Source of the DNA: a virus
IMG/VR virus record: IMGVR_UViG_3300009104_000006
Span: 38,094 to 102,093 of that record
DNA: 64,000 nt
Direction: 5' to 3' (one strand)
In this document: one piece after another, positions 1 through 64,000 of the stretch
How positions within the stretch are numbered: the stretch's first letter is position 1
How the letters are laid out: the number at the start of each line of letters is the position of its first letter
Position numbers and translations under genes: made by a program
The notes under the pieces: generated by a model
Databases searched by the model: none
Told to the model about the DNA's origin: nothing
What the model saw: only the letters and a program-made list of their open reading frames with translations

Positions 1-1
1 C

Positions 2-2161
2 TCGGACATTAAGGCGAAAGGGATAGATAAAGCATCATTGATACGTCTCGACGTGCCTAATCCAATACACCTTTACGACATTAAGAGTGAGATTCAGACT
101 TATGAGGCAGATATGCCTTACACAGACCAATTGATTATTCATGCTTATCCCGACAACAAGAACATACCGGACTTTCATCCGAGAATTTGGTATTTCGATA
201 TGGAATGGCAACCCGAAGGGTGTCCACATGAAGGCGCAATTACCATGATTTCGATTGACGACACTATGGGAAATCGACCATTGGTATTCGCTTGGAAAGA
301 AAAGGAAGATGGTTGCACCATAGACCACATAGAAAGAGAAGGAGGATATGATAGATACCTCTATGGAAGCGAACAGGAAATGCTCGACGCTTTTCTTAAG
401 CACTTGAATAAGTGCAACCCCGACATTCTCATCGCGCACGCCATCTATTGGGCCGACTTGCCTAAACTCGTTGAGCGTTTAGGAAATAGAGCAGACAAAC
501 TCAGTCCATTGGGGCAAACAGTAAGGCCACGCAAAAAGGATGGCTACCACGATAATGCTCAACCAATTTTAGGAAGGCTCGTTTACGACACTGCGCTCGC
601 GTGGAATACAGGAAGCGGATTGGAGGCAGTTTGGCAGAAGAATGGACGTGGAACATTCAGAAACAAGAAACTCGCAACCATCGCAGAAGATTTAGAGTTA
701 GCCAAAGAGTTAGGTGAGCAAGGAGAAAAGATGGATGCTGATGTATTTACATGGTGGGTTGAGAACTTTGATGAGTTCGTTGATTACTGTGTGCGCGATA
801 CTACACTATTGAGGCATTGTGCTGAAAAGGTGAATGCGATACCTTACCATTTGGCTATGCAGAAAGAATGTGGAGTCGTCTTCAAAAGCACCTGCAACGT
901 ATCTCGTTTTGTAAGAGGGCGTATCTCTCGCCATACTGACATAAAGGCTCTCACCACTCACTACCACCAACGCGACCAATACGATGGCGCAGACGTGCCG
1001 GAAACTGTTGGTGGACGACACGAAGGAGTCGCCTGTATTGACTTCAAGTCCATGTATCCTCAGATTTGCGTGGATGCGAATCTATGCCCAACGACAAAAC
1101 AGAAAAGTGGCGGTGAAGAAATCCGAAGCGTTGGAAACGGAACGCATTGGAGAAAAGAGGCATCGGGCATAGGCGTCATTCCAGCCATCATTTCGGGTAT
1201 GCTTGAACTGCGACAAGACTACAAGAAGAAAATGAAAGCAGCAAAGAGCGAAGACGAGAAACTCAAATGGGATTTATTGCAGACTGCCGTTAAAGTCGCA
1301 ACCAACGCAATCTATGGCTATATGTCTCAGAAGAAAGTAAGTGGTGGATGGATAGACCCCGATGTGGGTCGCACCATCACCTACTATGGAAGAGAGTGCA
1401 TCAACACCCTTCTGCTGGAAAGTGAGAAGGCTGGTTATACGGCTCTCGCAGGCCACACCGATTCCGGTTATATTCAAATTCCATTTGATGAGATAGACGC
1501 TCACCTCAAGAGCCTCAACAAAATCATTAGAACTCGATACGAACTTCCCATGATGGAAATCGAGTTAGAAGCCTACTTTGACTATTGGCTAACTGCTGAT
1601 GTGAAGAATCAAAACTTCGGATTTATGATTTGGCCTCCCGAAAAGAAGGGGCAATTGAAAGTAACAGGATTTTCATACAAGGCTTCCAGCGTATCTCCAC
1701 TCACAAAGACGATACAAGGGAAGATATTCGATTTAGTCGGAACAGGAGCAGATGAAGAAGAAGTTACGAAGGCGATTAGAAAAATATCACTTGACGTTCT
1801 TGCGGGAAATTGGACGTGGGATGCGCTTTCACCGTATGGAAAAATAGGCAAAGCAGAATACAAGAGAACGCCGCCTATGGCCGTGAGAGGGGCATACTAC
1901 TACAATGACCATATCAACCCTAAAAATCCCTTTAGGGTCGGAGAAAGCCCACAGTGGTGCTATGTGCTACAAACTCCCAAAGATATGCCCCCGACTCTTG
2001 TCGTTGGATTTAGGGATGCGACAGAAGTCAAGGATTTCCAAATTGATTATGCCGTGTGTGTTCAGAAGTTTATCGAAAAGAAAATTGAGAACATATATCG
2101 GGTTTTGGATTGGGATATTGGAGAGGCAATTGGGAGACAAAAACCCAAGACGCATTGGTGA
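2..2161 (+). CDS. polB: Family B DNA polymerase (5'-truncated by the window edge)
   Basis: ExoI FDMEW, ExoIII YCVRD, motif A DFKSMYP, motif B KVATNAIYG, motif C variant AGHTDS. The frame is open from base 2, upstream of the TTG at 38. Confidence 0.95.
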   Translation, partial: SDIKAKGIDKASLIRLDVPNPIHLYDIKSEIQTYEADMPYTDQLIIHAYPDNKNIPDFHPRIWYFDMEWQPEGCPHEGAITMISIDDTMGNRPLVFAWKEKEDGCTIDHIEREGGYDRYLYGSEQEMLDAFLKHLNKCNPDILIAHAIYWADLPKLVERLGNRADKLSPLGQTVRPRKKDGYHDNAQPILGRLVYDTALAWNTGSGLEAVWQKNGRGTFRNKKLATIAEDLELAKELGEQGEKMDADVFTWWVENFDEFVDYCVRDTTLLRHCAEKVNAIPYHLAMQKECGVVFKSTCNVSRFVRGRISRHTDIKALTTHYHQRDQYDGADVPETVGGRHEGVACIDFKSMYPQICVDANLCPTTKQKSGGEEIRSVGNGTHWRKEASGIGVIPAIISGMLELRQDYKKKMKAAKSEDEKLKWDLLQTAVKVATNAIYGYMSQKKVSGGWIDPDVGRTITYYGRECINTLLLESEKAGYTALAGHTDSGYIQIPFDEIDAHLKSLNKIIRTRYELPMMEIELEAYFDYWLTADVKNQNFGFMIWPPEKKGQLKVTGFSYKASSVSPLTKTIQGKIFDLVGTGADEEEVTKAIRKISLDVLAGNWTWDALSPYGKIGKAEYKRTPPMAVRGAYYYNDHINPKNPFRVGESPQWCYVLQTPKDMPPTLVVGFRDATEVKDFQIDYAVCVQKFIEKKIENIYRVLDWDIGEAIGRQKPKTHW

Positions 2162-2166
2162 TTGAA

Positions 2167-2298
2167 ATGAATGGTAAAGATATAGACAAGTGGTCTGAGA
2201 TGCACGTGGGCAGCCTTGCTCTTACACGAACTATCGTAGGTTTCGTGAATGTAATCTTGAGCGTTATAGTAGTAGCGAAATTATTTGGGTGGATATGA
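2167..2298 (+). CDS. Small single-pass membrane protein (43 aa)
   Basis: GGTGA SD before ATG 2167, hydrophobic C-terminal stretch, stop overlaps the next start (ATGA). Confidence 0.65.
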   Translation: MNGKDIDKWSEMHVGSLALTRTIVGFVNVILSVIVVAKLFGWI

Positions 2299-2423
2299 TG
2301 TTGTCTCAATGCGTATGTGGATGGCATGGTATTACCACAACCTGTATGGTGAACGGAACGCCTACTTGTCCAAACTGTCGAAAACCATTCACCAATATGA
2401 GATGTGAGGGGTGTTCTGAATGA
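2295..2423 (+). CDS. Cys-rich microprotein (42 aa), probable zinc finger
   Basis: Hand-translated: MMLSQCVCGWHGITTTCMVNGTPTCPNCRKPFTNMRCEGCSE. ATGA overlaps at both ends. Confidence 0.65.
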   Translation: MMLSQCVCGWHGITTTCMVNGTPTCPNCRKPFTNMRCEGCSE

Positions 2424-3418
2424 AGTTTAATCCGAATGAAGAGGCTTTCTTTGAGCGGCGCACTGAAGCGCATACGCCGGAACTGCTTGAATCATACAAC
2501 AGGTCGTGCTATAATTGGACACCCGACATGAAGGATATGATACTGAGGGCAAGTAAATCGTCTATCAATGACTATGATTGGTGTCCTCATCAATACAAAC
2601 TCAAGAATATCTATCGTCTCTCCGAACCGGAAAACGATGACATGATTCGTGGAACGAACGTGCATAGCATAGTCGAGTATTTCTGGGATAACGTAGGAGC
2701 AAAGATTCCCGAAGCCCTCGTGCTTATGAGAGAAGGAAAGAAGATGCTCGCAAAGGACTTACTGTGGCAGGTAATACCGACACCTCCGCTTCCATACCAA
2801 TTTGGAGAAGAAGTAGTCATACGAAAGTGGTTTGATTGGCAGTGGGATAGATTTCTCATTACAGATGGAGAAAATTGGACACCCGTTGGAAACGAAATAT
2901 CAGCACACGGCGTCGTTATGGTGGAAGTGGATGGCGAAGAATATCCTGTCCATCTTCGAGGATTCATTGATACCATCTTCTCGGATGGAGAGGGCGGCTT
3001 CATACTGATGGAACTTAAGACAGGTAAATGGCGAGAGAAGAAGACTGCCACTAAGATGAGAGTGGAAATGCAGATTTACAGAATGATGCTTGAAGAAGGA
3101 GAATACACTGATTTTCTCCCTATCACACATTGGGCTTGGGAGTTCCCAAGAGGATATGTGAATGGCGGCGATAGGGCCGAATGGGAATTAGAAGAAACTG
3201 GAACACGAAAGACGCAATTCGCCCCTCGAACTGCGATGAGGAAATTACAGAACCTTGTGAAAGGACACCTATATGATTCATTTGAACCAAAAATACGAGA
3301 ATGGAGAACACCCAACGGAGAGACAATGACAAATTGCTCTTACTGTTCGTTTATGGAACTGTGTCCGGCTTGGGGAATGAATGAAGGAGAAAACGAATAT
3401 GAGAATGAAGAAGAATGA
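2420..3418 (+). CDS. Cas4/RecB-like PD-(D/E)XK exonuclease with Fe-S cluster
   Basis: N-terminal WCP, RGTNVH, catalytic GFIDT...ELKTG, QIY, C-terminal CSYC-x5-C. Confidence 0.88.
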   Translation: MKFNPNEEAFFERRTEAHTPELLESYNRSCYNWTPDMKDMILRASKSSINDYDWCPHQYKLKNIYRLSEPENDDMIRGTNVHSIVEYFWDNVGAKIPEALVLMREGKKMLAKDLLWQVIPTPPLPYQFGEEVVIRKWFDWQWDRFLITDGENWTPVGNEISAHGVVMVEVDGEEYPVHLRGFIDTIFSDGEGGFILMELKTGKWREKKTATKMRVEMQIYRMMLEEGEYTDFLPITHWAWEFPRGYVNGGDRAEWELEETGTRKTQFAPRTAMRKLQNLVKGHLYDSFEPKIREWRTPNGETMTNCSYCSFMELCPAWGMNEGENEYENEEE

Positions 3419-3722
3419 ACTGAAAGAAAAAGTGAATAGAACGGCAGACATTTTGTCTGAGATGTTGAAAGGAGAAGATGAGAACATGGAAGTGAATGTA
3501 ACTTACGGTATGTTGGGAACGGGAGATTTCAAGGCCCAATTAACCAAGCAGATGACGCTTGATTACTACACCGAAGAGAACGCAGAAGTTCCTTATTTTC
3601 ACGTTCTTGACGTTGTGATAGACAAGCGCGCATTTACGTATACTGAGAAGAACTTGTTTCCCGAAGGGCCAGCGTCCTTAGCAGTAAAAATCCATCGAAG
3701 ATACAAGGATATGGCTGAGTAA
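3399..3722 (+). CDS. Hypothetical protein
   Basis: Fills the gap between nuclease and primase, with GGAG upstream of ATG 3399. Confidence 0.7.
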   Translation: MRMKKNELKEKVNRTADILSEMLKGEDENMEVNVTYGMLGTGDFKAQLTKQMTLDYYTEENAEVPYFHVLDVVIDKRAFTYTEKNLFPEGPASLAVKIHRRYKDMAE

Positions 3723-3723
3723 T

Positions 3724-4827
3724 ATGGCGTTTGCGTCATTGATACGCGACTTCCCAAGAGAAGTCCTTGAAGTAAGTTCGAGCGGTAAGCACGGAGGGCG
3801 TTATATCGTCCGCGATTGGGAAGCGTTGGAAAAGTATTGGAGAGGGAAGAACGGGTCTGGTAATGCGTATCACACTGCATATGGGTATCGAAGCACCCAA
3901 GCGCCCAAGCACCATAGAGTCGAATACAATACTGCAATAGTCAGACACTTTGTAATGGACTTTGACTGCAAGGACTTCAAGAATGGAGGTGTTGATGTTG
4001 ATTTCTCCTTCATGCAAGAACAAGTGCAACGCCTTCACAGACACCTATTGGACAATGACTACCAACACTACATCTTCTTTACAGGAGGTGGATTTCACAT
4101 CTATATTCCTTTGTCTGAAGCATTCCTACCAATAGACGGATTGGAGGTAACAAGAATCAAAAGTGCCGGAAGAAGGCTAATGAAACGCTGGCATGATAAC
4201 CTCAACCTCTCATGTAACGACCCTACTGTTGCATTCGACCTTGCGGGAATGATACGCATCCCTAACTCCTACAACGCAAAGAGAGGGTGTTGGGTTATAC
4301 CGATTGAAAGTGATGAACTCATGTCCTTAGATTTCGAGACTATTTACGAAATAGCACAGGATTACAGACGTGGCTACATCGTTCAAGGAAGCAAACCACT
4401 CAAACTCATTCTGCCTAAGAAGAATAATGCCTTTAGCAAGAAAGAGCGAAAGAATGTATCTGATTTACCCACAGTCTCGTTAGGCTCAATCAAGGTTCTG
4501 CCTTGTATAGCCCAAGCGGCTCTTGGAGCAGGTAATCCAACACATAGAGCGAGATACCATCTCGCATCCTATCTCGCAGACAGGCTTCGTTGGTTCTTTC
4601 CGATTGATAATGTGCCGAAAGAAGACTTGCCGAAACACGTCGAGCAGATTGTGCAGATATGCTCGGAGCAAGGATGGGTCGATTGGAACGAAAACATAAC
4701 GAGAACCCAAGTCGAGAGCATAGTGTTCAAGGGTTATGCTCATGCACGTTGTGAAACTTTGATGCAAGAAGGCCTGTGTGCAGGTAAATGCAAGTATTAC
4801 GATGGAACTGCGGAGGATTTGCTATGA
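3724..4827 (+). CDS. Archaeo-eukaryotic primase, catalytic (PriS) domain fused to PriL C-terminal Fe-S domain
   Basis: AEP motifs DFD, FTGGGFHIY, RIPNSYN. C-terminal PCI..PTHRARYHLA..C-x7-C-x3-C as in PriL-CTD. Confidence 0.88.
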   Translation: MAFASLIRDFPREVLEVSSSGKHGGRYIVRDWEALEKYWRGKNGSGNAYHTAYGYRSTQAPKHHRVEYNTAIVRHFVMDFDCKDFKNGGVDVDFSFMQEQVQRLHRHLLDNDYQHYIFFTGGGFHIYIPLSEAFLPIDGLEVTRIKSAGRRLMKRWHDNLNLSCNDPTVAFDLAGMIRIPNSYNAKRGCWVIPIESDELMSLDFETIYEIAQDYRRGYIVQGSKPLKLILPKKNNAFSKKERKNVSDLPTVSLGSIKVLPCIAQAALGAGNPTHRARYHLASYLADRLRWFFPIDNVPKEDLPKHVEQIVQICSEQGWVDWNENITRTQVESIVFKGYAHARCETLMQEGLCAGKCKYYDGTAEDLL

Positions 4828-5039
4828 GAGAGTGTAGCGAATGTGGCGCCAAGTTAAGCCATAGGAACCCCCAAAGAAAAGCGAATGGAAAATACTCATT
4901 CAGAAAATTATGCCAGCCTTGTTTCAATAATCCAAAGGCCGAAGACCGTTGCATCGCCTTAACTGCGAAAGGGAAGAGGTGCAAACTTAGACGTCTTCCC
5001 GAATCAAAAAGGAATATGTGTGCGATGCACAGGAGGTGA
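4824..5039 (+). CDS. Basic double zinc-finger protein
   Basis: CSEC..CQPC plus C..T.KG.RC..C..H, ATGA overlap with the primase stop. Confidence 0.7.
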   Translation: MRECSECGAKLSHRNPQRKANGKYSFRKLCQPCFNNPKAEDRCIALTAKGKRCKLRRLPESKRNMCAMHRR

Positions 5040-5043
5040 ACAG

Positions 5044-5517
5044 ATGCAACCAATCAACGTATCTAATACGACTCTATCCACATACAAGGGGAGAAGACAC
5101 CGTAAGTTCGACGCTAAACAAAAGAAGCGGCATGACTTTGGAAAAGCACAGTGTGTGATTTGTGATGAGGTATTTACCAAATATACACATAACACAAAAG
5201 TGTGTTCTAAAGAGTGTAGGAAGAAAAAGAAAACACGCAATAATCGCAAGTATAACGAAGAAAATCCTGAGAAGCAAAAAGCGTATGCACGCAAGTATCG
5301 TGAAAAGAATCGTGAGAAGATAAAAACGGAAGCACGCAAGTGGCGCGAAGAGAATCGTGAGAAAGAAGCGGCGAGAAGCCGCAAGTATCGCAAAGAGAAT
5401 CGTGAGAAGACAAATGCGTATGGCCGCAAGTATTACGAAAAGAATCGTGAGAAGGTATTAGCGAGAGACCGCGCACGATATCACGCAAAGAAAAAACAAG
5501 AGGAAGTGAACAGATGA
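5044..5517 (+). CDS. Zn-finger protein with basic 15-aa helical repeats
   Basis: GGAGGTGA SD before ATG 5044, CVIC..CSKEC, repeats like RKYREKNREK. Confidence 0.75.
   Translation: MQPINVSNTTLSTYKGRRHRKFDAKQKKRHDFGKAQCVICDEVFTKYTHNTKVCSKECRKKKKTRNNRKYNEENPEKQKAYARKYREKNREKIKTEARKWREENREKEAARSRKYRKENREKTNAYGRKYYEKNREKVLARDRARYHAKKKQEEVNR
5245..5470 (+). repeat. Five degenerate 45-bp tandem coding repeats
   Basis: cgcaagt recurs at 5245, 5290, 5335, 5380 and 5425, with aatcgtgagaa in most units. Confidence 0.85.
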
Positions 5518-6194
5518 CTGACTTATTCATAGACACCAACGAGAGAGGCAGATTATGCGAATCCGTGATACGCAAGGCCGAAAGTGCAGGCTTGTGTGTT
5601 GAAAGAAAGACGCTTGTGGTTGGCGATTACCTGTTAGGCGCAGCGTGCATCGAAGCCAAATCGGTTAGCGACTTCCTCCATTCTTGCGACACCGGACACC
5701 TGTGGAAGCAATTGGATAACATGGATGCTAATTACGAACGCTTCTTCTTATTGATACACGGCAGTATATCAGCCTACGTCAAAATGAACAAGAAGCATTC
5801 ATACAGCCGCATCCAAAGTAAGATGGTAGGACTCATAGCGCGCACTATGGCAGATTTTGACTGCCAAGTCTTGTTTACTCCAAACGTCAGTGAAGCCGCC
5901 TCATTCGTGGTGAAACTACACAACAAACTCCACAAGCCAGCGTCTCAACATGGCGCACAGGGAATACGTAGGGTCAGCACAAACGATGTGCGGAAGGACA
6001 TACTTCTGTGCATACCCGGCATAGGCTCAGTCATGGCTGATAGATTACTCAAGGAATGTGGCTCTATTGAAGAGATGCTTTTCTTAGACTCACTCAAGAA
6101 GGTGAAAGGGTTGGGCGACAAGTCAGCGAAGAAAATCATCAAGGCATTAACCAGCGAATCTCCTGTTCACATCGAAAGGAAGGTGTTCAATTGA
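5514..6194 (+). CDS. ERCC4/XPF-family structure-specific nuclease with C-terminal HhH2
   Basis: IDTNE, GDY, EAKSxxD (ERK variant), HhH motifs IPGIG and VKGLG. Confidence 0.88.
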   Translation: MTDLFIDTNERGRLCESVIRKAESAGLCVERKTLVVGDYLLGAACIEAKSVSDFLHSCDTGHLWKQLDNMDANYERFFLLIHGSISAYVKMNKKHSYSRIQSKMVGLIARTMADFDCQVLFTPNVSEAASFVVKLHNKLHKPASQHGAQGIRRVSTNDVRKDILLCIPGIGSVMADRLLKECGSIEEMLFLDSLKKVKGLGDKSAKKIIKALTSESPVHIERKVFN

Positions 6195-6322
6195 TTTGGT
6201 ATTTAAACGAAGATAGTAATTCCGATTATTCCGAAACAATGTCTAAACAGGGAGAATTAAATACGAGTGTATAGACGGGACGAAGGAATACTCGGACAGG
6301 AGATAAGGGGAGAGAAAAGAAA
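6195..6322 (+). promoter_or_regulatory. Candidate promoter region
   Basis: Longest non-coding gap I found on the + arm, with TATA-like TATTTAAA (~6200) and AATTAAATA (~6255). Confidence 0.35.
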
Positions 6323-7735
6323 ATGAAGAAGGCAAGTGAATATGAAGCAGTGAAGAAGTTCTCCGTGTTTGACGGCTACGTCAAGCACTTCGGGAACATA
6401 TCAATGGACAACGATATACCAGCGATGCTATCGTTCTTCTTTGTGCAGGGCCAATTAGCAGTGCCATACGTGCGTATACCTTGGGGGGCAACCCACTTGG
6501 ACCCGCGTGTGCATTCGTTTTGGATTCAATCAAGCAGAACGGGCAAGTCAATTGCATGGGAGTTCGTAGGCGACGTATTGAAGGACGTGGGAATCCCTAC
6601 GGACCTCTATACCACAGGAACTGACGCAGGATTGATAGGCGGGTTCGAGGAAACATTGGTGGATGGAAACAAGGAAGTCGAATTGAAGGAAGGCTTCTTG
6701 AACGGACGAAAGGCGTTGAACTTCGATGAAGGTTCAATCATCCTCAATCCAAACAAGCATAGCCAAGAGACGGTTCTGTATCTGCAATCGGCGTGCAACC
6801 CTGTTGGAAGCAACAACAACATACTCGTCAAGCACACCAAACAAGGACGAATTGAAACTGAATCGCTGGTATCACTGTGGATTACCACATATCCACCTGC
6901 CGGCGTTAAGGAATATGTGCTGACGAAAGGAATCTTCCAACGAGTTCTGCTATATTGGTCTAATTGGAGCATGGATAGAAGAAAGAACGTCAGTCAAATG
7001 AGAGGGGAAAAGTGCTACAAGAGTATACCCAAAATGAAAGTCTCTTACGATGAGATAGTGGAATACTTCGTCTCATTGGAAAAGAGATTAAGAGACAAGG
7101 TGCTTGAACTCACGGAAACCTCCTTCGTTGAATGGGATGCTATGTCGAGAGCGGAGCAAGAAACCATATTACAGGATTGTATGACTGAGATGTTCAGTGC
7201 AGATGAAGGAACATTCTATGCCGCACTTGCTGGTTCGATAGACGACTATTACGAATTGATGGATGGATTAGGGCCGGGCATCAGCGATGTAGTGGCGTCC
7301 TTCATACCCGCTATGGAGAACTACACGGCTATCCTATCGACGCACATGGCTATGCTGGATGATAAATGGATTGTAACGGGCGACCACGTGGATATGGCAA
7401 CGGAAATTTTGTATGACCTATTCAAGAATCTCATACAGTGGCTTGAAGGCGAAGTCGAGATTGGACCGAAAGTGGCTGAAAGAGCAACACAAAGGAACAA
7501 GTGGATTGTTGCTTACCAAGCCACCGAATCTGTGGAACTTGGAAACAAGGGCGACGCATGGCGCAAAAAGAACGGAGTGATTGGTGCTTACCTATCACAG
7601 ACAGGAGTTACTCGTGGCACAGGCTACGCTCACTATGCTAAATGGGCAGTGAAATTGTTTGATAATGCTAAAGATGGCACTACGGGATATGTGCGACTAA
7701 AGGAGGAGTTCAAGAATGACAGTAAGAAAGCGTAA
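6323..7735 (+). CDS. P-loop ATPase, probable MCM-like AAA+ replicative helicase
   Basis: Walker A SSRTGKS, MCM-like TDAGLIG..EG segment, Walker B LNFDE, possible Arg finger FQR, located in the replication block. Confidence 0.7.
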   Translation: MKKASEYEAVKKFSVFDGYVKHFGNISMDNDIPAMLSFFFVQGQLAVPYVRIPWGATHLDPRVHSFWIQSSRTGKSIAWEFVGDVLKDVGIPTDLYTTGTDAGLIGGFEETLVDGNKEVELKEGFLNGRKALNFDEGSIILNPNKHSQETVLYLQSACNPVGSNNNILVKHTKQGRIETESLVSLWITTYPPAGVKEYVLTKGIFQRVLLYWSNWSMDRRKNVSQMRGEKCYKSIPKMKVSYDEIVEYFVSLEKRLRDKVLELTETSFVEWDAMSRAEQETILQDCMTEMFSADEGTFYAALAGSIDDYYELMDGLGPGISDVVASFIPAMENYTAILSTHMAMLDDKWIVTGDHVDMATEILYDLFKNLIQWLEGEVEIGPKVAERATQRNKWIVAYQATESVELGNKGDAWRKKNGVIGAYLSQTGVTRGTGYAHYAKWAVKLFDNAKDGTTGYVRLKEEFKNDSKKA

Positions 7736-7850
7736 GATGTGCGTCGAATGTAAAGGGCGCGGTGTAGTATGCTATCAAAATGTTGATGGAGAGTATGAAC
7801 TCGAACTATGTATGTGCGCAGCATACCCAAGGGAGATGATGCAGGAATGA
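7716..7850 (+). CDS. Cys-rich microprotein (44 aa) with CxxCxGxG motif
   Basis: Hand-translated: MTVRKRKMCVECKGRGVVC...LCMCAAYPREMMQE. GGAGG SD upstream, ATGA overlap downstream. Confidence 0.6.
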   Translation: MTVRKRKMCVECKGRGVVCYQNVDGEYELELCMCAAYPREMMQE

Positions 7851-7945
7851 CGGACCCGCGAATTAAGTTATTTTGGATTCAAGCCTGTCGTAGTGGCAGA
7901 TGTGGTTGTAAGATGCCATGGGCTTGTATGGAGGAAGAGAAATGA
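7847..7945 (+). CDS. Cys-rich microprotein (32 aa)
   Basis: MTDPRIKLFWIQACRSGRCGCKMPWACMEEEK, with ATGA overlaps at both ends. Confidence 0.5.
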   Translation: MTDPRIKLFWIQACRSGRCGCKMPWACMEEEK

Positions 7946-8550
7946 CGGACATAATGGCATTAGACATAGAGACAAGCAATTACTCATGGGAGATTGGTGG
8001 TTGGGATAACAAAGCCCTCTTCGACACATCAGTCGTAGCCACATGGAATGGAACGGAAGGACACATATTCACGAAAGCAGACGTCTCTCTCGACGGGTGT
8101 GAAACACATGACCTTCATCCAAGGGTTCTTGGCGACCACATAAGTAACCACGTTGCGAAAGGTGGGAGGATGCTCGGCCACAACATTATCGGATTCGACT
8201 TTCCTGTCCTTAAGCAATCGCTTGACTGCTGGGCGATAGGAGATGTAATGCAGAAATCTGAGAATGTGATTGATACTAAACTACTCTTTCAGAAGGCGTC
8301 GTTATCATACGGTAAACTTGAGTCATCTCTCCAATCACTCTCCAATCACAATTTGGGAGAAAGCAAGAGCATGAAAAGCGTCGATGCGCCCATAGGCTGG
8401 AGAGAAGGAAAATATGAGGAAGTATGCGATTACTGCCTCAAAGACGCCAAACTAACGTATGACCTATACAAGTATGGGAAAGACAATGGTGTATTGAAGT
8501 CAAGGTCATTTGAGACCGGAGACATAGTGGAGGTTGAGATAGGATGGTAG
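7942..8550 (+). CDS. DEDD (DnaQ/RNase H-fold) 3'-5' exonuclease
   Basis: LDIET, GHNIIGFD, YCLKD. Start placed at ATG 7942 after GGAGG. Confidence 0.88.
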   Translation: MTDIMALDIETSNYSWEIGGWDNKALFDTSVVATWNGTEGHIFTKADVSLDGCETHDLHPRVLGDHISNHVAKGGRMLGHNIIGFDFPVLKQSLDCWAIGDVMQKSENVIDTKLLFQKASLSYGKLESSLQSLSNHNLGESKSMKSVDAPIGWREGKYEEVCDYCLKDAKLTYDLYKYGKDNGVLKSRSFETGDIVEVEIGW

Positions 8551-8822
8551 AATACAAACCAAGAGGCGAATTGCCCGAAATAGACGATACGACAGACGAC
8601 GAGAACTACAAACTCAAGCGAGCATTAGACATATTGTTCAGCATGATACAGGGTGGAAGAAATCTATACGACATAAGTAGGGTGGCATCTAAACTTGCAG
8701 AAGAAGTAGGCTATCCGTATTTGCGAAAACCGGCTACATTGAAGGAGACATATGAGATATTAGCCGAAGCGGAAAATGCCAACCCCATCAAAAAAGACTA
8801 TCCATCGGAGGAAGAGGAATAA
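8544..8822 (+). CDS. Hypothetical protein
   Basis: 92-aa ORF overlapping both neighbours, GGAGG upstream. Confidence 0.7.
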   Translation: MVEYKPRGELPEIDDTTDDENYKLKRALDILFSMIQGGRNLYDISRVASKLAEEVGYPYLRKPATLKETYEILAEAENANPIKKDYPSEEEE

Positions 8823-8995
8823 TGGATGATGAAGGATTCCTACTACACGAAGTTATTCCCGAAGGAGCCAATATACTATTTTTCTGTTGGGTTTGCGACA
8901 CTCCATCAAATAGTGAGATTGGATTTACAGTGGGATATTGCACTCAAGAGTGCTTTGAAAAGGACTTAGAAAGATTACAGGGGGAAGAAAAATGA
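8822..8995 (+). CDS. Small zinc-binding protein (57 aa)
   Basis: Hand-translated, CWVC...YCTQEC. TAATG overlap upstream and ATGA overlap with the chaperonin. Confidence 0.6.
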   Translation: MDDEGFLLHEVIPEGANILFFCWVCDTPSNSEIGFTVGYCTQECFEKDLERLQGEEK

Positions 8996-10524
8996 CAGAA
9001 GGAGATAGTGAAACGACACTAAGAAGCAACATAGAGGCAGTAAAGACGATTGTAAAAACGGTGAAGACTACGCTTGGACCGCTTGGGCGCGACAAATTGC
9101 TGGTTGATGATGGTGGGAACACCATCGTAACCAACGACGGAGCAACAATTCTCCGTGAACTCGACGTAAGTCATCCCGCAGGGAAGATGATAATCGAATG
9201 TTCGCAAACACAGGAGAGCCTGTGCTACGATGGCACTACTACGGCCGTTGTGCTTGCTGGTGAATTATTGACTAATAGTGCTGCACTTCTGAATAAAGGA
9301 CTTCACCCTAATGTTGTATGTAAGGGCTACAACGATGCTGCTACTATGGCAGTGGATTACCTAATGAATGAAATTGCCTTGAAGAATAAAGAACACTCGT
9401 ATGTGAGTGATAGTCCCCTTGATACAAATAGCCACACCGAATATGCAGTCGCAAAGACGGCGATAACCGGAAAAACTGTGGATGCGGCACTTGACGCAGT
9501 AGCACATCTGTGTGTATCGGCAGTGGAAAAGGCAGGAGATGCTGACAAAGTGAGGGTGCTATGTCTTCCGGGTGGAAGCCTAAAGGACTCGTATCTTTTC
9601 AATGGGGCAATCGTCAATAAGGACTTAGTCATTGAAGACGAGATAGATGGAGATTTACACATTGTCCTTTTGAATGGAGGGCTTGAACCACAGAAGACAG
9701 AAGATAATGTAACTGTCCAATTAGATATGCAGGGATATACGCAATTCAAATCATCCACTAATGAAGGAGTGTTGGAGCAAGCGAAGCAGATAAGCGAACA
9801 CTTACCGGAAGGAGGTTTGGCCTTTGTGAGAGACGGCGCGTTGGATAGCGTGGTAAACTACCTACGAAAGAACAACGTCCACACTATCAGAAATCTCCCA
9901 CAAAGCACAATGCGTGCGCTCTCAGCGACTCTTGGCCTTTCAGTGGCTCAGACCCCTTCGGACATAGAATGCGCCGCACAGGCAAAGGTCCACAAAGAGC
10001 GACATTATGATGTGAATTACATTTTCGTGCAAGGAGTGGTTGATTCAGACCAATCCACGCTTGTATTGCGAGGTGCAACCACCACTACACTCGATGAGAT
10101 AGAGCGAGGATTTGATGATGCGCTCGGTGTAGTATCATTGGTGAAGAATGGCGACAGTGTAGTGCCGGGAGGCGGTAGCACATACGCGGCTATGGCATCC
10201 CATCTCCGTTCCGAAGCCGCTTCAGTGTCGGGAAGAGCGCAGATGGCGATAGAAGCATTTGCTGACTCGTTGGAGATAATTCCAGCCACGATAGCGGAGA
10301 ATGGAGGGCAAGACCCTCTTGACTGCATCCTTGCACTCAGACACTCCATACAAGACGGCGTAACTGATATGGGGCCGGATTTAGAGCATGAGGGCATCGT
10401 TTCGATGTTAGACAATAACGTAATGGAGCCTGTGTCGTTGGTTAGACAAGCAGTTCTAAGTGCAACCGAAGTAACAACCTCAATCCTCAAGATTGACGAC
10501 ATGATTGCCAAGCGAGGCGAATGA
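8992..10524 (+). CDS. Group II chaperonin (thermosome subunit)
   Basis: TLGPLGRDK, TNDGATIL, DGTTT, LRG..LDEIER..DD, VPGGG, ILKIDD. Confidence 0.96.
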   Translation: MTEGDSETTLRSNIEAVKTIVKTVKTTLGPLGRDKLLVDDGGNTIVTNDGATILRELDVSHPAGKMIIECSQTQESLCYDGTTTAVVLAGELLTNSAALLNKGLHPNVVCKGYNDAATMAVDYLMNEIALKNKEHSYVSDSPLDTNSHTEYAVAKTAITGKTVDAALDAVAHLCVSAVEKAGDADKVRVLCLPGGSLKDSYLFNGAIVNKDLVIEDEIDGDLHIVLLNGGLEPQKTEDNVTVQLDMQGYTQFKSSTNEGVLEQAKQISEHLPEGGLAFVRDGALDSVVNYLRKNNVHTIRNLPQSTMRALSATLGLSVAQTPSDIECAAQAKVHKERHYDVNYIFVQGVVDSDQSTLVLRGATTTTLDEIERGFDDALGVVSLVKNGDSVVPGGGSTYAAMASHLRSEAASVSGRAQMAIEAFADSLEIIPATIAENGGQDPLDCILALRHSIQDGVTDMGPDLEHEGIVSMLDNNVMEPVSLVRQAVLSATEVTTSILKIDDMIAKRGE

Positions 10525-10650
10525 ATGTTGATAGATTTGGTAATAGAACTTGCGTTGTTGGGAGCGTTGTCCTTTACCTTAGTTTACGGAATGTGGTATG
10601 TCGGCTTATTCATGGATGCGTTTATGCGCTCCATATATGGTATGGAATGA
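10525..10650 (+). CDS. Small membrane protein (41 aa)
   Basis: Hand-translated hydrophobic ORF starting right after the chaperonin stop. Confidence 0.55.
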   Translation: MLIDLVIELALLGALSFTLVYGMWYVGLFMDAFMRSIYGME

Positions 10651-10659
10651 GGGATTCCA

Positions 10660-10791
10660 ATGAGTAAGTATTGCGATTGCATAAAGAAAGATTGGAAAAT
10701 AACAGATTTTCATTATGCAAGATGTTTACAATGCAAAAAATGGATTCCTACACATGAAGTAATTAGGGCGTGGCACGAATGGGACGTTTGA
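10660..10791 (+). CDS. Cys-rich microprotein (43 aa)
   Basis: MSKYCDC...RCLQCKKW..., with GAGG upstream. Confidence 0.5.
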   Translation: MSKYCDCIKKDWKITDFHYARCLQCKKWIPTHEVIRAWHEWDV

Positions 10792-10976
10792 TGGAGAGAC
10801 TAAAAGTCCACTGTCGCAATTGTGAATACAAACATATTCCTCGCTCTCTCGTAGCGCGTTATTCTGGCTACTCAAATGTGCGAGTTGCAGGTAGCACTCC
10901 AAAGCAAATCCAATTATGGGAGTGTAAAGAGTGCGGCCATATTTGGCAAGATACTGCATTCGAGAAGAAAAGTTAG
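10779..10976 (+). CDS. Zinc-ribbon protein resembling the TFS/TFIIS C-terminal domain
   Basis: CRNC...LWECKECGHIWQ. Start uncertain (10770, 10779 or 10791). Confidence 0.7.
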   Translation: MGRLMERLKVHCRNCEYKHIPRSLVARYSGYSNVRVAGSTPKQIQLWECKECGHIWQDTAFEKKS

Positions 10977-11002
10977 TATAGAGGCGGTGTATTTTTCGCA
11001 CC

Positions 11003-11284
11003 GTGTTTCAGTGGTTGGCTCGCCGCCTTATCTCGTTAATGGGTAATATCTATGTCTGGCTGGATAAGAAAATCCAATATACAGACGAGGAAACAGGCAC
11101 CGTTCTCGGTCTTGAGATAGACGATGACTTGCGTGTAAACTCGCGCTACGAACTATGTCAAAGAGTGGAAGAAACCTTCGGCTTAGAAAAGGAGACATTT
11201 TGGCATTTACTAAGCACACAGAAGATTCGTTTTGCCGTTCAACAGGCAAGAAACTTACAGAAAGAGGCTACCAATGGACGATAA
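11003..11284 (+). CDS. Hypothetical protein
   Basis: 93-aa ORF with a GTG start, near the end of the + arm. Confidence 0.7.
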   Translation: MFQWLARRLISLMGNIYVWLDKKIQYTDEETGTVLGLEIDDDLRVNSRYELCQRVEETFGLEKETFWHLLSTQKIRFAVQQARNLQKEATNGR

Positions 11285-11367
11285 CGATAACGATATTGGT
11301 TTAGATGTCGAGGGAGTTTGGTTGTGGCTACTTCGGAAAATAGGAACAATCCCAAATTGATGGGTAA

Positions 11368-11697
11368 TCAGCAATCCACGCCGTCAGTGAAGCCGTCTTT
11401 GGTCTTCAAGTCAAGATAAGATTGTTTGATGAGATTGTATTGATTCTTAGAGCCAGCCGCATCTAACTCAAACGAACCGTTGAAGCCACCAATCGGTGAT
11501 GCCCCATCGTTATAGGCTGACAGTGATGCGAAAATCTTACCACTGTAATTGATATCGAAAGTCGTAGTGCTAATTTCATCACCGTTCTCGTCTTCCGTAA
11601 TTTCCACTTCTTTGTTCACCCTTGCATCTCTTACAATGCAGTGCGCGCTTTCACAAGTTATTCCATAATGCGTTTCATATTCTATTCTTAGTGCCAT
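11368..11697 (-). CDS. Hypothetical protein, possibly tail-fibre associated
   Basis: Last gene of the structural arm. Ends Y.DLK...F....DC, a type of ending I recall from small genes following phage fibres. Confidence 0.7.
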   Translation of the reverse strand: MALRIEYETHYGITCESAHCIVRDARVNKEVEITEDENGDEISTTTFDINYSGKIFASLSAYNDGASPIGGFNGSFELDAAGSKNQYNLIKQSYLDLKTKDGFTDGVDC

Positions 11698-11708
11698 TTT
11701 ACTACTTC

Positions 11709-12263
11709 CTATTCCCAATTCCAACCATTCATTTGCTCTATGTAATCACCATACCTGTCCTGCATTCTGGCTATATAGTCAATGAGGCTTTCATCGTGAG
11801 TTACCCAAGTATCAAACCAACCAATATCCCAAGATGTGCCTTCTGGTGGATTCCATGTGTTAATATCTGCGTGAATGAGTTTGAAGCGCCCGTCCTTAGC
11901 ACAGTGTTCCCAAACTAAATCTATCACATCTTGATTCTTTTCAACGATAGTGATACTCTTTGCATCCGAAGCCAATAGAGGGATATTGAGCATACCCACT
12001 CCTAAACCAGCGACTAATACATCTCCAGCCATCTTATCCATCATCCATGCGTGTTCGCCATATTCTCTTTCAGTGTCTTGCATGATATTCAGATAGGATA
12101 GACCAAATTTCTCGAATAGAACAGTATATGTTCCTTCAGGTATGTTAGCATTTTGAACATAATTTAGCCAAGAGTCATGACCGGAAGATTCAGTGCAAGA
12201 CTTGATAGAAAACTTACCTACTTCCCCATCGGGTATTCCAGATACTTCCCATCTACTCATCAT
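11709..12263 (-). CDS. Class I SAM-dependent methyltransferase (spermidine-synthase-like fold)
   Basis: VLVAGLGVG, IVEKNQDVI, IHADI, WDIGWFD. GAGGTG SD before ATG 12263. Confidence 0.82.
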   Translation of the reverse strand: MMSRWEVSGIPDGEVGKFSIKSCTESSGHDSWLNYVQNANIPEGTYTVLFEKFGLSYLNIMQDTEREYGEHAWMMDKMAGDVLVAGLGVGMLNIPLLASDAKSITIVEKNQDVIDLVWEHCAKDGRFKLIHADINTWNPPEGTSWDIGWFDTWVTHDESLIDYIARMQDRYGDYIEQMNGWNWE

Positions 12264-12271
12264 TTGACACC

Positions 12272-12892
12272 TCATACGAACGTAATTTTTATCTGGATAT
12301 CTGGGTCTGCCAAGGTCGAGCCGCAAGCGTTAATGGCATTGGCTCTCATATCCCATTGAACGTAATCCTCTTCGTCCAACGCCAGATAACCCCTTCCACC
12401 AGAAACATGGGCGATTTGAGCATATTCGCCGGTCCCAGACGAAGTAGCATCTTGGCTTGTTGATGCACTACCGCCTATTGATGCTGAAGAAACTGCATTT
12501 GTATTGCTATCATCGTAAGTAAGGCTTTTCATTACCCATGACCATGAGGTTGCTTCTCTCGTTAGAGTGTTGGCATCTCGTATGTAGCCCTTACAACCGA
12601 ATCTTAGGACTCCACTGTTATTGTTGAGCATAGCGTTGTAGTTTGAGTCCACAACAAACTCAATCTCGGCAGTAGACATTCCACTATTCATTGAAAATCC
12701 ATTCCCATTATTACTACTCAACGCATCTTCACCACTACTACCCAGATTTATGGAGTATACTATGAGTGCATCGTCATAGTTACCAGACGAAGATGTAGCC
12801 ATTGAGACAGTTTCTGGGGCTTGTAAACAGCCGCCGCCAGCACTTTGATTTCCTTGTTGGGCTACAACCCCAACTGCGCCTATGAAACTCAT
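12272..12892 (-). CDS. Putative fibre-tip / receptor-binding protein
   Basis: S/G/N-rich, ATGA-coupled to the distal fibre gene. Confidence 0.6.
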   Translation of the reverse strand: MSFIGAVGVVAQQGNQSAGGGCLQAPETVSMATSSSGNYDDALIVYSINLGSSGEDALSSNNGNGFSMNSGMSTAEIEFVVDSNYNAMLNNNSGVLRFGCKGYIRDANTLTREATSWSWVMKSLTYDDSNTNAVSSASIGGSASTSQDATSSGTGEYAQIAHVSGGRGYLALDEEDYVQWDMRANAINACGSTLADPDIQIKITFV

Positions 12893-15285
12893 GCTCCAAC
12901 CTGCACCCATTGACTTTCGCTACTACTGATATTAACACAGACATAGGCCGTAGCATCATTATCTGCTATTGCCGCATTAGAAGCCCATGAACCAGCCATA
13001 GCATCGCCCGAACCTAATGATACGGTAACACTACCACCTGTGTTATTGAAAATGGTATATTGTGTTCCTACTGCCGCATCTGCCGGTAAAGTCAATGTTC
13101 CCGCCGTCCAATACACATACGAGCCGCTTTGTGCCTGTGTGAGCGTTGTATTTCCTGTGACTGCTACCACATCAGCCAATTGATTGAGTGACACATTACC
13201 ATTTGAGTCACCTGTAATCCACACAGGGGAACCATCGCCCGAAGAAATTGAGAGTTGGTCTGAACCTGTTGCGCTTGCTGCATCTGCTCCACCAATCATT
13301 ACGTTATTTGAGCCTGTTGTGATGTTATCTGCGGCCTGATAACCAATTCCTATGTTCTTTGAACCGGAAGAAATACCTTTGAGAGAATCAGCGCCAAATG
13401 CCGTGTTATAATTTCCTGTTTGATAATTGGTTGTTCCGGCTAATGCAAACTCTCCAACTGCGGTATTGTAGCCTGTCCCTGCTCGTGCATACAACATAGC
13501 ATACTTTCCAACTGCCGTGTTATGGCTACTTGTGGTTTCATTATGTGCAACACCTTTACCGATGAATGTATTACTTGCTCCTGTTGTTAGATTATATGCG
13601 GTTTGATGTCCTACCGCAGTATTGTAATCTCCCCCGCTTGCTTGACTGAAAAGAGTATTAGTTCCTATTGCAACAGAATAATGCCCTCCGGCAGTTTGCA
13701 TCGCACTTCTTCCTATTACTGTATTTTCTTGGCTGTTAGTGACGCTATTACCGCTTAATGCGAGATGTCCTATTGCTACGGTGCTTGCTGAGGTAGTTTG
13801 TAATAAACCTGCACTTCTCCCGATAAAATTGTTATAATTAGCCGATGTTAATGCACTACCCGCTTCATGTCCAATTGTTATATTCTCATCACCGGAAGTA
13901 ATTGCATCTCCGGCATAGTTCCCAATAGCGATATTCTTCTCGCCACCATTCGGATTATAGAGGGCTTCAAAACCGATTGCGATATTATCTGCTTCTGTTG
14001 TTGCACTATCTAATGCTTGAACGCCAATGGCTATGTTTCTTGTTCCACTTGTATTTCCGTAAAGGGTGCGATAACCAAGAGCAGTATTGGAATTACCGGT
14101 TGTTGCTTTCAAAGCAGATGCTCCCACACCTGTGTTCTGAGTTGCTGAATTGGCTGTGCTTAACACATTTGAACCAATAGCGGTGTTATTAGCACCATTA
14201 CCAATACCACCACCAGCAAAATAACCCACTGCTGTATTATCATTAACTGTTGTAATTTCCTTTAATGCACCATATCCAATTGCGACATTGTAATGGCCGC
14301 TTGTTAAGTCTTCTAATGCTACACCGCCAATACCCACATTCATCAATGAGGAGGCTATTGCGCTGAATACACTTGCGCCAATACCAATGTTATGATTTGC
14401 GCTTGCTAATGTTCCTGTTGTCGGTGCTGAACCACCGCTATCTGTCTGAATAAGAAGTGAAGATGCAAAGTTAGTTCCTGATTGCTTAACATCGGTTAAG
14501 TCGCCCAACACAGAAGCACCGCCACCACCTGCGGCTTCTAATCCAATAGTCCCTGCTGAATGGTCGTAAGTCATTACATAGTTATCTTGACCCGAACCTA
14601 CGCTTTGGTCTGCATCAAGAGTGAAATTACCTAATGCAAGATTTCCTGTTCCCGATGGGGTTATGAACATATCAAAATTAGAATTACCTGTATCTTTCAT
14701 CTTTGCCCCAATCTTTCCAGCGACATATCCACCATAGTTTATCTCTCCTAATCTAAACTCTAATTGTGTTCCAAAACCTGCTGCTCTTGTGCCTGATGTT
14801 ATCGCAGTCGTCATGTGTGCTGCGGTCTGAATTGCATTAGTTGCAGTTGTTGGTGATGTAAAGGTAGCAGCAGTTGAACTGTTACTATTACCTTTAACCT
14901 GAAATGCGAAGGAATTAACAGAAGAAGCATAATTCACTAATACTGACCCTGTGCCGTTTGGGTTAATGTGTATATCCGCATTTGACGTGGTGACGATATC
15001 ATTACCGTTCATGTCTAAATCACCACCCAACTGTGGTGTGTCATCTGCGGCTAAACTTGCTATACCACCACCACCTGCTGAACTCCATACAGCCTTACTT
15101 CCATCCCAAGTCAGAACATCATCTGACGAAGGGCTGTCCTGACCTATCTTGGTGATGTGCCCTGAGCCATCGAAGGTGAGAGCAGCGGTCCCGCCAGCCT
15201 CCTTTAGCGAGCCACCATCATCAAGCGTGATGTCGTCTGTAACGATTAGCCCGTTTTTTACTTTGAAGTCCTTTTTCGTTCCCAA
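12889..15285 (-). CDS. Tail fibre / adhesin with 14-aa N(T/I)A(I/V)G beta-roll repeats
   Basis: Many N.A.G..AL repeats (YadA-head-like), PQLGGDLD.NG motif, fibre-type C-terminal domain. TTG start after GGTGA. Confidence 0.8.
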   Translation of the reverse strand: MGTKKDFKVKNGLIVTDDITLDDGGSLKEAGGTAALTFDGSGHITKIGQDSPSSDDVLTWDGSKAVWSSAGGGGIASLAADDTPQLGGDLDMNGNDIVTTSNADIHINPNGTGSVLVNYASSVNSFAFQVKGNSNSSTAATFTSPTTATNAIQTAAHMTTAITSGTRAAGFGTQLEFRLGEINYGGYVAGKIGAKMKDTGNSNFDMFITPSGTGNLALGNFTLDADQSVGSGQDNYVMTYDHSAGTIGLEAAGGGGASVLGDLTDVKQSGTNFASSLLIQTDSGGSAPTTGTLASANHNIGIGASVFSAIASSLMNVGIGGVALEDLTSGHYNVAIGYGALKEITTVNDNTAVGYFAGGGIGNGANNTAIGSNVLSTANSATQNTGVGASALKATTGNSNTALGYRTLYGNTSGTRNIAIGVQALDSATTEADNIAIGFEALYNPNGGEKNIAIGNYAGDAITSGDENITIGHEAGSALTSANYNNFIGRSAGLLQTTSASTVAIGHLALSGNSVTNSQENTVIGRSAMQTAGGHYSVAIGTNTLFSQASGGDYNTAVGHQTAYNLTTGASNTFIGKGVAHNETTSSHNTAVGKYAMLYARAGTGYNTAVGEFALAGTTNYQTGNYNTAFGADSLKGISSGSKNIGIGYQAADNITTGSNNVMIGGADAASATGSDQLSISSGDGSPVWITGDSNGNVSLNQLADVVAVTGNTTLTQAQSGSYVYWTAGTLTLPADAAVGTQYTIFNNTGGSVTVSLGSGDAMAGSWASNAAIADNDATAYVCVNISSSESQWVQVGA

Positions 15286-15310
15286 GTTATCACCATAATT
15301 TCACTATCCA

Positions 15311-18300
15311 TCAGGTTATGAGTTGTGTTGTGCAGAGACTGTATGTATGAGCCCCGTTTGCAGTAGGAGTAAATCTCACTTCGATATTACTGCCACTAAC
15401 TGTAGCATCCCAAGTTCCAACTACTGCAGAACCTGTGCTGATTTCCGCGTAGTGAGTTAGGAAGGCATTTGTGCCGTTGTATGTAATGAGTATCTCACCC
15501 GCATCTGTATCTACACTATCGTCCTTCTTAATATGATACAAGACTTTAGCCGCTCGGTATGTTGCCTTAGCGATGTTCATGAGAGATGTTGCGCCAGAAA
15601 TTGATGCTCCACTACCTCTTGCTGTATCTATGATGGCTACTGCATCGGCGCTGAGTGTGGCGCCTTGCACTTGTCCATCGGAAGTTAGATTTCTAATTGT
15701 GGCTACATCTCTGCTGGCGTCTACAGTTAGAGCCTTACTCGCTGCCACAGTCCCTACTGTAAGACCGTCTAAGACTCCTAACTCGGCGGTTGTAAGTGTA
15801 GTAGAATCGAGAGTAAGCGAAGTATCTCCAGTAATTGTGCCCGAAACCGCCAGACTGGTTCCTGTAATTGCCCCTCCAGCAAGAGTGCCCGAAGTTGTGA
15901 TATTAGATGAGCCTGTGTTAATTGTGCCGAAGCCCGATGTGATACTACCTGAGTTGAGTGCTCCTACAGTGGTAAGACTCGATGCCGTAACTCCACTTCC
16001 AAGCGTGTTGGCGTTGAGAACTGATGTGCCACCAATCTTGTATGCAGGAGTGCTGATGGAAGTCAAGTTCATGTGATTGTTAGAAGTCCATGAGTCGGTC
16101 GAATCCACCCAGATGAATGTCTTATCATCTCCGCTTGATTCAAGAGTAATTCCACCACCATCTATTGCCGCATCATTTCCGACACCGTTTCCAAGAGTAA
16201 TGTTAGTATCGGCTACGTCAATCGTAGTGCTGTTTACCGTGGTCGTTGTCCCGCGCACGATGAGATGACCCTTCACATCAACAGTCGATGTTGCGGCAGT
16301 TGCGCCACCTGTGACTACAAGCACTTCGGCGAGAGCGCCACTTGTGGATGTCGCTACACTGAGACCTATCTCGCCGGTTTCTGAACCAGAAGTTGCTGCT
16401 GTCGTCTTTGTCTGTATCTTTCCAAAGGCTTGGTTGTTTTGTGCAGCATCGTCGGAGTAAAAGGTAATTGCGCCTGCTACATCACTGGCAGCACCAGCCG
16501 CCCCCTTGTCCTTTACGAAGCGCAGTTCAGAACCAGTCTGGTCATTAGTAGTATTCTTGATTTGAACCACAGGTTTAGTGCTCGTGCTACTCTCAATACT
16601 CAGTAAAGGAGTCGTAATTGTGCGTGAAGTGCTACTGGTCATACTACTGGTAGCAGCCGTCTGTGCAGCATTCACGCTCATCTCGCCACTGGAAGCAGAA
16701 AGACCTGTGCCAGCGAATAGCGTAGCAATCCTGTCCACTGTTGTCTTTCGGTTGGTTCCGCCTGCGCCATCATCGACTATGAATAAATCACCACTCGCAA
16801 GTCCTGCACCGATGTCGGTCATTCCGTCAATGTCCAAAGAGAAAGTTAGGTCGTATGGGTCTCCGTCAGAGCCTGTTGATGTATCAGTCCAATTGATTTC
16901 TAATCCATCTCCATCAATGAACTTCACTTCTTTGTCTTCATCAATTGTGACTTCTGTGCCGTCCCCATCCTCTAAGACAAATCCGCTACCCATTCCGTCT
17001 GCGCCTGAAGACGATTGGGCCCAAACTGCATTTCCTCCGCTTAATTTGAGAACATACCCATTTGTATGAGTGCTTCGTCCTATCCTTGTAACATTTCCAG
17101 ACGCATCGAAAGTGAAAGACTCATCTCCGCCCGCTTCTTTGAGACTACCACCATCATCAAGAATAATATCTCCTTTGAACTTAGCCGTGCCGCCAGTGTC
17201 CAGAGTCATTACGTAATTTTGAACGTTAAGAGGGTTATCGACGCTACTTGCGACGTTATCATAATCTTTAGCAATATATCCGATATGGAATATATTGGCT
17301 TGAGTTTCGCCACTTCCACCTGCTCTGTTGGCTTGCCTTCCCACACCCCAAGAGTTTCCTGTGCCGCTTCGACCTTGAGTGTATACCGTCCCTTGACCAA
17401 CGTGGATATTTTCTGCTTGGTCTAAGACTAAGGCATTACCCATTCCGTTGTATGTGACGCCTGCAACATCATCATTAGCAATATCTGTATGAATACGGGC
17501 TTCCGCATAATTCATAGTGGTGTCATTGGAGGAACCAGATAAAGCAGGCCCATTGACTTGAAACATTGAGTTAGTTTCTCTCGCAGTCCCATTCACTTTA
17601 GCCCAAGATGTTGTTGTAAGATTAGTAAACTTCCCTGTGGAAGCAACATTTGCGCCAATAGTAGCACCATCCACTGTGCCCCCATTGATATCTACCGTTG
17701 TAAGGATACCCGCATCAGCCACAGTTCTACCTGCATTAGTCCAATTACCAGCCATTGAAGCGATAGTTGCTGCACCGCCATCAGTTAATCCGTAAGCACC
17801 AACTGTGAAGTTACCAGTATCAATATCCAAAGCAACTTGACCAGAAGTGCCAATAATTTTCAATTGCTCTTCAGAAGCATCCCATAACATATGGTCGCCA
17901 GAAGTGGCTGAATGGAATGTGACGTCTACGCCACTGCCAGCAGTGCCAGTAGTAACAGCACCGGTCGCACTGAGTGTCGTGAATGCTCCCGACCTTGGAG
18001 TAGCCGTGCCGATATCCGTATTGTCTATCGTGCCAGCGTTGATATCGACTGTAGTCAAAGTAGATGTGCCTGTTGCACTGAATGTCGTGAATGCTCCTGT
18101 AGAAGCACCATTTGCACCGATAGGCGTGTCATCTATCGCACCACTGTCGATGTTCACATTAGTCATCGCTTCATCGGAGAAATCAACTGCGCCCGCTTGT
18201 TCGTAAGCGCCGAGTTTAGTGACTGTTAGCGTATCAGTAGCGAAAGTGAAATCGGAATCATCGGTCAATAAACCAGCAGTGGAAGCAAATGGAACTCGAC

Positions 18301-18787
18301 CAGAAGTCAATCCATCGGCAGTAATACTCGCCGCTCTGAAATTGTAAGCGCCGATATCTATGTTCGCACTCGCTGTAATTCCAGCAGTTGTAAGTGCAGT
18401 AATTGTAGTAGCGGCGATTGTTCCTCCTTCGACTTTATCGCCACTAATCTGATTGTTAGCCAGAGTAAGAGTTCCGCCGGAAACATCGAGGGTTTTTCCA
18501 GAGCCAACTGTAACATCCGATGTGGCTATCGTCGCACCATCTATCGTGCCAGCGTTAATGTCTACCTTAGTGATATTCACTTCTCCAGACCCTTTCGGGG
18601 TGATATTGATGTCGATATTGGTATCTGTGCCATCGGCTGCAAGTGTCGTGCCTGTAAGCGTAACACCGGCTGCAGCGACATTCGTATCGAATATCCCCGC
18701 TTTTACAGTATGGTCGCTCGCAAGCGTAACATCGCCGTCTTCTACTACCAATCCTTGCTTTACTCTGAAATCTTTTATCGTGCCCAT
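15311..18787 (-). CDS. Long tail fibre protein
   Basis: G/T/S/A-rich, VDIN.GT.D..IG repeats, C-terminal YRAAK..E...GT.A..T.Y domain. Confidence 0.8.
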   Translation of the reverse strand: MGTIKDFRVKQGLVVEDGDVTLASDHTVKAGIFDTNVAAAGVTLTGTTLAADGTDTNIDINITPKGSGEVNITKVDINAGTIDGATIATSDVTVGSGKTLDVSGGTLTLANNQISGDKVEGGTIAATTITALTTAGITASANIDIGAYNFRAASITADGLTSGRVPFASTAGLLTDDSDFTFATDTLTVTKLGAYEQAGAVDFSDEAMTNVNIDSGAIDDTPIGANGASTGAFTTFSATGTSTLTTVDINAGTIDNTDIGTATPRSGAFTTLSATGAVTTGTAGSGVDVTFHSATSGDHMLWDASEEQLKIIGTSGQVALDIDTGNFTVGAYGLTDGGAATIASMAGNWTNAGRTVADAGILTTVDINGGTVDGATIGANVASTGKFTNLTTTSWAKVNGTARETNSMFQVNGPALSGSSNDTTMNYAEARIHTDIANDDVAGVTYNGMGNALVLDQAENIHVGQGTVYTQGRSGTGNSWGVGRQANRAGGSGETQANIFHIGYIAKDYDNVASSVDNPLNVQNYVMTLDTGGTAKFKGDIILDDGGSLKEAGGDESFTFDASGNVTRIGRSTHTNGYVLKLSGGNAVWAQSSSGADGMGSGFVLEDGDGTEVTIDEDKEVKFIDGDGLEINWTDTSTGSDGDPYDLTFSLDIDGMTDIGAGLASGDLFIVDDGAGGTNRKTTVDRIATLFAGTGLSASSGEMSVNAAQTAATSSMTSSTSRTITTPLLSIESSTSTKPVVQIKNTTNDQTGSELRFVKDKGAAGAASDVAGAITFYSDDAAQNNQAFGKIQTKTTAATSGSETGEIGLSVATSTSGALAEVLVVTGGATAATSTVDVKGHLIVRGTTTTVNSTTIDVADTNITLGNGVGNDAAIDGGGITLESSGDDKTFIWVDSTDSWTSNNHMNLTSISTPAYKIGGTSVLNANTLGSGVTASSLTTVGALNSGSITSGFGTINTGSSNITTSGTLAGGAITGTSLAVSGTITGDTSLTLDSTTLTTAELGVLDGLTVGTVAASKALTVDASRDVATIRNLTSDGQVQGATLSADAVAIIDTARGSGASISGATSLMNIAKATYRAAKVLYHIKKDDSVDTDAGEILITYNGTNAFLTHYAEISTGSAVVGTWDATVSGSNIEVRFTPTANGAHTYSLCTTQLIT

Positions 18788-18799
18788 TTTCTATCCCTC

Positions 18800-21181
18800 T
18801 CATATTGTCATTGCTTGCCAAGAGATGCGCACGACTACCGCTTTACTGTTAGCCGTAGGCGTCACTTGTAATTCAACGTTCGCACCATCTATCGCTGCAT
18901 CATAACTTCCCTGTAACGTTCCATGACTCGTTACAACACCGTATGTGGTGAGATATGCCTCTGTTGCATTGACCGAATCCGTTCCATTATGCGTTAGAAC
19001 CATTTCAGCAGTTTCATATCTGGAATCGGTAGTATTCTGCACTTCAACAAGCACTTTCGCCGCTCTGAACTTCGTTTTATCAAAAAGAGTCACATCAATA
19101 GAAGTTGAAGTGCTTGAACTGCCTGTGCTATTCGTTGCATAGCCGAAACCAGTCTCCTTTACTTGGAATGTGGCCTCTGGGGAGGCTTGGAGTATACCGA
19201 CTTTATCTCCGGCAGTATCTACTTTGAGCACATTCGTGTCGATTGTAACATCTCCGCTTCCAGTGATGGTGCCAGTAGTAAGTGCATCGAGATACCCAGT
19301 GGCGAATCTGATGGTGTTAGAACCTAAGTTCAGCGCACTATCTGCACTTGGGTAAATATGCTGATTAAACGTCCAAGCATCATTGGCATCGACCCATGAT
19401 ATTGTCTTGTTAGTGCCACTCGATGATTCAAGAGTGATACCGCCTCCATCGACGGCAGCGTCGTTTCCTAAGCCATTACCGAGATTGATGTTTTTATCCT
19501 CCACGTCTATCGTAGCCACGTTCAATGTAGTAGTTGCTCCACTGACAATTAAATCACCAGTGACTGTGAGGTCATCGCTTACAGTAAGCGTTCCACTCGC
19601 TGGACCTATTGACGTAATGCCCGTTTGGGCGGCATCAAGATTCAAAACACCACTGGATGCTGAAATGCCTGTGCCAGCCATCGCAGTAGCCAAATCAGCA
19701 ATAGATTCTTTCTTGGAATTATTTGAGTCGTTAGCGTCAATGAATCCAATCGAATCGGCGGCGACATCCACAGCAGCAGCAGAAAGAGCATTCAAATTGG
19801 TGGCTATGGAATCCCCATCAAGAAGCACCTTTGAGGTATTGAAGTATAACCTTGAATCATCAGAATCGCGCCATAGAGTAGTTGCTGAACCCGGATTAGT
19901 AGCCGTGCCAGTGCCAAATTGCACACCCGTAGGCGCACTAATGAGGCCTGCTGTTGATACTACGCCTACAGTAAGAGTGTTCGTTCCAGCATTGTAGGTG
20001 AAGGCAGACTCGCCAGAGAATCCGCTTGACCCATCATTGTATTGAACATCACCAGTAGAGCCACCCGAAGCGCTCGAACTACTACTTGATGCGAATATCT
20101 TGACCCATGCGCTGCCGTTGTATGCAAATACTGCTGCTGACGCAGGACCAACGGTGGAATTGATACCAGACGGGTCGAATGCTATATTGTGAGTAGCAGA
20201 AGCAGCGTTGTTTACTGTCACCGTATGACTTGGAGGAAATGTGCCACTTGGCGTTAGTGTGATGTTACCAGTAGGCGTAGCATGAAAGAAGTTTGGCCCA
20301 TCGAATCTGAAAGTCTGCGAAGCATTACTCGTGCTAAGTTTGTCTGGACCGAGTCTGTATGACCTTCGCGCACCGCCTTGCTTACCACTGAAGTAAAGCA
20401 CGTTATCCCCAGCATTACTGTAAGACATCCACAGAGCGCCTAACTCACTGTTAGTCAGTGCACCATTTTCATCTCCACCTCCGTGAATACCATCTAAGTC
20501 AGTGTGCATGTCAACGCGATTTGAATCCGTAACAGTGGCTCCTACTGCACCTGTGCTTACGGGCGTCATGTAAATTGGTGATGGACGAAGGAAGGTCCGT
20601 CTGTCGAGTATCTCTCCTCCGGCTGTAGTCATATCCAAATCGCCTGTGCCGCTGGAATAGACACATTTCACTATTCCAAGAACCGTAGTTTGCTTAGACG
20701 AGAGTGAATTATTGGGGTCAGAAAGGAATCCTTCTGGAGTTACAGGATAACCGCTCGATACAGGAGTGCCCATTTCAACATAGATATTCTTCTTCGTATT
20801 ACTTCCATCAGAGCAGACATAGACTACTAAAAGAACAGACTGACCACTTGTTAAAGCAGATTGGCTCCCTTCTATACGACTATCTTCAAGCGTCACTGTG
20901 TAATCATCGGGCGCATTGCTATCGTAACCTCCTCCGAATGGCACTATGATGCCATCAATGACAGCATATCCACCCTTAATCGTCAATACATTGGTTGAAG
21001 CAGAAATAGCGCCGGGCATATTCGCAGGTGTATTTCTATCACCATCTCCTACTGCCCCGTCTTCTAATGCTAAGATTCCATTACCATGAAGCCCCTCATA
21101 GAGATTAGTGAAAGATGGAGAAAGTATGTAGTCTCCATCTGTTAGGCCCGTTGTATGTCCAGATTTCGTATTATCGCCCAT
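18800..21181 (-). CDS. Proximal tail fibre protein
   Basis: G/T/S-rich, G.VQYN..G.F.G motif, same type of C-terminal domain as the 15311 gene. Confidence 0.78.
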   Translation of the reverse strand: MGDNTKSGHTTGLTDGDYILSPSFTNLYEGLHGNGILALEDGAVGDGDRNTPANMPGAISASTNVLTIKGGYAVIDGIIVPFGGGYDSNAPDDYTVTLEDSRIEGSQSALTSGQSVLLVVYVCSDGSNTKKNIYVEMGTPVSSGYPVTPEGFLSDPNNSLSSKQTTVLGIVKCVYSSGTGDLDMTTAGGEILDRRTFLRPSPIYMTPVSTGAVGATVTDSNRVDMHTDLDGIHGGGDENGALTNSELGALWMSYSNAGDNVLYFSGKQGGARRSYRLGPDKLSTSNASQTFRFDGPNFFHATPTGNITLTPSGTFPPSHTVTVNNAASATHNIAFDPSGINSTVGPASAAVFAYNGSAWVKIFASSSSSSASGGSTGDVQYNDGSSGFSGESAFTYNAGTNTLTVGVVSTAGLISAPTGVQFGTGTATNPGSATTLWRDSDDSRLYFNTSKVLLDGDSIATNLNALSAAAVDVAADSIGFIDANDSNNSKKESIADLATAMAGTGISASSGVLNLDAAQTGITSIGPASGTLTVSDDLTVTGDLIVSGATTTLNVATIDVEDKNINLGNGLGNDAAVDGGGITLESSSGTNKTISWVDANDAWTFNQHIYPSADSALNLGSNTIRFATGYLDALTTGTITGSGDVTIDTNVLKVDTAGDKVGILQASPEATFQVKETGFGYATNSTGSSSTSTSIDVTLFDKTKFRAAKVLVEVQNTTDSRYETAEMVLTHNGTDSVNATEAYLTTYGVVTSHGTLQGSYDAAIDGANVELQVTPTANSKAVVVRISWQAMTI

Positions 21182-21185
21182 TTAC

Positions 21186-21530
21186 TCACTTCACTTCTAC
21201 TATCAATTGAATCTTCATTTCGTTATTTGCACTTTTCACTATTGGCCTGAAAACATGCCTTGTGATGGGTGTGAAACCGCTCGCTCCGCGTAACTGGACA
21301 TAGACTTCCTTCAAAGTCTCATCGAATGTATTTGCTATACCGAGTGTTCCTTCGACAAGAAGCGTCGCATTATCAATCACTTTTACCGTTGGAGTGATGG
21401 TAACGGCAGGACGACCTGCAGAGCCATCACCAGATGTTGCTGGAGTGCCATCGAATCCTATCACCATCTCATTGATGTTCGATGCAATCGTATCAATCAT
21501 CAATCTCTTCAAATGGTCGTTTGCTGGCAT
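21186..21530 (-). CDS. Hypothetical baseplate-associated protein
   Basis: 114-aa ORF coupled between the hub-like gene and the fibres. Confidence 0.65.
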   Translation of the reverse strand: MPANDHLKRLMIDTIASNINEMVIGFDGTPATSGDGSAGRPAVTITPTVKVIDNATLLVEGTLGIANTFDETLKEVYVQLRGASGFTPITRHVFRPIVKSANNEMKIQLIVEVK

Positions 21531-22942
21531 TAACTTTCACCTCGCATGATTACTGCGGCACTCTTGTTCAAGCCCATAGGCTTGTAGTTTTTACCGATTC
21601 TCCCTCTTTCGGCATTTTTTCCAATTATAAGCCCAGAAGACGACACTTGTCTTAATGTGATTATTGGTGTTATGAAAACATCCAATGAATCAAAGAAGGA
21701 AAGATTCTCATCCACAATCTGACTACTTTTATCTGGATTTTCAATTGAACCTCTTGAGATGCTACCGCTTGTGATATTCTGTAATACGCCCTCTATACCA
21801 GTATCTAACGTCAAGAATGTAAAATCACTCGTCTTATTACTCAACTTGTGTTTTGATTCCATTACTACATACATATTATTGCCATATTCAACTACACTAC
21901 CCGGTCTCAAATCCCAAGCATCTGGATGTCCATTTGTTACAATAGCCCCTCTCATAATCGAGTTTGCTTTCAATATCTGTCTTGCGACCTTCTTTGCACT
22001 CTGCACGCTGCTTATCGACGCATCATATATTGGTGTGGTGTTTTCGAGAATGTCTGTATCGAACTTACCCTGCTGTCTTGCACCATCGTCCATAGTAAGT
22101 ATCAATTTCTCATTCAGAGCAATGGCCTCGCCCTGCACAGTAATTCGATTCTCTGTATTTTCCACTGGGCTTCTATCTTCACTCCCAGTTCTAAATTGTG
22201 GATTTAGTTGTTTAATTCCGCTTGAAAAGTTGAATGGCACGTATTGTAGTGCACCATGGCGATTGAATATCGAAATCCTGTTATCATGACGAGAGATGAA
22301 TCTTAATGCAGATAGCAGATTAACACCATTGAAATCTGCAGCAAGATACGTATTGCTTACCTTTCTTCTATTTTTACCCAAGTTCGCTATTGTGGGTGAT
22401 TCGCCTATCGTCACAGCAGTGATGGTGCCAGTGATAGAATTACCCAGTTTCATTGCCAAATCCGTTGTTCTCAACCCTACATCGACAATTTGACCAAAAC
22501 GCAGTGCTTCTTCATCGAACCCTAAATCCTTCAATGTGCTACCTTTCAGATTCCTCACATTCACCCTTAATCCAGAAGTCGTGCTTTCATTACTACCTCC
22601 TATGATTCTATTCAACGGCTTATTTACACCATACATCAGAGATGTAGGCGCGTCTTTTCCTTTTCCTGTCCAGATAGTGCCTTTCAATGAGTGCCCATCT
22701 GTTTCGTTATGGGTGATATGCATACCAGATTCTGATTCTACAAATGTATATGTCTTTTCTGTCGCTAAATCGTAGTTCTGAGCATTCCTTGTCTCAATTG
22801 TAATTTTGCTCTTATTGCTACTTTGAGGTTGAATCTTAGCATAATGAACTGCATTATCTACGAATACAGGCTGTCTAACATCGTTCATTACTGAAGTGAG
22901 AGTGGTATCGAAACGACCAACAGAAGATTGTATTAGTGTCAT
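21530..22942 (-). CDS. Putative baseplate hub / tail protein
   Basis: Position after the giant tail gene. C-terminal A.K.A..IL...G.P....LRPG.V.....Y.V....H pattern resembles hub proteins. Confidence 0.6.
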   Translation of the reverse strand: MTLIQSSVGRFDTTLTSVMNDVRQPVFVDNAVHYAKIQPQSSNKSKITIETRNAQNYDLATEKTYTFVESESGMHITHNETDGHSLKGTIWTGKGKDAPTSLMYGVNKPLNRIIGGSNESTTSGLRVNVRNLKGSTLKDLGFDEEALRFGQIVDVGLRTTDLAMKLGNSITGTITAVTIGESPTIANLGKNRRKVSNTYLAADFNGVNLLSALRFISRHDNRISIFNRHGALQYVPFNFSSGIKQLNPQFRTGSEDRSPVENTENRITVQGEAIALNEKLILTMDDGARQQGKFDTDILENTTPIYDASISSVQSAKKVARQILKANSIMRGAIVTNGHPDAWDLRPGSVVEYGNNMYVVMESKHKLSNKTSDFTFLTLDTGIEGVLQNITSGSISRGSIENPDKSSQIVDENLSFFDSLDVFITPIITLRQVSSSGLIIGKNAERGRIGKNYKPMGLNKSAAVIMRGES

Positions 22943-25900
22943 GCTCCATCCCCACTATGGTCTGTAATGCTAAATGAAATGTCCCCTTTGTGCCCCTTAG
23001 AATGCAACGCTTGACTAAATCTTGGCTTAACAGAGAAGTCCATTCGCTTCATTTCGTCATCTGTATCTTCTTCTTGCCGCCTTCTTGGAGCATCGGAACG
23101 ATGATGTTGTAGCGTATTATCAGAAATGACTAATCTACTCACTGTCGAGTTTAGACTCTCCTTGTCGAATCCAGAAACTTCTGTTCCGGGTAGTTTAGGA
23201 CCGAAACTCGTTGGTGCCGTGAAAGCCCCTGTGGGGTCGAATACGAATACTGGCAAGTAAGGCCCATTACCGTCCGGTAAACTTCTTCCAGATGCCAGAT
23301 TCCCAGTGGCTGCTCTTCCATTACTAACTTCATACGTAAAGAGACCATATTTTCCACCAGATGATGCAAAGAGGTAATTCTGGTCGTATTGAGGAGTGCC
23401 AGTAACAATTGAATTATGAATGCGATATACCTCTGTATGTTTAGAGTCTAAGGTTCTAATTGGTCGAAGTAAGAACTTTACATTCTTGTCTTTTTCGTTG
23501 TTTCTCACTGATTTTGAGGTGTAGTCATCTGCATCTTGATATGGATTGCTCGTATCATTACTTCCCGTCAATGAAGCCACTCCCCAATTCGTATCATCAA
23601 ACAATCCAGCATAGTTGCTTGCATCTAACACATAGGAACCGCCATAGGGTCTGAATGCGTTAGTGTGAGAATAGCGATGCACTGCACTTACAGGAGAGCC
23701 ATTATTCTGTCTTCCAAATGCGCCACCTGTGTAATCGACATCGGCTATCGTATTAGTTCCAACTTGGAATCCACCATGAAGAACGACGCGCTGACCTACA
23801 TTTCTGTCTGTATGAAGACTATGTGCCTCAGTATTGATAGCAATGTGATTTTGCTCTATTCCTTCAGTCACTTCAGCGTCTATTCCAATTCTGGGACTTG
23901 TTCTTGATATTGCATCCTTATGAGGAGAAACGCCTACAAACTCTTCGATTCTATCACTTGCGACAGCCTCTGGCTTCAGTAACCCATTACTGTCTATCGC
24001 TAATTTAGCACTAATTCCCCTCTTGACTTCATCGGCTTGCAGTATAGCGTTACGGGGACGTAGCAAACCATCTCCAAAGAGCGGTTCGGCAGTATTATGA
24101 CTCAAGACTACACCCGTTTTGTGGATAGGGGCCGAAAGTTCAGTAAGCACATCCTCATTAAATCGCGTTGGATAACGCACGCCACGACCATTACCCATAT
24201 CTCCCACACGCATAGAGTGAGTTGGCGCAAATACATCTACCAAATCATGGCCTGTATTAGTTGCATGTAAGTTCACATCGTTGTTTGTGCCACCAAATCT
24301 CGGTATCGTAGTCGTCACACTCACATTGCCGTTAGATAGATTAGCCACCCCCTTCATATTGAAAATTGGTTTAGCATTATTCCAAATTCTCCGATATGGG
24401 CTTCTGCTATTCCTTCTATCGTTCTCATAAGCGTCACCACAGTCCCATGCCGGTCTAATGCCGAATCCACGCACTGGAGCACGCCTTACATCCTCTCCTC
24501 GCTCGTTGCCCCACCAATCCACCAGATAATACTGAGAGGCCTCAGATAGGCTTGTTTTGTCCATAGCCACTTCATCTCCCCACCAGTCTCTTTGAGTTCC
24601 TGCGTTATTGGTTAGTGTTCTCACAGGAGTCCCAAAGGGTCTGGTCATCCTTCTACCGTCGCTATAACGCACTTGCCAGTCCGCTTGGTCTTGAGCCAAC
24701 ATTCCTGTGAAATTGGTCTGTCTTTCCATAATTCCAACATATGTGGTAGGATGAGTCGCATTGGAAAGTCCCGAACCGCCTGCATAAGTCCATGTCGCAG
24801 TTTCAGTCTGAACCAGTGGCCCAGCGTCATAATCAAGAGTTTTGATGCCAGACCCGGTTGGATTTGTTTCATAGACTGCTCTGGTCGGACTGAGACCGTA
24901 TGTAGGCCTGTTACAGGCTTGACGTATAGCGTTACGGTAGCCATACGGTTTTCTTCGAGAAGAGCCCATAGCGGCCGTTGTGATGCCCGAAGAGACAGAA
25001 TAACTGCCGTCATCATCGCTATCTACCCATTCTCGAAGGTCGCTGGAAGTGAAATTGGGATTTCCATCGCTGTGATTGTGCACATTCCAAGATGCGCTTG
25101 CAAAACTGAAAAGGTCAAGTTTGCTGACATGAGGGCCGCCACGACTTCCACAAGGCCAAAAACCACTCAACATTACATCGGTTCCTCCCGCTTGATGGTC
25201 AGTGCCAGTTGTAGCGGCAACTGTTTCTCCTGTCTTCGATATGTTAGGTGTCATAATTAGGAAGTCAAATGGTCCGGCACTCATAGCATGTGTAAAATCA
25301 TGATAATGTATAGTCTCAAAGTGTTCTGGTATTGAATTATACGATGCTTTATCCACAGCAACACTTCCCCAAGTAGTTCGACTATCTGAGAAATACGTAT
25401 TTGGCCTTCCTAAATTAGGATGCCACATACATAGGAAAGCATCTGGTGTATAAGATGAATATGTATCACGATTACCATTCACTATATCTGGTAGTATATT
25501 CGCAAATACACTCTTCTTTCTATCTGTAAGTAGTTTACTTGCAGATAATGTATTGTATGAATGTGATAATCGTAGTTCTGCACCATCGTATATATTGTCC
25601 CAGAAATTATCTGAACCCGATTTAGCAGCCAAATAGATGGTATTCGGCACATTCACATTTGCAGCATCATTACCGCTTCTCTTTGTATACGGTTTAGAAT
25701 AGATATCTCCATTCTTTGCCGTGTATTCAATCTCCTGAGCGTAATGAGAGGTTAATGGGAATAGATTTGCATTGTCTACGGTAATTGTCCCACCTGTATT
25801 GAAGGATTCAACAATGCATTTTGGATTAAGGCTGACAATTTGTCGTAGTTTAGAGTATATGTCAAGGTATGTTGAGGTATATCCATTGATAGTTTGTTGA

Positions 25901-28900
25901 TTGCCTATACTTCCAAACCCATTTCTTGAATACATGAAGTAATCATCCGGTGCATATTGCGATAGTTTTCGGAAGTTGGACGCGGGCACTCCGTTCTTGT
26001 GAAGTATACTCCACCATGGTATGTGTAATGTGTGACCCGGTGAAGAGTCTGAGAACATAGTTGAGTAAGGAAACCCTCTTCTTGTGAATGCAGGAGACTC
26101 CGTCATCTGTATTCCATGTGCATTATGAAGCATTAGTGGAGGTATATTTGTGAATTGACTACCGAAATCAGGATTGACATCAAGCATAGCCTCATTGATG
26201 AATACCTCACAACCTCGCACATCTGCTTGTGTGGCTTTTGCTAAAACTAATGTCAGCCCACCTTTTGCAGTGCTCTCATTGATGCCTATCACTGTGTTTA
26301 CTTGCTGACTGGTAAGTTCTGTAGTGCTGTTGTTGTGGAAACCAACAAGTTGGTTGTTGAACAGATTTGGTTGTATGATGATTTGGTAGGCTCCAACTTC
26401 AGCAGGGTCTGGGAAATGCCTTGCGAGTGTGTAGTTGGCTGCGGCTTCGAGAACGATGCTATGTCCGCCCGCTTTGTTCACTGCACCCGCTAATGACCCA
26501 GCAGAAGCCAAAATACCATAACCGTCATACTTCAAGCCTGTTTCAAACATCAAAGTGAATGCTCCACCATGAATATCGCTTGGGCCAGAAGGTGCTGCGT
26601 TTATGCCACTGAAGTTGATTTCAGCATCCATTGGATGAGTATTGTCTTGCAGTGACGTGCTTTCTGTTCCGCCATATTGCGTTACCATAGAATTGTTGAT
26701 ACCCGATTTCTTGTTAATTGCAGTGGCGTGTTCGTTGAAACGAGCGGAATCTGTGAATCCAACACTCATGTTGTAATCGGCAAGATGACGATTATACAGA
26801 CTCTGATATGCAGGATGAGCCCAGTGTCCGGGCAGCATGGGCATTGTGGGCGTGATGAAGTGATGTCCCATTCTGGGATATGGCATAGGCGTCATCTTTG
26901 GTTTACTGTATGCATTGTATGCTATCGTATCACTGGCAAAATAGCGCGTATGGGCCATATCTGGGGAATTTCCAGATACTTCAGCATGGTCACGTAAGCG
27001 TCTTGACGCAAAGAAACGCGTGCTTCCACCGGGTATATAGTAAGATGGAACAACTTTCAGAGCAGTAGTTGTGTTTTCCGCCATAAAGGCAGTAAAATCA
27101 ACATCTCCTACAATCTCCATGGTTGTATCATTTTCAGCAAGATATGAGCAAACAACTCCTTCATCCGTTATGGGATTATACACTCTGAGGAACTTTCTTC
27201 CGTCCTTCGCCTCTTTCGTTCCAAATCCTGCATTGAAAACCTCAGTATTCAGTGCCCCGTCTATTGTAAGAACGCCAGTCTCAGCATTCCAATTATTTGC
27301 ACCAAGTGTTTGTGTAACCGATACACTATCGTTTACCACACCGTTAGTATGACTGTAAATAGTCGGATAACGATGAGTGTGACTGTGTCCCATCTTACAG
27401 ACATGGAAGAATAGAGTCCTATCATGTAATTCGTAGGACGTATGTAGTGGCTCGTTATTTACCCATGCTCCTACTTCAGAATCGAATGTTATGGGGTCTA
27501 TTCTCTCCCAATTATGGTCTTCGTATGTCGGCCCTTTTCTTGGCCCTGCTACACTGTTATCGAAAAGATGGCCTATTGTGTCGGCACCTAAATCTGGGTG
27601 TATCATACCTCCCGTTCCCATAGTTTCGTTCTGATAGGCTTGCAGTGGGTCGAATCCTGAGCGCACTACGATATTTCCCGGTATGGAATCGGGATTCGGT
27701 AGTTGCACTTTGAGATTAGGAGTCTTTCCAGAGTTAGCGAGTGCTGGTCCGTTGCCTTTCACACCACGATTTTCCGGCGTGCGGAAGCCACGTATGATAG
27801 TCCCCAGCGGACTACCACCCTCTATCTTGTGTATTTGCCCCGCATCGTCTGTTACAGTAATACTCTGGAATTGTATCTCTTCATTCGGTATGGTAAGCAC
27901 ATTCCCCACCTTGTATGGGTGTTTTCTCAGCAACTCAGGGTGTGCAAGTTCCTGTGCCTGTAATACAGGTAGCATAGCGCTATTTGTTGTCTCGAAAGTA
28001 AATCTAACATTCCCATACAATTTCTCTCCTGTAGTATAGGCTGTGTTATTCTTCACCCTCGTCATCCACGGCACTGCACCAAGGCCTCGTGCATTGATAG
28101 TGGGTAAACTGAGATTGCCGCCATCCATTCTTTTCCAAACTATGTGTTCTACTGAGAAGTTTTTCGCTGCTGAATTTTTATACATGTCAAATGCATTCAC
28201 ATCCCCCATCCAATACTCGTTAGGATAGTTTCCGCTCACGGTATAGGAATATCCAGTGCCGTCCATATCTTGATGGTTAGCAGATACATTACGTTCCGCA
28301 TCTCCACTTTCAAGAAGCACAGAACCAACAGAGTAGTCTAAATCGAAGAGTAAATCACCAGTCTTAGCGCGTCCGGGTGTTGCGTTTTTGAGATTGAGGT
28401 CATCTGATACTGCACCGTGGAAATATGTCCCAACATCTCCATTGAATGGAGCATCAGAGGAATTGTCTGCGAAAGCATTTGCTATCGTTGGAACAGTTGT
28501 GCTATCGTTGTGCTGTTCGCCGTGGTCTACAATTAGAGCCTCTACATTCGGACCAGCATTCGCGGGCGCAATAAAGCGGTCTTGACCGTGGAATCTTTCA
28601 TCCCATAGTGTAGTTCCAGCATAATGGATGGGGTCAGTTCCTTCACCCTTAACGTGTAACCAATCACCTGTAGCAGTAATTGCGTCTCTATCGAACTTCG
28701 CTATCAAAGAACTTTCAGAATTGTAACTGACTACGAGGAATGCATTGCTATACAATCCCTGTGGCAATGAGAGTTCCTTTGGTAAAGTAGTCGATATCTC
28801 GTAATTTGTGGGTTTTGCCCATTGGTTTGAGTTATCCGTAGTATCTGTGTCCTTGAAGTAGCCTTGTCCATTAGCAGGCGTTCGCCCATTAGCATCTAAT

Positions 28901-31900
28901 GTATAATTTGTATACAGACTTGCCTTCGTGATGTAAGTATCAAGGTTATCTCCTGCGCCATTGATGGTAGGAGTGCTTTCGGGACTATGTCGCATAGGAG
29001 CAACTACTGGAACCGTGCCGTATGTGCTCATAACGGAGCCAGCAGAGCCGTATGGTGAGAATCCCAGCATTGAATGATATGCTCCTAATCCAGCAGCATA
29101 TCCGGTTGCTGTAGTAGTCGAATCATTCTTCGTTACGCTGGTGCTTATCTTGAGACTATTGAGATATGAATACCGCTCCCCATGCCAACCGGCCACACCT
29201 ACTGGCCTCGTCCTGTCTATTGCATCAACTATGCCTGAGAAGTGAACTTGCGTCATGTGGTCTCGTGCACTTACATCTTCGTTGTTGAATTGCATTATTC
29301 CGGCTTTACTCCAAACATACAGATTACCACTCAAAGTCGTAGGATTGCTATTTGCATTGCTTGCTTTGTGATTAGCCCATGTAGTATCATACTCAAATAC
29401 AGTCTGGCCTCTTATCGCATTAGGTGCAAGATGGAATCTTACTTTCCAATTACCTCCTGAAGCAATTACGTCACGAGAGTGATATACTGCCCAACCGGGG
29501 TCTACAGAATCCCCTTCACTGTCGTCATCAGTATTAACTCTCAACCAACCCGAAGCGGGAATTTGCTCCAATAACGTTTGGCTGGCATTTGCTGCGCTTT
29601 CGACATATTGCGGATAGGTGCTATGATTGTAAGAGCCAACAGTGCCTAAATCTACCCATCCATAGCGGTCTTGTCGCATTGCATTACCCATAGAAGGCAT
29701 GTGAGTGCCTCCCATACTCTTGAGTGCTCCAGCACCGGGGAAAGCGTTGATGGCTGCTCCTACCACAGTTGCGAGTTCTTCTCCATTCTGACATCTTGTC
29801 CCATCTATCAGGATGTATTCGTTCTTGGTGTTTCCAATTGAGAAATCTGTGCTACTACCGATATAATCCTGTATTGTAGCCATTAGGGGTCCAGCGACTC
29901 TGAAAGCAGTAGGATGAATCTGGTTATCTCTTGTCCATGTGCTTGATGAATTACCACCAGTAATCCGAGTATTCTTCTTTGGATGAACTGGATTAAACGT
30001 AAACTGATTATCTAACCAAGACCCACCTGCGTGGAAACCCCCATCCATATGGAATACCGTATCGGCACCCATCGTGATGCCGTAACCGATGAGTGGAACA
30101 TGCATTTTAGGATGCACTTGCTCGAAATCCTCTGCATTGTGTATTGAGTCATCATTCAACAACTGACCATACATCCTACCATGCTCCGGTCTCTGGAACA
30201 AGCCCGCACTACCACTGTTAGCCGAGTTCTTCCAACAATATCCAGCAGGAGTTTCCCAATTCACCATCGCTTTCCAATGGAAGCCAGCAGTAGCATTGTA
30301 GTATGTTTTCGAGTGCGGTCTATACTTTCCTTGGTCATTGACTATCGAGTTCGGGAACTTATTGTTAGAACCGCCTAAAGAGGGCACGCTTGCCCAAGAA
30401 TTGCCAGTATAGATGATTCTACCAGAGAAAGGCTCCAGTGTGTTGTGGCCCGAAGCAGCATCTGCGACTTCTTGTGTGAATGGGAATGCCTGCCCCGGTC
30501 CAAAGATGATATATGTCGTCTTGTTATCGGTATCTATTCCATCGACGTGGTCTTCATAACGTGCTGTAGGATGAGTGAATCGTAATACGAGAGGAACTGG
30601 TTTGGCCTTTATCTCCCCTGTGCTGGCGTAAAGTGAGCCCCCTCTACCCAAATCCGGTGAGAGTATATTGTCTCGATTGAATGCTGGTGGATTGATACTA
30701 CCTCTGTGTTGGTTGCAGAGAGCCGCACCGGGGAAGAAGGCAAACATAGCATTACAGTCCATCATAGCGAAACTGGTAGATATCTCGTTAGCGTTCTGTA
30801 TACCAGCCACTCCCGTTGGACCATTAGCGTATGGATGTGTGTAGAATGTGGAGTAGTCATTATTAGTGCCATCATTCACATCGAGCGTAACGCCGCTGAA
30901 TCCGCCTCCGAAGTAAAGAGGCACGCTGTGGTCGCTGCTGCTTTTTCCCCCTCTGAAATATACAACCGGCTCTGAGAAGACACTACCTATGGAGCGCAGT
31001 CCATCGAAATCTCTGTTATTGCTAAGTGATAGAAGATTATTCCAATATGGTGCGTCTCTTGTTATGTTACCTTCAGCGTTTTCGATATCCCAAGAAAGCA
31101 CGGTTGAACTGGTTGCTCCCCTCTTACTCTCAGCGAAAAGAGAATCCTTCTCATTCAACCATACTCTCTTTTTCTCTCCGAATGATGGGATATTACCCGA
31201 ATCATTTCCAGCGGGTATCATAAAGTGGAACATGGCAGCGCCGAGTGTTGCGCTTAAGAGCCAATCCACTCCACCAGCAGAACCAGTCAGCCTTTTATTT
31301 ACAACAGTAGCATCGGCTAAATTCGTCTGGATTCCGCCCCCTATCGTAAATGAAGATGTGCCACCTGTTGCAGTGACTTCTCCTATCACTCTTCCATCCG
31401 TCGTGGCAAGTATATCTCCTATTGCTACTGAATTGGCATTTCCCGCATCTATTGCTATTGCACCCGTCCAACCTATGGGATATCCATTGGCGTTATCCAC
31501 TTCCATTTGAGTAAAGGATGCCCAACCCATATTTAGCACAGAATGTGGAGTATCAATATGCGGTAAGATATGGTCGCCGGACGACCTCGTATATCGTATA
31601 CCCTTAAGATTCTCTCTCCATTCATTGATATTGACTGGAGTATTCTTAGAATCGACCAGATTAGGTGTTGCGGTATTAGCATGAGGGCCGCGCGCAATGG
31701 AACGAATCTGCAAGAGGGTATAGGGAATGTAACCGCAGTCTATGCCTCTGCTATCATCTATCAATGCGTCTGTGACTGCACGAGATGTGCCGAAAGCCCA
31801 ATCTGCCGTTCCCGTTGGCCTCGTTACTTTCTCTATCTCTCCGAACTCAAGATGTGCTGCTTGAATGCCAAAATCACGATGGAGAGAAGCAGAAAACGCC

Positions 31901-34900
31901 TCATTTAGAGGAATTACCGGCTTCTGAGTATTGTATGCCCGAATGCGCACAGCATTTTCGCTGACGCCCCATTCACCGAAAGTTCGCCCGTCTGCCGCAT
32001 ACATCTCAGTGCAATCGAAGATATGCCCATCTTCGGTATTTACTTCCCTTCCAGCGTTTATTGCGGCGGCAGTTACGGCAGCCATAAGTTCGTCAGTGAC
32101 AAGAGTAGTCCAATTCAATACAGGAGTGATGAGATAATTCGTATCAGTCCAACTTGGTAAACCTGTGATACCGTAGAATACATTACCATCCCTTCTTGTG
32201 TATGAGAGAGTCAGACCAACATCAGCGTCGCCATCGCCGTCAATATCCGAAATCTGTATCAGACCGTTTTCTCTTGGGAAGCCCAAATATCCTAATTTAT
32301 CATCAGAAAATGCAGCATCGAAAGGCGCAGGGAACGTTATCGTCATTTTAGTGCCCGATACGGCCGTGCCGACGTAAGCAGCAATACTCGGAGCATGAAC
32401 TCCTCTCCATCTTGCTCCTTTCCACGAACCAAGAGTTTCACTCACAGAACCGAAATCCATCCTTCCCGTAGCATCTCCTGTGCCGTGCATGTGATTACCG
32501 ACAGTAAATCCGCCTTGTGCTACGTCTCTATCATCGAAGAAAACGCAAACCTCCTCCTCTATTGTTGAAGGTAAAGTGGTGTTCTCATTGGCGAAAGAAT
32601 CACCCATCTTCCGATATACAAACCTTAGACCAGACTCAGAACCAACATTGTCCTTGAGCCTAAAACCGTATAATTGACCGCTACCTATTGCGTCAGACAA
32701 CTTATCTACAGTTGGCACATGACTGCTGTATGATGTCACCGAAGATGAACCGTATCGCTTATTGAACTTGGTATCTCCAATCTTTCCGAAGCCCCAAATC
32801 CCAGCATCTGGTGCCCAACCGGGCACTCCGCTGGCTACCAGTCCTCCGAAATTGATACGAGAGGTTGCTCTACTGCCAACTCTGAGACCTTTCACAAGTG
32901 TGGAAGATGAACCCTTGAGCGAGAAAGATTCATTGTTTATTGTGTTGTGATTCTTTCCGCTTACTGTATCAGATACTGCTCTAAGAACACTATCTTCCTC
33001 AAACTCAGCAACGCTTCTGACTTCCTCTCCGCTTTCTTCTGCAGTGATATACTGCTGTAATGTGGTGATTGGGGTAAATGGTCTTCCATGCTTATTCAGA
33101 GGCAATGGTGCGGGATGCATGTTCTCCCCCTCACCCTCTTCGGGCAATGCCCAGAAGTTACGCCACCTTCCACCATGGCCGATAAGGAACTGTGGTTGAT
33201 AGGGGTGTTGTCCTGTGCTATTGTCGAGCCATGTGCAGAAGTTCCTGCCAGTAGCGCCGGGCACTGTGCTGTGAATCACTACCGTATAACCTGTATCTCC
33301 GTTCAAGTCCTGAACTTCTCTGCCGATATGGGCACGAATATACCCCATGTGAGTTCCTCGGTCATTGTTATCGGTATGCCAGAATGGCGCAGGGTCGTGC
33401 GCGGAACCATCTGTATAACGAGCGTTTAGAGCAGCATGTTGGTTGATTAACCGCACAATTTCCTGCGCTGCTGCCTCAGTATTGACTACTCCATCCTTCT
33501 GAGCAACCTCACCGCAGTCTATCGTAAGCCTCCTAACGAAGTCCATGTCCTTCCACTGAGGCAGATGTTGGAGTCTACTCTCTTCGTGAGATGACAAGTC
33601 AAGTGTCGTGCTGCGTATTCCTTTCAGACAAAGGAAAGCGGGAATCACTCTGGTCCCATCTGGAGTATCAAAGAATGTTGAAGGGTCGCGGAAGGAACAG
33701 TTTGTCGTTCCATTTCTAAGTCTCACCAGTTCATTCGTAAAGGTATCAAACGAATCAACTGGTATTCTGGTAAATGAGTGATAACCATCTGCAACCTTGT
33801 AGAGAGCCACAGAGTCATTAGTCCTCGGAGTCACACTGTTATCGACGCTGAGACCAGATACTGTTCCACCGAACGAATAACCCGTATGGACATGGTGGCC
33901 GTGAGCCTTACCATACAACCTCGCGCCTGCTATCTTCCTACCGTCATCGGGAAGCGTCAAATTAGCGTAAGTGCTACTTTCAAGCAAATCGAGTGTATGC
34001 CTGTTAGCAAGGTCATGAGCGTATGCGCTCTCGATGAACTTAGATTGTTGAGTGCTTCGTATGTAGGGATTCTGTGAGAGAAATCCGTTAGCCACATCTA
34101 TCTGTGTAGTCCAAGGGCTCGGCCCAGAACCATTGTATGTCGCAGTAACCTTGTCGAGTCTGCTTCTGCTTGTGCCACCATCTTCCACGACTTCCTTCGG
34201 CCAGCCTATCTCAGCGGCTTGGGCGCTTGACTGCACCTGCATGTGAATATCTTGGAAGGCTACAAACTCCCTATCGTGCGCAGTATCATACAAAAGCACG
34301 CGTGCGTGCCCATCTTCAGCCAGATATGGGTCTACGTAAGCCACAGTGGGGGCTTGAGCGGCTGTGAGGCCCAGCGCCTTGTAGTTCTCCTCCACAGTCC
34401 TGTTCACGTGTTGTGCATAATTCCTCGCAGTTTCAAGGCAGGTGTTTCCAATTAGGAAGTTTTCAAGCGGTATGCTATCTCTTGGGTTAGTCGTATCCAA
34501 GTCTCCTTTTCCTCCGTTAAACTCCTTCCACACTTGCGCCTCATTCAGAACTCCCCTGCTCTTTGCGAATAGCCCCTCAACTGCATGGGGGTTGTTGTAT
34601 GACATATTAGCCCACACAGTGTCGCCGTTGCGTAGGCCACCCGAAGCGTAGGGATTGAGCCATGAAGTATTCAGTATGGCATCCTTATCCTCATAGTCCC
34701 CAATCCAGACTGCCAGTTTCGCATTCGACGGAATATCATTTGTATTACCGCTCAAATTGATTGTTTGCTTATCGTTCGCAAGAGGCTCAGTGACGCTCGT
34801 TACTTCACCTATCCTCCTCAGTGTGTCTGTTGTATCATTGATGTAGTAGTAAATAATGTCCCCCTTTTTGACGTTGAGGCCATGCAGGTCATTGACGCTC

Positions 34901-37900
34901 ATCCCAGTCGGGTTAGTGATTTCCACCAATGCTCTCGCTGTGGAGGAATACGCAGTAATGGCGATGTTCTCATCAATCATCAGATTACTCTTCGCTTCAT
35001 CATACGCAAGACTTCCCTCGCTCAATAAAGATGTGATGTAAGAACCGAAGACCTCACGACCACGACGAGCGAGGGTCAGTTGCTTACCCACCAAATCGCT
35101 CGCCGTTGGATAACTCTGCCCTAACTTAGTATAGGCGTGATAGACGAGTGTGATACTGTTCTCTGGGTTTGCGGTTGCTAACGTCTTGATGTTTCCATGA
35201 TATTGGTAACTATGTATATAGCCACTCTCCAACGTATACTGCATATCATATCTCAAATCACCAAGGCTGCTGGTTCCCAGAGTGTCATAACCAAGATTTG
35301 GCAGTTTCTTGAAATCCTCGTCGCTGAAAGTGAGGACGATAGCCTTGCTACTACCAGTCAGAGAAATAACAGAAGAGACGGTAAGAGGCGTTACAACTGC
35401 TCTCCCGCTCTGTATCTTCTCTGCATGGGGGTTGCTCTCAGGTCCAGCCTTGAACTCCACCGCGCTCGCATATTGGCGCAGACCGTAATCCACATTTCCA
35501 CCCTGTGTTTTTACACTGGCTGCGTCGTAGTAATACTCGCTTCTGCCTTCAAAGTCAGACGACGGAGTAAACTCGTCTGATGCAAGAGGGGAGAGAGTAT
35601 CATCAAAACCGATTCCGCCAGCAAAAACGGGAGTGCCCACATCAAGGCTATCAAGAAAATTACTTGTGTGACCATATTCTGCATCAACGATGGTAAGATA
35701 CTTGTTACCTGTGTTCACTCCGCTATACCAAGCCCACTCTCCGTTACCGAGCCAGACCTTTCTGTATCTGTATGCTGTCGTTACTCCTCTGTAAATGCCT
35801 GTCGATGTAGTAGCATCTGGAAACACATTGATATCGTTCACATAGAGACGTTTGTTAGACGCATCCCATTTTGTGATGAATGTCGAGTTGATATATTCCC
35901 TGTTAGCCAAAGCGTGTGAATACGCAGATTGAGCCTCTCTGTCTGCTGGCATTACGTCCTTGAGTCGTCTCCCTACTGGACTTGGATTCCACGTGTGAGC
36001 AGTGTGAGTGGCGTCTATGTGAATCTTGAATCCATTATCTGGGCCCACCCCACTGTCAAAGAACTGATGAGAGAAGAAAGGTATCTCGGCTAAAGCACGA
36101 GTGCTGGCGTATTGGGTGCCTAATTGGTAATCATGGCTAACATCACTCATACTCTGGAACATGCGGTCATTCACAGTGCTACCATTCTCTATCCTCGACT
36201 GCTCTCCAAAGTCTGGTTCATTGTATACAGTGAAAATACCTTCCAGAGTCGGGGTTCCACTCGTTACTCCTTTGAGAAAACCAGTAGCGTTGAGCAGTCT
36301 CGCCATCGAGGTATATTCGACACCACTCGATGAGACGAAGTCGCCCGAACCCAGCGTGCCTGATGAAAACGTGAAGGTCGTTCCATTCTTGGAATCATAC
36401 TTCCCGCTACTACCATCTGCAAGATACACTCTACCATAACGTGGGAATCCATAAGTGCCCCAACTTTGCATATCTGCAGATTCATTATTGATGGCCTTTA
36501 CATGAAGCACATCGGCTCCGCTACTAAAGTTAGCCACCAACTTATGGGCCATTGCTGCAAAGGCACGACGAGAAGAATATGGCTCATGAGCAAGAATACT
36601 TGGCTGATTCGTGGGCTTTGTGTCCATCGCTCCCTGCCCCGGTCCTCCAAGCGTGACTGTTACCACAGGCGAGTTCGGCTCTATCTCCTTGACGATGTGA
36701 GAGTCTGGACTTCCTCTACCTACCTCATTGATGGAACGAGAAGTTGCTGCTTCAGAGAGACCAATGCAGCGTATGGTAGTGAAGTTCTGCCCTTCTCCCT
36801 CAGTTTCTTCTATGCTTCTCACACGAGCGCGACTCATGAGATACATGAGCGAGACTGTGTTCGCATCATCTGAAGTGGAGACTAATGACTTGACGTTAGT
36901 CAGTTGATTGGTTCTCCTTCTATCAGATGGTTGAATGATTATTCTCATATCTGATGTGGCCGAATCCACTATCTCGATATTGTCTATGATATCGAAGACT
37001 TCGTGAATCGGCGTAGAAGACGATGCGGTAGCAGTATCGAACTCTCCAGCAGAAGGACTGTCTACCGTTGTGTGTGGCTCAACTCTGGAATACAATCCTT
37101 TGTCTGTTAGATTTACTTTCTGGCCTATCTTGTTCAATGCTATCCTATTGAATACCGATTCATGAGTTCCAGTGCTACTTACTGATTCCACAATCACTTT
37201 TGGTGGACTATTCTGAATCGAGTCAGCATCTGCTCTGGGAGTATAGTTCACAGGCGTCAAAGCCTCGTCTAACTCATCATCTGCCGAATATCCTTCGCTC
37301 ACATCACCTATCATGGAATGAGGCATGGCTAAACTATTCATTGAGAGTTCTGCAATAGCAGCGATGTCAATGTAGCCGCCCGGCGAATAAAGAGTCTTTC
37401 CAGAGCCTATGGCATTGATTATGGCATCGTAGATGTAAGAGCCGCCACCAGTAGCCACATCGGAAGCAGGAACGGTTTTCTCAACCATCAATAGGGGTTG
37501 AGTTGTTCCACTCATGCTTGCTCCAGTAAGGTCTATTGCGTTGTAGTGAATCTCAACATATGGAGCGAACTTGACATTGGTGCTGCTTAATTGCGGAACA
37601 TGCAATAATGCGACTCTGCTTTCCTTCGAGGGTCGAAGATGGAATTTTCTTGTTTCGTCATTAAAGGTGCCTTTCCATGCTGGCACTGGTCCCTTTAGCA
37701 TGAATGGAGTGAAGTCAAAATTAGGACCGCCGATGGCTATGAGTTTCTTCTTTCCAGCAGGGGGTGAAGATGTATTGTGATACGAATTGAAGGCGGCTGT
37801 AACAGTGCTGGAATTAACTACGTCGTTTATCTTGAAGTTTCCAGTCTCTCTGTATACGTCTACCCTGCTATTAACAGATATCTGCTTATCGACACCTTTC

Positions 37901-39486
37901 TGAGTATCATCATACATAATGTCGATTATATCTGCCGAGCCATCTATCTGTTGGTCGATTATCTCATCGTTGGCTCTTGGGAGTATTCTGAGGAACTCAT
38001 GCCCATCAACATGGTTTAACGTGTGTCTTCCACTATGTCCGATTTGAAATGCAGCATCTAATGAAGTGGGCCACACAACTGCATAGGGATTATCGGGGTC
38101 GGAAGTAGTAGTAGCCATTCGACTCGAATACACGAAGCCATGAGACTCGAATACCCCCTCATCTATCACCATCTGCCCCGTTCTATCCACCATCTGAGAA
38201 GAGAAGTGAGGAGGTTGATACGGCTTTCCAGTCCCGCTGTCTATCAATAAGTCTGCACCTATGACTACGAAATGATTGTCTACATCGGTGCTACGGGATG
38301 TATGAAGCACTCCTCTAATACCGCTTGTTGAATTACCATAATCGAGATGAATACTGGAAACAAGACAAGTATTAGTGTCTACATTGATATTATGAAGTCT
38401 GAGTCTCTCTGGAGGAGTTTGATTAGGTATCTTAGTATTCGGATTGATGCTACCCGGATTAACGAGTATATTGTATGGAACATGAGGAATCTTTCGCATG
38501 GTTGTTCCAGAAGAAGTGCTCTGCGTAATCTCATAATCTCCATTGCTATATGGGGAGGACGTGAAATCATAATTACCGCTAACTGTAGATAGCCCCGTTA
38601 ATTTCTTCGCAAGCGCCGTCGCTTCTGCATCAGAGAGAGTAATTTGCGAGATAGTAACAGACTGCCCTCCAACTTGAGTGCTATTCGTTGCTATATTGGT
38701 GATATTGTATATTCCCTCAATGGGACTAATCGGCTCCTCGAAACGATAGAGAAGTTGAGTGCTACCGTCTGGTAATGGAGTATTACCAGTAATATGAGTA
38801 TTCTTCAGTCCTCCATTCAGATGCACGGCTTCGATAACGCCTCTAAACTGGCCGCCCTTACCACCTACATACACATGAGCATTAGACTTAGCCAAAGTAA
38901 AATTGGTATCCTTAATGTTTTTACTGACTACAATCGACCCATTCACATACAACTCTATCGCCGTCGGTTTAACTGCTGCAACTACGTGAAGTAGAGGCCT
39001 GTGGTTACGATTTAGGTCAGTAGCATCGTCATAGGTTAAACCTGTGAATCTGTTATATGAATCATGAATCCCACCATATGAAGAAGATGGATAAACAGTG
39101 CCCTCATATCTGGTGCTCTGCTTAGTAGCGGTGCTAAGTTGAAATCTTTGAGTGCTCACACCATCCTTGAGAAAGACCTCGAATACTGCAGGGCCGGGAG
39201 TATCTACATTGCCTACGGTGAGTTTGAACTGTCCTTCCTTTTCTATCACAGTGCCGCCACAATCTGGCATTATCCAAGCCTCGATGACGAAATAATTGGA
39301 GAACTTACCAGATGAAGGAGTTAGTGCACGATGACCGTGTGGTGATTCATCGAGGATATTTCTTACATCACTCGCACCATCAAGCGTCTTATGACCAAGC
39401 GCAGTAAACTGCCCTTCTGGAATAATGATACTATCGCTCACGCCATCAAAGAAGAACGCATGATTGGAGCGGCCTATTACTGTCAT
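22939..39486 (-). CDS. Giant (5515 aa) tail-tip / adsorption protein with N-terminal LamG/concanavalin-like domain
   Basis: Uninterrupted 16.5-kb ORF. N-terminus FDGVSDSI..IEAWI.P..HVVA..LYVNG..F.G.I is LamG-like. Lies downstream of the tape measure. Confidence 0.85.
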   Translation of the reverse strand: MTVIGRSNHAFFFDGVSDSIIIPEGQFTALGHKTLDGASDVRNILDESPHGHRALTPSSGKFSNYFVIEAWIMPDCGGTVIEKEGQFKLTVGNVDTPGPAVFEVFLKDGVSTQRFQLSTATKQSTRYEGTVYPSSSYGGIHDSYNRFTGLTYDDATDLNRNHRPLLHVVAAVKPTAIELYVNGSIVVSKNIKDTNFTLAKSNAHVYVGGKGGQFRGVIEAVHLNGGLKNTHITGNTPLPDGSTQLLYRFEEPISPIEGIYNITNIATNSTQVGGQSVTISQITLSDAEATALAKKLTGLSTVSGNYDFTSSPYSNGDYEITQSTSSGTTMRKIPHVPYNILVNPGSINPNTKIPNQTPPERLRLHNINVDTNTCLVSSIHLDYGNSTSGIRGVLHTSRSTDVDNHFVVIGADLLIDSGTGKPYQPPHFSSQMVDRTGQMVIDEGVFESHGFVYSSRMATTTSDPDNPYAVVWPTSLDAAFQIGHSGRHTLNHVDGHEFLRILPRANDEIIDQQIDGSADIIDIMYDDTQKGVDKQISVNSRVDVYRETGNFKINDVVNSSTVTAAFNSYHNTSSPPAGKKKLIAIGGPNFDFTPFMLKGPVPAWKGTFNDETRKFHLRPSKESRVALLHVPQLSSTNVKFAPYVEIHYNAIDLTGASMSGTTQPLLMVEKTVPASDVATGGGSYIYDAIINAIGSGKTLYSPGGYIDIAAIAELSMNSLAMPHSMIGDVSEGYSADDELDEALTPVNYTPRADADSIQNSPPKVIVESVSSTGTHESVFNRIALNKIGQKVNLTDKGLYSRVEPHTTVDSPSAGEFDTATASSSTPIHEVFDIIDNIEIVDSATSDMRIIIQPSDRRRTNQLTNVKSLVSTSDDANTVSLMYLMSRARVRSIEETEGEGQNFTTIRCIGLSEAATSRSINEVGRGSPDSHIVKEIEPNSPVVTVTLGGPGQGAMDTKPTNQPSILAHEPYSSRRAFAAMAHKLVANFSSGADVLHVKAINNESADMQSWGTYGFPRYGRVYLADGSSGKYDSKNGTTFTFSSGTLGSGDFVSSSGVEYTSMARLLNATGFLKGVTSGTPTLEGIFTVYNEPDFGEQSRIENGSTVNDRMFQSMSDVSHDYQLGTQYASTRALAEIPFFSHQFFDSGVGPDNGFKIHIDATHTAHTWNPSPVGRRLKDVMPADREAQSAYSHALANREYINSTFITKWDASNKRLYVNDINVFPDATTSTGIYRGVTTAYRYRKVWLGNGEWAWYSGVNTGNKYLTIVDAEYGHTSNFLDSLDVGTPVFAGGIGFDDTLSPLASDEFTPSSDFEGRSEYYYDAASVKTQGGNVDYGLRQYASAVEFKAGPESNPHAEKIQSGRAVVTPLTVSSVISLTGSSKAIVLTFSDEDFKKLPNLGYDTLGTSSLGDLRYDMQYTLESGYIHSYQYHGNIKTLATANPENSITLVYHAYTKLGQSYPTASDLVGKQLTLARRGREVFGSYITSLLSEGSLAYDEAKSNLMIDENIAITAYSSTARALVEITNPTGMSVNDLHGLNVKKGDIIYYYINDTTDTLRRIGEVTSVTEPLANDKQTINLSGNTNDIPSNAKLAVWIGDYEDKDAILNTSWLNPYASGGLRNGDTVWANMSYNNPHAVEGLFAKSRGVLNEAQVWKEFNGGKGDLDTTNPRDSIPLENFLIGNTCLETARNYAQHVNRTVEENYKALGLTAAQAPTVAYVDPYLAEDGHARVLLYDTAHDREFVAFQDIHMQVQSSAQAAEIGWPKEVVEDGGTSRSRLDKVTATYNGSGPSPWTTQIDVANGFLSQNPYIRSTQQSKFIESAYAHDLANRHTLDLLESSTYANLTLPDDGRKIAGARLYGKAHGHHVHTGYSFGGTVSGLSVDNSVTPRTNDSVALYKVADGYHSFTRIPVDSFDTFTNELVRLRNGTTNCSFRDPSTFFDTPDGTRVIPAFLCLKGIRSTTLDLSSHEESRLQHLPQWKDMDFVRRLTIDCGEVAQKDGVVNTEAAAQEIVRLINQHAALNARYTDGSAHDPAPFWHTDNNDRGTHMGYIRAHIGREVQDLNGDTGYTVVIHSTVPGATGRNFCTWLDNSTGQHPYQPQFLIGHGGRWRNFWALPEEGEGENMHPAPLPLNKHGRPFTPITTLQQYITAEESGEEVRSVAEFEEDSVLRAVSDTVSGKNHNTINNESFSLKGSSSTLVKGLRVGSRATSRINFGGLVASGVPGWAPDAGIWGFGKIGDTKFNKRYGSSSVTSYSSHVPTVDKLSDAIGSGQLYGFRLKDNVGSESGLRFVYRKMGDSFANENTTLPSTIEEEVCVFFDDRDVAQGGFTVGNHMHGTGDATGRMDFGSVSETLGSWKGARWRGVHAPSIAAYVGTAVSGTKMTITFPAPFDAAFSDDKLGYLGFPRENGLIQISDIDGDGDADVGLTLSYTRRDGNVFYGITGLPSWTDTNYLITPVLNWTTLVTDELMAAVTAAAINAGREVNTEDGHIFDCTEMYAADGRTFGEWGVSENAVRIRAYNTQKPVIPLNEAFSASLHRDFGIQAAHLEFGEIEKVTRPTGTADWAFGTSRAVTDALIDDSRGIDCGYIPYTLLQIRSIARGPHANTATPNLVDSKNTPVNINEWRENLKGIRYTRSSGDHILPHIDTPHSVLNMGWASFTQMEVDNANGYPIGWTGAIAIDAGNANSVAIGDILATTDGRVIGEVTATGGTSSFTIGGGIQTNLADATVVNKRLTGSAGGVDWLLSATLGAAMFHFMIPAGNDSGNIPSFGEKKRVWLNEKDSLFAESKRGATSSTVLSWDIENAEGNITRDAPYWNNLLSLSNNRDFDGLRSIGSVFSEPVVYFRGGKSSSDHSVPLYFGGGFSGVTLDVNDGTNNDYSTFYTHPYANGPTGVAGIQNANEISTSFAMMDCNAMFAFFPGAALCNQHRGSINPPAFNRDNILSPDLGRGGSLYASTGEIKAKPVPLVLRFTHPTARYEDHVDGIDTDNKTTYIIFGPGQAFPFTQEVADAASGHNTLEPFSGRIIYTGNSWASVPSLGGSNNKFPNSIVNDQGKYRPHSKTYYNATAGFHWKAMVNWETPAGYCWKNSANSGSAGLFQRPEHGRMYGQLLNDDSIHNAEDFEQVHPKMHVPLIGYGITMGADTVFHMDGGFHAGGSWLDNQFTFNPVHPKKNTRITGGNSSSTWTRDNQIHPTAFRVAGPLMATIQDYIGSSTDFSIGNTKNEYILIDGTRCQNGEELATVVGAAINAFPGAGALKSMGGTHMPSMGNAMRQDRYGWVDLGTVGSYNHSTYPQYVESAANASQTLLEQIPASGWLRVNTDDDSEGDSVDPGWAVYHSRDVIASGGNWKVRFHLAPNAIRGQTVFEYDTTWANHKASNANSNPTTLSGNLYVWSKAGIMQFNNEDVSARDHMTQVHFSGIVDAIDRTRPVGVAGWHGERYSYLNSLKISTSVTKNDSTTTATGYAAGLGAYHSMLGFSPYGSAGSVMSTYGTVPVVAPMRHSPESTPTINGAGDNLDTYITKASLYTNYTLDANGRTPANGQGYFKDTDTTDNSNQWAKPTNYEISTTLPKELSLPQGLYSNAFLVVSYNSESSLIAKFDRDAITATGDWLHVKGEGTDPIHYAGTTLWDERFHGQDRFIAPANAGPNVEALIVDHGEQHNDSTTVPTIANAFADNSSDAPFNGDVGTYFHGAVSDDLNLKNATPGRAKTGDLLFDLDYSVGSVLLESGDAERNVSANHQDMDGTGYSYTVSGNYPNEYWMGDVNAFDMYKNSAAKNFSVEHIVWKRMDGGNLSLPTINARGLGAVPWMTRVKNNTAYTTGEKLYGNVRFTFETTNSAMLPVLQAQELAHPELLRKHPYKVGNVLTIPNEEIQFQSITVTDDAGQIHKIEGGSPLGTIIRGFRTPENRGVKGNGPALANSGKTPNLKVQLPNPDSIPGNIVVRSGFDPLQAYQNETMGTGGMIHPDLGADTIGHLFDNSVAGPRKGPTYEDHNWERIDPITFDSEVGAWVNNEPLHTSYELHDRTLFFHVCKMGHSHTHRYPTIYSHTNGVVNDSVSVTQTLGANNWNAETGVLTIDGALNTEVFNAGFGTKEAKDGRKFLRVYNPITDEGVVCSYLAENDTTMEIVGDVDFTAFMAENTTTALKVVPSYYIPGGSTRFFASRRLRDHAEVSGNSPDMAHTRYFASDTIAYNAYSKPKMTPMPYPRMGHHFITPTMPMLPGHWAHPAYQSLYNRHLADYNMSVGFTDSARFNEHATAINKKSGINNSMVTQYGGTESTSLQDNTHPMDAEINFSGINAAPSGPSDIHGGAFTLMFETGLKYDGYGILASAGSLAGAVNKAGGHSIVLEAAANYTLARHFPDPAEVGAYQIIIQPNLFNNQLVGFHNNSTTELTSQQVNTVIGINESTAKGGLTLVLAKATQADVRGCEVFINEAMLDVNPDFGSQFTNIPPLMLHNAHGIQMTESPAFTRRGFPYSTMFSDSSPGHTLHIPWWSILHKNGVPASNFRKLSQYAPDDYFMYSRNGFGSIGNQQTINGYTSTYLDIYSKLRQIVSLNPKCIVESFNTGGTITVDNANLFPLTSHYAQEIEYTAKNGDIYSKPYTKRSGNDAANVNVPNTIYLAAKSGSDNFWDNIYDGAELRLSHSYNTLSASKLLTDRKKSVFANILPDIVNGNRDTYSSYTPDAFLCMWHPNLGRPNTYFSDSRTTWGSVAVDKASYNSIPEHFETIHYHDFTHAMSAGPFDFLIMTPNISKTGETVAATTGTDHQAGGTDVMLSGFWPCGSRGGPHVSKLDLFSFASASWNVHNHSDGNPNFTSSDLREWVDSDDDGSYSVSSGITTAAMGSSRRKPYGYRNAIRQACNRPTYGLSPTRAVYETNPTGSGIKTLDYDAGPLVQTETATWTYAGGSGLSNATHPTTYVGIMERQTNFTGMLAQDQADWQVRYSDGRRMTRPFGTPVRTLTNNAGTQRDWWGDEVAMDKTSLSEASQYYLVDWWGNERGEDVRRAPVRGFGIRPAWDCGDAYENDRRNSRSPYRRIWNNAKPIFNMKGVANLSNGNVSVTTTIPRFGGTNNDVNLHATNTGHDLVDVFAPTHSMRVGDMGNGRGVRYPTRFNEDVLTELSAPIHKTGVVLSHNTAEPLFGDGLLRPRNAILQADEVKRGISAKLAIDSNGLLKPEAVASDRIEEFVGVSPHKDAISRTSPRIGIDAEVTEGIEQNHIAINTEAHSLHTDRNVGQRVVLHGGFQVGTNTIADVDYTGGAFGRQNNGSPVSAVHRYSHTNAFRPYGGSYVLDASNYAGLFDDTNWGVASLTGSNDTSNPYQDADDYTSKSVRNNEKDKNVKFLLRPIRTLDSKHTEVYRIHNSIVTGTPQYDQNYLFASSGGKYGLFTYEVSNGRAATGNLASGRSLPDGNGPYLPVFVFDPTGAFTAPTSFGPKLPGTEVSGFDKESLNSTVSRLVISDNTLQHHRSDAPRRRQEEDTDDEMKRMDFSVKPRFSQALHSKGHKGDISFSITDHSGDGA

Positions 39487-40658
39487 AGCAATCCATCAAT
39501 GGGGGCAAATATCATGTTGAACGAGTATACTGTCTCTCCGGCATCATACATGATGTCTAATTTTTGCACAGCGCCTTGAATGCCCGTATGTTGGTCACTC
39601 TGACTAAACGTAACACTTGCAGAATGGTCATTACCCTCAGAGGTCTTATCTGGGCCTGTTACTCCAAACCAACCAGTGGGCATGAAAAAGTTCCTTGCAG
39701 TATACAATTCCCCATCCTCCGCTTTGATGGTTGAGTTGTAAGGTATCTGTAATCCGGTGATATAATCTGCCTCTTTCCCAGAATTATCTATTGTTGCTAA
39801 ACCAACCCCTGCTACAGCAGCCCCTGCTGCTATACCAAGCCCACCTGTGGCAATTGCGATTGCCGCACCTCCTGCCACCATACCTAAACCCAAGAGGGCT
39901 CTACCAGCCTGCGTTACGCTATTATTGAGTATTCCATAGAGGTCCATGGCCTTATCGCCTGCTGACTTTTTCTTACCCAAAGACCCACCTGAGAAAGTGT
40001 TGATATCTGGGCTGTAGAAATTAGATGTGCCGCCATCGAAGAGAAATCTGGGCGTGCCATTATTGGAAACTGCTCCTTTCGCTACCATAGATATGGAAAC
40101 GCCCCAATTATCTTCAACACCAACAGAGTCTGCAGTCTGCACAACCGTGCTCGATAAAGCAGCCGAGAACCTATCATTGATACAAGTATTAACAGCGCTG
40201 GCGAGATTGCCAACAACGGTGCTATCTGCCTCAGAGAGGTTGATTAGAACATCGTCATTACCTGAATTATGCCTTGCGACACCAGAACCCGTCGAAGTGA
40301 AAGTGATGTATCTCTTAGTGCCAGAAAGGTCGGTTATCTCTAACTTCTGGCCTAATAGAGCAGTGAGATTGGTGCTTGTCGTAAATGCACTACCACTATA
40401 CGCACCGCTGCCTTTTGCGAAGTTAATCACGGCCGACGCTGCCGTGCTTGCTCCAGCACTCCTATCGTCGGCTATTATGCCTCTGATGTTTATCATCGCT
40501 TGGTTCACGTTAAGGTCGAATCCTATACGCTTGCTACCAGTGAAAGGAATGGCAGACCCGCCTACCTTTCTTGTTGTAGTTAGGACCATCTCTTGAGCAT
40601 CTAACTCGATGAGATTACCATTCTCTTGAACAAGTCTAATGGGAGTAGCAGAAGGCAT
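39483..40658 (-). CDS. Putative distal tail protein with Gly/Ala-rich hydrophobic insert
   Basis: Immediately follows the tape measure gene and is translationally coupled on both sides. Confidence 0.6.
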   Translation of the reverse strand: MPSATPIRLVQENGNLIELDAQEMVLTTTRKVGGSAIPFTGSKRIGFDLNVNQAMINIRGIIADDRSAGASTAASAVINFAKGSGAYSGSAFTTSTNLTALLGQKLEITDLSGTKRYITFTSTGSGVARHNSGNDDVLINLSEADSTVVGNLASAVNTCINDRFSAALSSTVVQTADSVGVEDNWGVSISMVAKGAVSNNGTPRFLFDGGTSNFYSPDINTFSGGSLGKKKSAGDKAMDLYGILNNSVTQAGRALLGLGMVAGGAAIAIATGGLGIAAGAAVAGVGLATIDNSGKEADYITGLQIPYNSTIKAEDGELYTARNFFMPTGWFGVTGPDKTSEGNDHSASVTFSQSDQHTGIQGAVQKLDIMYDAGETVYSFNMIFAPIDGLL

Positions 40659-41572
40659 TACGCATACCTACCACGTTGCCTCACACCGCCCATGCTTCTT
40701 GCGAGTTCCTCTTGAATTAAGTCACCCATTTCACGTGCCATTGCTCTCTTATCTGAGCGGTCTGTTACACCACTCACATCTATTGTGATATTGAATGTTT
40801 GAACGACCCCGCCTTGGACGGATGTGCCTACTGTGGTGCTCCCGCCACCGCCACCGCCGGTAACGAGATTTTTTGCTCCACCCACTATTGATTTACCAAA
40901 ATTGAAGACCTTACCCAATGAGCCACCTATGATATCCTTAGCCGCATTCAATATGCTCAATAACCCATCAATGATAGCGCCCACTCCATCTTTGAGGAAC
41001 GAGAATACCGGACCAAGCGTCTTATCATAAACGCTCTTCATCACGCCCATTACTCTACTCCATGCAGAAGCAAGAGCGTCGAATACCCCTCCGACAATGC
41101 TCTTCATACCTCCCCAGATAGGGGTGATTACCTTGCCCCATACGGCGGAAAGACGGCCAACTAAGATATCCCAGATATTCTTGATATTATCAATGGCTTT
41201 CCCCCACCGTAATGTCATGAGATTGAACGCGAACCCAAACATATTCTTGAAAACTCCCCATATCGGAACTAAGATTTCATTCCAAACCCCTTTCATGAGT
41301 TTGACGAGCCCTCTCCAAAGAGTTCCGATGAGTTTGAACACAGGAGCAACAAGATTCTTGAATCCCTCCCAAATGGGAGCGAGATGCTCGTTCCAAAACT
41401 CCTTAATCTTGGTGAATGCCTTGATTGCTACTCCTTTTACAGCAGAGAAGATGCCCTTTAGTGCACCACCGATACCCGATGCAATACCTCCAAGCCCACT
41501 CATAGCACTGCCTATCCCACTAAGGGAACTCGATACTGCAGAAAGTGAGTTTAGTAATGCACCCAGCGCCAT
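40658..41572 (-). CDS. Tape measure protein (short)
   Basis: Amphipathic helical repeats with W/F about every 11 aa, follows the frameshifted chaperone pair, C-terminal FNITIDV..D.R..A motif. Confidence 0.75.
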   Translation of the reverse strand: MALGALLNSLSAVSSSLSGIGSAMSGLGGIASGIGGALKGIFSAVKGVAIKAFTKIKEFWNEHLAPIWEGFKNLVAPVFKLIGTLWRGLVKLMKGVWNEILVPIWGVFKNMFGFAFNLMTLRWGKAIDNIKNIWDILVGRLSAVWGKVITPIWGGMKSIVGGVFDALASAWSRVMGVMKSVYDKTLGPVFSFLKDGVGAIIDGLLSILNAAKDIIGGSLGKVFNFGKSIVGGAKNLVTGGGGGGSTTVGTSVQGGVVQTFNITIDVSGVTDRSDKRAMAREMGDLIQEELARSMGGVRQRGRYA

Positions 41573-41850
41573 CAGATATCCTCTCCATCTAAGAACGAAT
41601 AATCAAGAGTCACTGTTTCATTTCCAGTGGAGTCTTGCATATGCTGCCTTTTCCTTTCCTTGTCTTCTTCATCGTTGATTGCGAGCGCCCAAGCAAGGGA
41701 CTGGGTGAAAATCTCCTTATCCATCTGATATACCTCTGTCAGCGATATGCTGTAATGTTTCGCCACGATATAGGCGAACAACTGAGCCTGCAGTCCAAAA
41801 TCTTCGGCAGATTCTATCTTCCGTTTCTTAAGGAACTGCTGAACTCTCAA
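41572..41850 (-). CDS. Tail assembly chaperone, frameshift extension (GT-like)
   Basis: In the -1 frame of the upstream gene and reachable via G GGT TTT. Lies just before the tape measure. Confidence 0.75.
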   Translation of the reverse strand: MRVQQFLKKRKIESAEDFGLQAQLFAYIVAKHYSISLTEVYQMDKEIFTQSLAWALAINDEEDKERKRQHMQDSTGNETVTLDYSFLDGEDI

Positions 41851-41864
41851 TTGTTCGCGTTCGT

Positions 41865-41871
41865 AAAACCC
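41865..41871 (-). other. Programmed -1 ribosomal frameshift heptamer GGGTTTT
   Basis: Minus strand reads CAG GGG GGT TTT ACG. The -1 frame continues YEREQLRVQQF into the 41572..41850 ORF. Confidence 0.8.
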
Positions 41872-42165
41872 CCCTGCATCACCTCTGCAAGTTCATCTGG
41901 CTTTGGTAATAGCGCGGCTAACTGCTGCCCTACGTATGCATTAACGTTGGCTAAGTCATCCGGTGAGAGTTCGGGGTTAGTTCTCAATACCCAATTAGTG
42001 AAGGCGTATTTCCAATAGCCTTCGAGGTCAAGTTTGACGTCGTCACCATCGACAAGAAAGAGGTTCTGGGCGGCTTTTTGAACGTCGAAAAACGAAATGT
42101 CACGCACCCACACCTCCATCTTTTCATCTGGATTATCGCGGTTTACGCCAATCTCATGTCTTCGT

Positions 42166-42878
<713 letters not shown>

Positions 42879-42882
<4 letters not shown>

Positions 42883-43094
42883 AGACATTCTAAGCAACTC
42901 CCAATCATACTCATAGCAGCAGAATCATCGGTGCCCCAATAGATTCCCTTACCACACTTTGGACAATGTGAATCAAACTCCAGTCCTTGCCAATCATATG
43001 GACCGCCGGGAGCCTTTTTGCCTTCTTCATCGTAGGTATTACCTGTGCCACTGGACTCTTTGAGAAAAATCCAAGCCTTGTTGAATGCTGTCAT
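42879..43094 (-). CDS. Small zinc-finger protein with N-terminal AF..AW..LK leader
   Basis: MTAFNKAWIFLKE...CPKC...CLEC. Confidence 0.7.
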
Positions 43095-43099
43095 AATAA

Positions 43100-45169
43100 T
43101 CACGCGTGTAGTATTGTATCCTTGCTAATGACCTTGAAGGTCTTAGGCAATATCTTGAGTGCAGAGCGTATTGGCCCCTTATCCTCTGGAATAGGAAGCG
43201 GTGCCTCCGTAATGAAATAGTCATCAATTAGTATGTCGATAGATTCTCTGTCTGCCCCAGTGCCCTGTTTGACGAAAGACAGTCGTATCATGTCTGCATC
43301 TGTTTGAGCAGTCTCATCAGTATCGTCGAAATGGTCTACTGCTCTCCTTACCTTATGGTAGAAAAGAGGGTCATCCACGATAATCTCCATCTCAAGGTCA
43401 TATTCAGTCTTACCTTCCACAGCGAGTTTAGGGTTTCTTGTTCCAGCATGGGGCACTTGGTCTGTCGCCGCATCTGCTATGTTTGCTCCGCTGATAGTGT
43501 AGAATTGCTCAACTCCAGTCTTACCATTCAGAGTAAAAGATACTACCTGCCCTAATGTGGTTCCCGCTACGCTTATCGAACCATTGTAAAACATAAACGG
43601 CTTTTGTGTGCCCTTCTCGATACCTGCCTTCTTTCGCTCAACCTCATTATTAGCGGTGTCCTCAAAGAGCCTGTGCGTATCGTATCTATCTCCTTTTGTG
43701 CTTTCTAAGCGCCCTGTATCGGTATAACAAAGAGCAGAATCAAAGTTTGTAGTGAGTCTTAGAGCAGCATCTGTATCGGCGGTCAAACTGAAGTCCTTGA
43801 CTTTACAGCCCCTGAATACACGAGTGAGTTGCTTGGAGTCAGATGGACCACCGTCTGTGACTTCATTAGTGACAGCGCTGTTACCACCATCGCTATCATT
43901 TCTCCTAATGCTAACTTCCATTGAGAAAGATGGTATTGTGCTTCGAGAAAAGAAGAGATGCTCAACGGGTTGAGTTAGATTACCTGTGCTACTGTCTCTA
44001 TGTGGACTACCGTTGCTTGAGTCTGTTTGATACTTAGCGAACTTCACGACTAAATTATTTGCATGGTCATACAATAGAGAGTCGTCCAACCAGACTGAAT
44101 ACTCTGCCCCATTTCGTTGCACAGCCGCTATCCTTCTAACCTCAGTTTTGAGAGCCTTATCGAATATCTGTGTGGCTCCTACATTGGGCCAAGCGTCTGC
44201 TAAAAGCCCCCCACCCACACCAGTATCTCTGTATGTTTGGATATCGACCATCTCTGTCGAAGAGTCAAGAATGATGTAATCGCCCGGAGCGAGTTGCACG
44301 CTATTTATCGTAGGCCAACTACTGTTTCCATCAAACATCAAGAAATTATCGCCTGCGCTAACTGAACCAAGAAGACTGTATGTGTTACCACCAGTCTCCT
44401 TTGTGTTAGCATGTAATTTCACTACCTCTTGACCGAGGCAGTAGTTAAACCATCTACCATTGTGAATGTTGCACTCGAAAGAGCCTCCTTGATTGAGATA
44501 TCTACCCGGAACTTGCACTGCTACATCACGACCAAGACCAACCACATGGTAACGCTTGAGGTCCACTTTAGTCTCCGGTAAGGCTATAGTGCTGACCAGT
44601 CCAACGAATTGGTCAGTCAGAACACGCTCCACAGATTCATTGGCAGCATCATTATGAACCATACTGACATCTATTGTCGGCGTAGTGAAGGAGTGAATAT
44701 ACATGGTATCCCCAGCCTTTGAGTCTTTGTCGGCAGTAGTATGGTCCGTTTTCAACGCAGGAGTGACTGTAATCTCAGTCTTGTTGTTATTTTGGCTATT
44801 CGTATCATTTGCGACTTCCTGCTTAATGATGGTATATGTCCTACCAGTTACAGAATAATCATCATCGGTGCTCCAATTAGGACTGGTCGAACCTATTGAG
44901 AAGGTCACCTTACTGCCTACAAGCATCCCATTGGGATAACGAAGGATTCCGCTATTCACCGGAGTATTAGCCGCACCACTATCAAAGACAATCACACTGG
45001 TATCCTTAGTGAGATTCTGATGTGGTGCATTAGCGGGTGCGGGAACATTCGGGTCAAAAGATGCTGTGAACTTGAAATTAGACCCCGCATAACCATGATT
45101 CAAAGTCAAACCAGTCTCGTGACCAAAGGTCACTTCTGTTAAATCACCCTTGTAGACTGTGGACGGCAT
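43100..45169 (-). CDS. Major tail (tube) protein with inserted domains
   Basis: Sits after the terminator and before the chaperones. Tube-like motifs V.FG.ET, PSFS.E, F.GCKV..F.L, PF.F..G. Confidence 0.75.
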   Translation of the reverse strand: MPSTVYKGDLTEVTFGHETGLTLNHGYAGSNFKFTASFDPNVPAPANAPHQNLTKDTSVIVFDSGAANTPVNSGILRYPNGMLVGSKVTFSIGSTSPNWSTDDDYSVTGRTYTIIKQEVANDTNSQNNNKTEITVTPALKTDHTTADKDSKAGDTMYIHSFTTPTIDVSMVHNDAANESVERVLTDQFVGLVSTIALPETKVDLKRYHVVGLGRDVAVQVPGRYLNQGGSFECNIHNGRWFNYCLGQEVVKLHANTKETGGNTYSLLGSVSAGDNFLMFDGNSSWPTINSVQLAPGDYIILDSSTEMVDIQTYRDTGVGGGLLADAWPNVGATQIFDKALKTEVRRIAAVQRNGAEYSVWLDDSLLYDHANNLVVKFAKYQTDSSNGSPHRDSSTGNLTQPVEHLFFSRSTIPSFSMEVSIRRNDSDGGNSAVTNEVTDGGPSDSKQLTRVFRGCKVKDFSLTADTDAALRLTTNFDSALCYTDTGRLESTKGDRYDTHRLFEDTANNEVERKKAGIEKGTQKPFMFYNGSISVAGTTLGQVVSFTLNGKTGVEQFYTISGANIADAATDQVPHAGTRNPKLAVEGKTEYDLEMEIIVDDPLFYHKVRRAVDHFDDTDETAQTDADMIRLSFVKQGTGADRESIDILIDDYFITEAPLPIPEDKGPIRSALKILPKTFKVISKDTILHA

Positions 45170-45183
45170 GGCTCTCTCTCACC

Positions 45184-45633
45184 TCATGGGATTGGTTCTG
45201 CAAAGATAACTACTTCTATCTGGAAGGTCATTCTGAACAATTTCTTGCTCCTATCGGACAAATCCGTGCGTGTTTTGTATACTAACCTATCGAAATTAAC
45301 GCCATCGCCCTTTCTCTTCAGATGAATGCACCGCCTCAACTCGTTTTCCATCTCCTTAAGTTGCCTACGATTTCTCGTAGTCCGCATATCCACCGTGATA
45401 TTGATTCTGGTTGTGACAAAATCGTAGAGCATCTCAGGTAGTTCTTCGTTATGTGCTGTCTCGAAAACGAGAATATAGTCCGACCTATCAAGGTCAAGAC
45501 GCTTACCTCGCTCAGGCGTCACATCGGCAATATCAATGATGATAGGCTTGTAGTTGCTCGTATTTGCCCTATTCCAATTGTCCTTGAGGACATCCAAAAT
45601 GACATCTATTCCTTCTTTGAAGGTGGCAACCAT
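45184..45633 (-). CDS. Putative tail terminator / completion protein
   Basis: 149 aa, directly upstream of the tube gene, with a terminator-like alpha/beta pattern. Confidence 0.6.
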   Translation of the reverse strand: MVATFKEGIDVILDVLKDNWNRANTSNYKPIIIDIADVTPERGKRLDLDRSDYILVFETAHNEELPEMLYDFVTTRINITVDMRTTRNRRQLKEMENELRRCIHLKRKGDGVNFDRLVYKTRTDLSDRSKKLFRMTFQIEVVIFAEPIP

Positions 45634-45911
45634 TTCTTCTTCCTCCTTGCTTTATCATGAGCGTCCCAATCTGGTAATACTGAATTACCATTGAACCTAA
45701 GTTTCTGCTCAGTCAATATAGGCGATTCAGTTAGCATACGTCTATCCACAATATCAGGATTCTCCTCTTGAGACTTTACTAAATCGTGATACTGCGTAGA
45801 ACCTTCTATAACGCCCTTACGTAATTCCGCTTGAGTTTCTGCTTGAGTGAACTCCTTCTCAATCACTTCTTTCCACTCATCGTAGACTATTCGTTCGGTA
45901 TCATCACCCAA
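45606..45911 (-). CDS. Hypothetical neck-region protein
   Basis: TTG at 45911 preceded by GAGGTG. The ORF track starts it at 45944. Confidence 0.6.
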   Translation of the reverse strand: MGDDTERIVYDEWKEVIEKEFTQAETQAELRKGVIEGSTQYHDLVKSQEENPDIVDRRMLTESPILTEQKLRFNGNSVLPDWDAHDKARRKKKWLPPSKKE

Positions 45912-47472
45912 AGACGACCACCTCAATATATCGTGCGAAAACACGGTCTACATCTGCTCGATAGAGTTGAATCTTAGATGCCAAGTCCACATTCTGTGTT
46001 CCTTCCGGTATGAGAACGCTACGGTCATCATTCATCAATAAATCAATTGCTACCAACTTAGTGCAGATATCCTCTATACCCTTATCCACATAGCGCTCAC
46101 CATAGATGTAAGATGTCTTGATTGCATTCCACTCAAAGAATGGATATGAGTTGTTGAAGTATATGATGCCCATCTCGTGGTCGAGCCACCAGTCTCGCAG
46201 TCTGCCCTTGTCTCCGCTTGAACTACCGCCTTGGAGGTCTATCTGTAACTGGTGTTGAGTGAGAACCCCTGCTATATCAGAAAGAGCAGAGCCTACTACA
46301 ATCACACATCCAGTGAAGGATGTGGCAGTTTTTCCTGTATAACGAAAGACGTCACCGCTCGCATCGACGACGACGCCCGTTTCTGCAAATCCACTTGTAG
46401 TATCTACATTGATAGTTGTAGAAGAGAGATTACTGAATGTAGCCGTTGAACTGCTGGTCTGACTAATATCTATGTCGCTATCAGTGGCGACGATTGTGCA
46501 AGTCTCTCCTCCCTTTGTATCTCTCATACTGGTTATCTTGACGATGCCTGTCCCATAATCGGAATTGGCCGTAGCGAGAAATTCATTGTGGACTGCGACA
46601 TTAGCCGTATTACCCTCAAGAGTAAATGTAGGCGCAAAATCTACTGCGGTCTTTCCTACTCTGTCTTCTTTATTGATTAAGTCGGCCAGATTCTGAGCAG
46701 AAGTTGCCTTATCGAAGTCTGCTCGCCAATTCGCAGTGCTACTGCCGATTGAGAGGACACCGACGCTCCCATTGCCGGGTGAAACGACTATGGAACCGGA
46801 GAGGTCTCGCACATTGTCTGGTAGTGTGATTCTTGCCTCTGCTGCACCTATCTCTCGGTAGTCATCTCCTTGCCACAACTCCAATCGAAGTATCTGCTGA
46901 ACGTTTCTGAAGAGAAGTGGAGAAGTGCCGACGTAGTCAGTATAGTATCGACGACGATATGGCTTGTAAGTATCGAAGTTGATGTATTCCGCATTAACAA
47001 GATACGGTCTCCATGCATTGTGAGTTCTGTTGTCTATGTGGTCCTGCATACGAAGAATGACTTCCTCAACCTTAGCCTTAGTTAATCCACGAGTTCTTCC
47101 ATTGGTGAATGATGCCAGATTTTGCACATATGTATCATCTACCGCTTGGTAATCTGAAGTTGAGAATGACCCTGTAAAGTATAGGGCTACTCCATTGGTC
47201 CCCCCTTCAGCGATAGATGTAATCGTCTTCTCTATTCCCAATGCTTGCGCATCGCTGTAAATGAGAATTGTATCTCCTACTGAAAATCCGATATTTCTGT
47301 AATCGGCGCCCGTCACATATACTCTATCAGACTCAGAGTCAGCACTGACTGCGACGGCGTCTTGCGGTCCCATATCCAGTAGGTCTGCAACTTTCTGCGC
47401 CGTGGTGTAGACTACCTCAGTAGGGTCAAGAGGTCTTGTTTCGCCTTCACCGGGACTGAATACTTGTGGCAT
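45904..47472 (-). CDS. Putative head-tail adaptor / neck protein with inserted domains
   Basis: YTT...V N-terminus, I......ID helix, C-terminal SY.YG.....I......LVA pattern. GGAGG SD before ATG 47472. Confidence 0.65.
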   Translation of the reverse strand: MPQVFSPGEGETRPLDPTEVVYTTAQKVADLLDMGPQDAVAVSADSESDRVYVTGADYRNIGFSVGDTILIYSDAQALGIEKTITSIAEGGTNGVALYFTGSFSTSDYQAVDDTYVQNLASFTNGRTRGLTKAKVEEVILRMQDHIDNRTHNAWRPYLVNAEYINFDTYKPYRRRYYTDYVGTSPLLFRNVQQILRLELWQGDDYREIGAAEARITLPDNVRDLSGSIVVSPGNGSVGVLSIGSSTANWRADFDKATSAQNLADLINKEDRVGKTAVDFAPTFTLEGNTANVAVHNEFLATANSDYGTGIVKITSMRDTKGGETCTIVATDSDIDISQTSSSTATFSNLSSTTINVDTTSGFAETGVVVDASGDVFRYTGKTATSFTGCVIVVGSALSDIAGVLTQHQLQIDLQGGSSSGDKGRLRDWWLDHEMGIIYFNNSYPFFEWNAIKTSYIYGERYVDKGIEDICTKLVAIDLLMNDDRSVLIPEGTQNVDLASKIQLYRADVDRVFARYIEVVVFG

Positions 47473-48332
47473 TACTGTCCCTCCTCGTGCATAGTGCGAT
47501 GCCGTATTTCTTCTTCTTGGATACACCTGTTACATATTATTGAATTTACATCGGATGGTTGTAATGTCGCTTCACACTTTTCACAAGTCTCATATCTCTT
47601 ACCCGGTAAAAGTTTGAGATTGTAATTTGGGTCATCTCTTTTAGGGAAGGCATACGGACTACCATCTCGTGCTTTAGCAGAATCCTTGAGTAATCGGAAT
47701 GCAATATCCATTGGCTCACCAGTAATCACCCTTGCACCGCGTTTCGGCCAATCTATGTCCTCGTAATCAAATGGAACGGGATTCCGTTCATCACTCCATA
47801 TAGGTGGCTCTTCTTCTCCCAGTAGTCGCCTTTGCACCGCGCCCCAATCTGGCTCTTCTCCCTTTTCGGAGAAGGCGTCCCTCAATTCTTGGGACGTTAT
47901 AGTTTCACCAGCCAATAAACGCGCCTGCGCGCCGGCTGGAGTAAGGAGCGATTTTGGGGGGTTTCTATTCTCAAATTCCTTACCGGGAGCAGCCTCTTGA
48001 GGTATCATACTATGCATCCTCTCTCGCCAGATGTTGTATTGCTCTGGAGTCATACTGCCTCTGACCAAGGCCTTCTGGTCCTCCGCCTGTGCCGCCTGCG
48101 CCGCTTTCGCCTTCGCCCAGCGCGCCATTTCCCGTCCCTGAAGTTCTTGGCTATCCCGATTCATCATCTCGTCAATATCGTAATTGCTTGCTTCGTTCAT
48201 CTGTCGCTGAAAGTTTTTATTTCCGCGTCTGGGAATAGTATTATGTCTCTGCATTCTGGCATAGCCACCCCCACTCATCTGCTGTTCTGGGAGTCCTTTC
48301 AAGACGTTCCACGCTAAGTCAAACTCATTCAT
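47472..48332 (-). CDS. Hypothetical protein with two LK motifs and a C-terminal zinc finger
   Basis: MNEFDLAWNVLKG..., GEPMDIAFRLLKD..., CEKC..CNRC. Confidence 0.75.
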   Translation of the reverse strand: MNEFDLAWNVLKGLPEQQMSGGGYARMQRHNTIPRRGNKNFQRQMNEASNYDIDEMMNRDSQELQGREMARWAKAKAAQAAQAEDQKALVRGSMTPEQYNIWRERMHSMIPQEAAPGKEFENRNPPKSLLTPAGAQARLLAGETITSQELRDAFSEKGEEPDWGAVQRRLLGEEEPPIWSDERNPVPFDYEDIDWPKRGARVITGEPMDIAFRLLKDSAKARDGSPYAFPKRDDPNYNLKLLPGKRYETCEKCEATLQPSDVNSIICNRCIQEEEIRHRTMHEEGQ

Positions 48333-48634
48333 AGCCTCGCCTCCTCATTACGGGTTCCGAGGTTGTATTCCATAGGCCTATCGCAAGCGCCACAAGTAGC
48401 CCTCCATAGAAAGTGAAGCATACCACAGTGGGCACAACGTGTGCCAGCACCAATATCGAGTATGTCTGCGATATCAGAGGTTCTCGCCCTCTGCTTCTTA
48501 GTGATGCCCTTTAGCGGGGCATCGGTATTGATTTTCTGGTTGTCGTATTTAATGTCTGCACGAACATTTTGCTTGGCTGCTCTGCTGATGTCGTCAATAT
48601 CAAGTGTTTGTAACTCGAACTTGGACACCCACAA
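48329..48634 (-). CDS. Zinc-ribbon protein
   Basis: CAHC-x10-CGAC. The real start may be GTG 48628. Confidence 0.7.
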   Translation of the reverse strand: MWVSKFELQTLDIDDISRAAKQNVRADIKYDNQKINTDAPLKGITKKQRARTSDIADILDIGAGTRCAHCGMLHFLWRATCGACDRPMEYNLGTRNEEARL

Positions 48635-48643
48635 ACACCACCT

Positions 48644-48841
48644 TCATGCATAGTATGTGAGAACAAGAAACACATTTCCAAGAATAGTAATTGGCTCAGA
48701 TGCCACTAATGATGACGTAGAGGCTGCATCAGTAATCGTAGTATATGCTGCCGCCAATGCTGTTTCTGCCTTAGCCTCAGTGGAAAATTCCTTCGGGGCT
48801 ATCGGGCCGATAACTGCAAACTTTAGTGTTAGGTTAGCCAT
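48644..48841 (-). CDS. Small hypothetical virion-module protein
   Basis: GGTGA SD, co-oriented in the head operon. Confidence 0.65.
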   Translation of the reverse strand: MANLTLKFAVIGPIAPKEFSTEAKAETALAAAYTTITDAASTSSLVASEPITILGNVFLVLTYYA

Positions 48842-48858
48842 TTAGGTCACCGCCTGTT

Positions 48859-49134
48859 TCAGCGCTTACCCAATGCCCACCACTTACCAGTGTTTCCACT
48901 GACGCAATCTATTGTTAGGGAACCCGGTGCAGCGGTTGTAACGATAGCGAATGCTCCGTCTACTCCACCACCTGTGTTGTCTTCGGTATCACCAATGACG
49001 TTTCCAGCAAGTATCTCGGATAGTCCTGTGACTATTGTTCCAGTGTCTACGCTTGCTGCATTCCATGTTCCAGTAACCATCATTAGGTCACCCATTACGT
49101 GTGTTCTTGTGTCTGTTGTGCTACTAAATGCCAT
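48859..49134 (-). CDS. Small beta-rich protein, possible head decoration
   Basis: T/G-rich, G.I.TGL motif, ends W.A.G, located downstream of the capsid gene. Confidence 0.65.
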   Translation of the reverse strand: MAFSSTTDTRTHVMGDLMMVTGTWNAASVDTGTIVTGLSEILAGNVIGDTEDNTGGGVDGAFAIVTTAAPGSLTIDCVSGNTGKWWALGKR

Positions 49135-49140
49135 AATTTA

Positions 49141-49608
49141 TCACTCCATTTCCGTTTCGTCTTCTGCTACTGCTTCCTCAACAACTGGCTCTTCCACTAC
49201 TGGTTCAACTACTGCTTCTTCCACTACTGGTTCTTCCGCTATTGATTCTACAACTTCTGCTGCTTCGACTACTGATTCCTCCACTGGGGCTGGACTTAAA
49301 GCCTCTTCCACTAAAGAGAGAAGAGAACTCTTGGTCTTATAACCGCCAGCAATTGGTATTCCATTATCGTCGAGCCAAGCCATAATGTCGGCTTTTCTCC
49401 ATTGGCTGTCGGGAATGCCATCATTGCCCGCATCTGAATGCGGTGCTTCGTCGCCCTCAATGATATAATCGTCCTTGAGTAACCAATGCCTGTTCTCATC
49501 CAACCAAGATTGGGAGACGGTTCTTCTGCTTCCACGTATCCATTCGCCTATGGATGGGTCGCGTCCAGCACGAGAATACCACTTGCCTGCATAGGTTACG
49601 GTAGGCAT
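49141..49608 (-). CDS. Protein with HeH/SAP-like helical motif and acidic tail
   Basis: WRKADIMAWLDDNGI.....TKSSLL followed by E/V/P repeats. GAGGTGGGTGA SD. Confidence 0.7.
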   Translation of the reverse strand: MPTVTYAGKWYSRAGRDPSIGEWIRGSRRTVSQSWLDENRHWLLKDDYIIEGDEAPHSDAGNDGIPDSQWRKADIMAWLDDNGIPIAGGYKTKSSLLSLVEEALSPAPVEESVVEAAEVVESIAEEPVVEEAVVEPVVEEPVVEEAVAEDETEME

Positions 49609-49617
49609 TCACCCACC

Positions 49618-50016
49618 TCAGTTGTAAAATACCACAAGTTGTCCACTGGTTACAGTTCCGGTTGTGGGTAGTGTGACTACCAAACCGTCTATGGTTGCGC
49701 CGAGCGTCTGAGCATTCGCGCTTGTGCCGCCAGTTGCTATTGCTGTAAGAACAGAGGTTGCTCCGCCACTTAGTGTGACAGTGGCTCCATTAGTTGTTGA
49801 ACCAAGTGTAATCAATGCCATCTTGGGGGCCGGGTCGTATCCGGTCGCTCCATCGGAGTTTGATGGATGGAAAGTGCCCGGACCTCCGCCCGGATAAGTT
49901 ACATCTGCTGCTCCGTCAAGCCATTCTGTTGTGTCGTGAGAACCCGCTCTGAGTTCCCATGCCCCTACAAGGGTTGCCGTTGTGCTACTGCCTGTTACTG
50001 TTAATGTATCTGCCAT
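49618..50016 (-). CDS. Putative capsid decoration / minor head protein
   Basis: T/G/A-rich ORF right after the capsid gene, GGAG SD. Confidence 0.6.
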   Translation of the reverse strand: MADTLTVTGSSTTATLVGAWELRAGSHDTTEWLDGAADVTYPGGGPGTFHPSNSDGATGYDPAPKMALITLGSTTNGATVTLSGGATSVLTAIATGGTSANAQTLGATIDGLVVTLPTTGTVTSGQLVVFYN

Positions 50017-50054
50017 TTTTCTTCATCTCCTGTATATATTCCTGCCTTCTGGCC

Positions 50055-51221
50055 TCACTTCAAGTCCCTCAGACTTCCTTGCGACCCAAAGAAAGTGGTC
50101 CAAATCTCGCCCATTGTTCGGTAGAGTCCTTCTTGACCCAGCCTGTTGATGGCGAAGGGGTCGCCGGTCTCAATTCCCGACTCGAAGTATTGGGTCGGTA
50201 TTGCTGTGCTAAAGTGCAGGTAATCTGTATCTAAGAAGTAAACGCGACTGATAGAATCCGTCAGCATGTTCTTGGTTGGGATAATCGGGACTCCGTTGTA
50301 AGTAGCCACAATAAATCCGGCTTCCATTCCCGGAACACCCTTTACACCGTTGTAGGTGGGGGTGACTCTCTTCTCTTCCATGAACCTCTGCTGGCTCTGC
50401 AATAGTTGCTGCAGGCGCATTAGTGTGTCATATCCGGTTAGCATAACCTTGGGGTTACCACCACGGACCCAGAGTTTCTGGAACATCTCGTCAATCAAGT
50501 CGAGAGAAAGAACTCTGTCAGTTGAGACATTGCTCACTGCGTTGTTGCTCATCTCAGCGTTCGACCATGAGTTTGCACTCCTGTCGATACTGTATATGTC
50601 GAGGTCAGAGTCAGCGCTTAGATTGTCGTGACCATTAACCAGACCAGTTGTGGTAGTTGCGTTGTTGCTGTATGCTGCTGTAACTCGGTCCAAGGACTCG
50701 AAGTTGTTAGCGGCAGGTGTGTCCACATCAGTGCAAAGCATCTTGTTCACCATCTCAGCGTGATGTTTGCCCATTTCTTCCTTCATGACCGAGCGGATAT
50801 CTCCGAGGCCATCATCCTTGTCAGCGAGGAAAATCGCTGTCTCGGACATATCAAAGGTGTGTGCGATAGTCTTAGGCTTTGCAGCAACGTGCTGGAAAGT
50901 CGGCTTGACTGTCTCAGGCAGTGTTGCGTTCTCTGCAACTCCACCGTGTAGAGTGCCCGAATTGGGGCGACCAGTGATTACGCGCCATCCGCTTCGGTCC
51001 CAAGGCTTCTTGGGTAGAATACTGAAGGCGTTGAACTCTTGGTTCAGTTGCGACCAGACTTTGCGTCCATAAATTGCTTGGTAAGTTCCACCAGTGGTAG
51101 ACAGCATTGGGCTGTCTGCCTTGAGTAGTTCACTACCGGAGTAAGAATACCCCATTGCGTTCCCTGCGCCATAGTAATAGCGCTCCATGTCAGTTATTGT
51201 TCTTACGTAGTTTCGTGCCAT
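50055..51221 (-). CDS. Major capsid protein (HK97 fold)
   Basis: 388 aa, after the protease/scaffold. E-loop-like GGVAE..LPE...TF and P-domain-like YNGVPII motifs. Confidence 0.88.
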   Translation of the reverse strand: MARNYVRTITDMERYYYGAGNAMGYSYSGSELLKADSPMLSTTGGTYQAIYGRKVWSQLNQEFNAFSILPKKPWDRSGWRVITGRPNSGTLHGGVAENATLPETVKPTFQHVAAKPKTIAHTFDMSETAIFLADKDDGLGDIRSVMKEEMGKHHAEMVNKMLCTDVDTPAANNFESLDRVTAAYSNNATTTTGLVNGHDNLSADSDLDIYSIDRSANSWSNAEMSNNAVSNVSTDRVLSLDLIDEMFQKLWVRGGNPKVMLTGYDTLMRLQQLLQSQQRFMEEKRVTPTYNGVKGVPGMEAGFIVATYNGVPIIPTKNMLTDSISRVYFLDTDYLHFSTAIPTQYFESGIETGDPFAINRLGQEGLYRTMGEIWTTFFGSQGSLRDLK

Positions 51222-51254
51222 TTTTCATCATCTCCTAATTTTTGTTGTAGATTC

Positions 51255-52637
51255 TCACTCCGGGCTCAATGTCTTATCGGCCAATTGATGAACCTCATCC
51301 CAAGACATTTGTGCCAAATCCTCAGTCGAAGGAACCACTATTCCGGTGGCGCTCTCGGACTTCTTGAACTCCTCTCCTTCTTCTGCTGGTGTAGTCAAAC
51401 CATCAATGCGCTCTCCAAGTGCTTCGATGGACTTCTGGATAGACTCAAGTGGGCTGCGTGCATCGAATGCTGCTGCCTCTGCCTTGGTAATCTCGGCCTC
51501 TCTCTCGTGCGCGTAGCGTGTAGAGAACTGCTCTTCGAGACTTCCACGTAGTTCATTCTCAAGGGCTGCAGCCTTGTAAACTTCGTAAGCAGCCTCAATA
51601 TCTGAGTCTGTTAGTGAACGAGGGTCGATGAAGTCAGACTTCGCAACCTTGCCACTACCTGTAGTCTTACCGAGTGCGCCAGTTGAAGGCTTGCCACCCT
51701 CCTGCGCGCGTCCCTTAACCTGTCCAGTTCGCTGGAGATGTTGTGCTTCCATCTCTTCTGGAGTAGAGCCGAGGTTAGCCTTTTCCAAATCATCGAAGTG
51801 TGCGCGTGCGGCTTTTGTGTCCACACCGCCACTCTTCAGAGTGTCTTCCATCCAATTCAAGTAATCAGATGTAATGACGTCTGAGAACTCATTGGATTTC
51901 TCCACTGGCTCCTCAGTTGTATCTGCTGCCTCTTTCTTCTTGTCGTCCTTCTTGTCATCATCGTCCTTATCCTTACCTTCAAGGAAAGCAGGCTTCTCGC
52001 CCTTTTCCATATCATCCAAACGTGATTCCAAGCGCGTTAGAACGTCGCCCAGTTGTTTTGTCATATCATTTTCGTCGTTTTCTGTTGTCATATTGTTCAC
52101 TTCCGTGTCTTCTTTTAGTATACTGAATGTTGCTTCGGGGTTGATGCCTTTTTCACAAATCGTTATTTCGTGTAGTTCCAGTTTGCTTATTTCTTGGTAG
52201 TCGCCTCTTTTTGGGTCTGATTTTCTAACCCTTTTGAACGCTTGACCACCGATACTGAATCCTCTGAGAGCGCCTTTTCTAATCTCTGCTGAGACTTCCT
52301 TGGCTTTCTCGATGTCGTTACGGAGTTGCACTACTACAAACATCCCGACATCATCGACTTCGCTTTTCCACAACCTCCCTTCATTATCTGTGTAACTTGG
52401 AACCACATCGCCTACTTGTATATTGGAGTGCGCTAATTGGACGTTTCTGTAAGATGGATTTTCCATGAACTTACGAAATGCGTCCTTTAATGCCTCCTTT
52501 GTTATTACGTCGCCTTGCTTGTCTACAACTTCCACGCTTGCGTAGCCAGCGACAATGAGGTCGTTGCCACCCTTGAGGATGGCGATTGACTCATCGTCAT
52601 GTCTGAACAGTTGTTTACTACCGAGCACACTAACCAT
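51255..52637 (-). CDS. Prohead protease fused to C-terminal scaffold
   Basis: GYAS..VDKQGD, catalytic His in QLAH, Ser in GFSIGG, EITI...NP.A. C-terminal half is acidic and coiled-coil-like. Confidence 0.88.
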   Translation of the reverse strand: MVSVLGSKQLFRHDDESIAILKGGNDLIVAGYASVEVVDKQGDVITKEALKDAFRKFMENPSYRNVQLAHSNIQVGDVVPSYTDNEGRLWKSEVDDVGMFVVVQLRNDIEKAKEVSAEIRKGALRGFSIGGQAFKRVRKSDPKRGDYQEISKLELHEITICEKGINPEATFSILKEDTEVNNMTTENDENDMTKQLGDVLTRLESRLDDMEKGEKPAFLEGKDKDDDDKKDDKKKEAADTTEEPVEKSNEFSDVITSDYLNWMEDTLKSGGVDTKAARAHFDDLEKANLGSTPEEMEAQHLQRTGQVKGRAQEGGKPSTGALGKTTGSGKVAKSDFIDPRSLTDSDIEAAYEVYKAAALENELRGSLEEQFSTRYAHEREAEITKAEAAAFDARSPLESIQKSIEALGERIDGLTTPAEEGEEFKKSESATGIVVPSTEDLAQMSWDEVHQLADKTLSPE

Positions 52638-52672
52638 CCCACGTATTGCTTTACTACTTCAATGCTCCGCGA

Positions 52673-55600
52673 CTAATCCTCAAGACTTCTTTCCTCTAAA
52701 TCGATAGACTGCGCGGCATTTTTCTTCGCTTTCCTCCGTCTACCGGGATAGTCCTCTGGTTTCTCCATGTCCTCTGTAGGCCGCTTTCTCATATCCCAAT
52801 CCGGTAAAGACTCTTCACTATCCAACTTCGTAGGGCCGCGTGGACTCTCGGTTCCATCGCCCACATCATATCCAAAACCTCTTCCAGCCAAATTGCTGAA
52901 TCCCTTCTCCATCGCATCTATTGCGCGTTCTATGAGAATGAGCGTTTTGTAAACGTCGTTTGGCTTCATTATCAGATTCTTATCTTTCTTTGGTTTGAGT
53001 ATGCCAGCACTCTCTTCCTCTATCCTCTCCTCATCTATCTCAGGCTCTATCTCGGTATCTTCCTTTAACATCTCACTTAATGCTATTTTCCAATAAGGCT
53101 CAAGACTCTTAGCGAGGCGTAGAGAGTAATCTGAATCAGTAAGACTACCTATTGCTGCTATTGGCTCGATTGCCTCCCCATCTACTATCTCGTATTTCAC
53201 TAAGTCCTCTGGAAGATGTATAATGAAGTGACTATCATCAATCTCCATAGAGAAAGGTATGTGGAACTCTATGTCCGATTTTGCCAATAGAACCCACTTA
53301 GGGTGCTTTTCTTCTCCCTTCATGTATGTGGACTTTGCATCTCTCAAGAGTATCTTGTCAGACTCCTTACTCAACTCCTTCACTGCATTCTCCAAACCAA
53401 CTTCATCTGTAATTCTAATGTCAGACGGGCTGGGTATGAAAACAGGGTCGTAACTATCGAACTGTCCTCTTAACACTTTAATGCGCTCACGCGTAGAGAG
53501 GTCGTATACGACATCGTCATCATAGAGTAGAATATCATTAACGTAGAACTCTCCGTCTTGCATTACGCCATCTATTACGTAATCCTTCTTTCCGATTTGT
53601 TTGAAAGCACTCCTCATCTTCTCACTCATTGATTGTTTATTACCGCTATCGTCAAATACAGTCACGCGATTCTTCTTGCATTGCACTTTGCATCTTTTTC
53701 CATCCTTATGGATTGAAACGACCCATTCACCAGTGAATCCTCTTAATTGCTTCAAATCTTCAATGTCGAATATCCTATGAAGAGGGTCAATGAGCGGAAC
53801 TTGCTTCGGCAACTCTGCTTTGTCTTTCAGCAATAGATTGGAAATATGCATTGGTTCACTGTATCTAACAGATGGGAAGTCCGCTGATGGTGGATATCCC
53901 GTATCACTGGATGGAGTTTGTTGATTAGATAAGGTCGTTTCTTCAACTGGGTGGCTATCAATCAAAGTTTGTATATGCTCATTGGAATAGTTTGGAAACA
54001 TCATCTGTAACGTTTGGAATGGCACGGTGTGATAATAGCCTTCAGTAGCATTAGTGCCTACAACGATGTTATCGTCTTCATCGTGTTCAATTCCTATTTC
54101 TGGTGTAATCAGATAGCCATCATCCATGCCGCCACTAATATAGTGGTCATGAGGAATAGCCCCTTCTCCGCTATCATGTGATTCGATTGGGACATCATTA
54201 TACCATCCTACCGCTTTCTTTCCCTCAAAAGGGTCAAATTTGGCTTGAAGTGTTTCTCCTTGTAATGCCCCCTCATCGAATACAATAATGCTGTTTGCTA
54301 TATTCTTCATGTCAGTTAAATCTCTCTTATCACCAGTCTTGTCTTTGTGGGAGAACAATAATTCTCTATCTCCCAAAGGCTCGCCTAAGACCTTCTTTTG
54401 TGCCGTCATTGGATTCTTTCTACTGTAGTTAGGAGAAGATTGGAAGGTTAATCCATAGCCCCTCAATGAGTCAGGTTGGAGATTCACAACATTCCTAATT
54501 CCTCTTAATGCAGTATGACCCTCGTGGGATTTATCCCATGCACTTCGTAAAGCGCGTTGCTTTACTTGATATTCGGTGCTCTCGCGTCCAGTTGCTGCCG
54601 AAGTCGGATAACTCTCCTGAAGTTCTTGGAGTTTATCATCTAAGACAGTGTGGATATCTTTCCCTTTCAAACTCCCATATACCGACGGTGCCGGGATTTT
54701 CTTCCCATCCTTATCGAGAACAAACTTCCCCCTCTCGTCCTTCTCGTAATTCGACTGCCATTCTATTCCTGCCGTTGCTAATTGACCGAGAGTAGCAGCA
54801 GTAAAATCACCGCCGTGCACCTTCATCATATGCTTTACGTGTTTACGATGAGGCATATCGTCTGGTAAACCGAGTTTCTTCAGAATCATATGTATTGACT
54901 CATCACCAATTATCTTGCTTCCGACTTCACCTTGCCGCATCAAAGAGGCCAATCTATATTGCTCATCTGATGAAACTCTCTCTGGAGCATCTAATGCGTC
55001 TTTTGACCCAGTAGGTCGAACCCAAGCAGCGGGAGTAGTAAGACCTCCTCCCCCTTTCTTGTAGATACTCCTCATAGCACCTTGTAATGTAGCGGCAACA
55101 TTAGCAAGCGCTTTAGGATTGGTCGGATGATATGCAGAAGGATGGGCTTTGAGAACTTCTGGAATTAAGATATCACGAGCATAATTAGTAACAGCCTTTT
55201 TGTCGCCTCGCATAACATCCTCGTCTCTATCACGCCAACCATATTTCGTTTGCTTTTGCCTTCCACCATATTCACCCCTTGTGGTATGTGTTATCTCATC
55301 CCCGTATACCTTGTTGAACTTCGCCATGAGATTATCGTATCGTCTCATTATTGGATGGTCTGCAGGCAATTCCTCTGGAGGATTCTTCGACTTCATCTCA
55401 TCGAGTATAACATTGAAGTCTTCCAACTCATCCAATAAACCGGGGTCAAGCCTATCTTGGATATTTGAGCCTTTGAAGTGAGGCATCTCTGCTAAGTAAT
55501 CCATTGCATCCATATCGGGAGATGCTCGGAAACTTGGGTTATCCTCTAAATCTTTCAAGGTCGTATGCATTCTTTCACCGGGATTACCAAAAGCGTTACG

Positions 55601-58342
55601 CCTGCCATTGGCGTGGGCTTGTAGACGCGCTAATGCTGCTACTCTTCTTATTCCATAATCTCCCGGCTGCACTCTTCGTGCTATCTCTTCATCAGTCCAT
55701 CCCTTGCGGTTTGATAATATCGGCTCGCCATCTTTGTCAAGCACGAGTTCGCCATCCTTATCTTTCTTGTATTTTGAAGGAGGTTCCTTCCATTCTTTTG
55801 CTGTATTAGTCATAGTAGCAAAATTATGAGAATTGAAATGATGAGCCATGAGGTCTCTTGTAGTTAGGTTCTTCGTTTCCATTACAAAATTCTGTGGAGA
55901 TGGGTTTTCGTGCATAAATCGAGCCATAAAGTAAGGACTGCGAGTCGAAAGATATTGTGAACTGTTCGTCTTGATATTTCTTCCGGGGTGTCTTGCAGTT
56001 CCTATCCTGTGTAATGCGTGAGTATTTGTATCAGTCATAGACATAATACCATGCGGAGTATCGTGGTAGTTCTGCCCATAAGGAAGGAAATGAGGATGAG
56101 CACGTGCCCAAAGTCCCAACGTATCGTTATTAGGAATAATTTTTCCAGACCCCTCTTGTTCTCTGTCTCCTAACTCTGACGATATTCCCTCTCCCTTATT
56201 CCAATCAATATCATCGGCATGAAAATCATGCATTATATCCACATAAGTTGAAAGTTCTCTTCCAAGCCCTCCTCTATGCGCAAATATGCGCCTACCTTGT
56301 GGAAATCCTAATCCCTTGAGCCTTCCTTCAACATCTAAGTAGTGTTCTCGCTCTTCATCAGAAATGTCTTCAGACTTTGGTCCATGATTAACGATATGTG
56401 CTCCCATTGCTGACCTCATCTGTTTTGCACTAAGCGAAAGACCAGTTGCGTGCTTTAGATTTTTGAGAATACCTCGCATGATAGACTTGTTAATCAAAGG
56501 CTCTCTTCTCCCACTAAAGAGGGGGTGGCTCTTGTGCCTTACAGTCAAATCACGATTCCAGCCCATTAAATCCAGAAATCCCTCTGTTCCCAAAGCAATG
56601 TGACTATTATTTGTGAGTTTTTCGCTCAATGCCTCCTTTGCATCCTTCCCTTCTGATAAAGCGCTTTGAATGTCTTCTATATCTCTCTCACTAAACTTTG
56701 GAAGATTCTTGGCCTTACCGATAGGTAAGTCATTTGCATCTACCCTATCCTTACCATACTCTAAGAGGCCATCTCCTTCATAGGCCTCTTCGAGTTTTTC
56801 CATCACATGCTCTAATGCGGTCTTATCATACATCTGTTTTGGTTTCTTATCCATATCTATCTCCCCAGACGCGTGTCTCACATACTGATATGGTTCGCCC
56901 TCATGGATGCCATCATCTTTGACGAGTGTATTAGCCAAAGTGCCAGCAATCATGCCTTCATCTCCATGTATGAATGAATCATGCGGCGTTTCCTTATGCT
57001 CCGGCACATTAGCGCCCGAATGCATTCTGGCACGTTGAAACCAATGCATCTCTCCTTCTTGCCTTTGCTTCTTTGTCTGCTTTATGCGAGCCATAGAAAG
57101 ACGATGCCCATCATCAAGGTCAATGTATTGGTGTTCTGGGTCGTCTGTGCCATGTGTCGCCATATGCTCCATCGCAATAGTCCTCTCTTCTGGAGAAAGG
57201 AACTCCAATCCTCTCATCAAAGTCGAATGCCCCATTCCATGAGCATGGACTTTGGTCATATCTGCTAATGATTCTATTCCCTTTTTGTCCCATTCCTCAT
57301 AGATGCTCTTACTATCCTCTGGTTTGTAGGTTATAGGAGTAATATCATTACTGAGTAATTTCTCCATCCTATCATTGAAATGCTCCTCTTCCAAGTCCTT
57401 GCCTTCTTTGTCCAGCGCTTTGACTCTATCTTTGTGCTTCTCGGTATCTTCTTCATTGAAACCTCCCCAATCACCAGTTCCATTCTTCCATCTCTCGAAG
57501 TCTCTCAATCGTAATCCATGAAGATGGTTAGTAAATTCACTTTCATGTCCATCATCTCCACCTAAGAAAGAGAAGTTCCCATCAGGAACAGAATCGTAGA
57601 TAGTCTGCGTATCATATTCCTTAGAGCCGTCTCCAATTGCATCTTTCTTCCAATGTGCTCTATGCTTCTTTTCCGCGTTTGCTACCTTCTCGGCCCATTT
57701 ATTCTTACCTAAATAGAACTCCCTAAGCATCTGTTCCCATTCTGGTTTACCAGTATCAGCGCGAATCCTCCTTAATGGGTGCACTCTTTTATCAAAAGGA
57801 TTGACGTCAGTATAATTCTCTTCTGGTTCGGTTTCAACTCCTGTCTCAACCCAACGCGCTACCCCATCCTTATCTTCGATTTTCTCCCTTACAGGTCTCG
57901 TTCTCGATGGTAGAACTTCCGGCCAGAGGCCGTGCTTCATACTGATAGGTATCTTATTTCTCTCCATAAACTGCGAATGAGTTTCCCCCTTCCTCTTCTC
58001 AGTAAATAAGGGAAAATTGAATCTATCGTTATCGTTCTTATCAAAGGCCATCTTTATTCGTTGAAGCCAAGGATGACGTGTCCCCATTTCCATATGAAAA
58101 GCAGGTCGCCATGATGCGAATGGTTGGCTGCTTCTGCCCTCTTCTGCTTTTAGAAAATCGGAACTAAACCCCTGACAGAGTTCGTCTTCTGATGTAGAAT
58201 GAAACTCTATACCGTGATTCTCCAGATTTATCGTGGAAATAACATAGTCACCGACCTCTTGCTCTGGGTCGGTGCCGTCGTATATGGCCTTCAGTAATTC
58301 AGAACGATGACGCAGATAGACATCCATTGGACCTTCTCTCAT
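52673..58342 (-). CDS. Large (1889 aa) head-module protein with C-terminal degenerate ATP-dependent DNA ligase-like domain
   Basis: Ligase-like motifs WVVSIHKDGKR, VIDG, VNDIL, R...L, LLRDAKSTY..G....W. The rest is charged and His-rich with no family I recognise. Confidence 0.8.
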   Translation of the reverse strand: MREGPMDVYLRHRSELLKAIYDGTDPEQEVGDYVISTINLENHGIEFHSTSEDELCQGFSSDFLKAEEGRSSQPFASWRPAFHMEMGTRHPWLQRIKMAFDKNDNDRFNFPLFTEKRKGETHSQFMERNKIPISMKHGLWPEVLPSRTRPVREKIEDKDGVARWVETGVETEPEENYTDVNPFDKRVHPLRRIRADTGKPEWEQMLREFYLGKNKWAEKVANAEKKHRAHWKKDAIGDGSKEYDTQTIYDSVPDGNFSFLGGDDGHESEFTNHLHGLRLRDFERWKNGTGDWGGFNEEDTEKHKDRVKALDKEGKDLEEEHFNDRMEKLLSNDITPITYKPEDSKSIYEEWDKKGIESLADMTKVHAHGMGHSTLMRGLEFLSPEERTIAMEHMATHGTDDPEHQYIDLDDGHRLSMARIKQTKKQRQEGEMHWFQRARMHSGANVPEHKETPHDSFIHGDEGMIAGTLANTLVKDDGIHEGEPYQYVRHASGEIDMDKKPKQMYDKTALEHVMEKLEEAYEGDGLLEYGKDRVDANDLPIGKAKNLPKFSERDIEDIQSALSEGKDAKEALSEKLTNNSHIALGTEGFLDLMGWNRDLTVRHKSHPLFSGRREPLINKSIMRGILKNLKHATGLSLSAKQMRSAMGAHIVNHGPKSEDISDEEREHYLDVEGRLKGLGFPQGRRIFAHRGGLGRELSTYVDIMHDFHADDIDWNKGEGISSELGDREQEGSGKIIPNNDTLGLWARAHPHFLPYGQNYHDTPHGIMSMTDTNTHALHRIGTARHPGRNIKTNSSQYLSTRSPYFMARFMHENPSPQNFVMETKNLTTRDLMAHHFNSHNFATMTNTAKEWKEPPSKYKKDKDGELVLDKDGEPILSNRKGWTDEEIARRVQPGDYGIRRVAALARLQAHANGRRNAFGNPGERMHTTLKDLEDNPSFRASPDMDAMDYLAEMPHFKGSNIQDRLDPGLLDELEDFNVILDEMKSKNPPEELPADHPIMRRYDNLMAKFNKVYGDEITHTTRGEYGGRQKQTKYGWRDRDEDVMRGDKKAVTNYARDILIPEVLKAHPSAYHPTNPKALANVAATLQGAMRSIYKKGGGGLTTPAAWVRPTGSKDALDAPERVSSDEQYRLASLMRQGEVGSKIIGDESIHMILKKLGLPDDMPHRKHVKHMMKVHGGDFTAATLGQLATAGIEWQSNYEKDERGKFVLDKDGKKIPAPSVYGSLKGKDIHTVLDDKLQELQESYPTSAATGRESTEYQVKQRALRSAWDKSHEGHTALRGIRNVVNLQPDSLRGYGLTFQSSPNYSRKNPMTAQKKVLGEPLGDRELLFSHKDKTGDKRDLTDMKNIANSIIVFDEGALQGETLQAKFDPFEGKKAVGWYNDVPIESHDSGEGAIPHDHYISGGMDDGYLITPEIGIEHDEDDNIVVGTNATEGYYHTVPFQTLQMMFPNYSNEHIQTLIDSHPVEETTLSNQQTPSSDTGYPPSADFPSVRYSEPMHISNLLLKDKAELPKQVPLIDPLHRIFDIEDLKQLRGFTGEWVVSIHKDGKRCKVQCKKNRVTVFDDSGNKQSMSEKMRSAFKQIGKKDYVIDGVMQDGEFYVNDILLYDDDVVYDLSTRERIKVLRGQFDSYDPVFIPSPSDIRITDEVGLENAVKELSKESDKILLRDAKSTYMKGEEKHPKWVLLAKSDIEFHIPFSMEIDDSHFIIHLPEDLVKYEIVDGEAIEPIAAIGSLTDSDYSLRLAKSLEPYWKIALSEMLKEDTEIEPEIDEERIEEESAGILKPKKDKNLIMKPNDVYKTLILIERAIDAMEKGFSNLAGRGFGYDVGDGTESPRGPTKLDSEESLPDWDMRKRPTEDMEKPEDYPGRRRKAKKNAAQSIDLEERSLED

Positions 58343-58356
58343 GCATCATCACCTTA

Positions 58357-58491
58357 TCACCCATTCATTGGACATTGTTCTATGGGTAATCCTTGTTGTC
58401 GCCTACACCCCTCGCTGGGAGTAGCGCCGCATGTTCTACATGATGTAGAATCTATGACGCCTTTGATTACAGCAACTTTGGTCACACTCAT
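58357..58491 (-). CDS. Cys-rich microprotein (44 aa)
   Basis: Hand-translated: MSVTKVAVIKGVIDSTSCRTCGATPSEGC...CPMNG, with an ATGA overlap. Confidence 0.6.
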   Translation of the reverse strand: MSVTKVAVIKGVIDSTSCRTCGATPSEGCRRQQGLPIEQCPMNG

Positions 58492-58811
58492 CCCTCGACA
58501 AGCCTGTTTACGGTGTCGTGGGTGTTCTTCATTGGAGTATTATCAAGATTTATGCTCTCACTGGATGCTCCCTTATTAGCGACATCATCGGAATCAAGAA
58601 GTGATTGATTTGTGTTATAGAAGGCATTGTAAGTTTGTCCTCCACTCTCTGCCATGAATTGAACGCCACCCGGTCTCGTATCAAAAGTAGTTTCTGGATG
58701 GTGAGATGATTTCTGTATCTCTGCCTCATCTATGCGCTTCTCAAGTGCAATTGCTTTCATCAATAATTCTTGGACCTCGGACGAGGTTTCTTCATATCTT
58801 GGTTTTACCAT
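58488..58811 (-). CDS. Hypothetical head-module protein
   Basis: GGAG SD, coupled to neighbours, contains LMKA, LEKR and IQKS. Confidence 0.7.
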   Translation of the reverse strand: MVKPRYEETSSEVQELLMKAIALEKRIDEAEIQKSSHHPETTFDTRPGGVQFMAESGGQTYNAFYNTNQSLLDSDDVANKGASSESINLDNTPMKNTHDTVNRLVEG

Positions 58812-59158
58812 CAATACATCTCCTTTACTTCTCTATGTTGGTCTGCCATATCATGTATCTCATCCCAACTCATTTCGTGAATCTCAGTATTGCTAAACTT
58901 ATCTGGGTCAGAGGAGTCTGCCTCTGCCTTGAGAAGTCCGCCAGTCTGCACATCTGCTCTGAATGCATCCACTTCAACATCCTCTGATAGAGGAGTGCCG
59001 AAAGGGACAAAACCTGCTTTACGTAGGAGAACTTTTGGATTATCCATCATTCTCTTGAGAATAAGATTCTCTGCCTTTAGCGTCTGAACCTCATTATCCA
59101 TACTCTCCATCTTAGAGATGAGAGTATTCATGAGTTTTCCTGCGTCTCCTTCTTCCAT
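58811..59158 (-). CDS. Coiled-coil head-module protein with scaffold-like C-terminal motif
   Basis: N-terminal heptads. C-terminal EIHEMSWDEIHDMAD matches the scaffold terminus. Confidence 0.72.
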   Translation of the reverse strand: MEEGDAGKLMNTLISKMESMDNEVQTLKAENLILKRMMDNPKVLLRKAGFVPFGTPLSEDVEVDAFRADVQTGGLLKAEADSSDPDKFSNTEIHEMSWDEIHDMADQHREVKEMY

Positions 59159-59167
59159 TATATCGCC

Positions 59168-59518
59168 TCAAACTCTTCGTCCGAAAGTTCCCCTTGCCTT
59201 TTTCATAACATGGTTATTTCTTGCTGATAAGATGGTTCCGGGCAATTGATTGTCACGATACTGAGGGTCGAAGTTTGCACCAGATTGATTGAACTTCATA
59301 ACTTGCCATGAGTTATCGGGCGTTACTATTTCATCCTCTCCTTTCTTTACAGCCATAAGAAGGTCGTCCTCAAGAGTGCTTGCATACTTGATTATCTCCA
59401 TAATATGCTGTCTTGCGACATCTGCATTGCCATCTTCTATTGCTTTCGCAAGTTCTTCATTGTGGGCTGTCATTTTTCGCGCCATTGGGTGCATTTTGAT
59501 GAGGTCCATTGTCTTCAC
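59168..59518 (-). CDS. Hypothetical head-module protein
   Basis: 116-aa helical ORF after the portal. Confidence 0.7.
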   Translation of the reverse strand: MKTMDLIKMHPMARKMTAHNEELAKAIEDGNADVARQHIMEIIKYASTLEDDLLMAVKKGEDEIVTPDNSWQVMKFNQSGANFDPQYRDNQLPGTILSARNNHVMKKARGTFGRRV

Positions 59519-59549
59519 TGCCTATTGCGTATACGCGATGCTATTTGAA

Positions 59550-61322
59550 TTACGCGCCCTTTATTCGTCTTGCGTTTAGCAGCGCACGACTATTATCCTG
59601 CGCTAATGAGTTCTGTGGTCCCCTCTGTTGAACTGATGAAACAGGGGAGCCTATACCGAAAGATGTTCGGCTTTGTGGCGAGGCTGGTCCTCTTGGCGTT
59701 CTTATTCCCATTCCCTCTCCTCCGGGTTGTGATGGCGGCATTACCTGATTGAGTGGCATACCGGGTGGCATTCCTCCATGCGGCATTCCTCCACGTTGTG
59801 CCATTCCCGGCGGCATCATTCCATTAGGCATCATTCCAGTGCCGGGCGGCATTCCTTGCGGCGGTGCCATTCCGGGCGGCATTGGTGGCGCTCCATCCTG
59901 TTGAGGGTCCATTTGACGATAAGTAAAGCGTATATCTCTGTCTCCTTCCTCCATGAGTTCGGGCTTGTAGCCAAGCATCATCATTCTCTGAGCAAGATTT
60001 ACTTCCATTTCGTCTCGTCGCAAACGAGTAATTTCATCCTCTTCCTCATTAGGATAGAGAGTGAGTTTCCAATCTGTGACGTCCATTTCTTTAAGCATAC
60101 GAGGGAAAAGCACGTCAGTGTAAACCTTCTGACCGAACTCGACAGCCCGATTAGTTACAAGAATCTGCATTCCCTCGTTATTCAAACCGCCACTCTTACC
60201 ACTATCAATCATGAAAATGCTACTTACACCAAAGAAAGCGGCTATACGATTCCTCATCTCATCTCTAACTGAAATATACTGCATTTCCTCAAGAGTGTCC
60301 ATGAACTTAACCCAATTCACTCCACCTCTTCCAGTCTGACTCTCTATGCCAACTTTTGGTATGTAATGTGGGTCACGCTCCATTTTCTCATCAACAGTCT
60401 TCCAAAATGACTTCATCGATTCAAGATTATCAGTGGTAACAGATATGATTCCTTTCGGACTCCTTCTCTTCTGATATGCTGTATACATGTAATTATCCAT
60501 TGCCGTCAAAGTCATGGCTTGTCGCCACATGGTATTAACTGGGCTCTTACCATACAACTTGGATGGATTGTATTTACTGATATGGAGAACCTCTCCTTCC
60601 AGATAATACTGTGTCTTCCCACTTCCTGCCATATTGGCATAGTGGGCTTCCTGCATGTTATTTCCACAGACTTGGCATTTCTCGTCTTGTCCGGGATAGG
60701 AAACTTGGTCACGATGGAGAGGACATACTTTGTATCTACCACCACGAACTCCGCGCTTATCTGAGATGATTCTCATGAATATCGGGTCGCCTCTGATGAT
60801 TTCCTTTACTCGATAGAACTTCATATCTGATGTCTCAGGGTCTACGAAGTATTCCTTAACGCAAATCAAGAATGCATCATCCACTATATTGAGGTCTTTC
60901 TCAATCTCAGCCATTATGTGCATGAAGTTCTGTTCCATCGAATTTTGCTGCTCAAGAAGCCATTTAGGATAGATTAGTTGATTTACATCTGGCGTCTTCA
61001 GTTGCCCGCCACATAGATTACATTGTTCTACTTCATTCTTGTATTCCTCACCACAGTCCATACACTTGTGCTGAAACTTCTTTTCCCAATAGTAGCCTCG
61101 TCTGAATATCTCCTGCGCTAATTTAGAAATGACTGTTCGCAGTATGAGATTCTCGTGCGTGACCGCATATAGCGCGGGTAGTGTAATACCCTGCGCTAAG
61201 ACTGGTTCCTGTATACCGGTAGTATAGAGGGGCATCTGCGGTTCTGGCGTAGTTCGACTTCTGAATGGCGCCGAGACTCTTCTTAGGAATCCGCGTATTC
61301 CTCCTTCTTCTTCATCTGCCAT
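59550..61322 (-). CDS. Portal protein
   Basis: D......DAF, EVLHI, LYGKSP, PKGII, IAAFFGV motifs. Located between terminase and protease. GGAGG SD before ATG 61322. Confidence 0.88.
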   Translation of the reverse strand: MADEEEGGIRGFLRRVSAPFRSRTTPEPQMPLYTTGIQEPVLAQGITLPALYAVTHENLILRTVISKLAQEIFRRGYYWEKKFQHKCMDCGEEYKNEVEQCNLCGGQLKTPDVNQLIYPKWLLEQQNSMEQNFMHIMAEIEKDLNIVDDAFLICVKEYFVDPETSDMKFYRVKEIIRGDPIFMRIISDKRGVRGGRYKVCPLHRDQVSYPGQDEKCQVCGNNMQEAHYANMAGSGKTQYYLEGEVLHISKYNPSKLYGKSPVNTMWRQAMTLTAMDNYMYTAYQKRRSPKGIISVTTDNLESMKSFWKTVDEKMERDPHYIPKVGIESQTGRGGVNWVKFMDTLEEMQYISVRDEMRNRIAAFFGVSSIFMIDSGKSGGLNNEGMQILVTNRAVEFGQKVYTDVLFPRMLKEMDVTDWKLTLYPNEEEDEITRLRRDEMEVNLAQRMMMLGYKPELMEEGDRDIRFTYRQMDPQQDGAPPMPPGMAPPQGMPPGTGMMPNGMMPPGMAQRGGMPHGGMPPGMPLNQVMPPSQPGGEGMGIRTPRGPASPQSRTSFGIGSPVSSVQQRGPQNSLAQDNSRALLNARRIKGA

Positions 61323-62464
61323 CAAATCGCCTCCGCCCACTTATTCACTTGGTCGGCCTCTATACCCCACTCGGCCAGTAGGGCATTAGCCTTATTGGTA
61401 TCGTCACTCCAATTGCTATACCTTACTACTTTCTTCAATTCGTCTTTCTTCAGACTATCTCCTTCTTCTATGAAAGCGAGCACTGCTTTTGCTTGAGTCG
61501 CTTTCATTTGTAAGAATGGCAAAACCCCTTTCAGTAGTTTTGCTATATCCGCTTTAGAATAGAATTGAAGGCGATGTTGACTACGTTGATTATCACTATA
61601 CACCTTTTGGTCTAATTGTAGTATACCGCAATCTAAGGTTTTCTGCAGTTGTTCGCAATGTATCTTACCTCTATTCCCCGTCGCTATGAAACCAGCGCGA
61701 GGCTCACCTCTCTTTGTAATTGTGATATAGCCATCGGCATCAAGGAATCCAGCAGCATACGCCCATGGGTCTTTGATAATGAGACCGGTCTTATCCATCT
61801 TGACAAAAGTCCCTCTTCCTGCTCCTCCAATAATATCAATCTCCTCACCATACATTGAGAGTAATTTTGCTAATTTCATGGACGTCATACTCTTATGGAG
61901 AATCTTCTTTTCAGATAAGTTTTCAAAAATCATCCTTCCTGTCATTGGGCCTTTACTTTGTAGAATCTCAGCACTCTTGACAAGTGTTTCCTTCTCTTTA
62001 TTGGTTAATCTTTCCATTTGATGAAGTGCGGTCTTCCATATTAGTCTGGCATCTCTCTTTGCTTCCATCGCTTCTACCCAAGTCTTCTTTTCCGAATCGC
62101 CCCATACATCTTCATATTCTTCGAGCATCTTAAGTGTATCATCTGCATTATCCCATTGGCGACAAGCCCTTTGAAGAGTAATACTCCTTGACTCTCCAAA
62201 CTTTCTGAGTGCTTTCATATTGCGGTCAGTAAGTCCTAATTCCTTGATAGTATCAGAATAGGGTTCACTCCAATCATGCACCTTCAATGTAGCATCAACT
62301 TCCATAATTTTCAACGCTCTAATATCATCTATTGCTTTGTCTATGAAATCCTTATCTTGTTTATTGTGCCTTCTGGCTTTCTTTAGACGCTTCACTAATT
62401 CAGATGCTGAAAAACCAAGATTGGCTTCAAACCAACCGTCTCCATTATCTGGAAAAATGCCCAT
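61322..62464 (-). CDS. LAGLIDADG-domain protein (homing-endonuclease-like) with long N-terminal helical region
   Basis: WAYAAGFLDADGYITI, and LLKGVLPFL.MK..QA near the C-terminus. Confidence 0.82.
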   Translation of the reverse strand: MGIFPDNGDGWFEANLGFSASELVKRLKKARRHNKQDKDFIDKAIDDIRALKIMEVDATLKVHDWSEPYSDTIKELGLTDRNMKALRKFGESRSITLQRACRQWDNADDTLKMLEEYEDVWGDSEKKTWVEAMEAKRDARLIWKTALHQMERLTNKEKETLVKSAEILQSKGPMTGRMIFENLSEKKILHKSMTSMKLAKLLSMYGEEIDIIGGAGRGTFVKMDKTGLIIKDPWAYAAGFLDADGYITITKRGEPRAGFIATGNRGKIHCEQLQKTLDCGILQLDQKVYSDNQRSQHRLQFYSKADIAKLLKGVLPFLQMKATQAKAVLAFIEEGDSLKKDELKKVVRYSNWSDDTNKANALLAEWGIEADQVNKWAEAI

Positions 62465-62527
62465 TCTCTCACGTCCAAAGTGTAGTGTTTACATTCTTTG
62501 AGTCTATTTCTGTCGTATTTATCTTAT

Positions 62528-63991
62528 TCATGGTATCATCCAACTCCCTGTATTATTGCCATCCCCACTTACCCAACTATCGAAACCGGGCATATAATCA
62601 TCCAAGAGCATTACACTTCCCTTAAACTCCTTAGATGCCCAATTTGCGAGTGCTATACTCATCGCTAAGTCATCGTGCACGCCTACGCTCTCTAACTTAC
62701 CACTCTTCTGCATACCGAAACGATTGAGTTCCTGCTCAAGAGCATGAGTGTATTTCTTACTTCTCTCATCACCATATGGAGTTTTAATGTGCCCTTGCTC
62801 AAATGCAAGAAGAAGAGACATGAACAAACTCTCCTTACGCGTGCGCGTAGTCATGAATACTCGAATAGGCATATCCGCCCTAAGTTCTCTCATCTCTTGC
62901 TCAAGCATTCTTTGGAAGTTGTTTCCCTCAAGTTCGATAAGTTCGGGCTGAAACTTACTATTGAGCATCACCATCATCCTCTTCTGTGCTACTGAGGACA
63001 TTCCTCTTTCATGAACGACGTGAATTATCTCCTTCTTCTCCTCATCGGGTTTGATACGCATAACCGTCATCGCAGTAAAATCAGCATTTTTATCAGACGC
63101 TATCGCAGGGTCGTGACCTATGAAGTGCTGTCCGAAAACGCCATCTGCTTCTCCTTCTTCGTTGTAATTAGTTTCGGCCCTGTCTAACAAAACTAAATCA
63201 GTATCTCTTGCTTGTTCCAACAAGGGCAACGGAAACATACTTGCCACATCGTGGATAGGCTCACAGAGATATTCTCGCGTAAACTGAATTGCAGGCATCG
63301 ACATGCGCCTCGAATCTAAGGCTTCTAAATCCCAACGCTCAGGCCAAAGAGCAATTCCTTCAGCATCTATTGCTGGATAAGTCTCCACTCTGAATGTTTC
63401 CTTCTGCTCCAATTCTGCATACAAGTCATTGTAACTAAATGGTGTGCCAACCATCATCAATTTACTCGTGTGGTGAAGAACCGGAAGGAGAACACCATAG
63501 AACCAATCGGCCGTTTTAGCCAATTCAGAAGCAGTCGTTCCCCAGAGAATATCGTCACACACTACTATGTCGGGGTGGAAACCACGAGTTGCTCCACCAA
63601 CTGACTTTGCCATCATACGGCTACCGTTAGAAAACTCGAAGTAGGATTTCGCCCAAGGCTTGCCTTCTGGCTTCAAATGTCTAAGAATGTCATTTTCCTC
63701 TATCAGATTGCGAATGAACCTCATATGCTCAAGCGTCTGCTCAAGTGAGTGAGAGAAAACCATAACGTGTTTGCCGGGATTGAATGCAGCAAGCCATAAC
63801 GCATAAGACATGAAGAAGACGGATTTACCGTGGTCACGAGATGCTTTCACGCAGTAGTATTGTGACTCTTCTAATCCCTTCCGCCAATCGTCATGATGAT
63901 GATTGTATAGAAAACCAAGGATATCTACGAAGAAATACTTGAATGACTTCTTGCACATCTCTCTATCCATATTCAGGATGAAGGCGTCCAT
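62528..63991 (-). CDS. terL: Terminase large subunit (may extend beyond the window edge)
   Basis: Walker A ASRDHGKS, Walker B VVCDD, GTP coupling motif, LWPE.W, nuclease GHDPA and HDD. The frame is open to base 64000. Confidence 0.93.
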   Translation of the reverse strand: MDAFILNMDREMCKKSFKYFFVDILGFLYNHHHDDWRKGLEESQYYCVKASRDHGKSVFFMSYALWLAAFNPGKHVMVFSHSLEQTLEHMRFIRNLIEENDILRHLKPEGKPWAKSYFEFSNGSRMMAKSVGGATRGFHPDIVVCDDILWGTTASELAKTADWFYGVLLPVLHHTSKLMMVGTPFSYNDLYAELEQKETFRVETYPAIDAEGIALWPERWDLEALDSRRMSMPAIQFTREYLCEPIHDVASMFPLPLLEQARDTDLVLLDRAETNYNEEGEADGVFGQHFIGHDPAIASDKNADFTAMTVMRIKPDEEKKEIIHVVHERGMSSVAQKRMMVMLNSKFQPELIELEGNNFQRMLEQEMRELRADMPIRVFMTTRTRKESLFMSLLLAFEQGHIKTPYGDERSKKYTHALEQELNRFGMQKSGKLESVGVHDDLAMSIALANWASKEFKGSVMLLDDYMPGFDSWVSGDGNNTGSWMIP

Positions 63992-64000
63992 CTGCTCATT

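What the first reader, a model, noticed from the sequence alone, without database searches (positions are those of the whole stretch)
12272..21181. Possible plug-and-socket daisy chain of fibre proteins
Seen: fibre 1 (18800-21181) and fibre 2 (15311-18787) end in the same domain (K.(F/Y)RAAKVL..E...NGT..A.LT.Y...G..DA...G.N.E...TPTAN). The gene following each one begins with the same peptide (MGTIKDFRVKQGLVV and MGTKKDFKVKNGLIV). Fibre 1 lacks the peptide and fibre 3 lacks the domain. Inference: the N-terminal peptide docks into the preceding C-terminal domain, giving an extensible fibre 1-2-3-tip chain in gene order.
Basis: partly seen in the sequence, partly recalled or inferred. Interest (0 to 1): 0.7.

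Follow-up and report, generated by a model that had tools for sequence, protein, structure and literature searches.

The report
Plug-and-socket joints between phage fibres
Three neighbouring tail-fibre genes of a marine phage look as if they are joined end to end by a reusable connector: a C-terminal "socket" domain related to gp9, the protein that holds the long fibre of phage T4, and a short N-terminal "plug" on the next protein. The socket domain recurs in thousands of other phage protein clusters.

Summary
Fibre 1 (18800-21181) and fibre 2 (15311-18787) end in the same ~105-aa domain. Fibre 2 and fibre 3 (12889-15285, TTG start) begin with MGT.KDF.VK.GL. The whole 102-kb contig holds exactly two of each.

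The C-terminal domain is a homologue of the C-terminal domain of T4 gp9, the published "socket" to which the long tail fibre attaches through the N-terminus of gp34. Support comes from sequence, profile and predicted fold; gp9 is the top PDB match.

The plug resembles the gp34 N-terminus (core F-[RK]-[VA]-x-x-G-L), but only moderately (profile-profile P = 2.7e-4).

In 47 related viral loci the socket lies at the extreme C-terminus in 64 of 65 cases, in proteins of 138-2466 aa. 50 of 51 strict plug matches start 4-59 nt after a socket gene, across 8 socket clusters. The gene syntax is x-S, P-S, P-x.

A head-to-tail chain fibre 1-2-3 is therefore the best explanation (about 0.75). Binding itself was not shown; a read-through monomer fold was uninformative.

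The "tip" ORF (12272-12910) has neither element, so its place in the chain is unsupported.

This is a new variant of a known kind: the T4 gp9-gp34 joint reused as an iterated fibre-to-fibre connector.

The parts
18800..21181 (-). Fibre 1 gene (793 aa): no plug, C-terminal socket. Proximal segment; its N-terminal virion anchor is of unknown type.
   Evidence: Orthologues of 786-883 aa lie on contigs up to 116 kb.
18803..19117 (-). Socket 1: the last 105 aa of fibre 1, a gp9 C-terminal-domain-like eight-stranded beta-sandwich.
   Evidence: phmmer vs PDB hits T4 gp9 residues 158-273, E = 0.0017. phrog_967 'baseplate wedge tail fiber protein connector', E = 5e-8. AF2 pLDDT 89.7. Foldseek top hit 1qex_A (gp9), E = 2.2e-6.
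18788..18799 (-). 12-nt spacer between fibre 1 and fibre 2 (GAG GGA TAG AAA after the TGA stop). It holds a GAGGGA Shine-Dalgarno-like site and is in frame, but has a second stop.
15311..18787 (-). Fibre 2 gene (1158 aa): N-terminal plug and C-terminal socket, the middle link.
18746..18787 (-). Plug 1: the first 14 aa of fibre 2, MGTIKDFRVKQGLV.
15314..15628 (-). Socket 2: the last 105 aa of fibre 2. It belongs to a different subfamily from socket 1 (30% identity).
12889..15285 (-). Fibre 3 gene (798 aa, TTG start): N-terminal plug, no socket. Distal segment, with tail-spike-like beta-helix repeats.
   Evidence: (phrog_23837, 6002, 4636)
15244..15285 (-). Plug 2: the first 14 aa of fibre 3, (M)GTKKDFKVKNGLI.
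12272..12910 (-). It has no plug, no socket and no family match; membership of the chain is not supported by this mechanism.

Best explanation
Fibres 1, 2 and 3 are three segments of one long fibre, assembled non-covalently head to tail.

How it most likely works:
- By analogy with gp9 (not tested here), each protein is presumed to form a homotrimer.
- The C-terminal eight-stranded beta-sandwich of fibres 1 and 2 is homologous to the C-terminal domain of T4 gp9. [quoted passage not shown]
- The first ~14-25 residues of the next protein (M-[GA]-T-x-K-[DN]-F-x-V-K-x-G-L...) bind that knob, as the N-terminus of gp34 binds gp9 in T4.
- Fibre 1 (no plug) is anchored to the tail by some other means. 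Fibre 3 (no socket) is the distal, receptor-facing segment.
- Sockets 1 and 2, and their cognate plugs, belong to distinct subclasses. This probably sets the assembly order and prevents fibre 2 from polymerising on itself.
- The joint also marks a recombination boundary: distal segments are swapped just after the plug.

Shown here: homology of the socket to gp9; terminal placement of both elements; gene syntax and adjacency; matched counts.

Inferred: the physical docking, its geometry, trimer stoichiometry, and orthogonality of the two joints.
For: **1. Socket is homologous to the gp9 C-terminal domain.**
- phmmer vs PDB returns only T4 gp9, residues 158-273, E = 0.0017.
- PHROG 967 'baseplate wedge tail fiber protein connector', E = 5e-8 to 1e-11.
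- The socket HMM run against the whole T4 genome in six frames hits only gene 9 (E = 1.8e-4; next best 2.3).
- The AF2 model has pLDDT 89.7 and eight strands. Its best Foldseek PDB match is 1qex_A gp9: E = 2.2e-6, TM 0.62, 23% identity.
[quoted passage not shown] The attachment is 'via the N-terminus of gp34' (PMC10253068).

**2. Terminal placement.**
- 64 of 65 socket hits in 47 viral loci plus the window end 0-5 aa before the stop, in proteins of 138-2466 aa.
- 98 of 99 single-copy hits among the best 148 of 7,290 representative clusters end within 8 aa of the C-terminus.

**3. Adjacency.**
- 50 of 51 strict plug matches in 751,000 aa of six-frame translation start 4-59 nt downstream of a socket gene.
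- This covers 8 socket clusters at 45% identity, with unrelated upstream architectures.
- The same arrangement is seen in the isolate Kyanoviridae phage C48C1, where the gene after the socket begins MSTNKKFRVQNGLDV.

**4. Syntax.** The pattern is x-S, P-S, P-x, never P-S, P-S, P-S. The contig holds exactly 2 sockets and 2 plugs. 12 of 148 socket proteins also begin with a plug.

**5. Plug resembles the gp34 N-terminus.**
- gp34 ranks first of 1,303 ATG ORFs of T4, at 21.0 bits against 12.2 for the runner-up. None of 20,000 random N-termini reach that score.
- hhalign of the plug profile against a profile of seven gp34 N-termini gives P = 2.7e-4, in register on F-x-x-x-x-G-L.

**6. Connector ends are conserved while bodies are swapped.** Window vs L005: fibre 1 is 91% identical and fibre 2 is 87%, but of fibre 3 only the first 26 aa are conserved.

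**7. Co-divergence.** Socket divergence and cognate plug divergence correlate: Mantel r = 0.74, p = 2e-4. This is confounded by shared ancestry.
Against: - No binding was computed or measured. The only fold I could run was an AF2 monomer of a read-through fusion (socket 1 + 5 residues + 35 aa of fibre 2, 8-row alignment). It left the plug disordered, with pLDDT below 50.
- The plug-gp34 similarity is short and fragile:
  - HMMER local search does not find it.
  - When internal GTG/TTG codons are allowed as starts, an internal site in T4 gene 42 scores as high (22.8 vs 21.0 bits).
  - Without the most T4-like plug (L044) in the profile, gp34 drops to 13-17 bits and rank 1-12, depending on parameters.
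- The same fold closes Acinetobacter phage tailspikes and RaK2 gp529, where it is read as a trimerisation or terminal domain with no known partner.
- 49 of 148 top family members carry 2-8 tandem copies, so the domain is not only a terminal socket.
- Ten sockets in the loci are followed by a gene without a canonical plug. At least six of these loci have a plug or plug-like gene 0.3-9 kb downstream.
- The loci were ascertained through the socket, so the frequency of plugs without sockets in nature is untested.
- Fibre 2 carries both elements. How self-polymerisation is avoided is only inferred.
Confidence: 0.75

Rival explanations
1. Three independent fibres. The C-terminal gp9-like domain is only a trimerisation/folding or carbohydrate-binding end domain. 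The shared N-terminal peptide is a common anchor by which fibres 2 and 3 each bind the same site on the tail.
For: The same fold ends Acinetobacter phage tailspikes (5w5p, 8oq0, 6e1r), and RaK2 gp529 where it was proposed to aid trimerisation. A 2026 preprint lists 'gp9 C-terminal domain-related' among C-terminal receptor-binding modules. The AF2 fusion did not dock the plug.
Against: Independent fibres predict P-S, P-S, P-S. The observed pattern is x-S, P-S, P-x in every window-type locus. Non-fibre proteins of 138-286 aa that end in the socket are also followed by plug genes. Socket and plug counts match exactly in the contig. gp9, the closest relative, is itself a fibre socket.
Confidence: 0.1
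2. The joints are real but promiscuous. Either plug fits either socket, giving branched or variable fibres (1-3, 1-2-3, 1-2-2-3) rather than one ordered linear chain.
For: The 13-residue plug core is nearly the same in fibres 2 and 3. Fibre 2 carries both elements. Some family members end in two tandem sockets (P0055, P0059).
Against: Sockets 1 and 2 are only 30% identical and fall in separate clusters, each with its own plug subclass..VVEDGDVTL.. after socket 1 and ..VVTEDI.. after socket 2. This is conserved across phages.
Confidence: 0.1
3. The shared ends are relics of tandem duplication of a fibre gene, with no interaction between them.
For: Fibres 1 and 2 share ~300-480 aa of C-terminal similarity. 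Fibres 2 and 3 share an internal module.
Against: The same pairing recurs with unrelated protein bodies in 8 socket clusters and in a Kyanoviridae isolate. The ends are conserved while the bodies are replaced. The domain sits at the exact C-terminus in 98 of 99 single-copy family members.
Confidence: 0.03

Closest known systems
T4 gp9 (baseplate-fibre connector, 'socket protein') with the N-terminus of gp34 (long tail fibre proximal subunit)
   Same: The socket is a sequence and fold homologue of the gp9 C-terminal domain. The plug shares the N-terminal core F-[RK]-[VA]-x-x-G-[LF] with seven gp34 N-termini. Both are trimer-on-trimer, N-terminus-to-C-terminal-domain joints.
   Different: In T4 the socket sits on a 288-aa baseplate protein, is used once, and genes 9 and 34 lie 63 kb apart. 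Here it closes long fibre proteins, is used twice in series, and the partner gene follows immediately. No similarity to gp9's N-terminal or middle domains, or to the rest of gp34, was found.
T4 long tail fibre chain gp34-gp35-gp36-gp37
   Same: A multi-protein fibre whose segments are encoded in the order in which they are assembled.
   Different: The T4 joints after gp34 use unrelated proteins (kneecap gp35, gp36). The N-termini of gp35, gp36 and gp37 lack the plug. No homologues of gp35-37 were found here.
T4 gp10-like branching domains with conserved N-terminal peptides (Klebsiella KP32-type RBP pairs, G7C gp66/gp63.1, CBA120 TSP1-4)
   Different: That is a different domain. gp10-like domains resemble gp9's N-terminal and middle domains (PMC3004832), not its C-terminal domain. 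It attaches laterally (branching), not end to end. No gp9/gp10 Pfam family was detected here.
C-terminal gp9-like domains of Acinetobacter phage tailspikes (AM24 5w5p, APK09 8oq0, P1 6e1r) and RaK2 gp529
   Same: The same fold at the same C-terminal position.
   Different: No partner is known for those; the domain is interpreted as a trimerisation or terminal domain. Whether plug genes follow them was not tested.
SU10 (Kuravirus) long tail fibre gp12 + gp13
   Same: The window's capsid protein is SU10-like (PF17236). SU10 has a two-protein fibre with an elbow and a 786-aa proximal subunit (PMC9509320).
   Different: The SU10 gp12 C-terminus and gp13 N-terminus show neither socket nor plug by eye. 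The joint there is of another kind.

Membership tests
gp9 C-terminal domain family (PHROG 967 C-terminal part; ECOD 'gp9 C-terminal domain-related') | Significant sequence/profile similarity to the C-terminal domain of T4 gp9 | tested here: met
   phmmer vs PDB: only gp9, residues 158-273, E = 0.0017. phrog_967 E = 5e-8. Socket HMM vs T4 six-frame: only gene 9, E = 1.8e-4.
gp9 C-terminal domain family (PHROG 967 C-terminal part; ECOD 'gp9 C-terminal domain-related') | Eight-stranded antiparallel beta-sandwich fold | tested here: met
   AF2 model: pLDDT 89.7, eight strands. Foldseek top PDB hit 1qex_A gp9: E = 2.2e-6, TM 0.62.
gp9 C-terminal domain family (PHROG 967 C-terminal part; ECOD 'gp9 C-terminal domain-related') | Forms a trimer and binds the N-terminus of a fibre protein | not testable with these tools
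   Only monomer folding is available. The read-through fusion was uninformative. Function is inferred from gene syntax.
gp34-type N-terminal attachment segment | Located at the extreme N-terminus, with core F-[RK]-[VA]-x-x-G-[LF] | tested here: met
   Plug alignment A2. Seven gp34 N-termini.
gp34-type N-terminal attachment segment | Statistically supported homology to gp34 N-termini | tested here: inconclusive
   hhalign local P = 2.7e-4, probability 41%. Rank 1 of 1,303 ATG ORFs of T4. Parameter-sensitive, with one equally scoring internal site in gene 42. HMMER local search misses it.
T4 gp34 (long tail fibre proximal subunit) as a whole protein | Similarity beyond the N-terminal segment (P1-P5 domains) | tested here: not met
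   The first 130 aa of fibre 2 do not hit gp34 chains 9x3r_M or 9f4a_Le in PDB. Fibres 1 and 2 have no family named as a gp34 homologue; fibre 3's hits were not checked against gp34.
T4 gp10-like branching (XD) domain systems | Presence of a gp9/gp10 N-terminal-type domain in the carrier protein | tested here: not met
   No Pfam gp9/gp10 family at E <= 0.1 in any of the fibre proteins. The PHROG 967 match covers only the C-terminal part, profile positions 407-497 of 519.

The most novel reading that the evidence does not exclude
The gp9-C-terminal socket and the F-x-V-K-x-G-L plug form a general, ancient connector code of tailed phages. T4 gp9-gp34 would be one instance. Sockets and plugs would come in mutually orthogonal specificity classes. 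Fibres of one, two or more segments, and small plug-bearing adaptor proteins, would then self-assemble in a set order, and distal segments could be exchanged between phages at the plug boundary. If so, the next gene's first 15 residues would predict fibre architecture across thousands of uncultured phages, and would give ready-made parts for building modular fibres.
Probability: 0.35. Interest if true: 0.75.

Novelty: new variant of a known kind. Interest (0 to 1): 0.6.

Why it matters
Phage host range is set by fibres, yet most fibre genes in metagenomes are unannotated and their assembly is unknown. This finding gives a simple sequence rule: a gp9-like domain at the exact C-terminus, and a plug at the N-terminus of the next gene. 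The rule says which neighbouring genes form one fibre and in what order.

It also extends the only well-studied example (T4 gp9-gp34) to a family of at least 7,290 protein clusters. It points to the plug boundary as the place where distal, receptor-binding segments are exchanged.

Finally, it offers a testable explanation for gp9-like domains at the ends of tailspikes, which have so far been read as trimerisation modules.

Tried and rejected
I used the search for related loci instead.
- **No near DNA match in phage isolates**. tblastn of the 25-aa plug against isolates found nothing.
- **Plug against T4 with standard tools failed.** A HMMER local search with the plug profile does not recover gp34. 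The genome search with the plug alignment found no candidates. An N-anchored semi-global score was needed, and it proved parameter-sensitive. A Gumbel fit to those scores was poor and I did not use it.
- **AF2 monomer of a read-through fusion** (socket 1 + GEGSK + 35 aa of fibre 2): no docking, plug pLDDT below 50. This is uninformative for a trimer interface and a shallow alignment.
- **SU10**, whose capsid protein is related: gp12/gp13 have neither element, so SU10 is not a model for this joint.
- **S-PM2 p089**: the socket match is insignificant (E = 0.4) and the next gene has no canonical plug. I did not count it.
- **ESM Atlas** gave nothing useful for the 'tip' ORF or for the fibre 1 N-terminus.
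- **Stop-codon read-through fusing fibres 1 and 2** was considered and rejected. There are two stops in the 15-nt interval, and in most other loci the gap is out of frame.
Full report
**Context.** The window is the right-hand 64 kb of a 102,093-bp viral contig. On the minus strand it carries a structural module:
- terminase, portal, a 1889-aa protein, protease and an SU10-like major capsid protein;
- a 304-aa tape-measure-like protein;
- a 5515-aa ORF and two small ORFs;
- then the four ORFs of the finding.

No phage isolate is close at the DNA level. Protein relatives are marine.

**Observation.**
- Fibre 1 (793 aa) and fibre 2 (1158 aa) end in a similar ~105-aa domain: 30% identity over 110 aa, BLASTP E = 7e-12.
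- Fibre 2 and fibre 3 (798 aa, TTG start) begin with MGT[IK]KDF[RK]VK[QN]GL.
- An HMM of the domain and a pattern for the peptide find exactly two of each in the window and in the whole contig.

**What the C-terminal domain is.**
- Against all PDB sequences, fibre 1 matches only T4 gp9, residues 158-273 (E = 0.0017).
- PHROGs places the domain in phrog_967, 'baseplate wedge tail fiber protein connector' (E = 5e-8; 1e-11 for a relative).
- A profile built from viral relatives and run against the complete T4 genome in six frames hits gene 9 alone (E = 1.8e-4; next best 2.3).
- An AlphaFold2 model from a 31-row alignment is confident (pLDDT 89.7, pTM 0.82) and has eight strands.
- Its best structural match in the PDB is gp9 (1qex_A, E = 2.2e-6, TM 0.62, 23% identity). 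Next come the C-terminal domains of Acinetobacter phage tailspikes and a baseplate chain of Klebsiella phage Lilla1 (9f4a_LA).
[quoted passage not shown] Attachment is 'via the N-terminus of gp34' (PMC10253068).

**What the N-terminal peptide is.**
- T4 gp34 begins MAEIKREFRAEDGL.
- I built a profile from 19 marine plugs, with no T4 input, and scored it as an N-anchored alignment. It ranks gp34 first among the 1,303 ATG-started ORFs of T4: 21.0 bits against 12.2. None of 20,000 random N-termini reach that score.
- Seven divergent gp34 N-termini share M-[SA]-[ED]-x(2-5)-F-[RK]-[AV]-x-x-G-[LF]-D-A. A profile-profile comparison with the plugs aligns the two in register, with P = 2.7e-4 and probability 41%.
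- This evidence is only moderate. HMMER's local search misses it. An internal site in T4 gene 42 scores as high if internal TTG codons are allowed as starts. Removing the most T4-like plug lowers gp34 to 13-17 bits.

Scanning IMG/VR with the socket alignment gave 47 loci.
- 64 of 65 socket hits end 0-5 residues before the stop codon, in proteins of 138 to 2466 aa.
- Of 51 strict plug matches in 751,000 residues of six-frame translation, 50 start 4-59 nt after a socket-ending gene.
- The pairs fall into 8 socket clusters at 45% identity, with unrelated protein bodies: 790-820-aa and 940-1170-aa fibres, 272-286-aa gp9-sized proteins, 1268-2466-aa giants, and 138-aa and 228-aa proteins.
- Gene maps read x-S, P-S, P-x in the window's relatives. 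In three loci they read x-S, P-x, x-S, P-x, where the middle fibre is split into two genes with new ends.
- Ten sockets are followed by a gene without a canonical plug. In at least six of these loci a plug or plug-like gene lies 0.3-9 kb further on.
- In the isolate Kyanoviridae phage C48C1, a giant tail fibre ends in the domain (E = 1e-3) and the next gene begins MSTNKKFRVQNGLDV.

**Size and shape of the family.** A full HMMER search of 1.84 billion representatives finds 7,290 clusters at E <= 1e-3, and 3,781 at E <= 1e-10. Among the best 148:
- 99 have one copy, and in 98 of those it ends within 8 aa of the C-terminus;
- 12 also begin with a plug, so they are middle links like fibre 2;
- 49 have 2-8 tandem copies. 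The fold is therefore also used as a repeated bead, which cautions against reading every copy as a socket.

**Modularity.** Between the window and L005, fibre 1 is 91% identical and fibre 2 is 87%. Of fibre 3, only the first 26 residues are conserved (77%); the rest is replaced. Between the window and L003, fibre 2 keeps its two ends and changes its middle. The connector ends are thus the constant parts. Socket and cognate plug divergences correlate (Mantel r = 0.74, p = 2e-4), although shared ancestry contributes to this.

**Mechanism proposed.** Trimeric fibre 1 is anchored to the tail by an unknown N-terminal region. Its C-terminal knob receives the three N-termini of fibre 2, and fibre 2's knob receives those of fibre 3, as gp9 receives gp34. 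Fibre 3 carries tail-spike-like repeats and is the distal segment.

Sockets 1 and 2 (30% identical) and their plugs differ consistently. The plug after socket 1 continues ..VVEDGDVTL..; the plug after socket 2 continues ..VVTEDI.. or ..IVTDDI... This would give order and prevent self-polymerisation of fibre 2, but it is inferred, not shown.

The 212-aa 'tip' ORF has neither element and no family. Nothing links it to the chain by this mechanism.

**What failed or was unavailable.** Multimer prediction is not on hand. SU10's two-protein fibre lacks both elements.

**Comparison and novelty.** The joint is best described as the T4 gp9-gp34 joint moved onto the fibre proteins themselves and used in series. 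It differs from three known systems:
- the other joints of the T4 long fibre;
- the gp10-like branching domains of Klebsiella, G7C and CBA120 systems, which use a different domain and attach laterally;
- the current reading of gp9-like ends of tailspikes as trimerisation modules.

I found no description of this fibre-to-fibre use in seven full-text searches (and the papers read). The library is incomplete, so prior description cannot be excluded.

**Verdict.** New variant of a known kind. Confidence about 0.75 that the three proteins form a head-to-tail chain through these elements.

Noticed in passing
window 16982-17167 (-), fibre 2 residues ~541-602: Fibre 2 carries an internal copy (53% identity) of the module that follows the plug in fibre 3 (..LDDGGSLKEAGG..). 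It is preceded by GGTAKFKGDIIL, which looks like a decayed plug. This may be a fossil joint left by fusion of two former links. The same module lies inside fibre 2 of L003 (74% identity).
   Followed up: partly
L012:10364-14339, L004:10339-14694, L015: In three relatives the middle fibre is two genes: P-560/645 (plug, new C-terminal end) and x-775/805-S (new N-terminus, socket). These genomes therefore read x-S, P-x, x-S, P-x, possibly two separate two-segment fibres.
   Followed up: partly
P0054, P0063 and 47 other representatives: The socket-like domain occurs in 2-8 tandem copies inside single proteins; for example P0054 has 7 matched stretches in 1033 aa. The function of these bead arrays is unknown.
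   Followed up: partly
L018, L023-L025, L030, L032, L043 (about 10309-10617 in L024); L026, L029, L031: Small plug-bearing proteins of 60-104 aa follow gp9-sized (272-286 aa) socket proteins or lie further downstream of sockets. They may be adaptors between a socket and a fibre that has no plug of its own.
   Followed up: no
L019, L022, L026-L029, L031, L041: Sockets here are followed by genes starting MATKIKGGNISVP, MATKIQAFNLH or MATKLRRSNFH. They share M-A-T-K with plugs but lack the F-x-V-K-x-G-L core. This may be a second plug type.
   Followed up: no
window 22939-39486 (-): A single 5515-aa ORF lies between the tape-measure-like gene and the fibre genes.
   Followed up: no
window 8992-10524 (+): A phage-encoded GroEL-type chaperonin (Cpn60_TCP1, E = 6e-115), next to a family B DNA polymerase and a PD-(D/E)XK nuclease on the plus-strand arm.
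   Followed up: no
window 18788-18802 (-): Fibres 1 and 2 are in the same frame, separated by TGA GAG GGA TAG AAA. The two stops make read-through unlikely. In most other loci the gap is out of frame.
   Followed up: yes
window 19364-19573 (-) and 16067-16273 (-): Fibres 1 and 2 share a 70-aa block at 67% identity (..TTT.N..TIDV.D.NI.LGNG.GNDAA.DGGGITLES..). It is also found in Synechococcus and Pelagibacter phage proteins. There is a weak Pfam End_tail_spike match.
   Followed up: no

Follow-up and report, generated by a model that had tools for sequence, protein, structure and literature searches.

A helical label shared by otherwise unrelated proteins, together with conserved lysine sites of the HK97 kind, suggests that a magrovirus-like virus probably loads its head with swappable cargo proteins in a manner like that of phage T4. 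The window analyzed here, 64,000 nucleotides of IMG/VR record IMGVR_UViG_3300009104_000006 (positions 38,094 to 102,093), is the late block of this archaeal, tailed virus; coordinates are those of the window, and the features located by them lie on its minus strand. Magroviruses are uncultured and abundant, they infect an archaeal group that is among the commonest in the ocean, and the function of most of their genes is obscure. We favor a reading, with a probability of roughly 55%, that combines an HK97-type, lysine-specific prohead protease with a cargo tag resembling the capsid-targeting leader (CTS) of T4. If true, archaeal viruses would gain their first proposed capsid-targeting system, and the label would give dozens of gene families per genome a role as virion cargo, probably in host take-over or counter-defense.

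The tag has the consensus M-x-[A/P]-F-[D/N]-x-A-W-x-h-L-K (h, hydrophobic) and occurs in at least 9 proteins of the 102-kb contig. The initial annotation had drawn attention to near-identical leaders on two unrelated open reading frames (ORFs). Both are present, MTAFNKAWIFLKE at the N terminus of a 71-amino-acid (aa) ORF (42879..43094, ATG at 43094) and MNEFDLAWNVLKG at that of a 286-aa ORF (47472..48332), and the two proteins are unrelated beyond the tag. The first consists of the tag, a linker, and a CxxC..CxxC zinc ribbon and is encoded between a tail-tube-like 689-aa gene and a SAP-domain gene; the second occupies a variable cargo slot flanked by a conserved 101-aa Zn-ribbon gene and a 540-aa structural gene. 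When a PSSM built from 128 tags was scored over 31,950 positions of this genome, 7 canonical N-terminal tags reached 25 to 36 bits and 2 variants 13 bits, against noise of no more than 6 bits; M1-K12 of the 71-aa protein (43059..43094) scored 29.3 bits and M1-K12 of the 286-aa protein (48297..48332) 25.6 bits. Related internal motifs had also been proposed, and one of them held up: GEPMDIAFRLLKD inside the 286-aa ORF (47685..47723) contains an internal tag copy, TGEPMDIAFRLLK, at residues 204 to 216, which scores 13.2 bits and is the sole invariant block in the family alignment. The two motifs in a giant, 1,889-aa head protein were rejected as tag copies, both falling outside the 30 best PSSM matches: one is the N terminus of the protein, MREGPMDVY..SELLKA, and the other, SEPMHISNLLLKD (~53822-53863), is a lineage-specific insertion missing from most homologs.

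That unrelated proteins carry the tag was confirmed by a survey of the proteins joined to it in related viruses. A scan of IMG/VR recovered 135 distinct tagged ORFs, which fall into 88 cargo clusters; just 2 additional matches were shorter than 40 aa. Positions left free in the search pattern were still conserved (A/P at position 3 and L/I/V/F at position 10), and conservation stops sharply after K12. This boundary coincides with residue 13, at which orthologs lacking the tag begin and at which 18 of the 135 tagged ORFs have Met (p = 5e-8); in gene fusions each module retains its own tag. For one cargo protein, AF2 modeled the tag as a helix (residues 3 to 15), followed by a low-confidence linker and then an ADP-ribosyltransferase (ART) fold. 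Other cargo examples include small Zn-ribbon proteins, a protein with an HExxH motif, and weak Pfam matches to GNAT and HTH, and almost nothing matched when tagged proteins were searched against Pfam, PHROGs, PADLOC, and PDB sequences. An early emphasis on Zn-finger cargo was not borne out, as at least two CxxC motifs were found in only 8 of 128 tagged proteins and the cargo is neither unusually basic nor Zn-rich. The literature searched yielded no description of the tag.

In relatives, tagged genes lie in and beside the head-tail module, always on the same strand as the structural genes and in recurrent slots, one of which is that of the 71-aa gene; the cargo slots are highly variable. Such variability, and the near identity of some tag DNA in the array (codons 3 to 12, 30 nt, are identical between two tagged genes), would fit a shared 5' coding stretch that is mainly a recombination handle for cassette shuffling and encodes a nearly functionless peptide. 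We consider this highly improbable: across viruses the tag codons change synonymously while the peptide is retained, the upstream DNA is without conservation, and internal copies are the sole invariant blocks of their proteins. In those internal copies variation falls on third codon positions, which indicates selection acting on the peptide and also led us to reject the idea that the conserved G/S-E-P preceding them hides a ribosome-binding site that would serve internal starts.

Copies of the tag are common internally and within ~10 residues of the C terminus, which points to a position-independent docking helix. Cutting at such copies would free no cargo, and the residue following K12 (P1') is A/S/G in 36% of tags, with E, M, Q, and N also common, a distribution that differs from that at the scaffold sites described below. 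The strictly N-terminal, always-cleaved leader first envisaged is therefore not supported. C-terminal copies would likewise be unable to work as N-terminal propeptides, a point against the tag being no more than a propeptide, removable by protease and without a targeting role, whose task is to hold harmful enzymes inactive until the prohead protease switches on. The h-L-K end of the tag and the enzyme-like nature of some cargo (the ART fold and HExxH motif) agree with that explanation, but a 12-residue helix and a 20-residue flexible linker are unlikely to block the active sites of 88 unrelated folds, and many cargo proteins are tiny Zn ribbons; we judge it quite improbable.

The helix might instead dock a partner other than the procapsid, either a membrane or a viral or host hub (replication/assembly factory, chaperonin, or polymerase), and so gather late accessory proteins at a single cellular site instead of within the head. 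The occurrence of N-terminal, internal, and C-terminal copies alike, the F-x3-W-x2-L spacing typical of helix-in-groove motifs, and the weak constraint on the residue following K12 would all suit such a partner. Against it stand the placement of tagged genes in or beside the head-tail module and the end of the tag in P3-P1 of the predicted protease site. Furthermore, in 596 Gb of cellular genomes, host-lineage genomes included, the tag is all but missing and hence is not a copy of a host signal, and for a generic membrane helix the conservation of D5 and A7 is too strong. We regard docking outside the procapsid as possible, if rather unlikely.

The other component of the favored reading, a head protease acting at lysines, is encoded as an S78 prohead protease domain (residues 1 to 175; 52113..52637; Pfam PF04586, 39.8 bits versus a cutoff of 21) fused to a scaffold domain (51258..52082). 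The protease also matches PF14550 and PHROG head maturation protease families, and no gp21-type family is among its Pfam matches. In an alignment with HK97 gp4 (E = 2e-7), S128 falls on S114, the catalytic Ser is conserved, the His lies within a shifted stretch, and K175 falls on gp4 K159↓S (↓, known or predicted cleavage).

A head-versus-other-genes enrichment test, suggested by the initial annotation, gave 30 h-x-K-small sites in the head module versus 13.8 expected (z = 4.7) and chance levels in tail, early, and array genes. The claimed recurrence of these sites among head proteins is uneven, being strong in the protease-scaffold protein (13 h-x-K-[S/A/G] sites versus 2.1 expected; z = 7.5) and weaker in three small head ORFs (116, 115, and 108 aa; 58488..59518), some of whose K-[S/A/G] sites are conserved. 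It does not extend everywhere claimed, since the major capsid protein (MCP) has a single, N-terminal site. The protease-scaffold enrichment is kept among 70 homologs with identity down to 50%. Within the scaffold domain, h-x-K-[SAG] occurs 8 times versus 1.23 expected, a count that 0 of 2,000 shuffles reached, and controls (reverse motif and E/D/R) are at chance. All eight invariant scaffold lysines (K212, 247, 268, 286, 333, 355, 402, and 426) are followed by S/A/G (Fisher p = 1.5e-4). We also considered scaffold DIEAAYEVYK↓AAA as a model mimicked by the tag; a loose regular expression matched it in 5 homologs, it lies outside the 30 best PSSM matches, and the idea is weak.

As a directional, conserved site pattern, the proposed lysine code extends to both ends of the S78 domain, the MCP N terminus, and the giant protein. 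Two invariant sites mark the S78 domain, AILK22↓G/A/S close to the start and FSILK175↓E/Q at the end. In the HK97-like MCP (SU10_MCP family; 50055..51221), the N-terminal 34 residues (51120..51221) end in SELLK34↓A and are a candidate propeptide; this site is invariant in 53 homologs and aligns with GGMSK102↓AD of the halovirus HVTV-1 MCP. The first 18 residues of the 1,889-aa head protein (58289..58342), ending in ELLK18↓A/S, are a second candidate propeptide, and R.R..L[LM]K[AS]I is kept there in ~45%-identity homologs. Farther along, a feature at 53819..53863 comprises the insertion noted above followed by a conserved site, h-x-K1508↓A/G-[E/D]-LPK, at the boundary between the variable N-terminal 1,500 residues and a conserved C-terminal ligase-like domain with a weak Pfam DNA_ligase_A_M match.

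Under the favored reading, the scaffold-fused S78 protease most likely cuts after Lys, at hydrophobic-x-K↓small. The scaffold would be cut at the eight conserved sites, the protease would release itself at ILK↓E/Q, the capsid protein would lose 34 residues and the giant head protein 18, and the giant would also be split at its domain boundary. The amphipathic helix of 9 to 12 residues (F/M-D/N-x-A-W/F-x-h-L-K) would serve as a portable docking label that brings unrelated proteins into the assembling procapsid. The h-L-K that ends the tag matches P3-P1 of the conserved scaffold sites, so that N-terminal labels may be clipped, and clipping would free the cargo within the head, to be delivered along with the DNA. 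That the tag binds a head component, that cleavage occurs, and that cargo is injected are all predictions from sequence. Because trypsin likewise cuts after Lys, standard tryptic digests would be blind to the predicted cleavages; the lysine rule does predict the mature ends of the capsid, scaffold, and giant head proteins, and a short peptide with a Lys-specific protease, if real, would be directly testable with recombinant procapsids.

In phage T4, the CTS on IPI-III and Alt is removed by the prohead protease gp21 (PMC9026906). The two systems share an N-terminal peptide of ~10 residues on unrelated, fast-evolving proteins, cargo that includes an ART-fold protein (compare Alt), and head core proteins cut at many sites by one rule, in the magrovirus a predicted one. 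The T4 CTS ends in the cleavage motif of its head protease, and the end of the magrovirus tag resembles the predicted motif. They differ in that the tag consensus, compared by eye, has no resemblance to MKTYQEFIAE, is far more conserved, and has internal and C-terminal copies; the protease is S78 (HK97 type) with a predicted Lys at P1, whereas gp21 has Glu at P1; and the magrovirus host is archaeal, its system being known from sequence alone. Given the lack of likeness to MKTYQEFIAE and of a gp21-type family match, the relation to T4 is one of analogy, not descent.

HK97 supplies the S78 prototype, gp4, which acts in gp5 maturation and degrades the delta scaffold domain. Duda and colleagues reportedly found in 2013 that gp4 is encapsidated via its C-terminal tail. 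The gp4 cut in gp5 is at K103/S104 (PMC10275583); the sequence at this site is FNK↓S, and the magrovirus site pattern agrees with it. The magrovirus protease belongs to the same family with its catalytic Ser aligned, its K175, where the protease fold ends, has a counterpart in gp4, and the h-x-K↓S/A site form is enriched only in the scaffold part, which in HK97 is the delta domain. However, the scaffold is joined to the protease here and to the MCP in HK97, the magrovirus MCP is predicted to lose at most 34 residues, and HK97 is without a tagged cargo family.

Encapsulins offer another parallel, as a short conserved peptide at either protein end loads diverse cargo into the interior of an HK97-fold shell. 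Their peptides have no sequence similarity to the magrovirus tag and are extended or short motifs, mostly C-terminal and uncleaved; shell binding by the tag is a candidate only. We put forward with considerable doubt a version in which the tag is a position-independent cargo-loading peptide docking directly into the HK97-fold shell or scaffold and the Lys protease is a release switch. If true, all magrovirus proteins delivered into Poseidoniales cells would be readable from sequence, and viral capsids and encapsulins would have a cargo-loading principle in common.

In MuF and polyvalent systems the cargo is joined covalently to a structural head domain. In the magrovirus the cargo genes are separate and tagged, and a Pfam search of 81 tagged representatives and of the array proteins turned up neither a MuF domain nor any other structural domain of the head. 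Reports on the jumbo phages SPN3US and phiKZ describe propeptide-bearing ejection proteins (PMC7411985, PMC5694885). There the prohead protease acts on many proteins of the head interior, as predicted for the magrovirus, and another common feature is a giant multidomain protein whose gene lies between portal and protease. Neither the jumbo phages nor the MuF/polyvalent systems are known to have a single sharply conserved tag.

Two further observations concern the head genes and the contig. A C-terminal MSWDE[IV]H motif is common to the 115-aa head protein and the scaffold, which ends in MSWDEVH. An arrangement with the tagged array immediately upstream of TerL on a circle was ruled out: the contig breaks off 9 nt short of TerL, where a near-identical relative carries an extra 11 kb.

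The window takes up bases 38094-102093 of a contig of 102,093 bp, and its minus strand holds the late gene block of a tailed archaeal virus. In order, this block comprises TerL (62528-63991; Pfam Terminase_6C/6N), a 380-aa open reading frame (ORF; 61322-62464), the portal (59550-61340), three small ORFs and a 44-aa ORF, a 1889-aa giant protein, an S78 prohead protease fused to a scaffold (51255-52637), the major capsid protein (MCP; 50055-51221), small head genes, a 540-aa structural protein, a tail-tube-like 689-aa protein, and lastly a tape-measure-like protein and a single 5515-aa ORF (22939-39486), whose product is presumably a very large tail or baseplate protein. The MCP shares 33% identity with its counterparts in haloviruses HVTV-1 and HCTV-5, and hundreds of close relatives occur in marine IMG/VR contigs. 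The gene set and MCP relationships match the published magrovirus description (PMC5434244).

The initial annotation had proposed a lysine processing code, a hydrophobic residue-x-K followed by a small residue. Counts of [LIVMF]-x-K-[SAG] bore this out in the head module (30 versus 13.8 expected, z 4.7) and in the protease-scaffold by itself (13 versus 2.1, z 7.5), with no such enrichment when R, E, D, or Q replaced K; the code did not extend to tail, early, and array genes, where the motif was at chance level. The scaffold part has 8 sites versus 1.23 expected, a number reached in 0 of 2000 shuffles, and its reverse-motif and E, D, and R analogues were all at chance. Seventy protease-scaffold homologues, down to 50% identity, keep the excess (11 to 15 sites). 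In a 61-sequence alignment, S, A, or G follows 8/8 invariant scaffold lysines, with P3 mostly hydrophobic and P2 and P2' drifting, versus a small next residue at only 3/17 nonconserved ones (Fisher p 1.5e-4). Sites in the three small head ORFs, also part of the proposed code, proved only partly conserved (5/9 conserved lysines precede a small residue).

Candidate cleavage points (↓) have recognizable positions. The S78 domain has two invariant sites, AILK22↓[G/A/S] near its start and, at the other end, FSILK175↓[E/Q]; in an alignment to HK97 gp4 (E 2e-7), K175 falls on K159↓S and S128 on the catalytic S114. The MCP carries an invariant SELLK34↓A, aligned with GGMSK102↓AD of HVTV-1. The giant protein keeps R.R..L[LM]K18↓[AS] at its N terminus and h-x-K1508↓[AG]-[ED]-LPK (h, hydrophobic) where its variable 1500-residue part joins a conserved ligase-like C-terminal domain. 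The HK97 capsid protein is cut at K103/S104 (PMC10275583). The sequence at that cut is TFNK↓SLGS, and the HK97 delta domain carries IQKA, LTKS, and LIKS (4 sites versus 0.79 expected, p 0.006), with no site excess in the mature capsid part. This cut and the delta-domain enrichment suggest that the code is the ordinary specificity of the protease family, unusually clear here. The protease itself belongs to the HK97 S78 type. We consider Lys-specific processing of the head proteins likely. The N-terminal extension of the HVTV-1 MCP (residues 1-102) carries LAK↓A, LMK↓S, LRK↓A, and MSK↓A, and LRK↓A lines up with the extreme N terminus of the magrovirus MCP. Cultured haloviruses may thus follow the Lys rule too and, if so, would allow it to be tested.

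The near-identical leaders that the initial annotation reported on a 71-aa protein (42879-43094) and a 286-aa protein (47472-48332) are real and lie where stated, and this 12-residue tag is the sole similarity between the two proteins. A whole-contig scan found five adjoining genes (contig 771-3697) starting M-x-P-F-[D/N]-[Q/R]-A-W-x-x-L-K and a sixth (to contig 5271) starting at GTG with MDPIDSAFDILK. Scored across 31,950 positions in the contig with a PSSM made from 128 tags, seven canonical tags gave 25 to 36 bits, two variants (an internal copy in the 286-aa protein and the GTG-start protein) gave 13 bits, and all other positions gave ≤6 bits. All nine copies lie on the structural strand. 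TerL starts 9 nt from the contig end (window 63991-64000), where a relative with 97% identity across the start of TerL carries a further 11 kb of co-oriented genes, some tagged; the genome is thus probably incomplete at this end and nine tags a minimum. Two further motifs that had been likened to the tag fell away: SEPMHISNLLLKD is an insertion confined to the closest relatives, and EGPMDVY..SELLKA, by PSSM not a tag, is a propeptide-like end. Outside the window, an early-strand protein (contig 30038-30715, +) starts MMDPLAKAWEHLQ, which is tag-like without the D/N and final K (PSSM 0.1 bits), and reflects either coincidence or a degenerate copy.

A back-translated pattern scan of IMG/VR returned at least 118 loci and at least 135 distinct complete tagged ORFs of ≥40 aa each; among the matches listed, only two ORFs were shorter. 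Position 3 is A/P in 120/135 tags listed and position 10 is L/I/V/F in 128/135, although the search pattern left both free. Conservation ends sharply after the last tag residue, K12, and with residues 1 to 14 stripped, BLAST groups the 135 proteins among the matches listed into 88 clusters. Met directly follows K12 in 18/135 tags listed (p 5e-8), and untagged orthologues start exactly there: LK is followed by MARYKVGP versus a start at MARYRAGP, and in a second pair by QTRQSTLGEFHP versus MVSRQTELGEFHP. From Met-13 and these orthologues, the tag behaves as a 12-residue module set in front of complete genes. That the tag-coding stretch is instead a recombination handle seems highly improbable. 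Codons before internal copies differ at third positions, which argues that the peptide is conserved and led us to reject a hidden ribosome-binding site before those copies.

Such internal copies, and C-terminal ones, are frequent in relatives, with the consensus [T/S]-[G/S]-E-P-M-[D/N]-[I/L]-A-[F/W]-[R/Q]-L-L-K. Some proteins have two to four copies, certain copies end about 10 residues or fewer before the stop codon, and the internal block is the only invariant segment of the 286-aa family. The tag is best described as a putative position-independent amphipathic docking helix with F-x3-W-x2-L spacing. Its docking partner could be a hub other than the capsid, which we think unlikely; in all loci with identifiable neighbors, tagged genes run in the same direction as structural genes. 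One recurrent slot, which holds the 286-aa protein, lies directly after a conserved 101-aa Zn-ribbon gene and ahead of the 540-aa gene. Others are found after the 689-aa gene (occupied here by the 71-aa protein), between TerL and portal, after baseplate or fiber genes, and in arrays adjoining an HMG-CoA-lyase-like gene.

Zn-finger cargo, emphasized in the initial annotation, is a small minority, with Zn-ribbon proteins making up only 8/128 tagged proteins; Pfam matches in 81 tagged representatives were confined to Zn ribbons, GNAT, HTH, and DUF6321. A 148-aa tagged protein has a predicted ADP-ribosyltransferase (ART)-type fold (mean pLDDT 81), with Tpt1/KptA, pertussis toxin S1, and PARPs as best Foldseek matches (E from 5e-3, probability 1.0) and the tag as helix 3-15 on a low-confidence linker. 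A 367-aa protein laid out tag-domain-tag-ART represents two tagged genes fused into one. A, S, or G follows K12 in 36% of the tags listed; E, M, Q, and N are also frequent at that position. Tag cleavage is thus plausible but less secure than scaffold cleavage; removal of N-terminal tags is a tentative proposal, with odds slightly below even. A purely inactivating propeptide is improbable.

Weighing these sequence comparisons, we favor, at a probability of about 0.55, an HK97-type Lys-specific protease together with a cargo label like the phage T4 capsid targeting sequence (CTS), and we lean modestly toward head loading by the tag. The T4 CTS, an N-terminal peptide of 10 residues, suffices for loading and is removed by the prohead protease gp21, and Alt is an ART cargo (PMC9026906). 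The likeness would be one of function, as neither tag nor protease is homologous; the tag's freedom of position is reminiscent of encapsulin cargo peptides. The main magrovirus papers (including PMC5434244) mention neither tag nor Lys code, and full-text literature searches found no report of archaeal-virus capsid targeting.

A scan of 596 Gb of cellular genomes, with a stricter pattern than in IMG/VR, gave 12 matches versus roughly 4 expected. Only two were true tags, one on a 106,262-bp contig of the Poseidoniales single-cell genome AG-422-I20 and one on a 6.7-kb contig binned as Flavobacteriaceae, and both proteins resemble magrovirus cargo families. This near-absence indicates that the tag is a viral label and not a mimic of a cellular signal. 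The AG-422-I20 contig carries a canonical tagged gene (MKAFDQAWDLLKA...) of a magrovirus cargo family; a magrovirus-size contig in a single cell of the host lineage is a possible direct virus-host link.

A different motif, MSW[D/E][E/D][I/V]H, stands 8 to 15 residues from the C terminus of the scaffold (51258-51300) and of a 115-aa protein (58811-58860). In the whole set of relatives (85 distinct ORFs), it is confined to the protease-scaffold and a ∼110- to 123-aa small head protein; it may be a second address label, perhaps a capsid-binding end common to the scaffold and an adaptor. Among the tail genes, directly after the tagged 71-aa gene, a 243-aa protein (42166-42897, minus strand) combines a SAP DNA-binding domain (Pfam E 1e-11) with long acidic stretches rich in PE/E. 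The 380-aa ORF, for which a Pfam search gave no match, is at the same place in relatives (46 to 98% identity), and its stretch GFLDADGYI resembles the LAGLIDADG homing-endonuclease motif.
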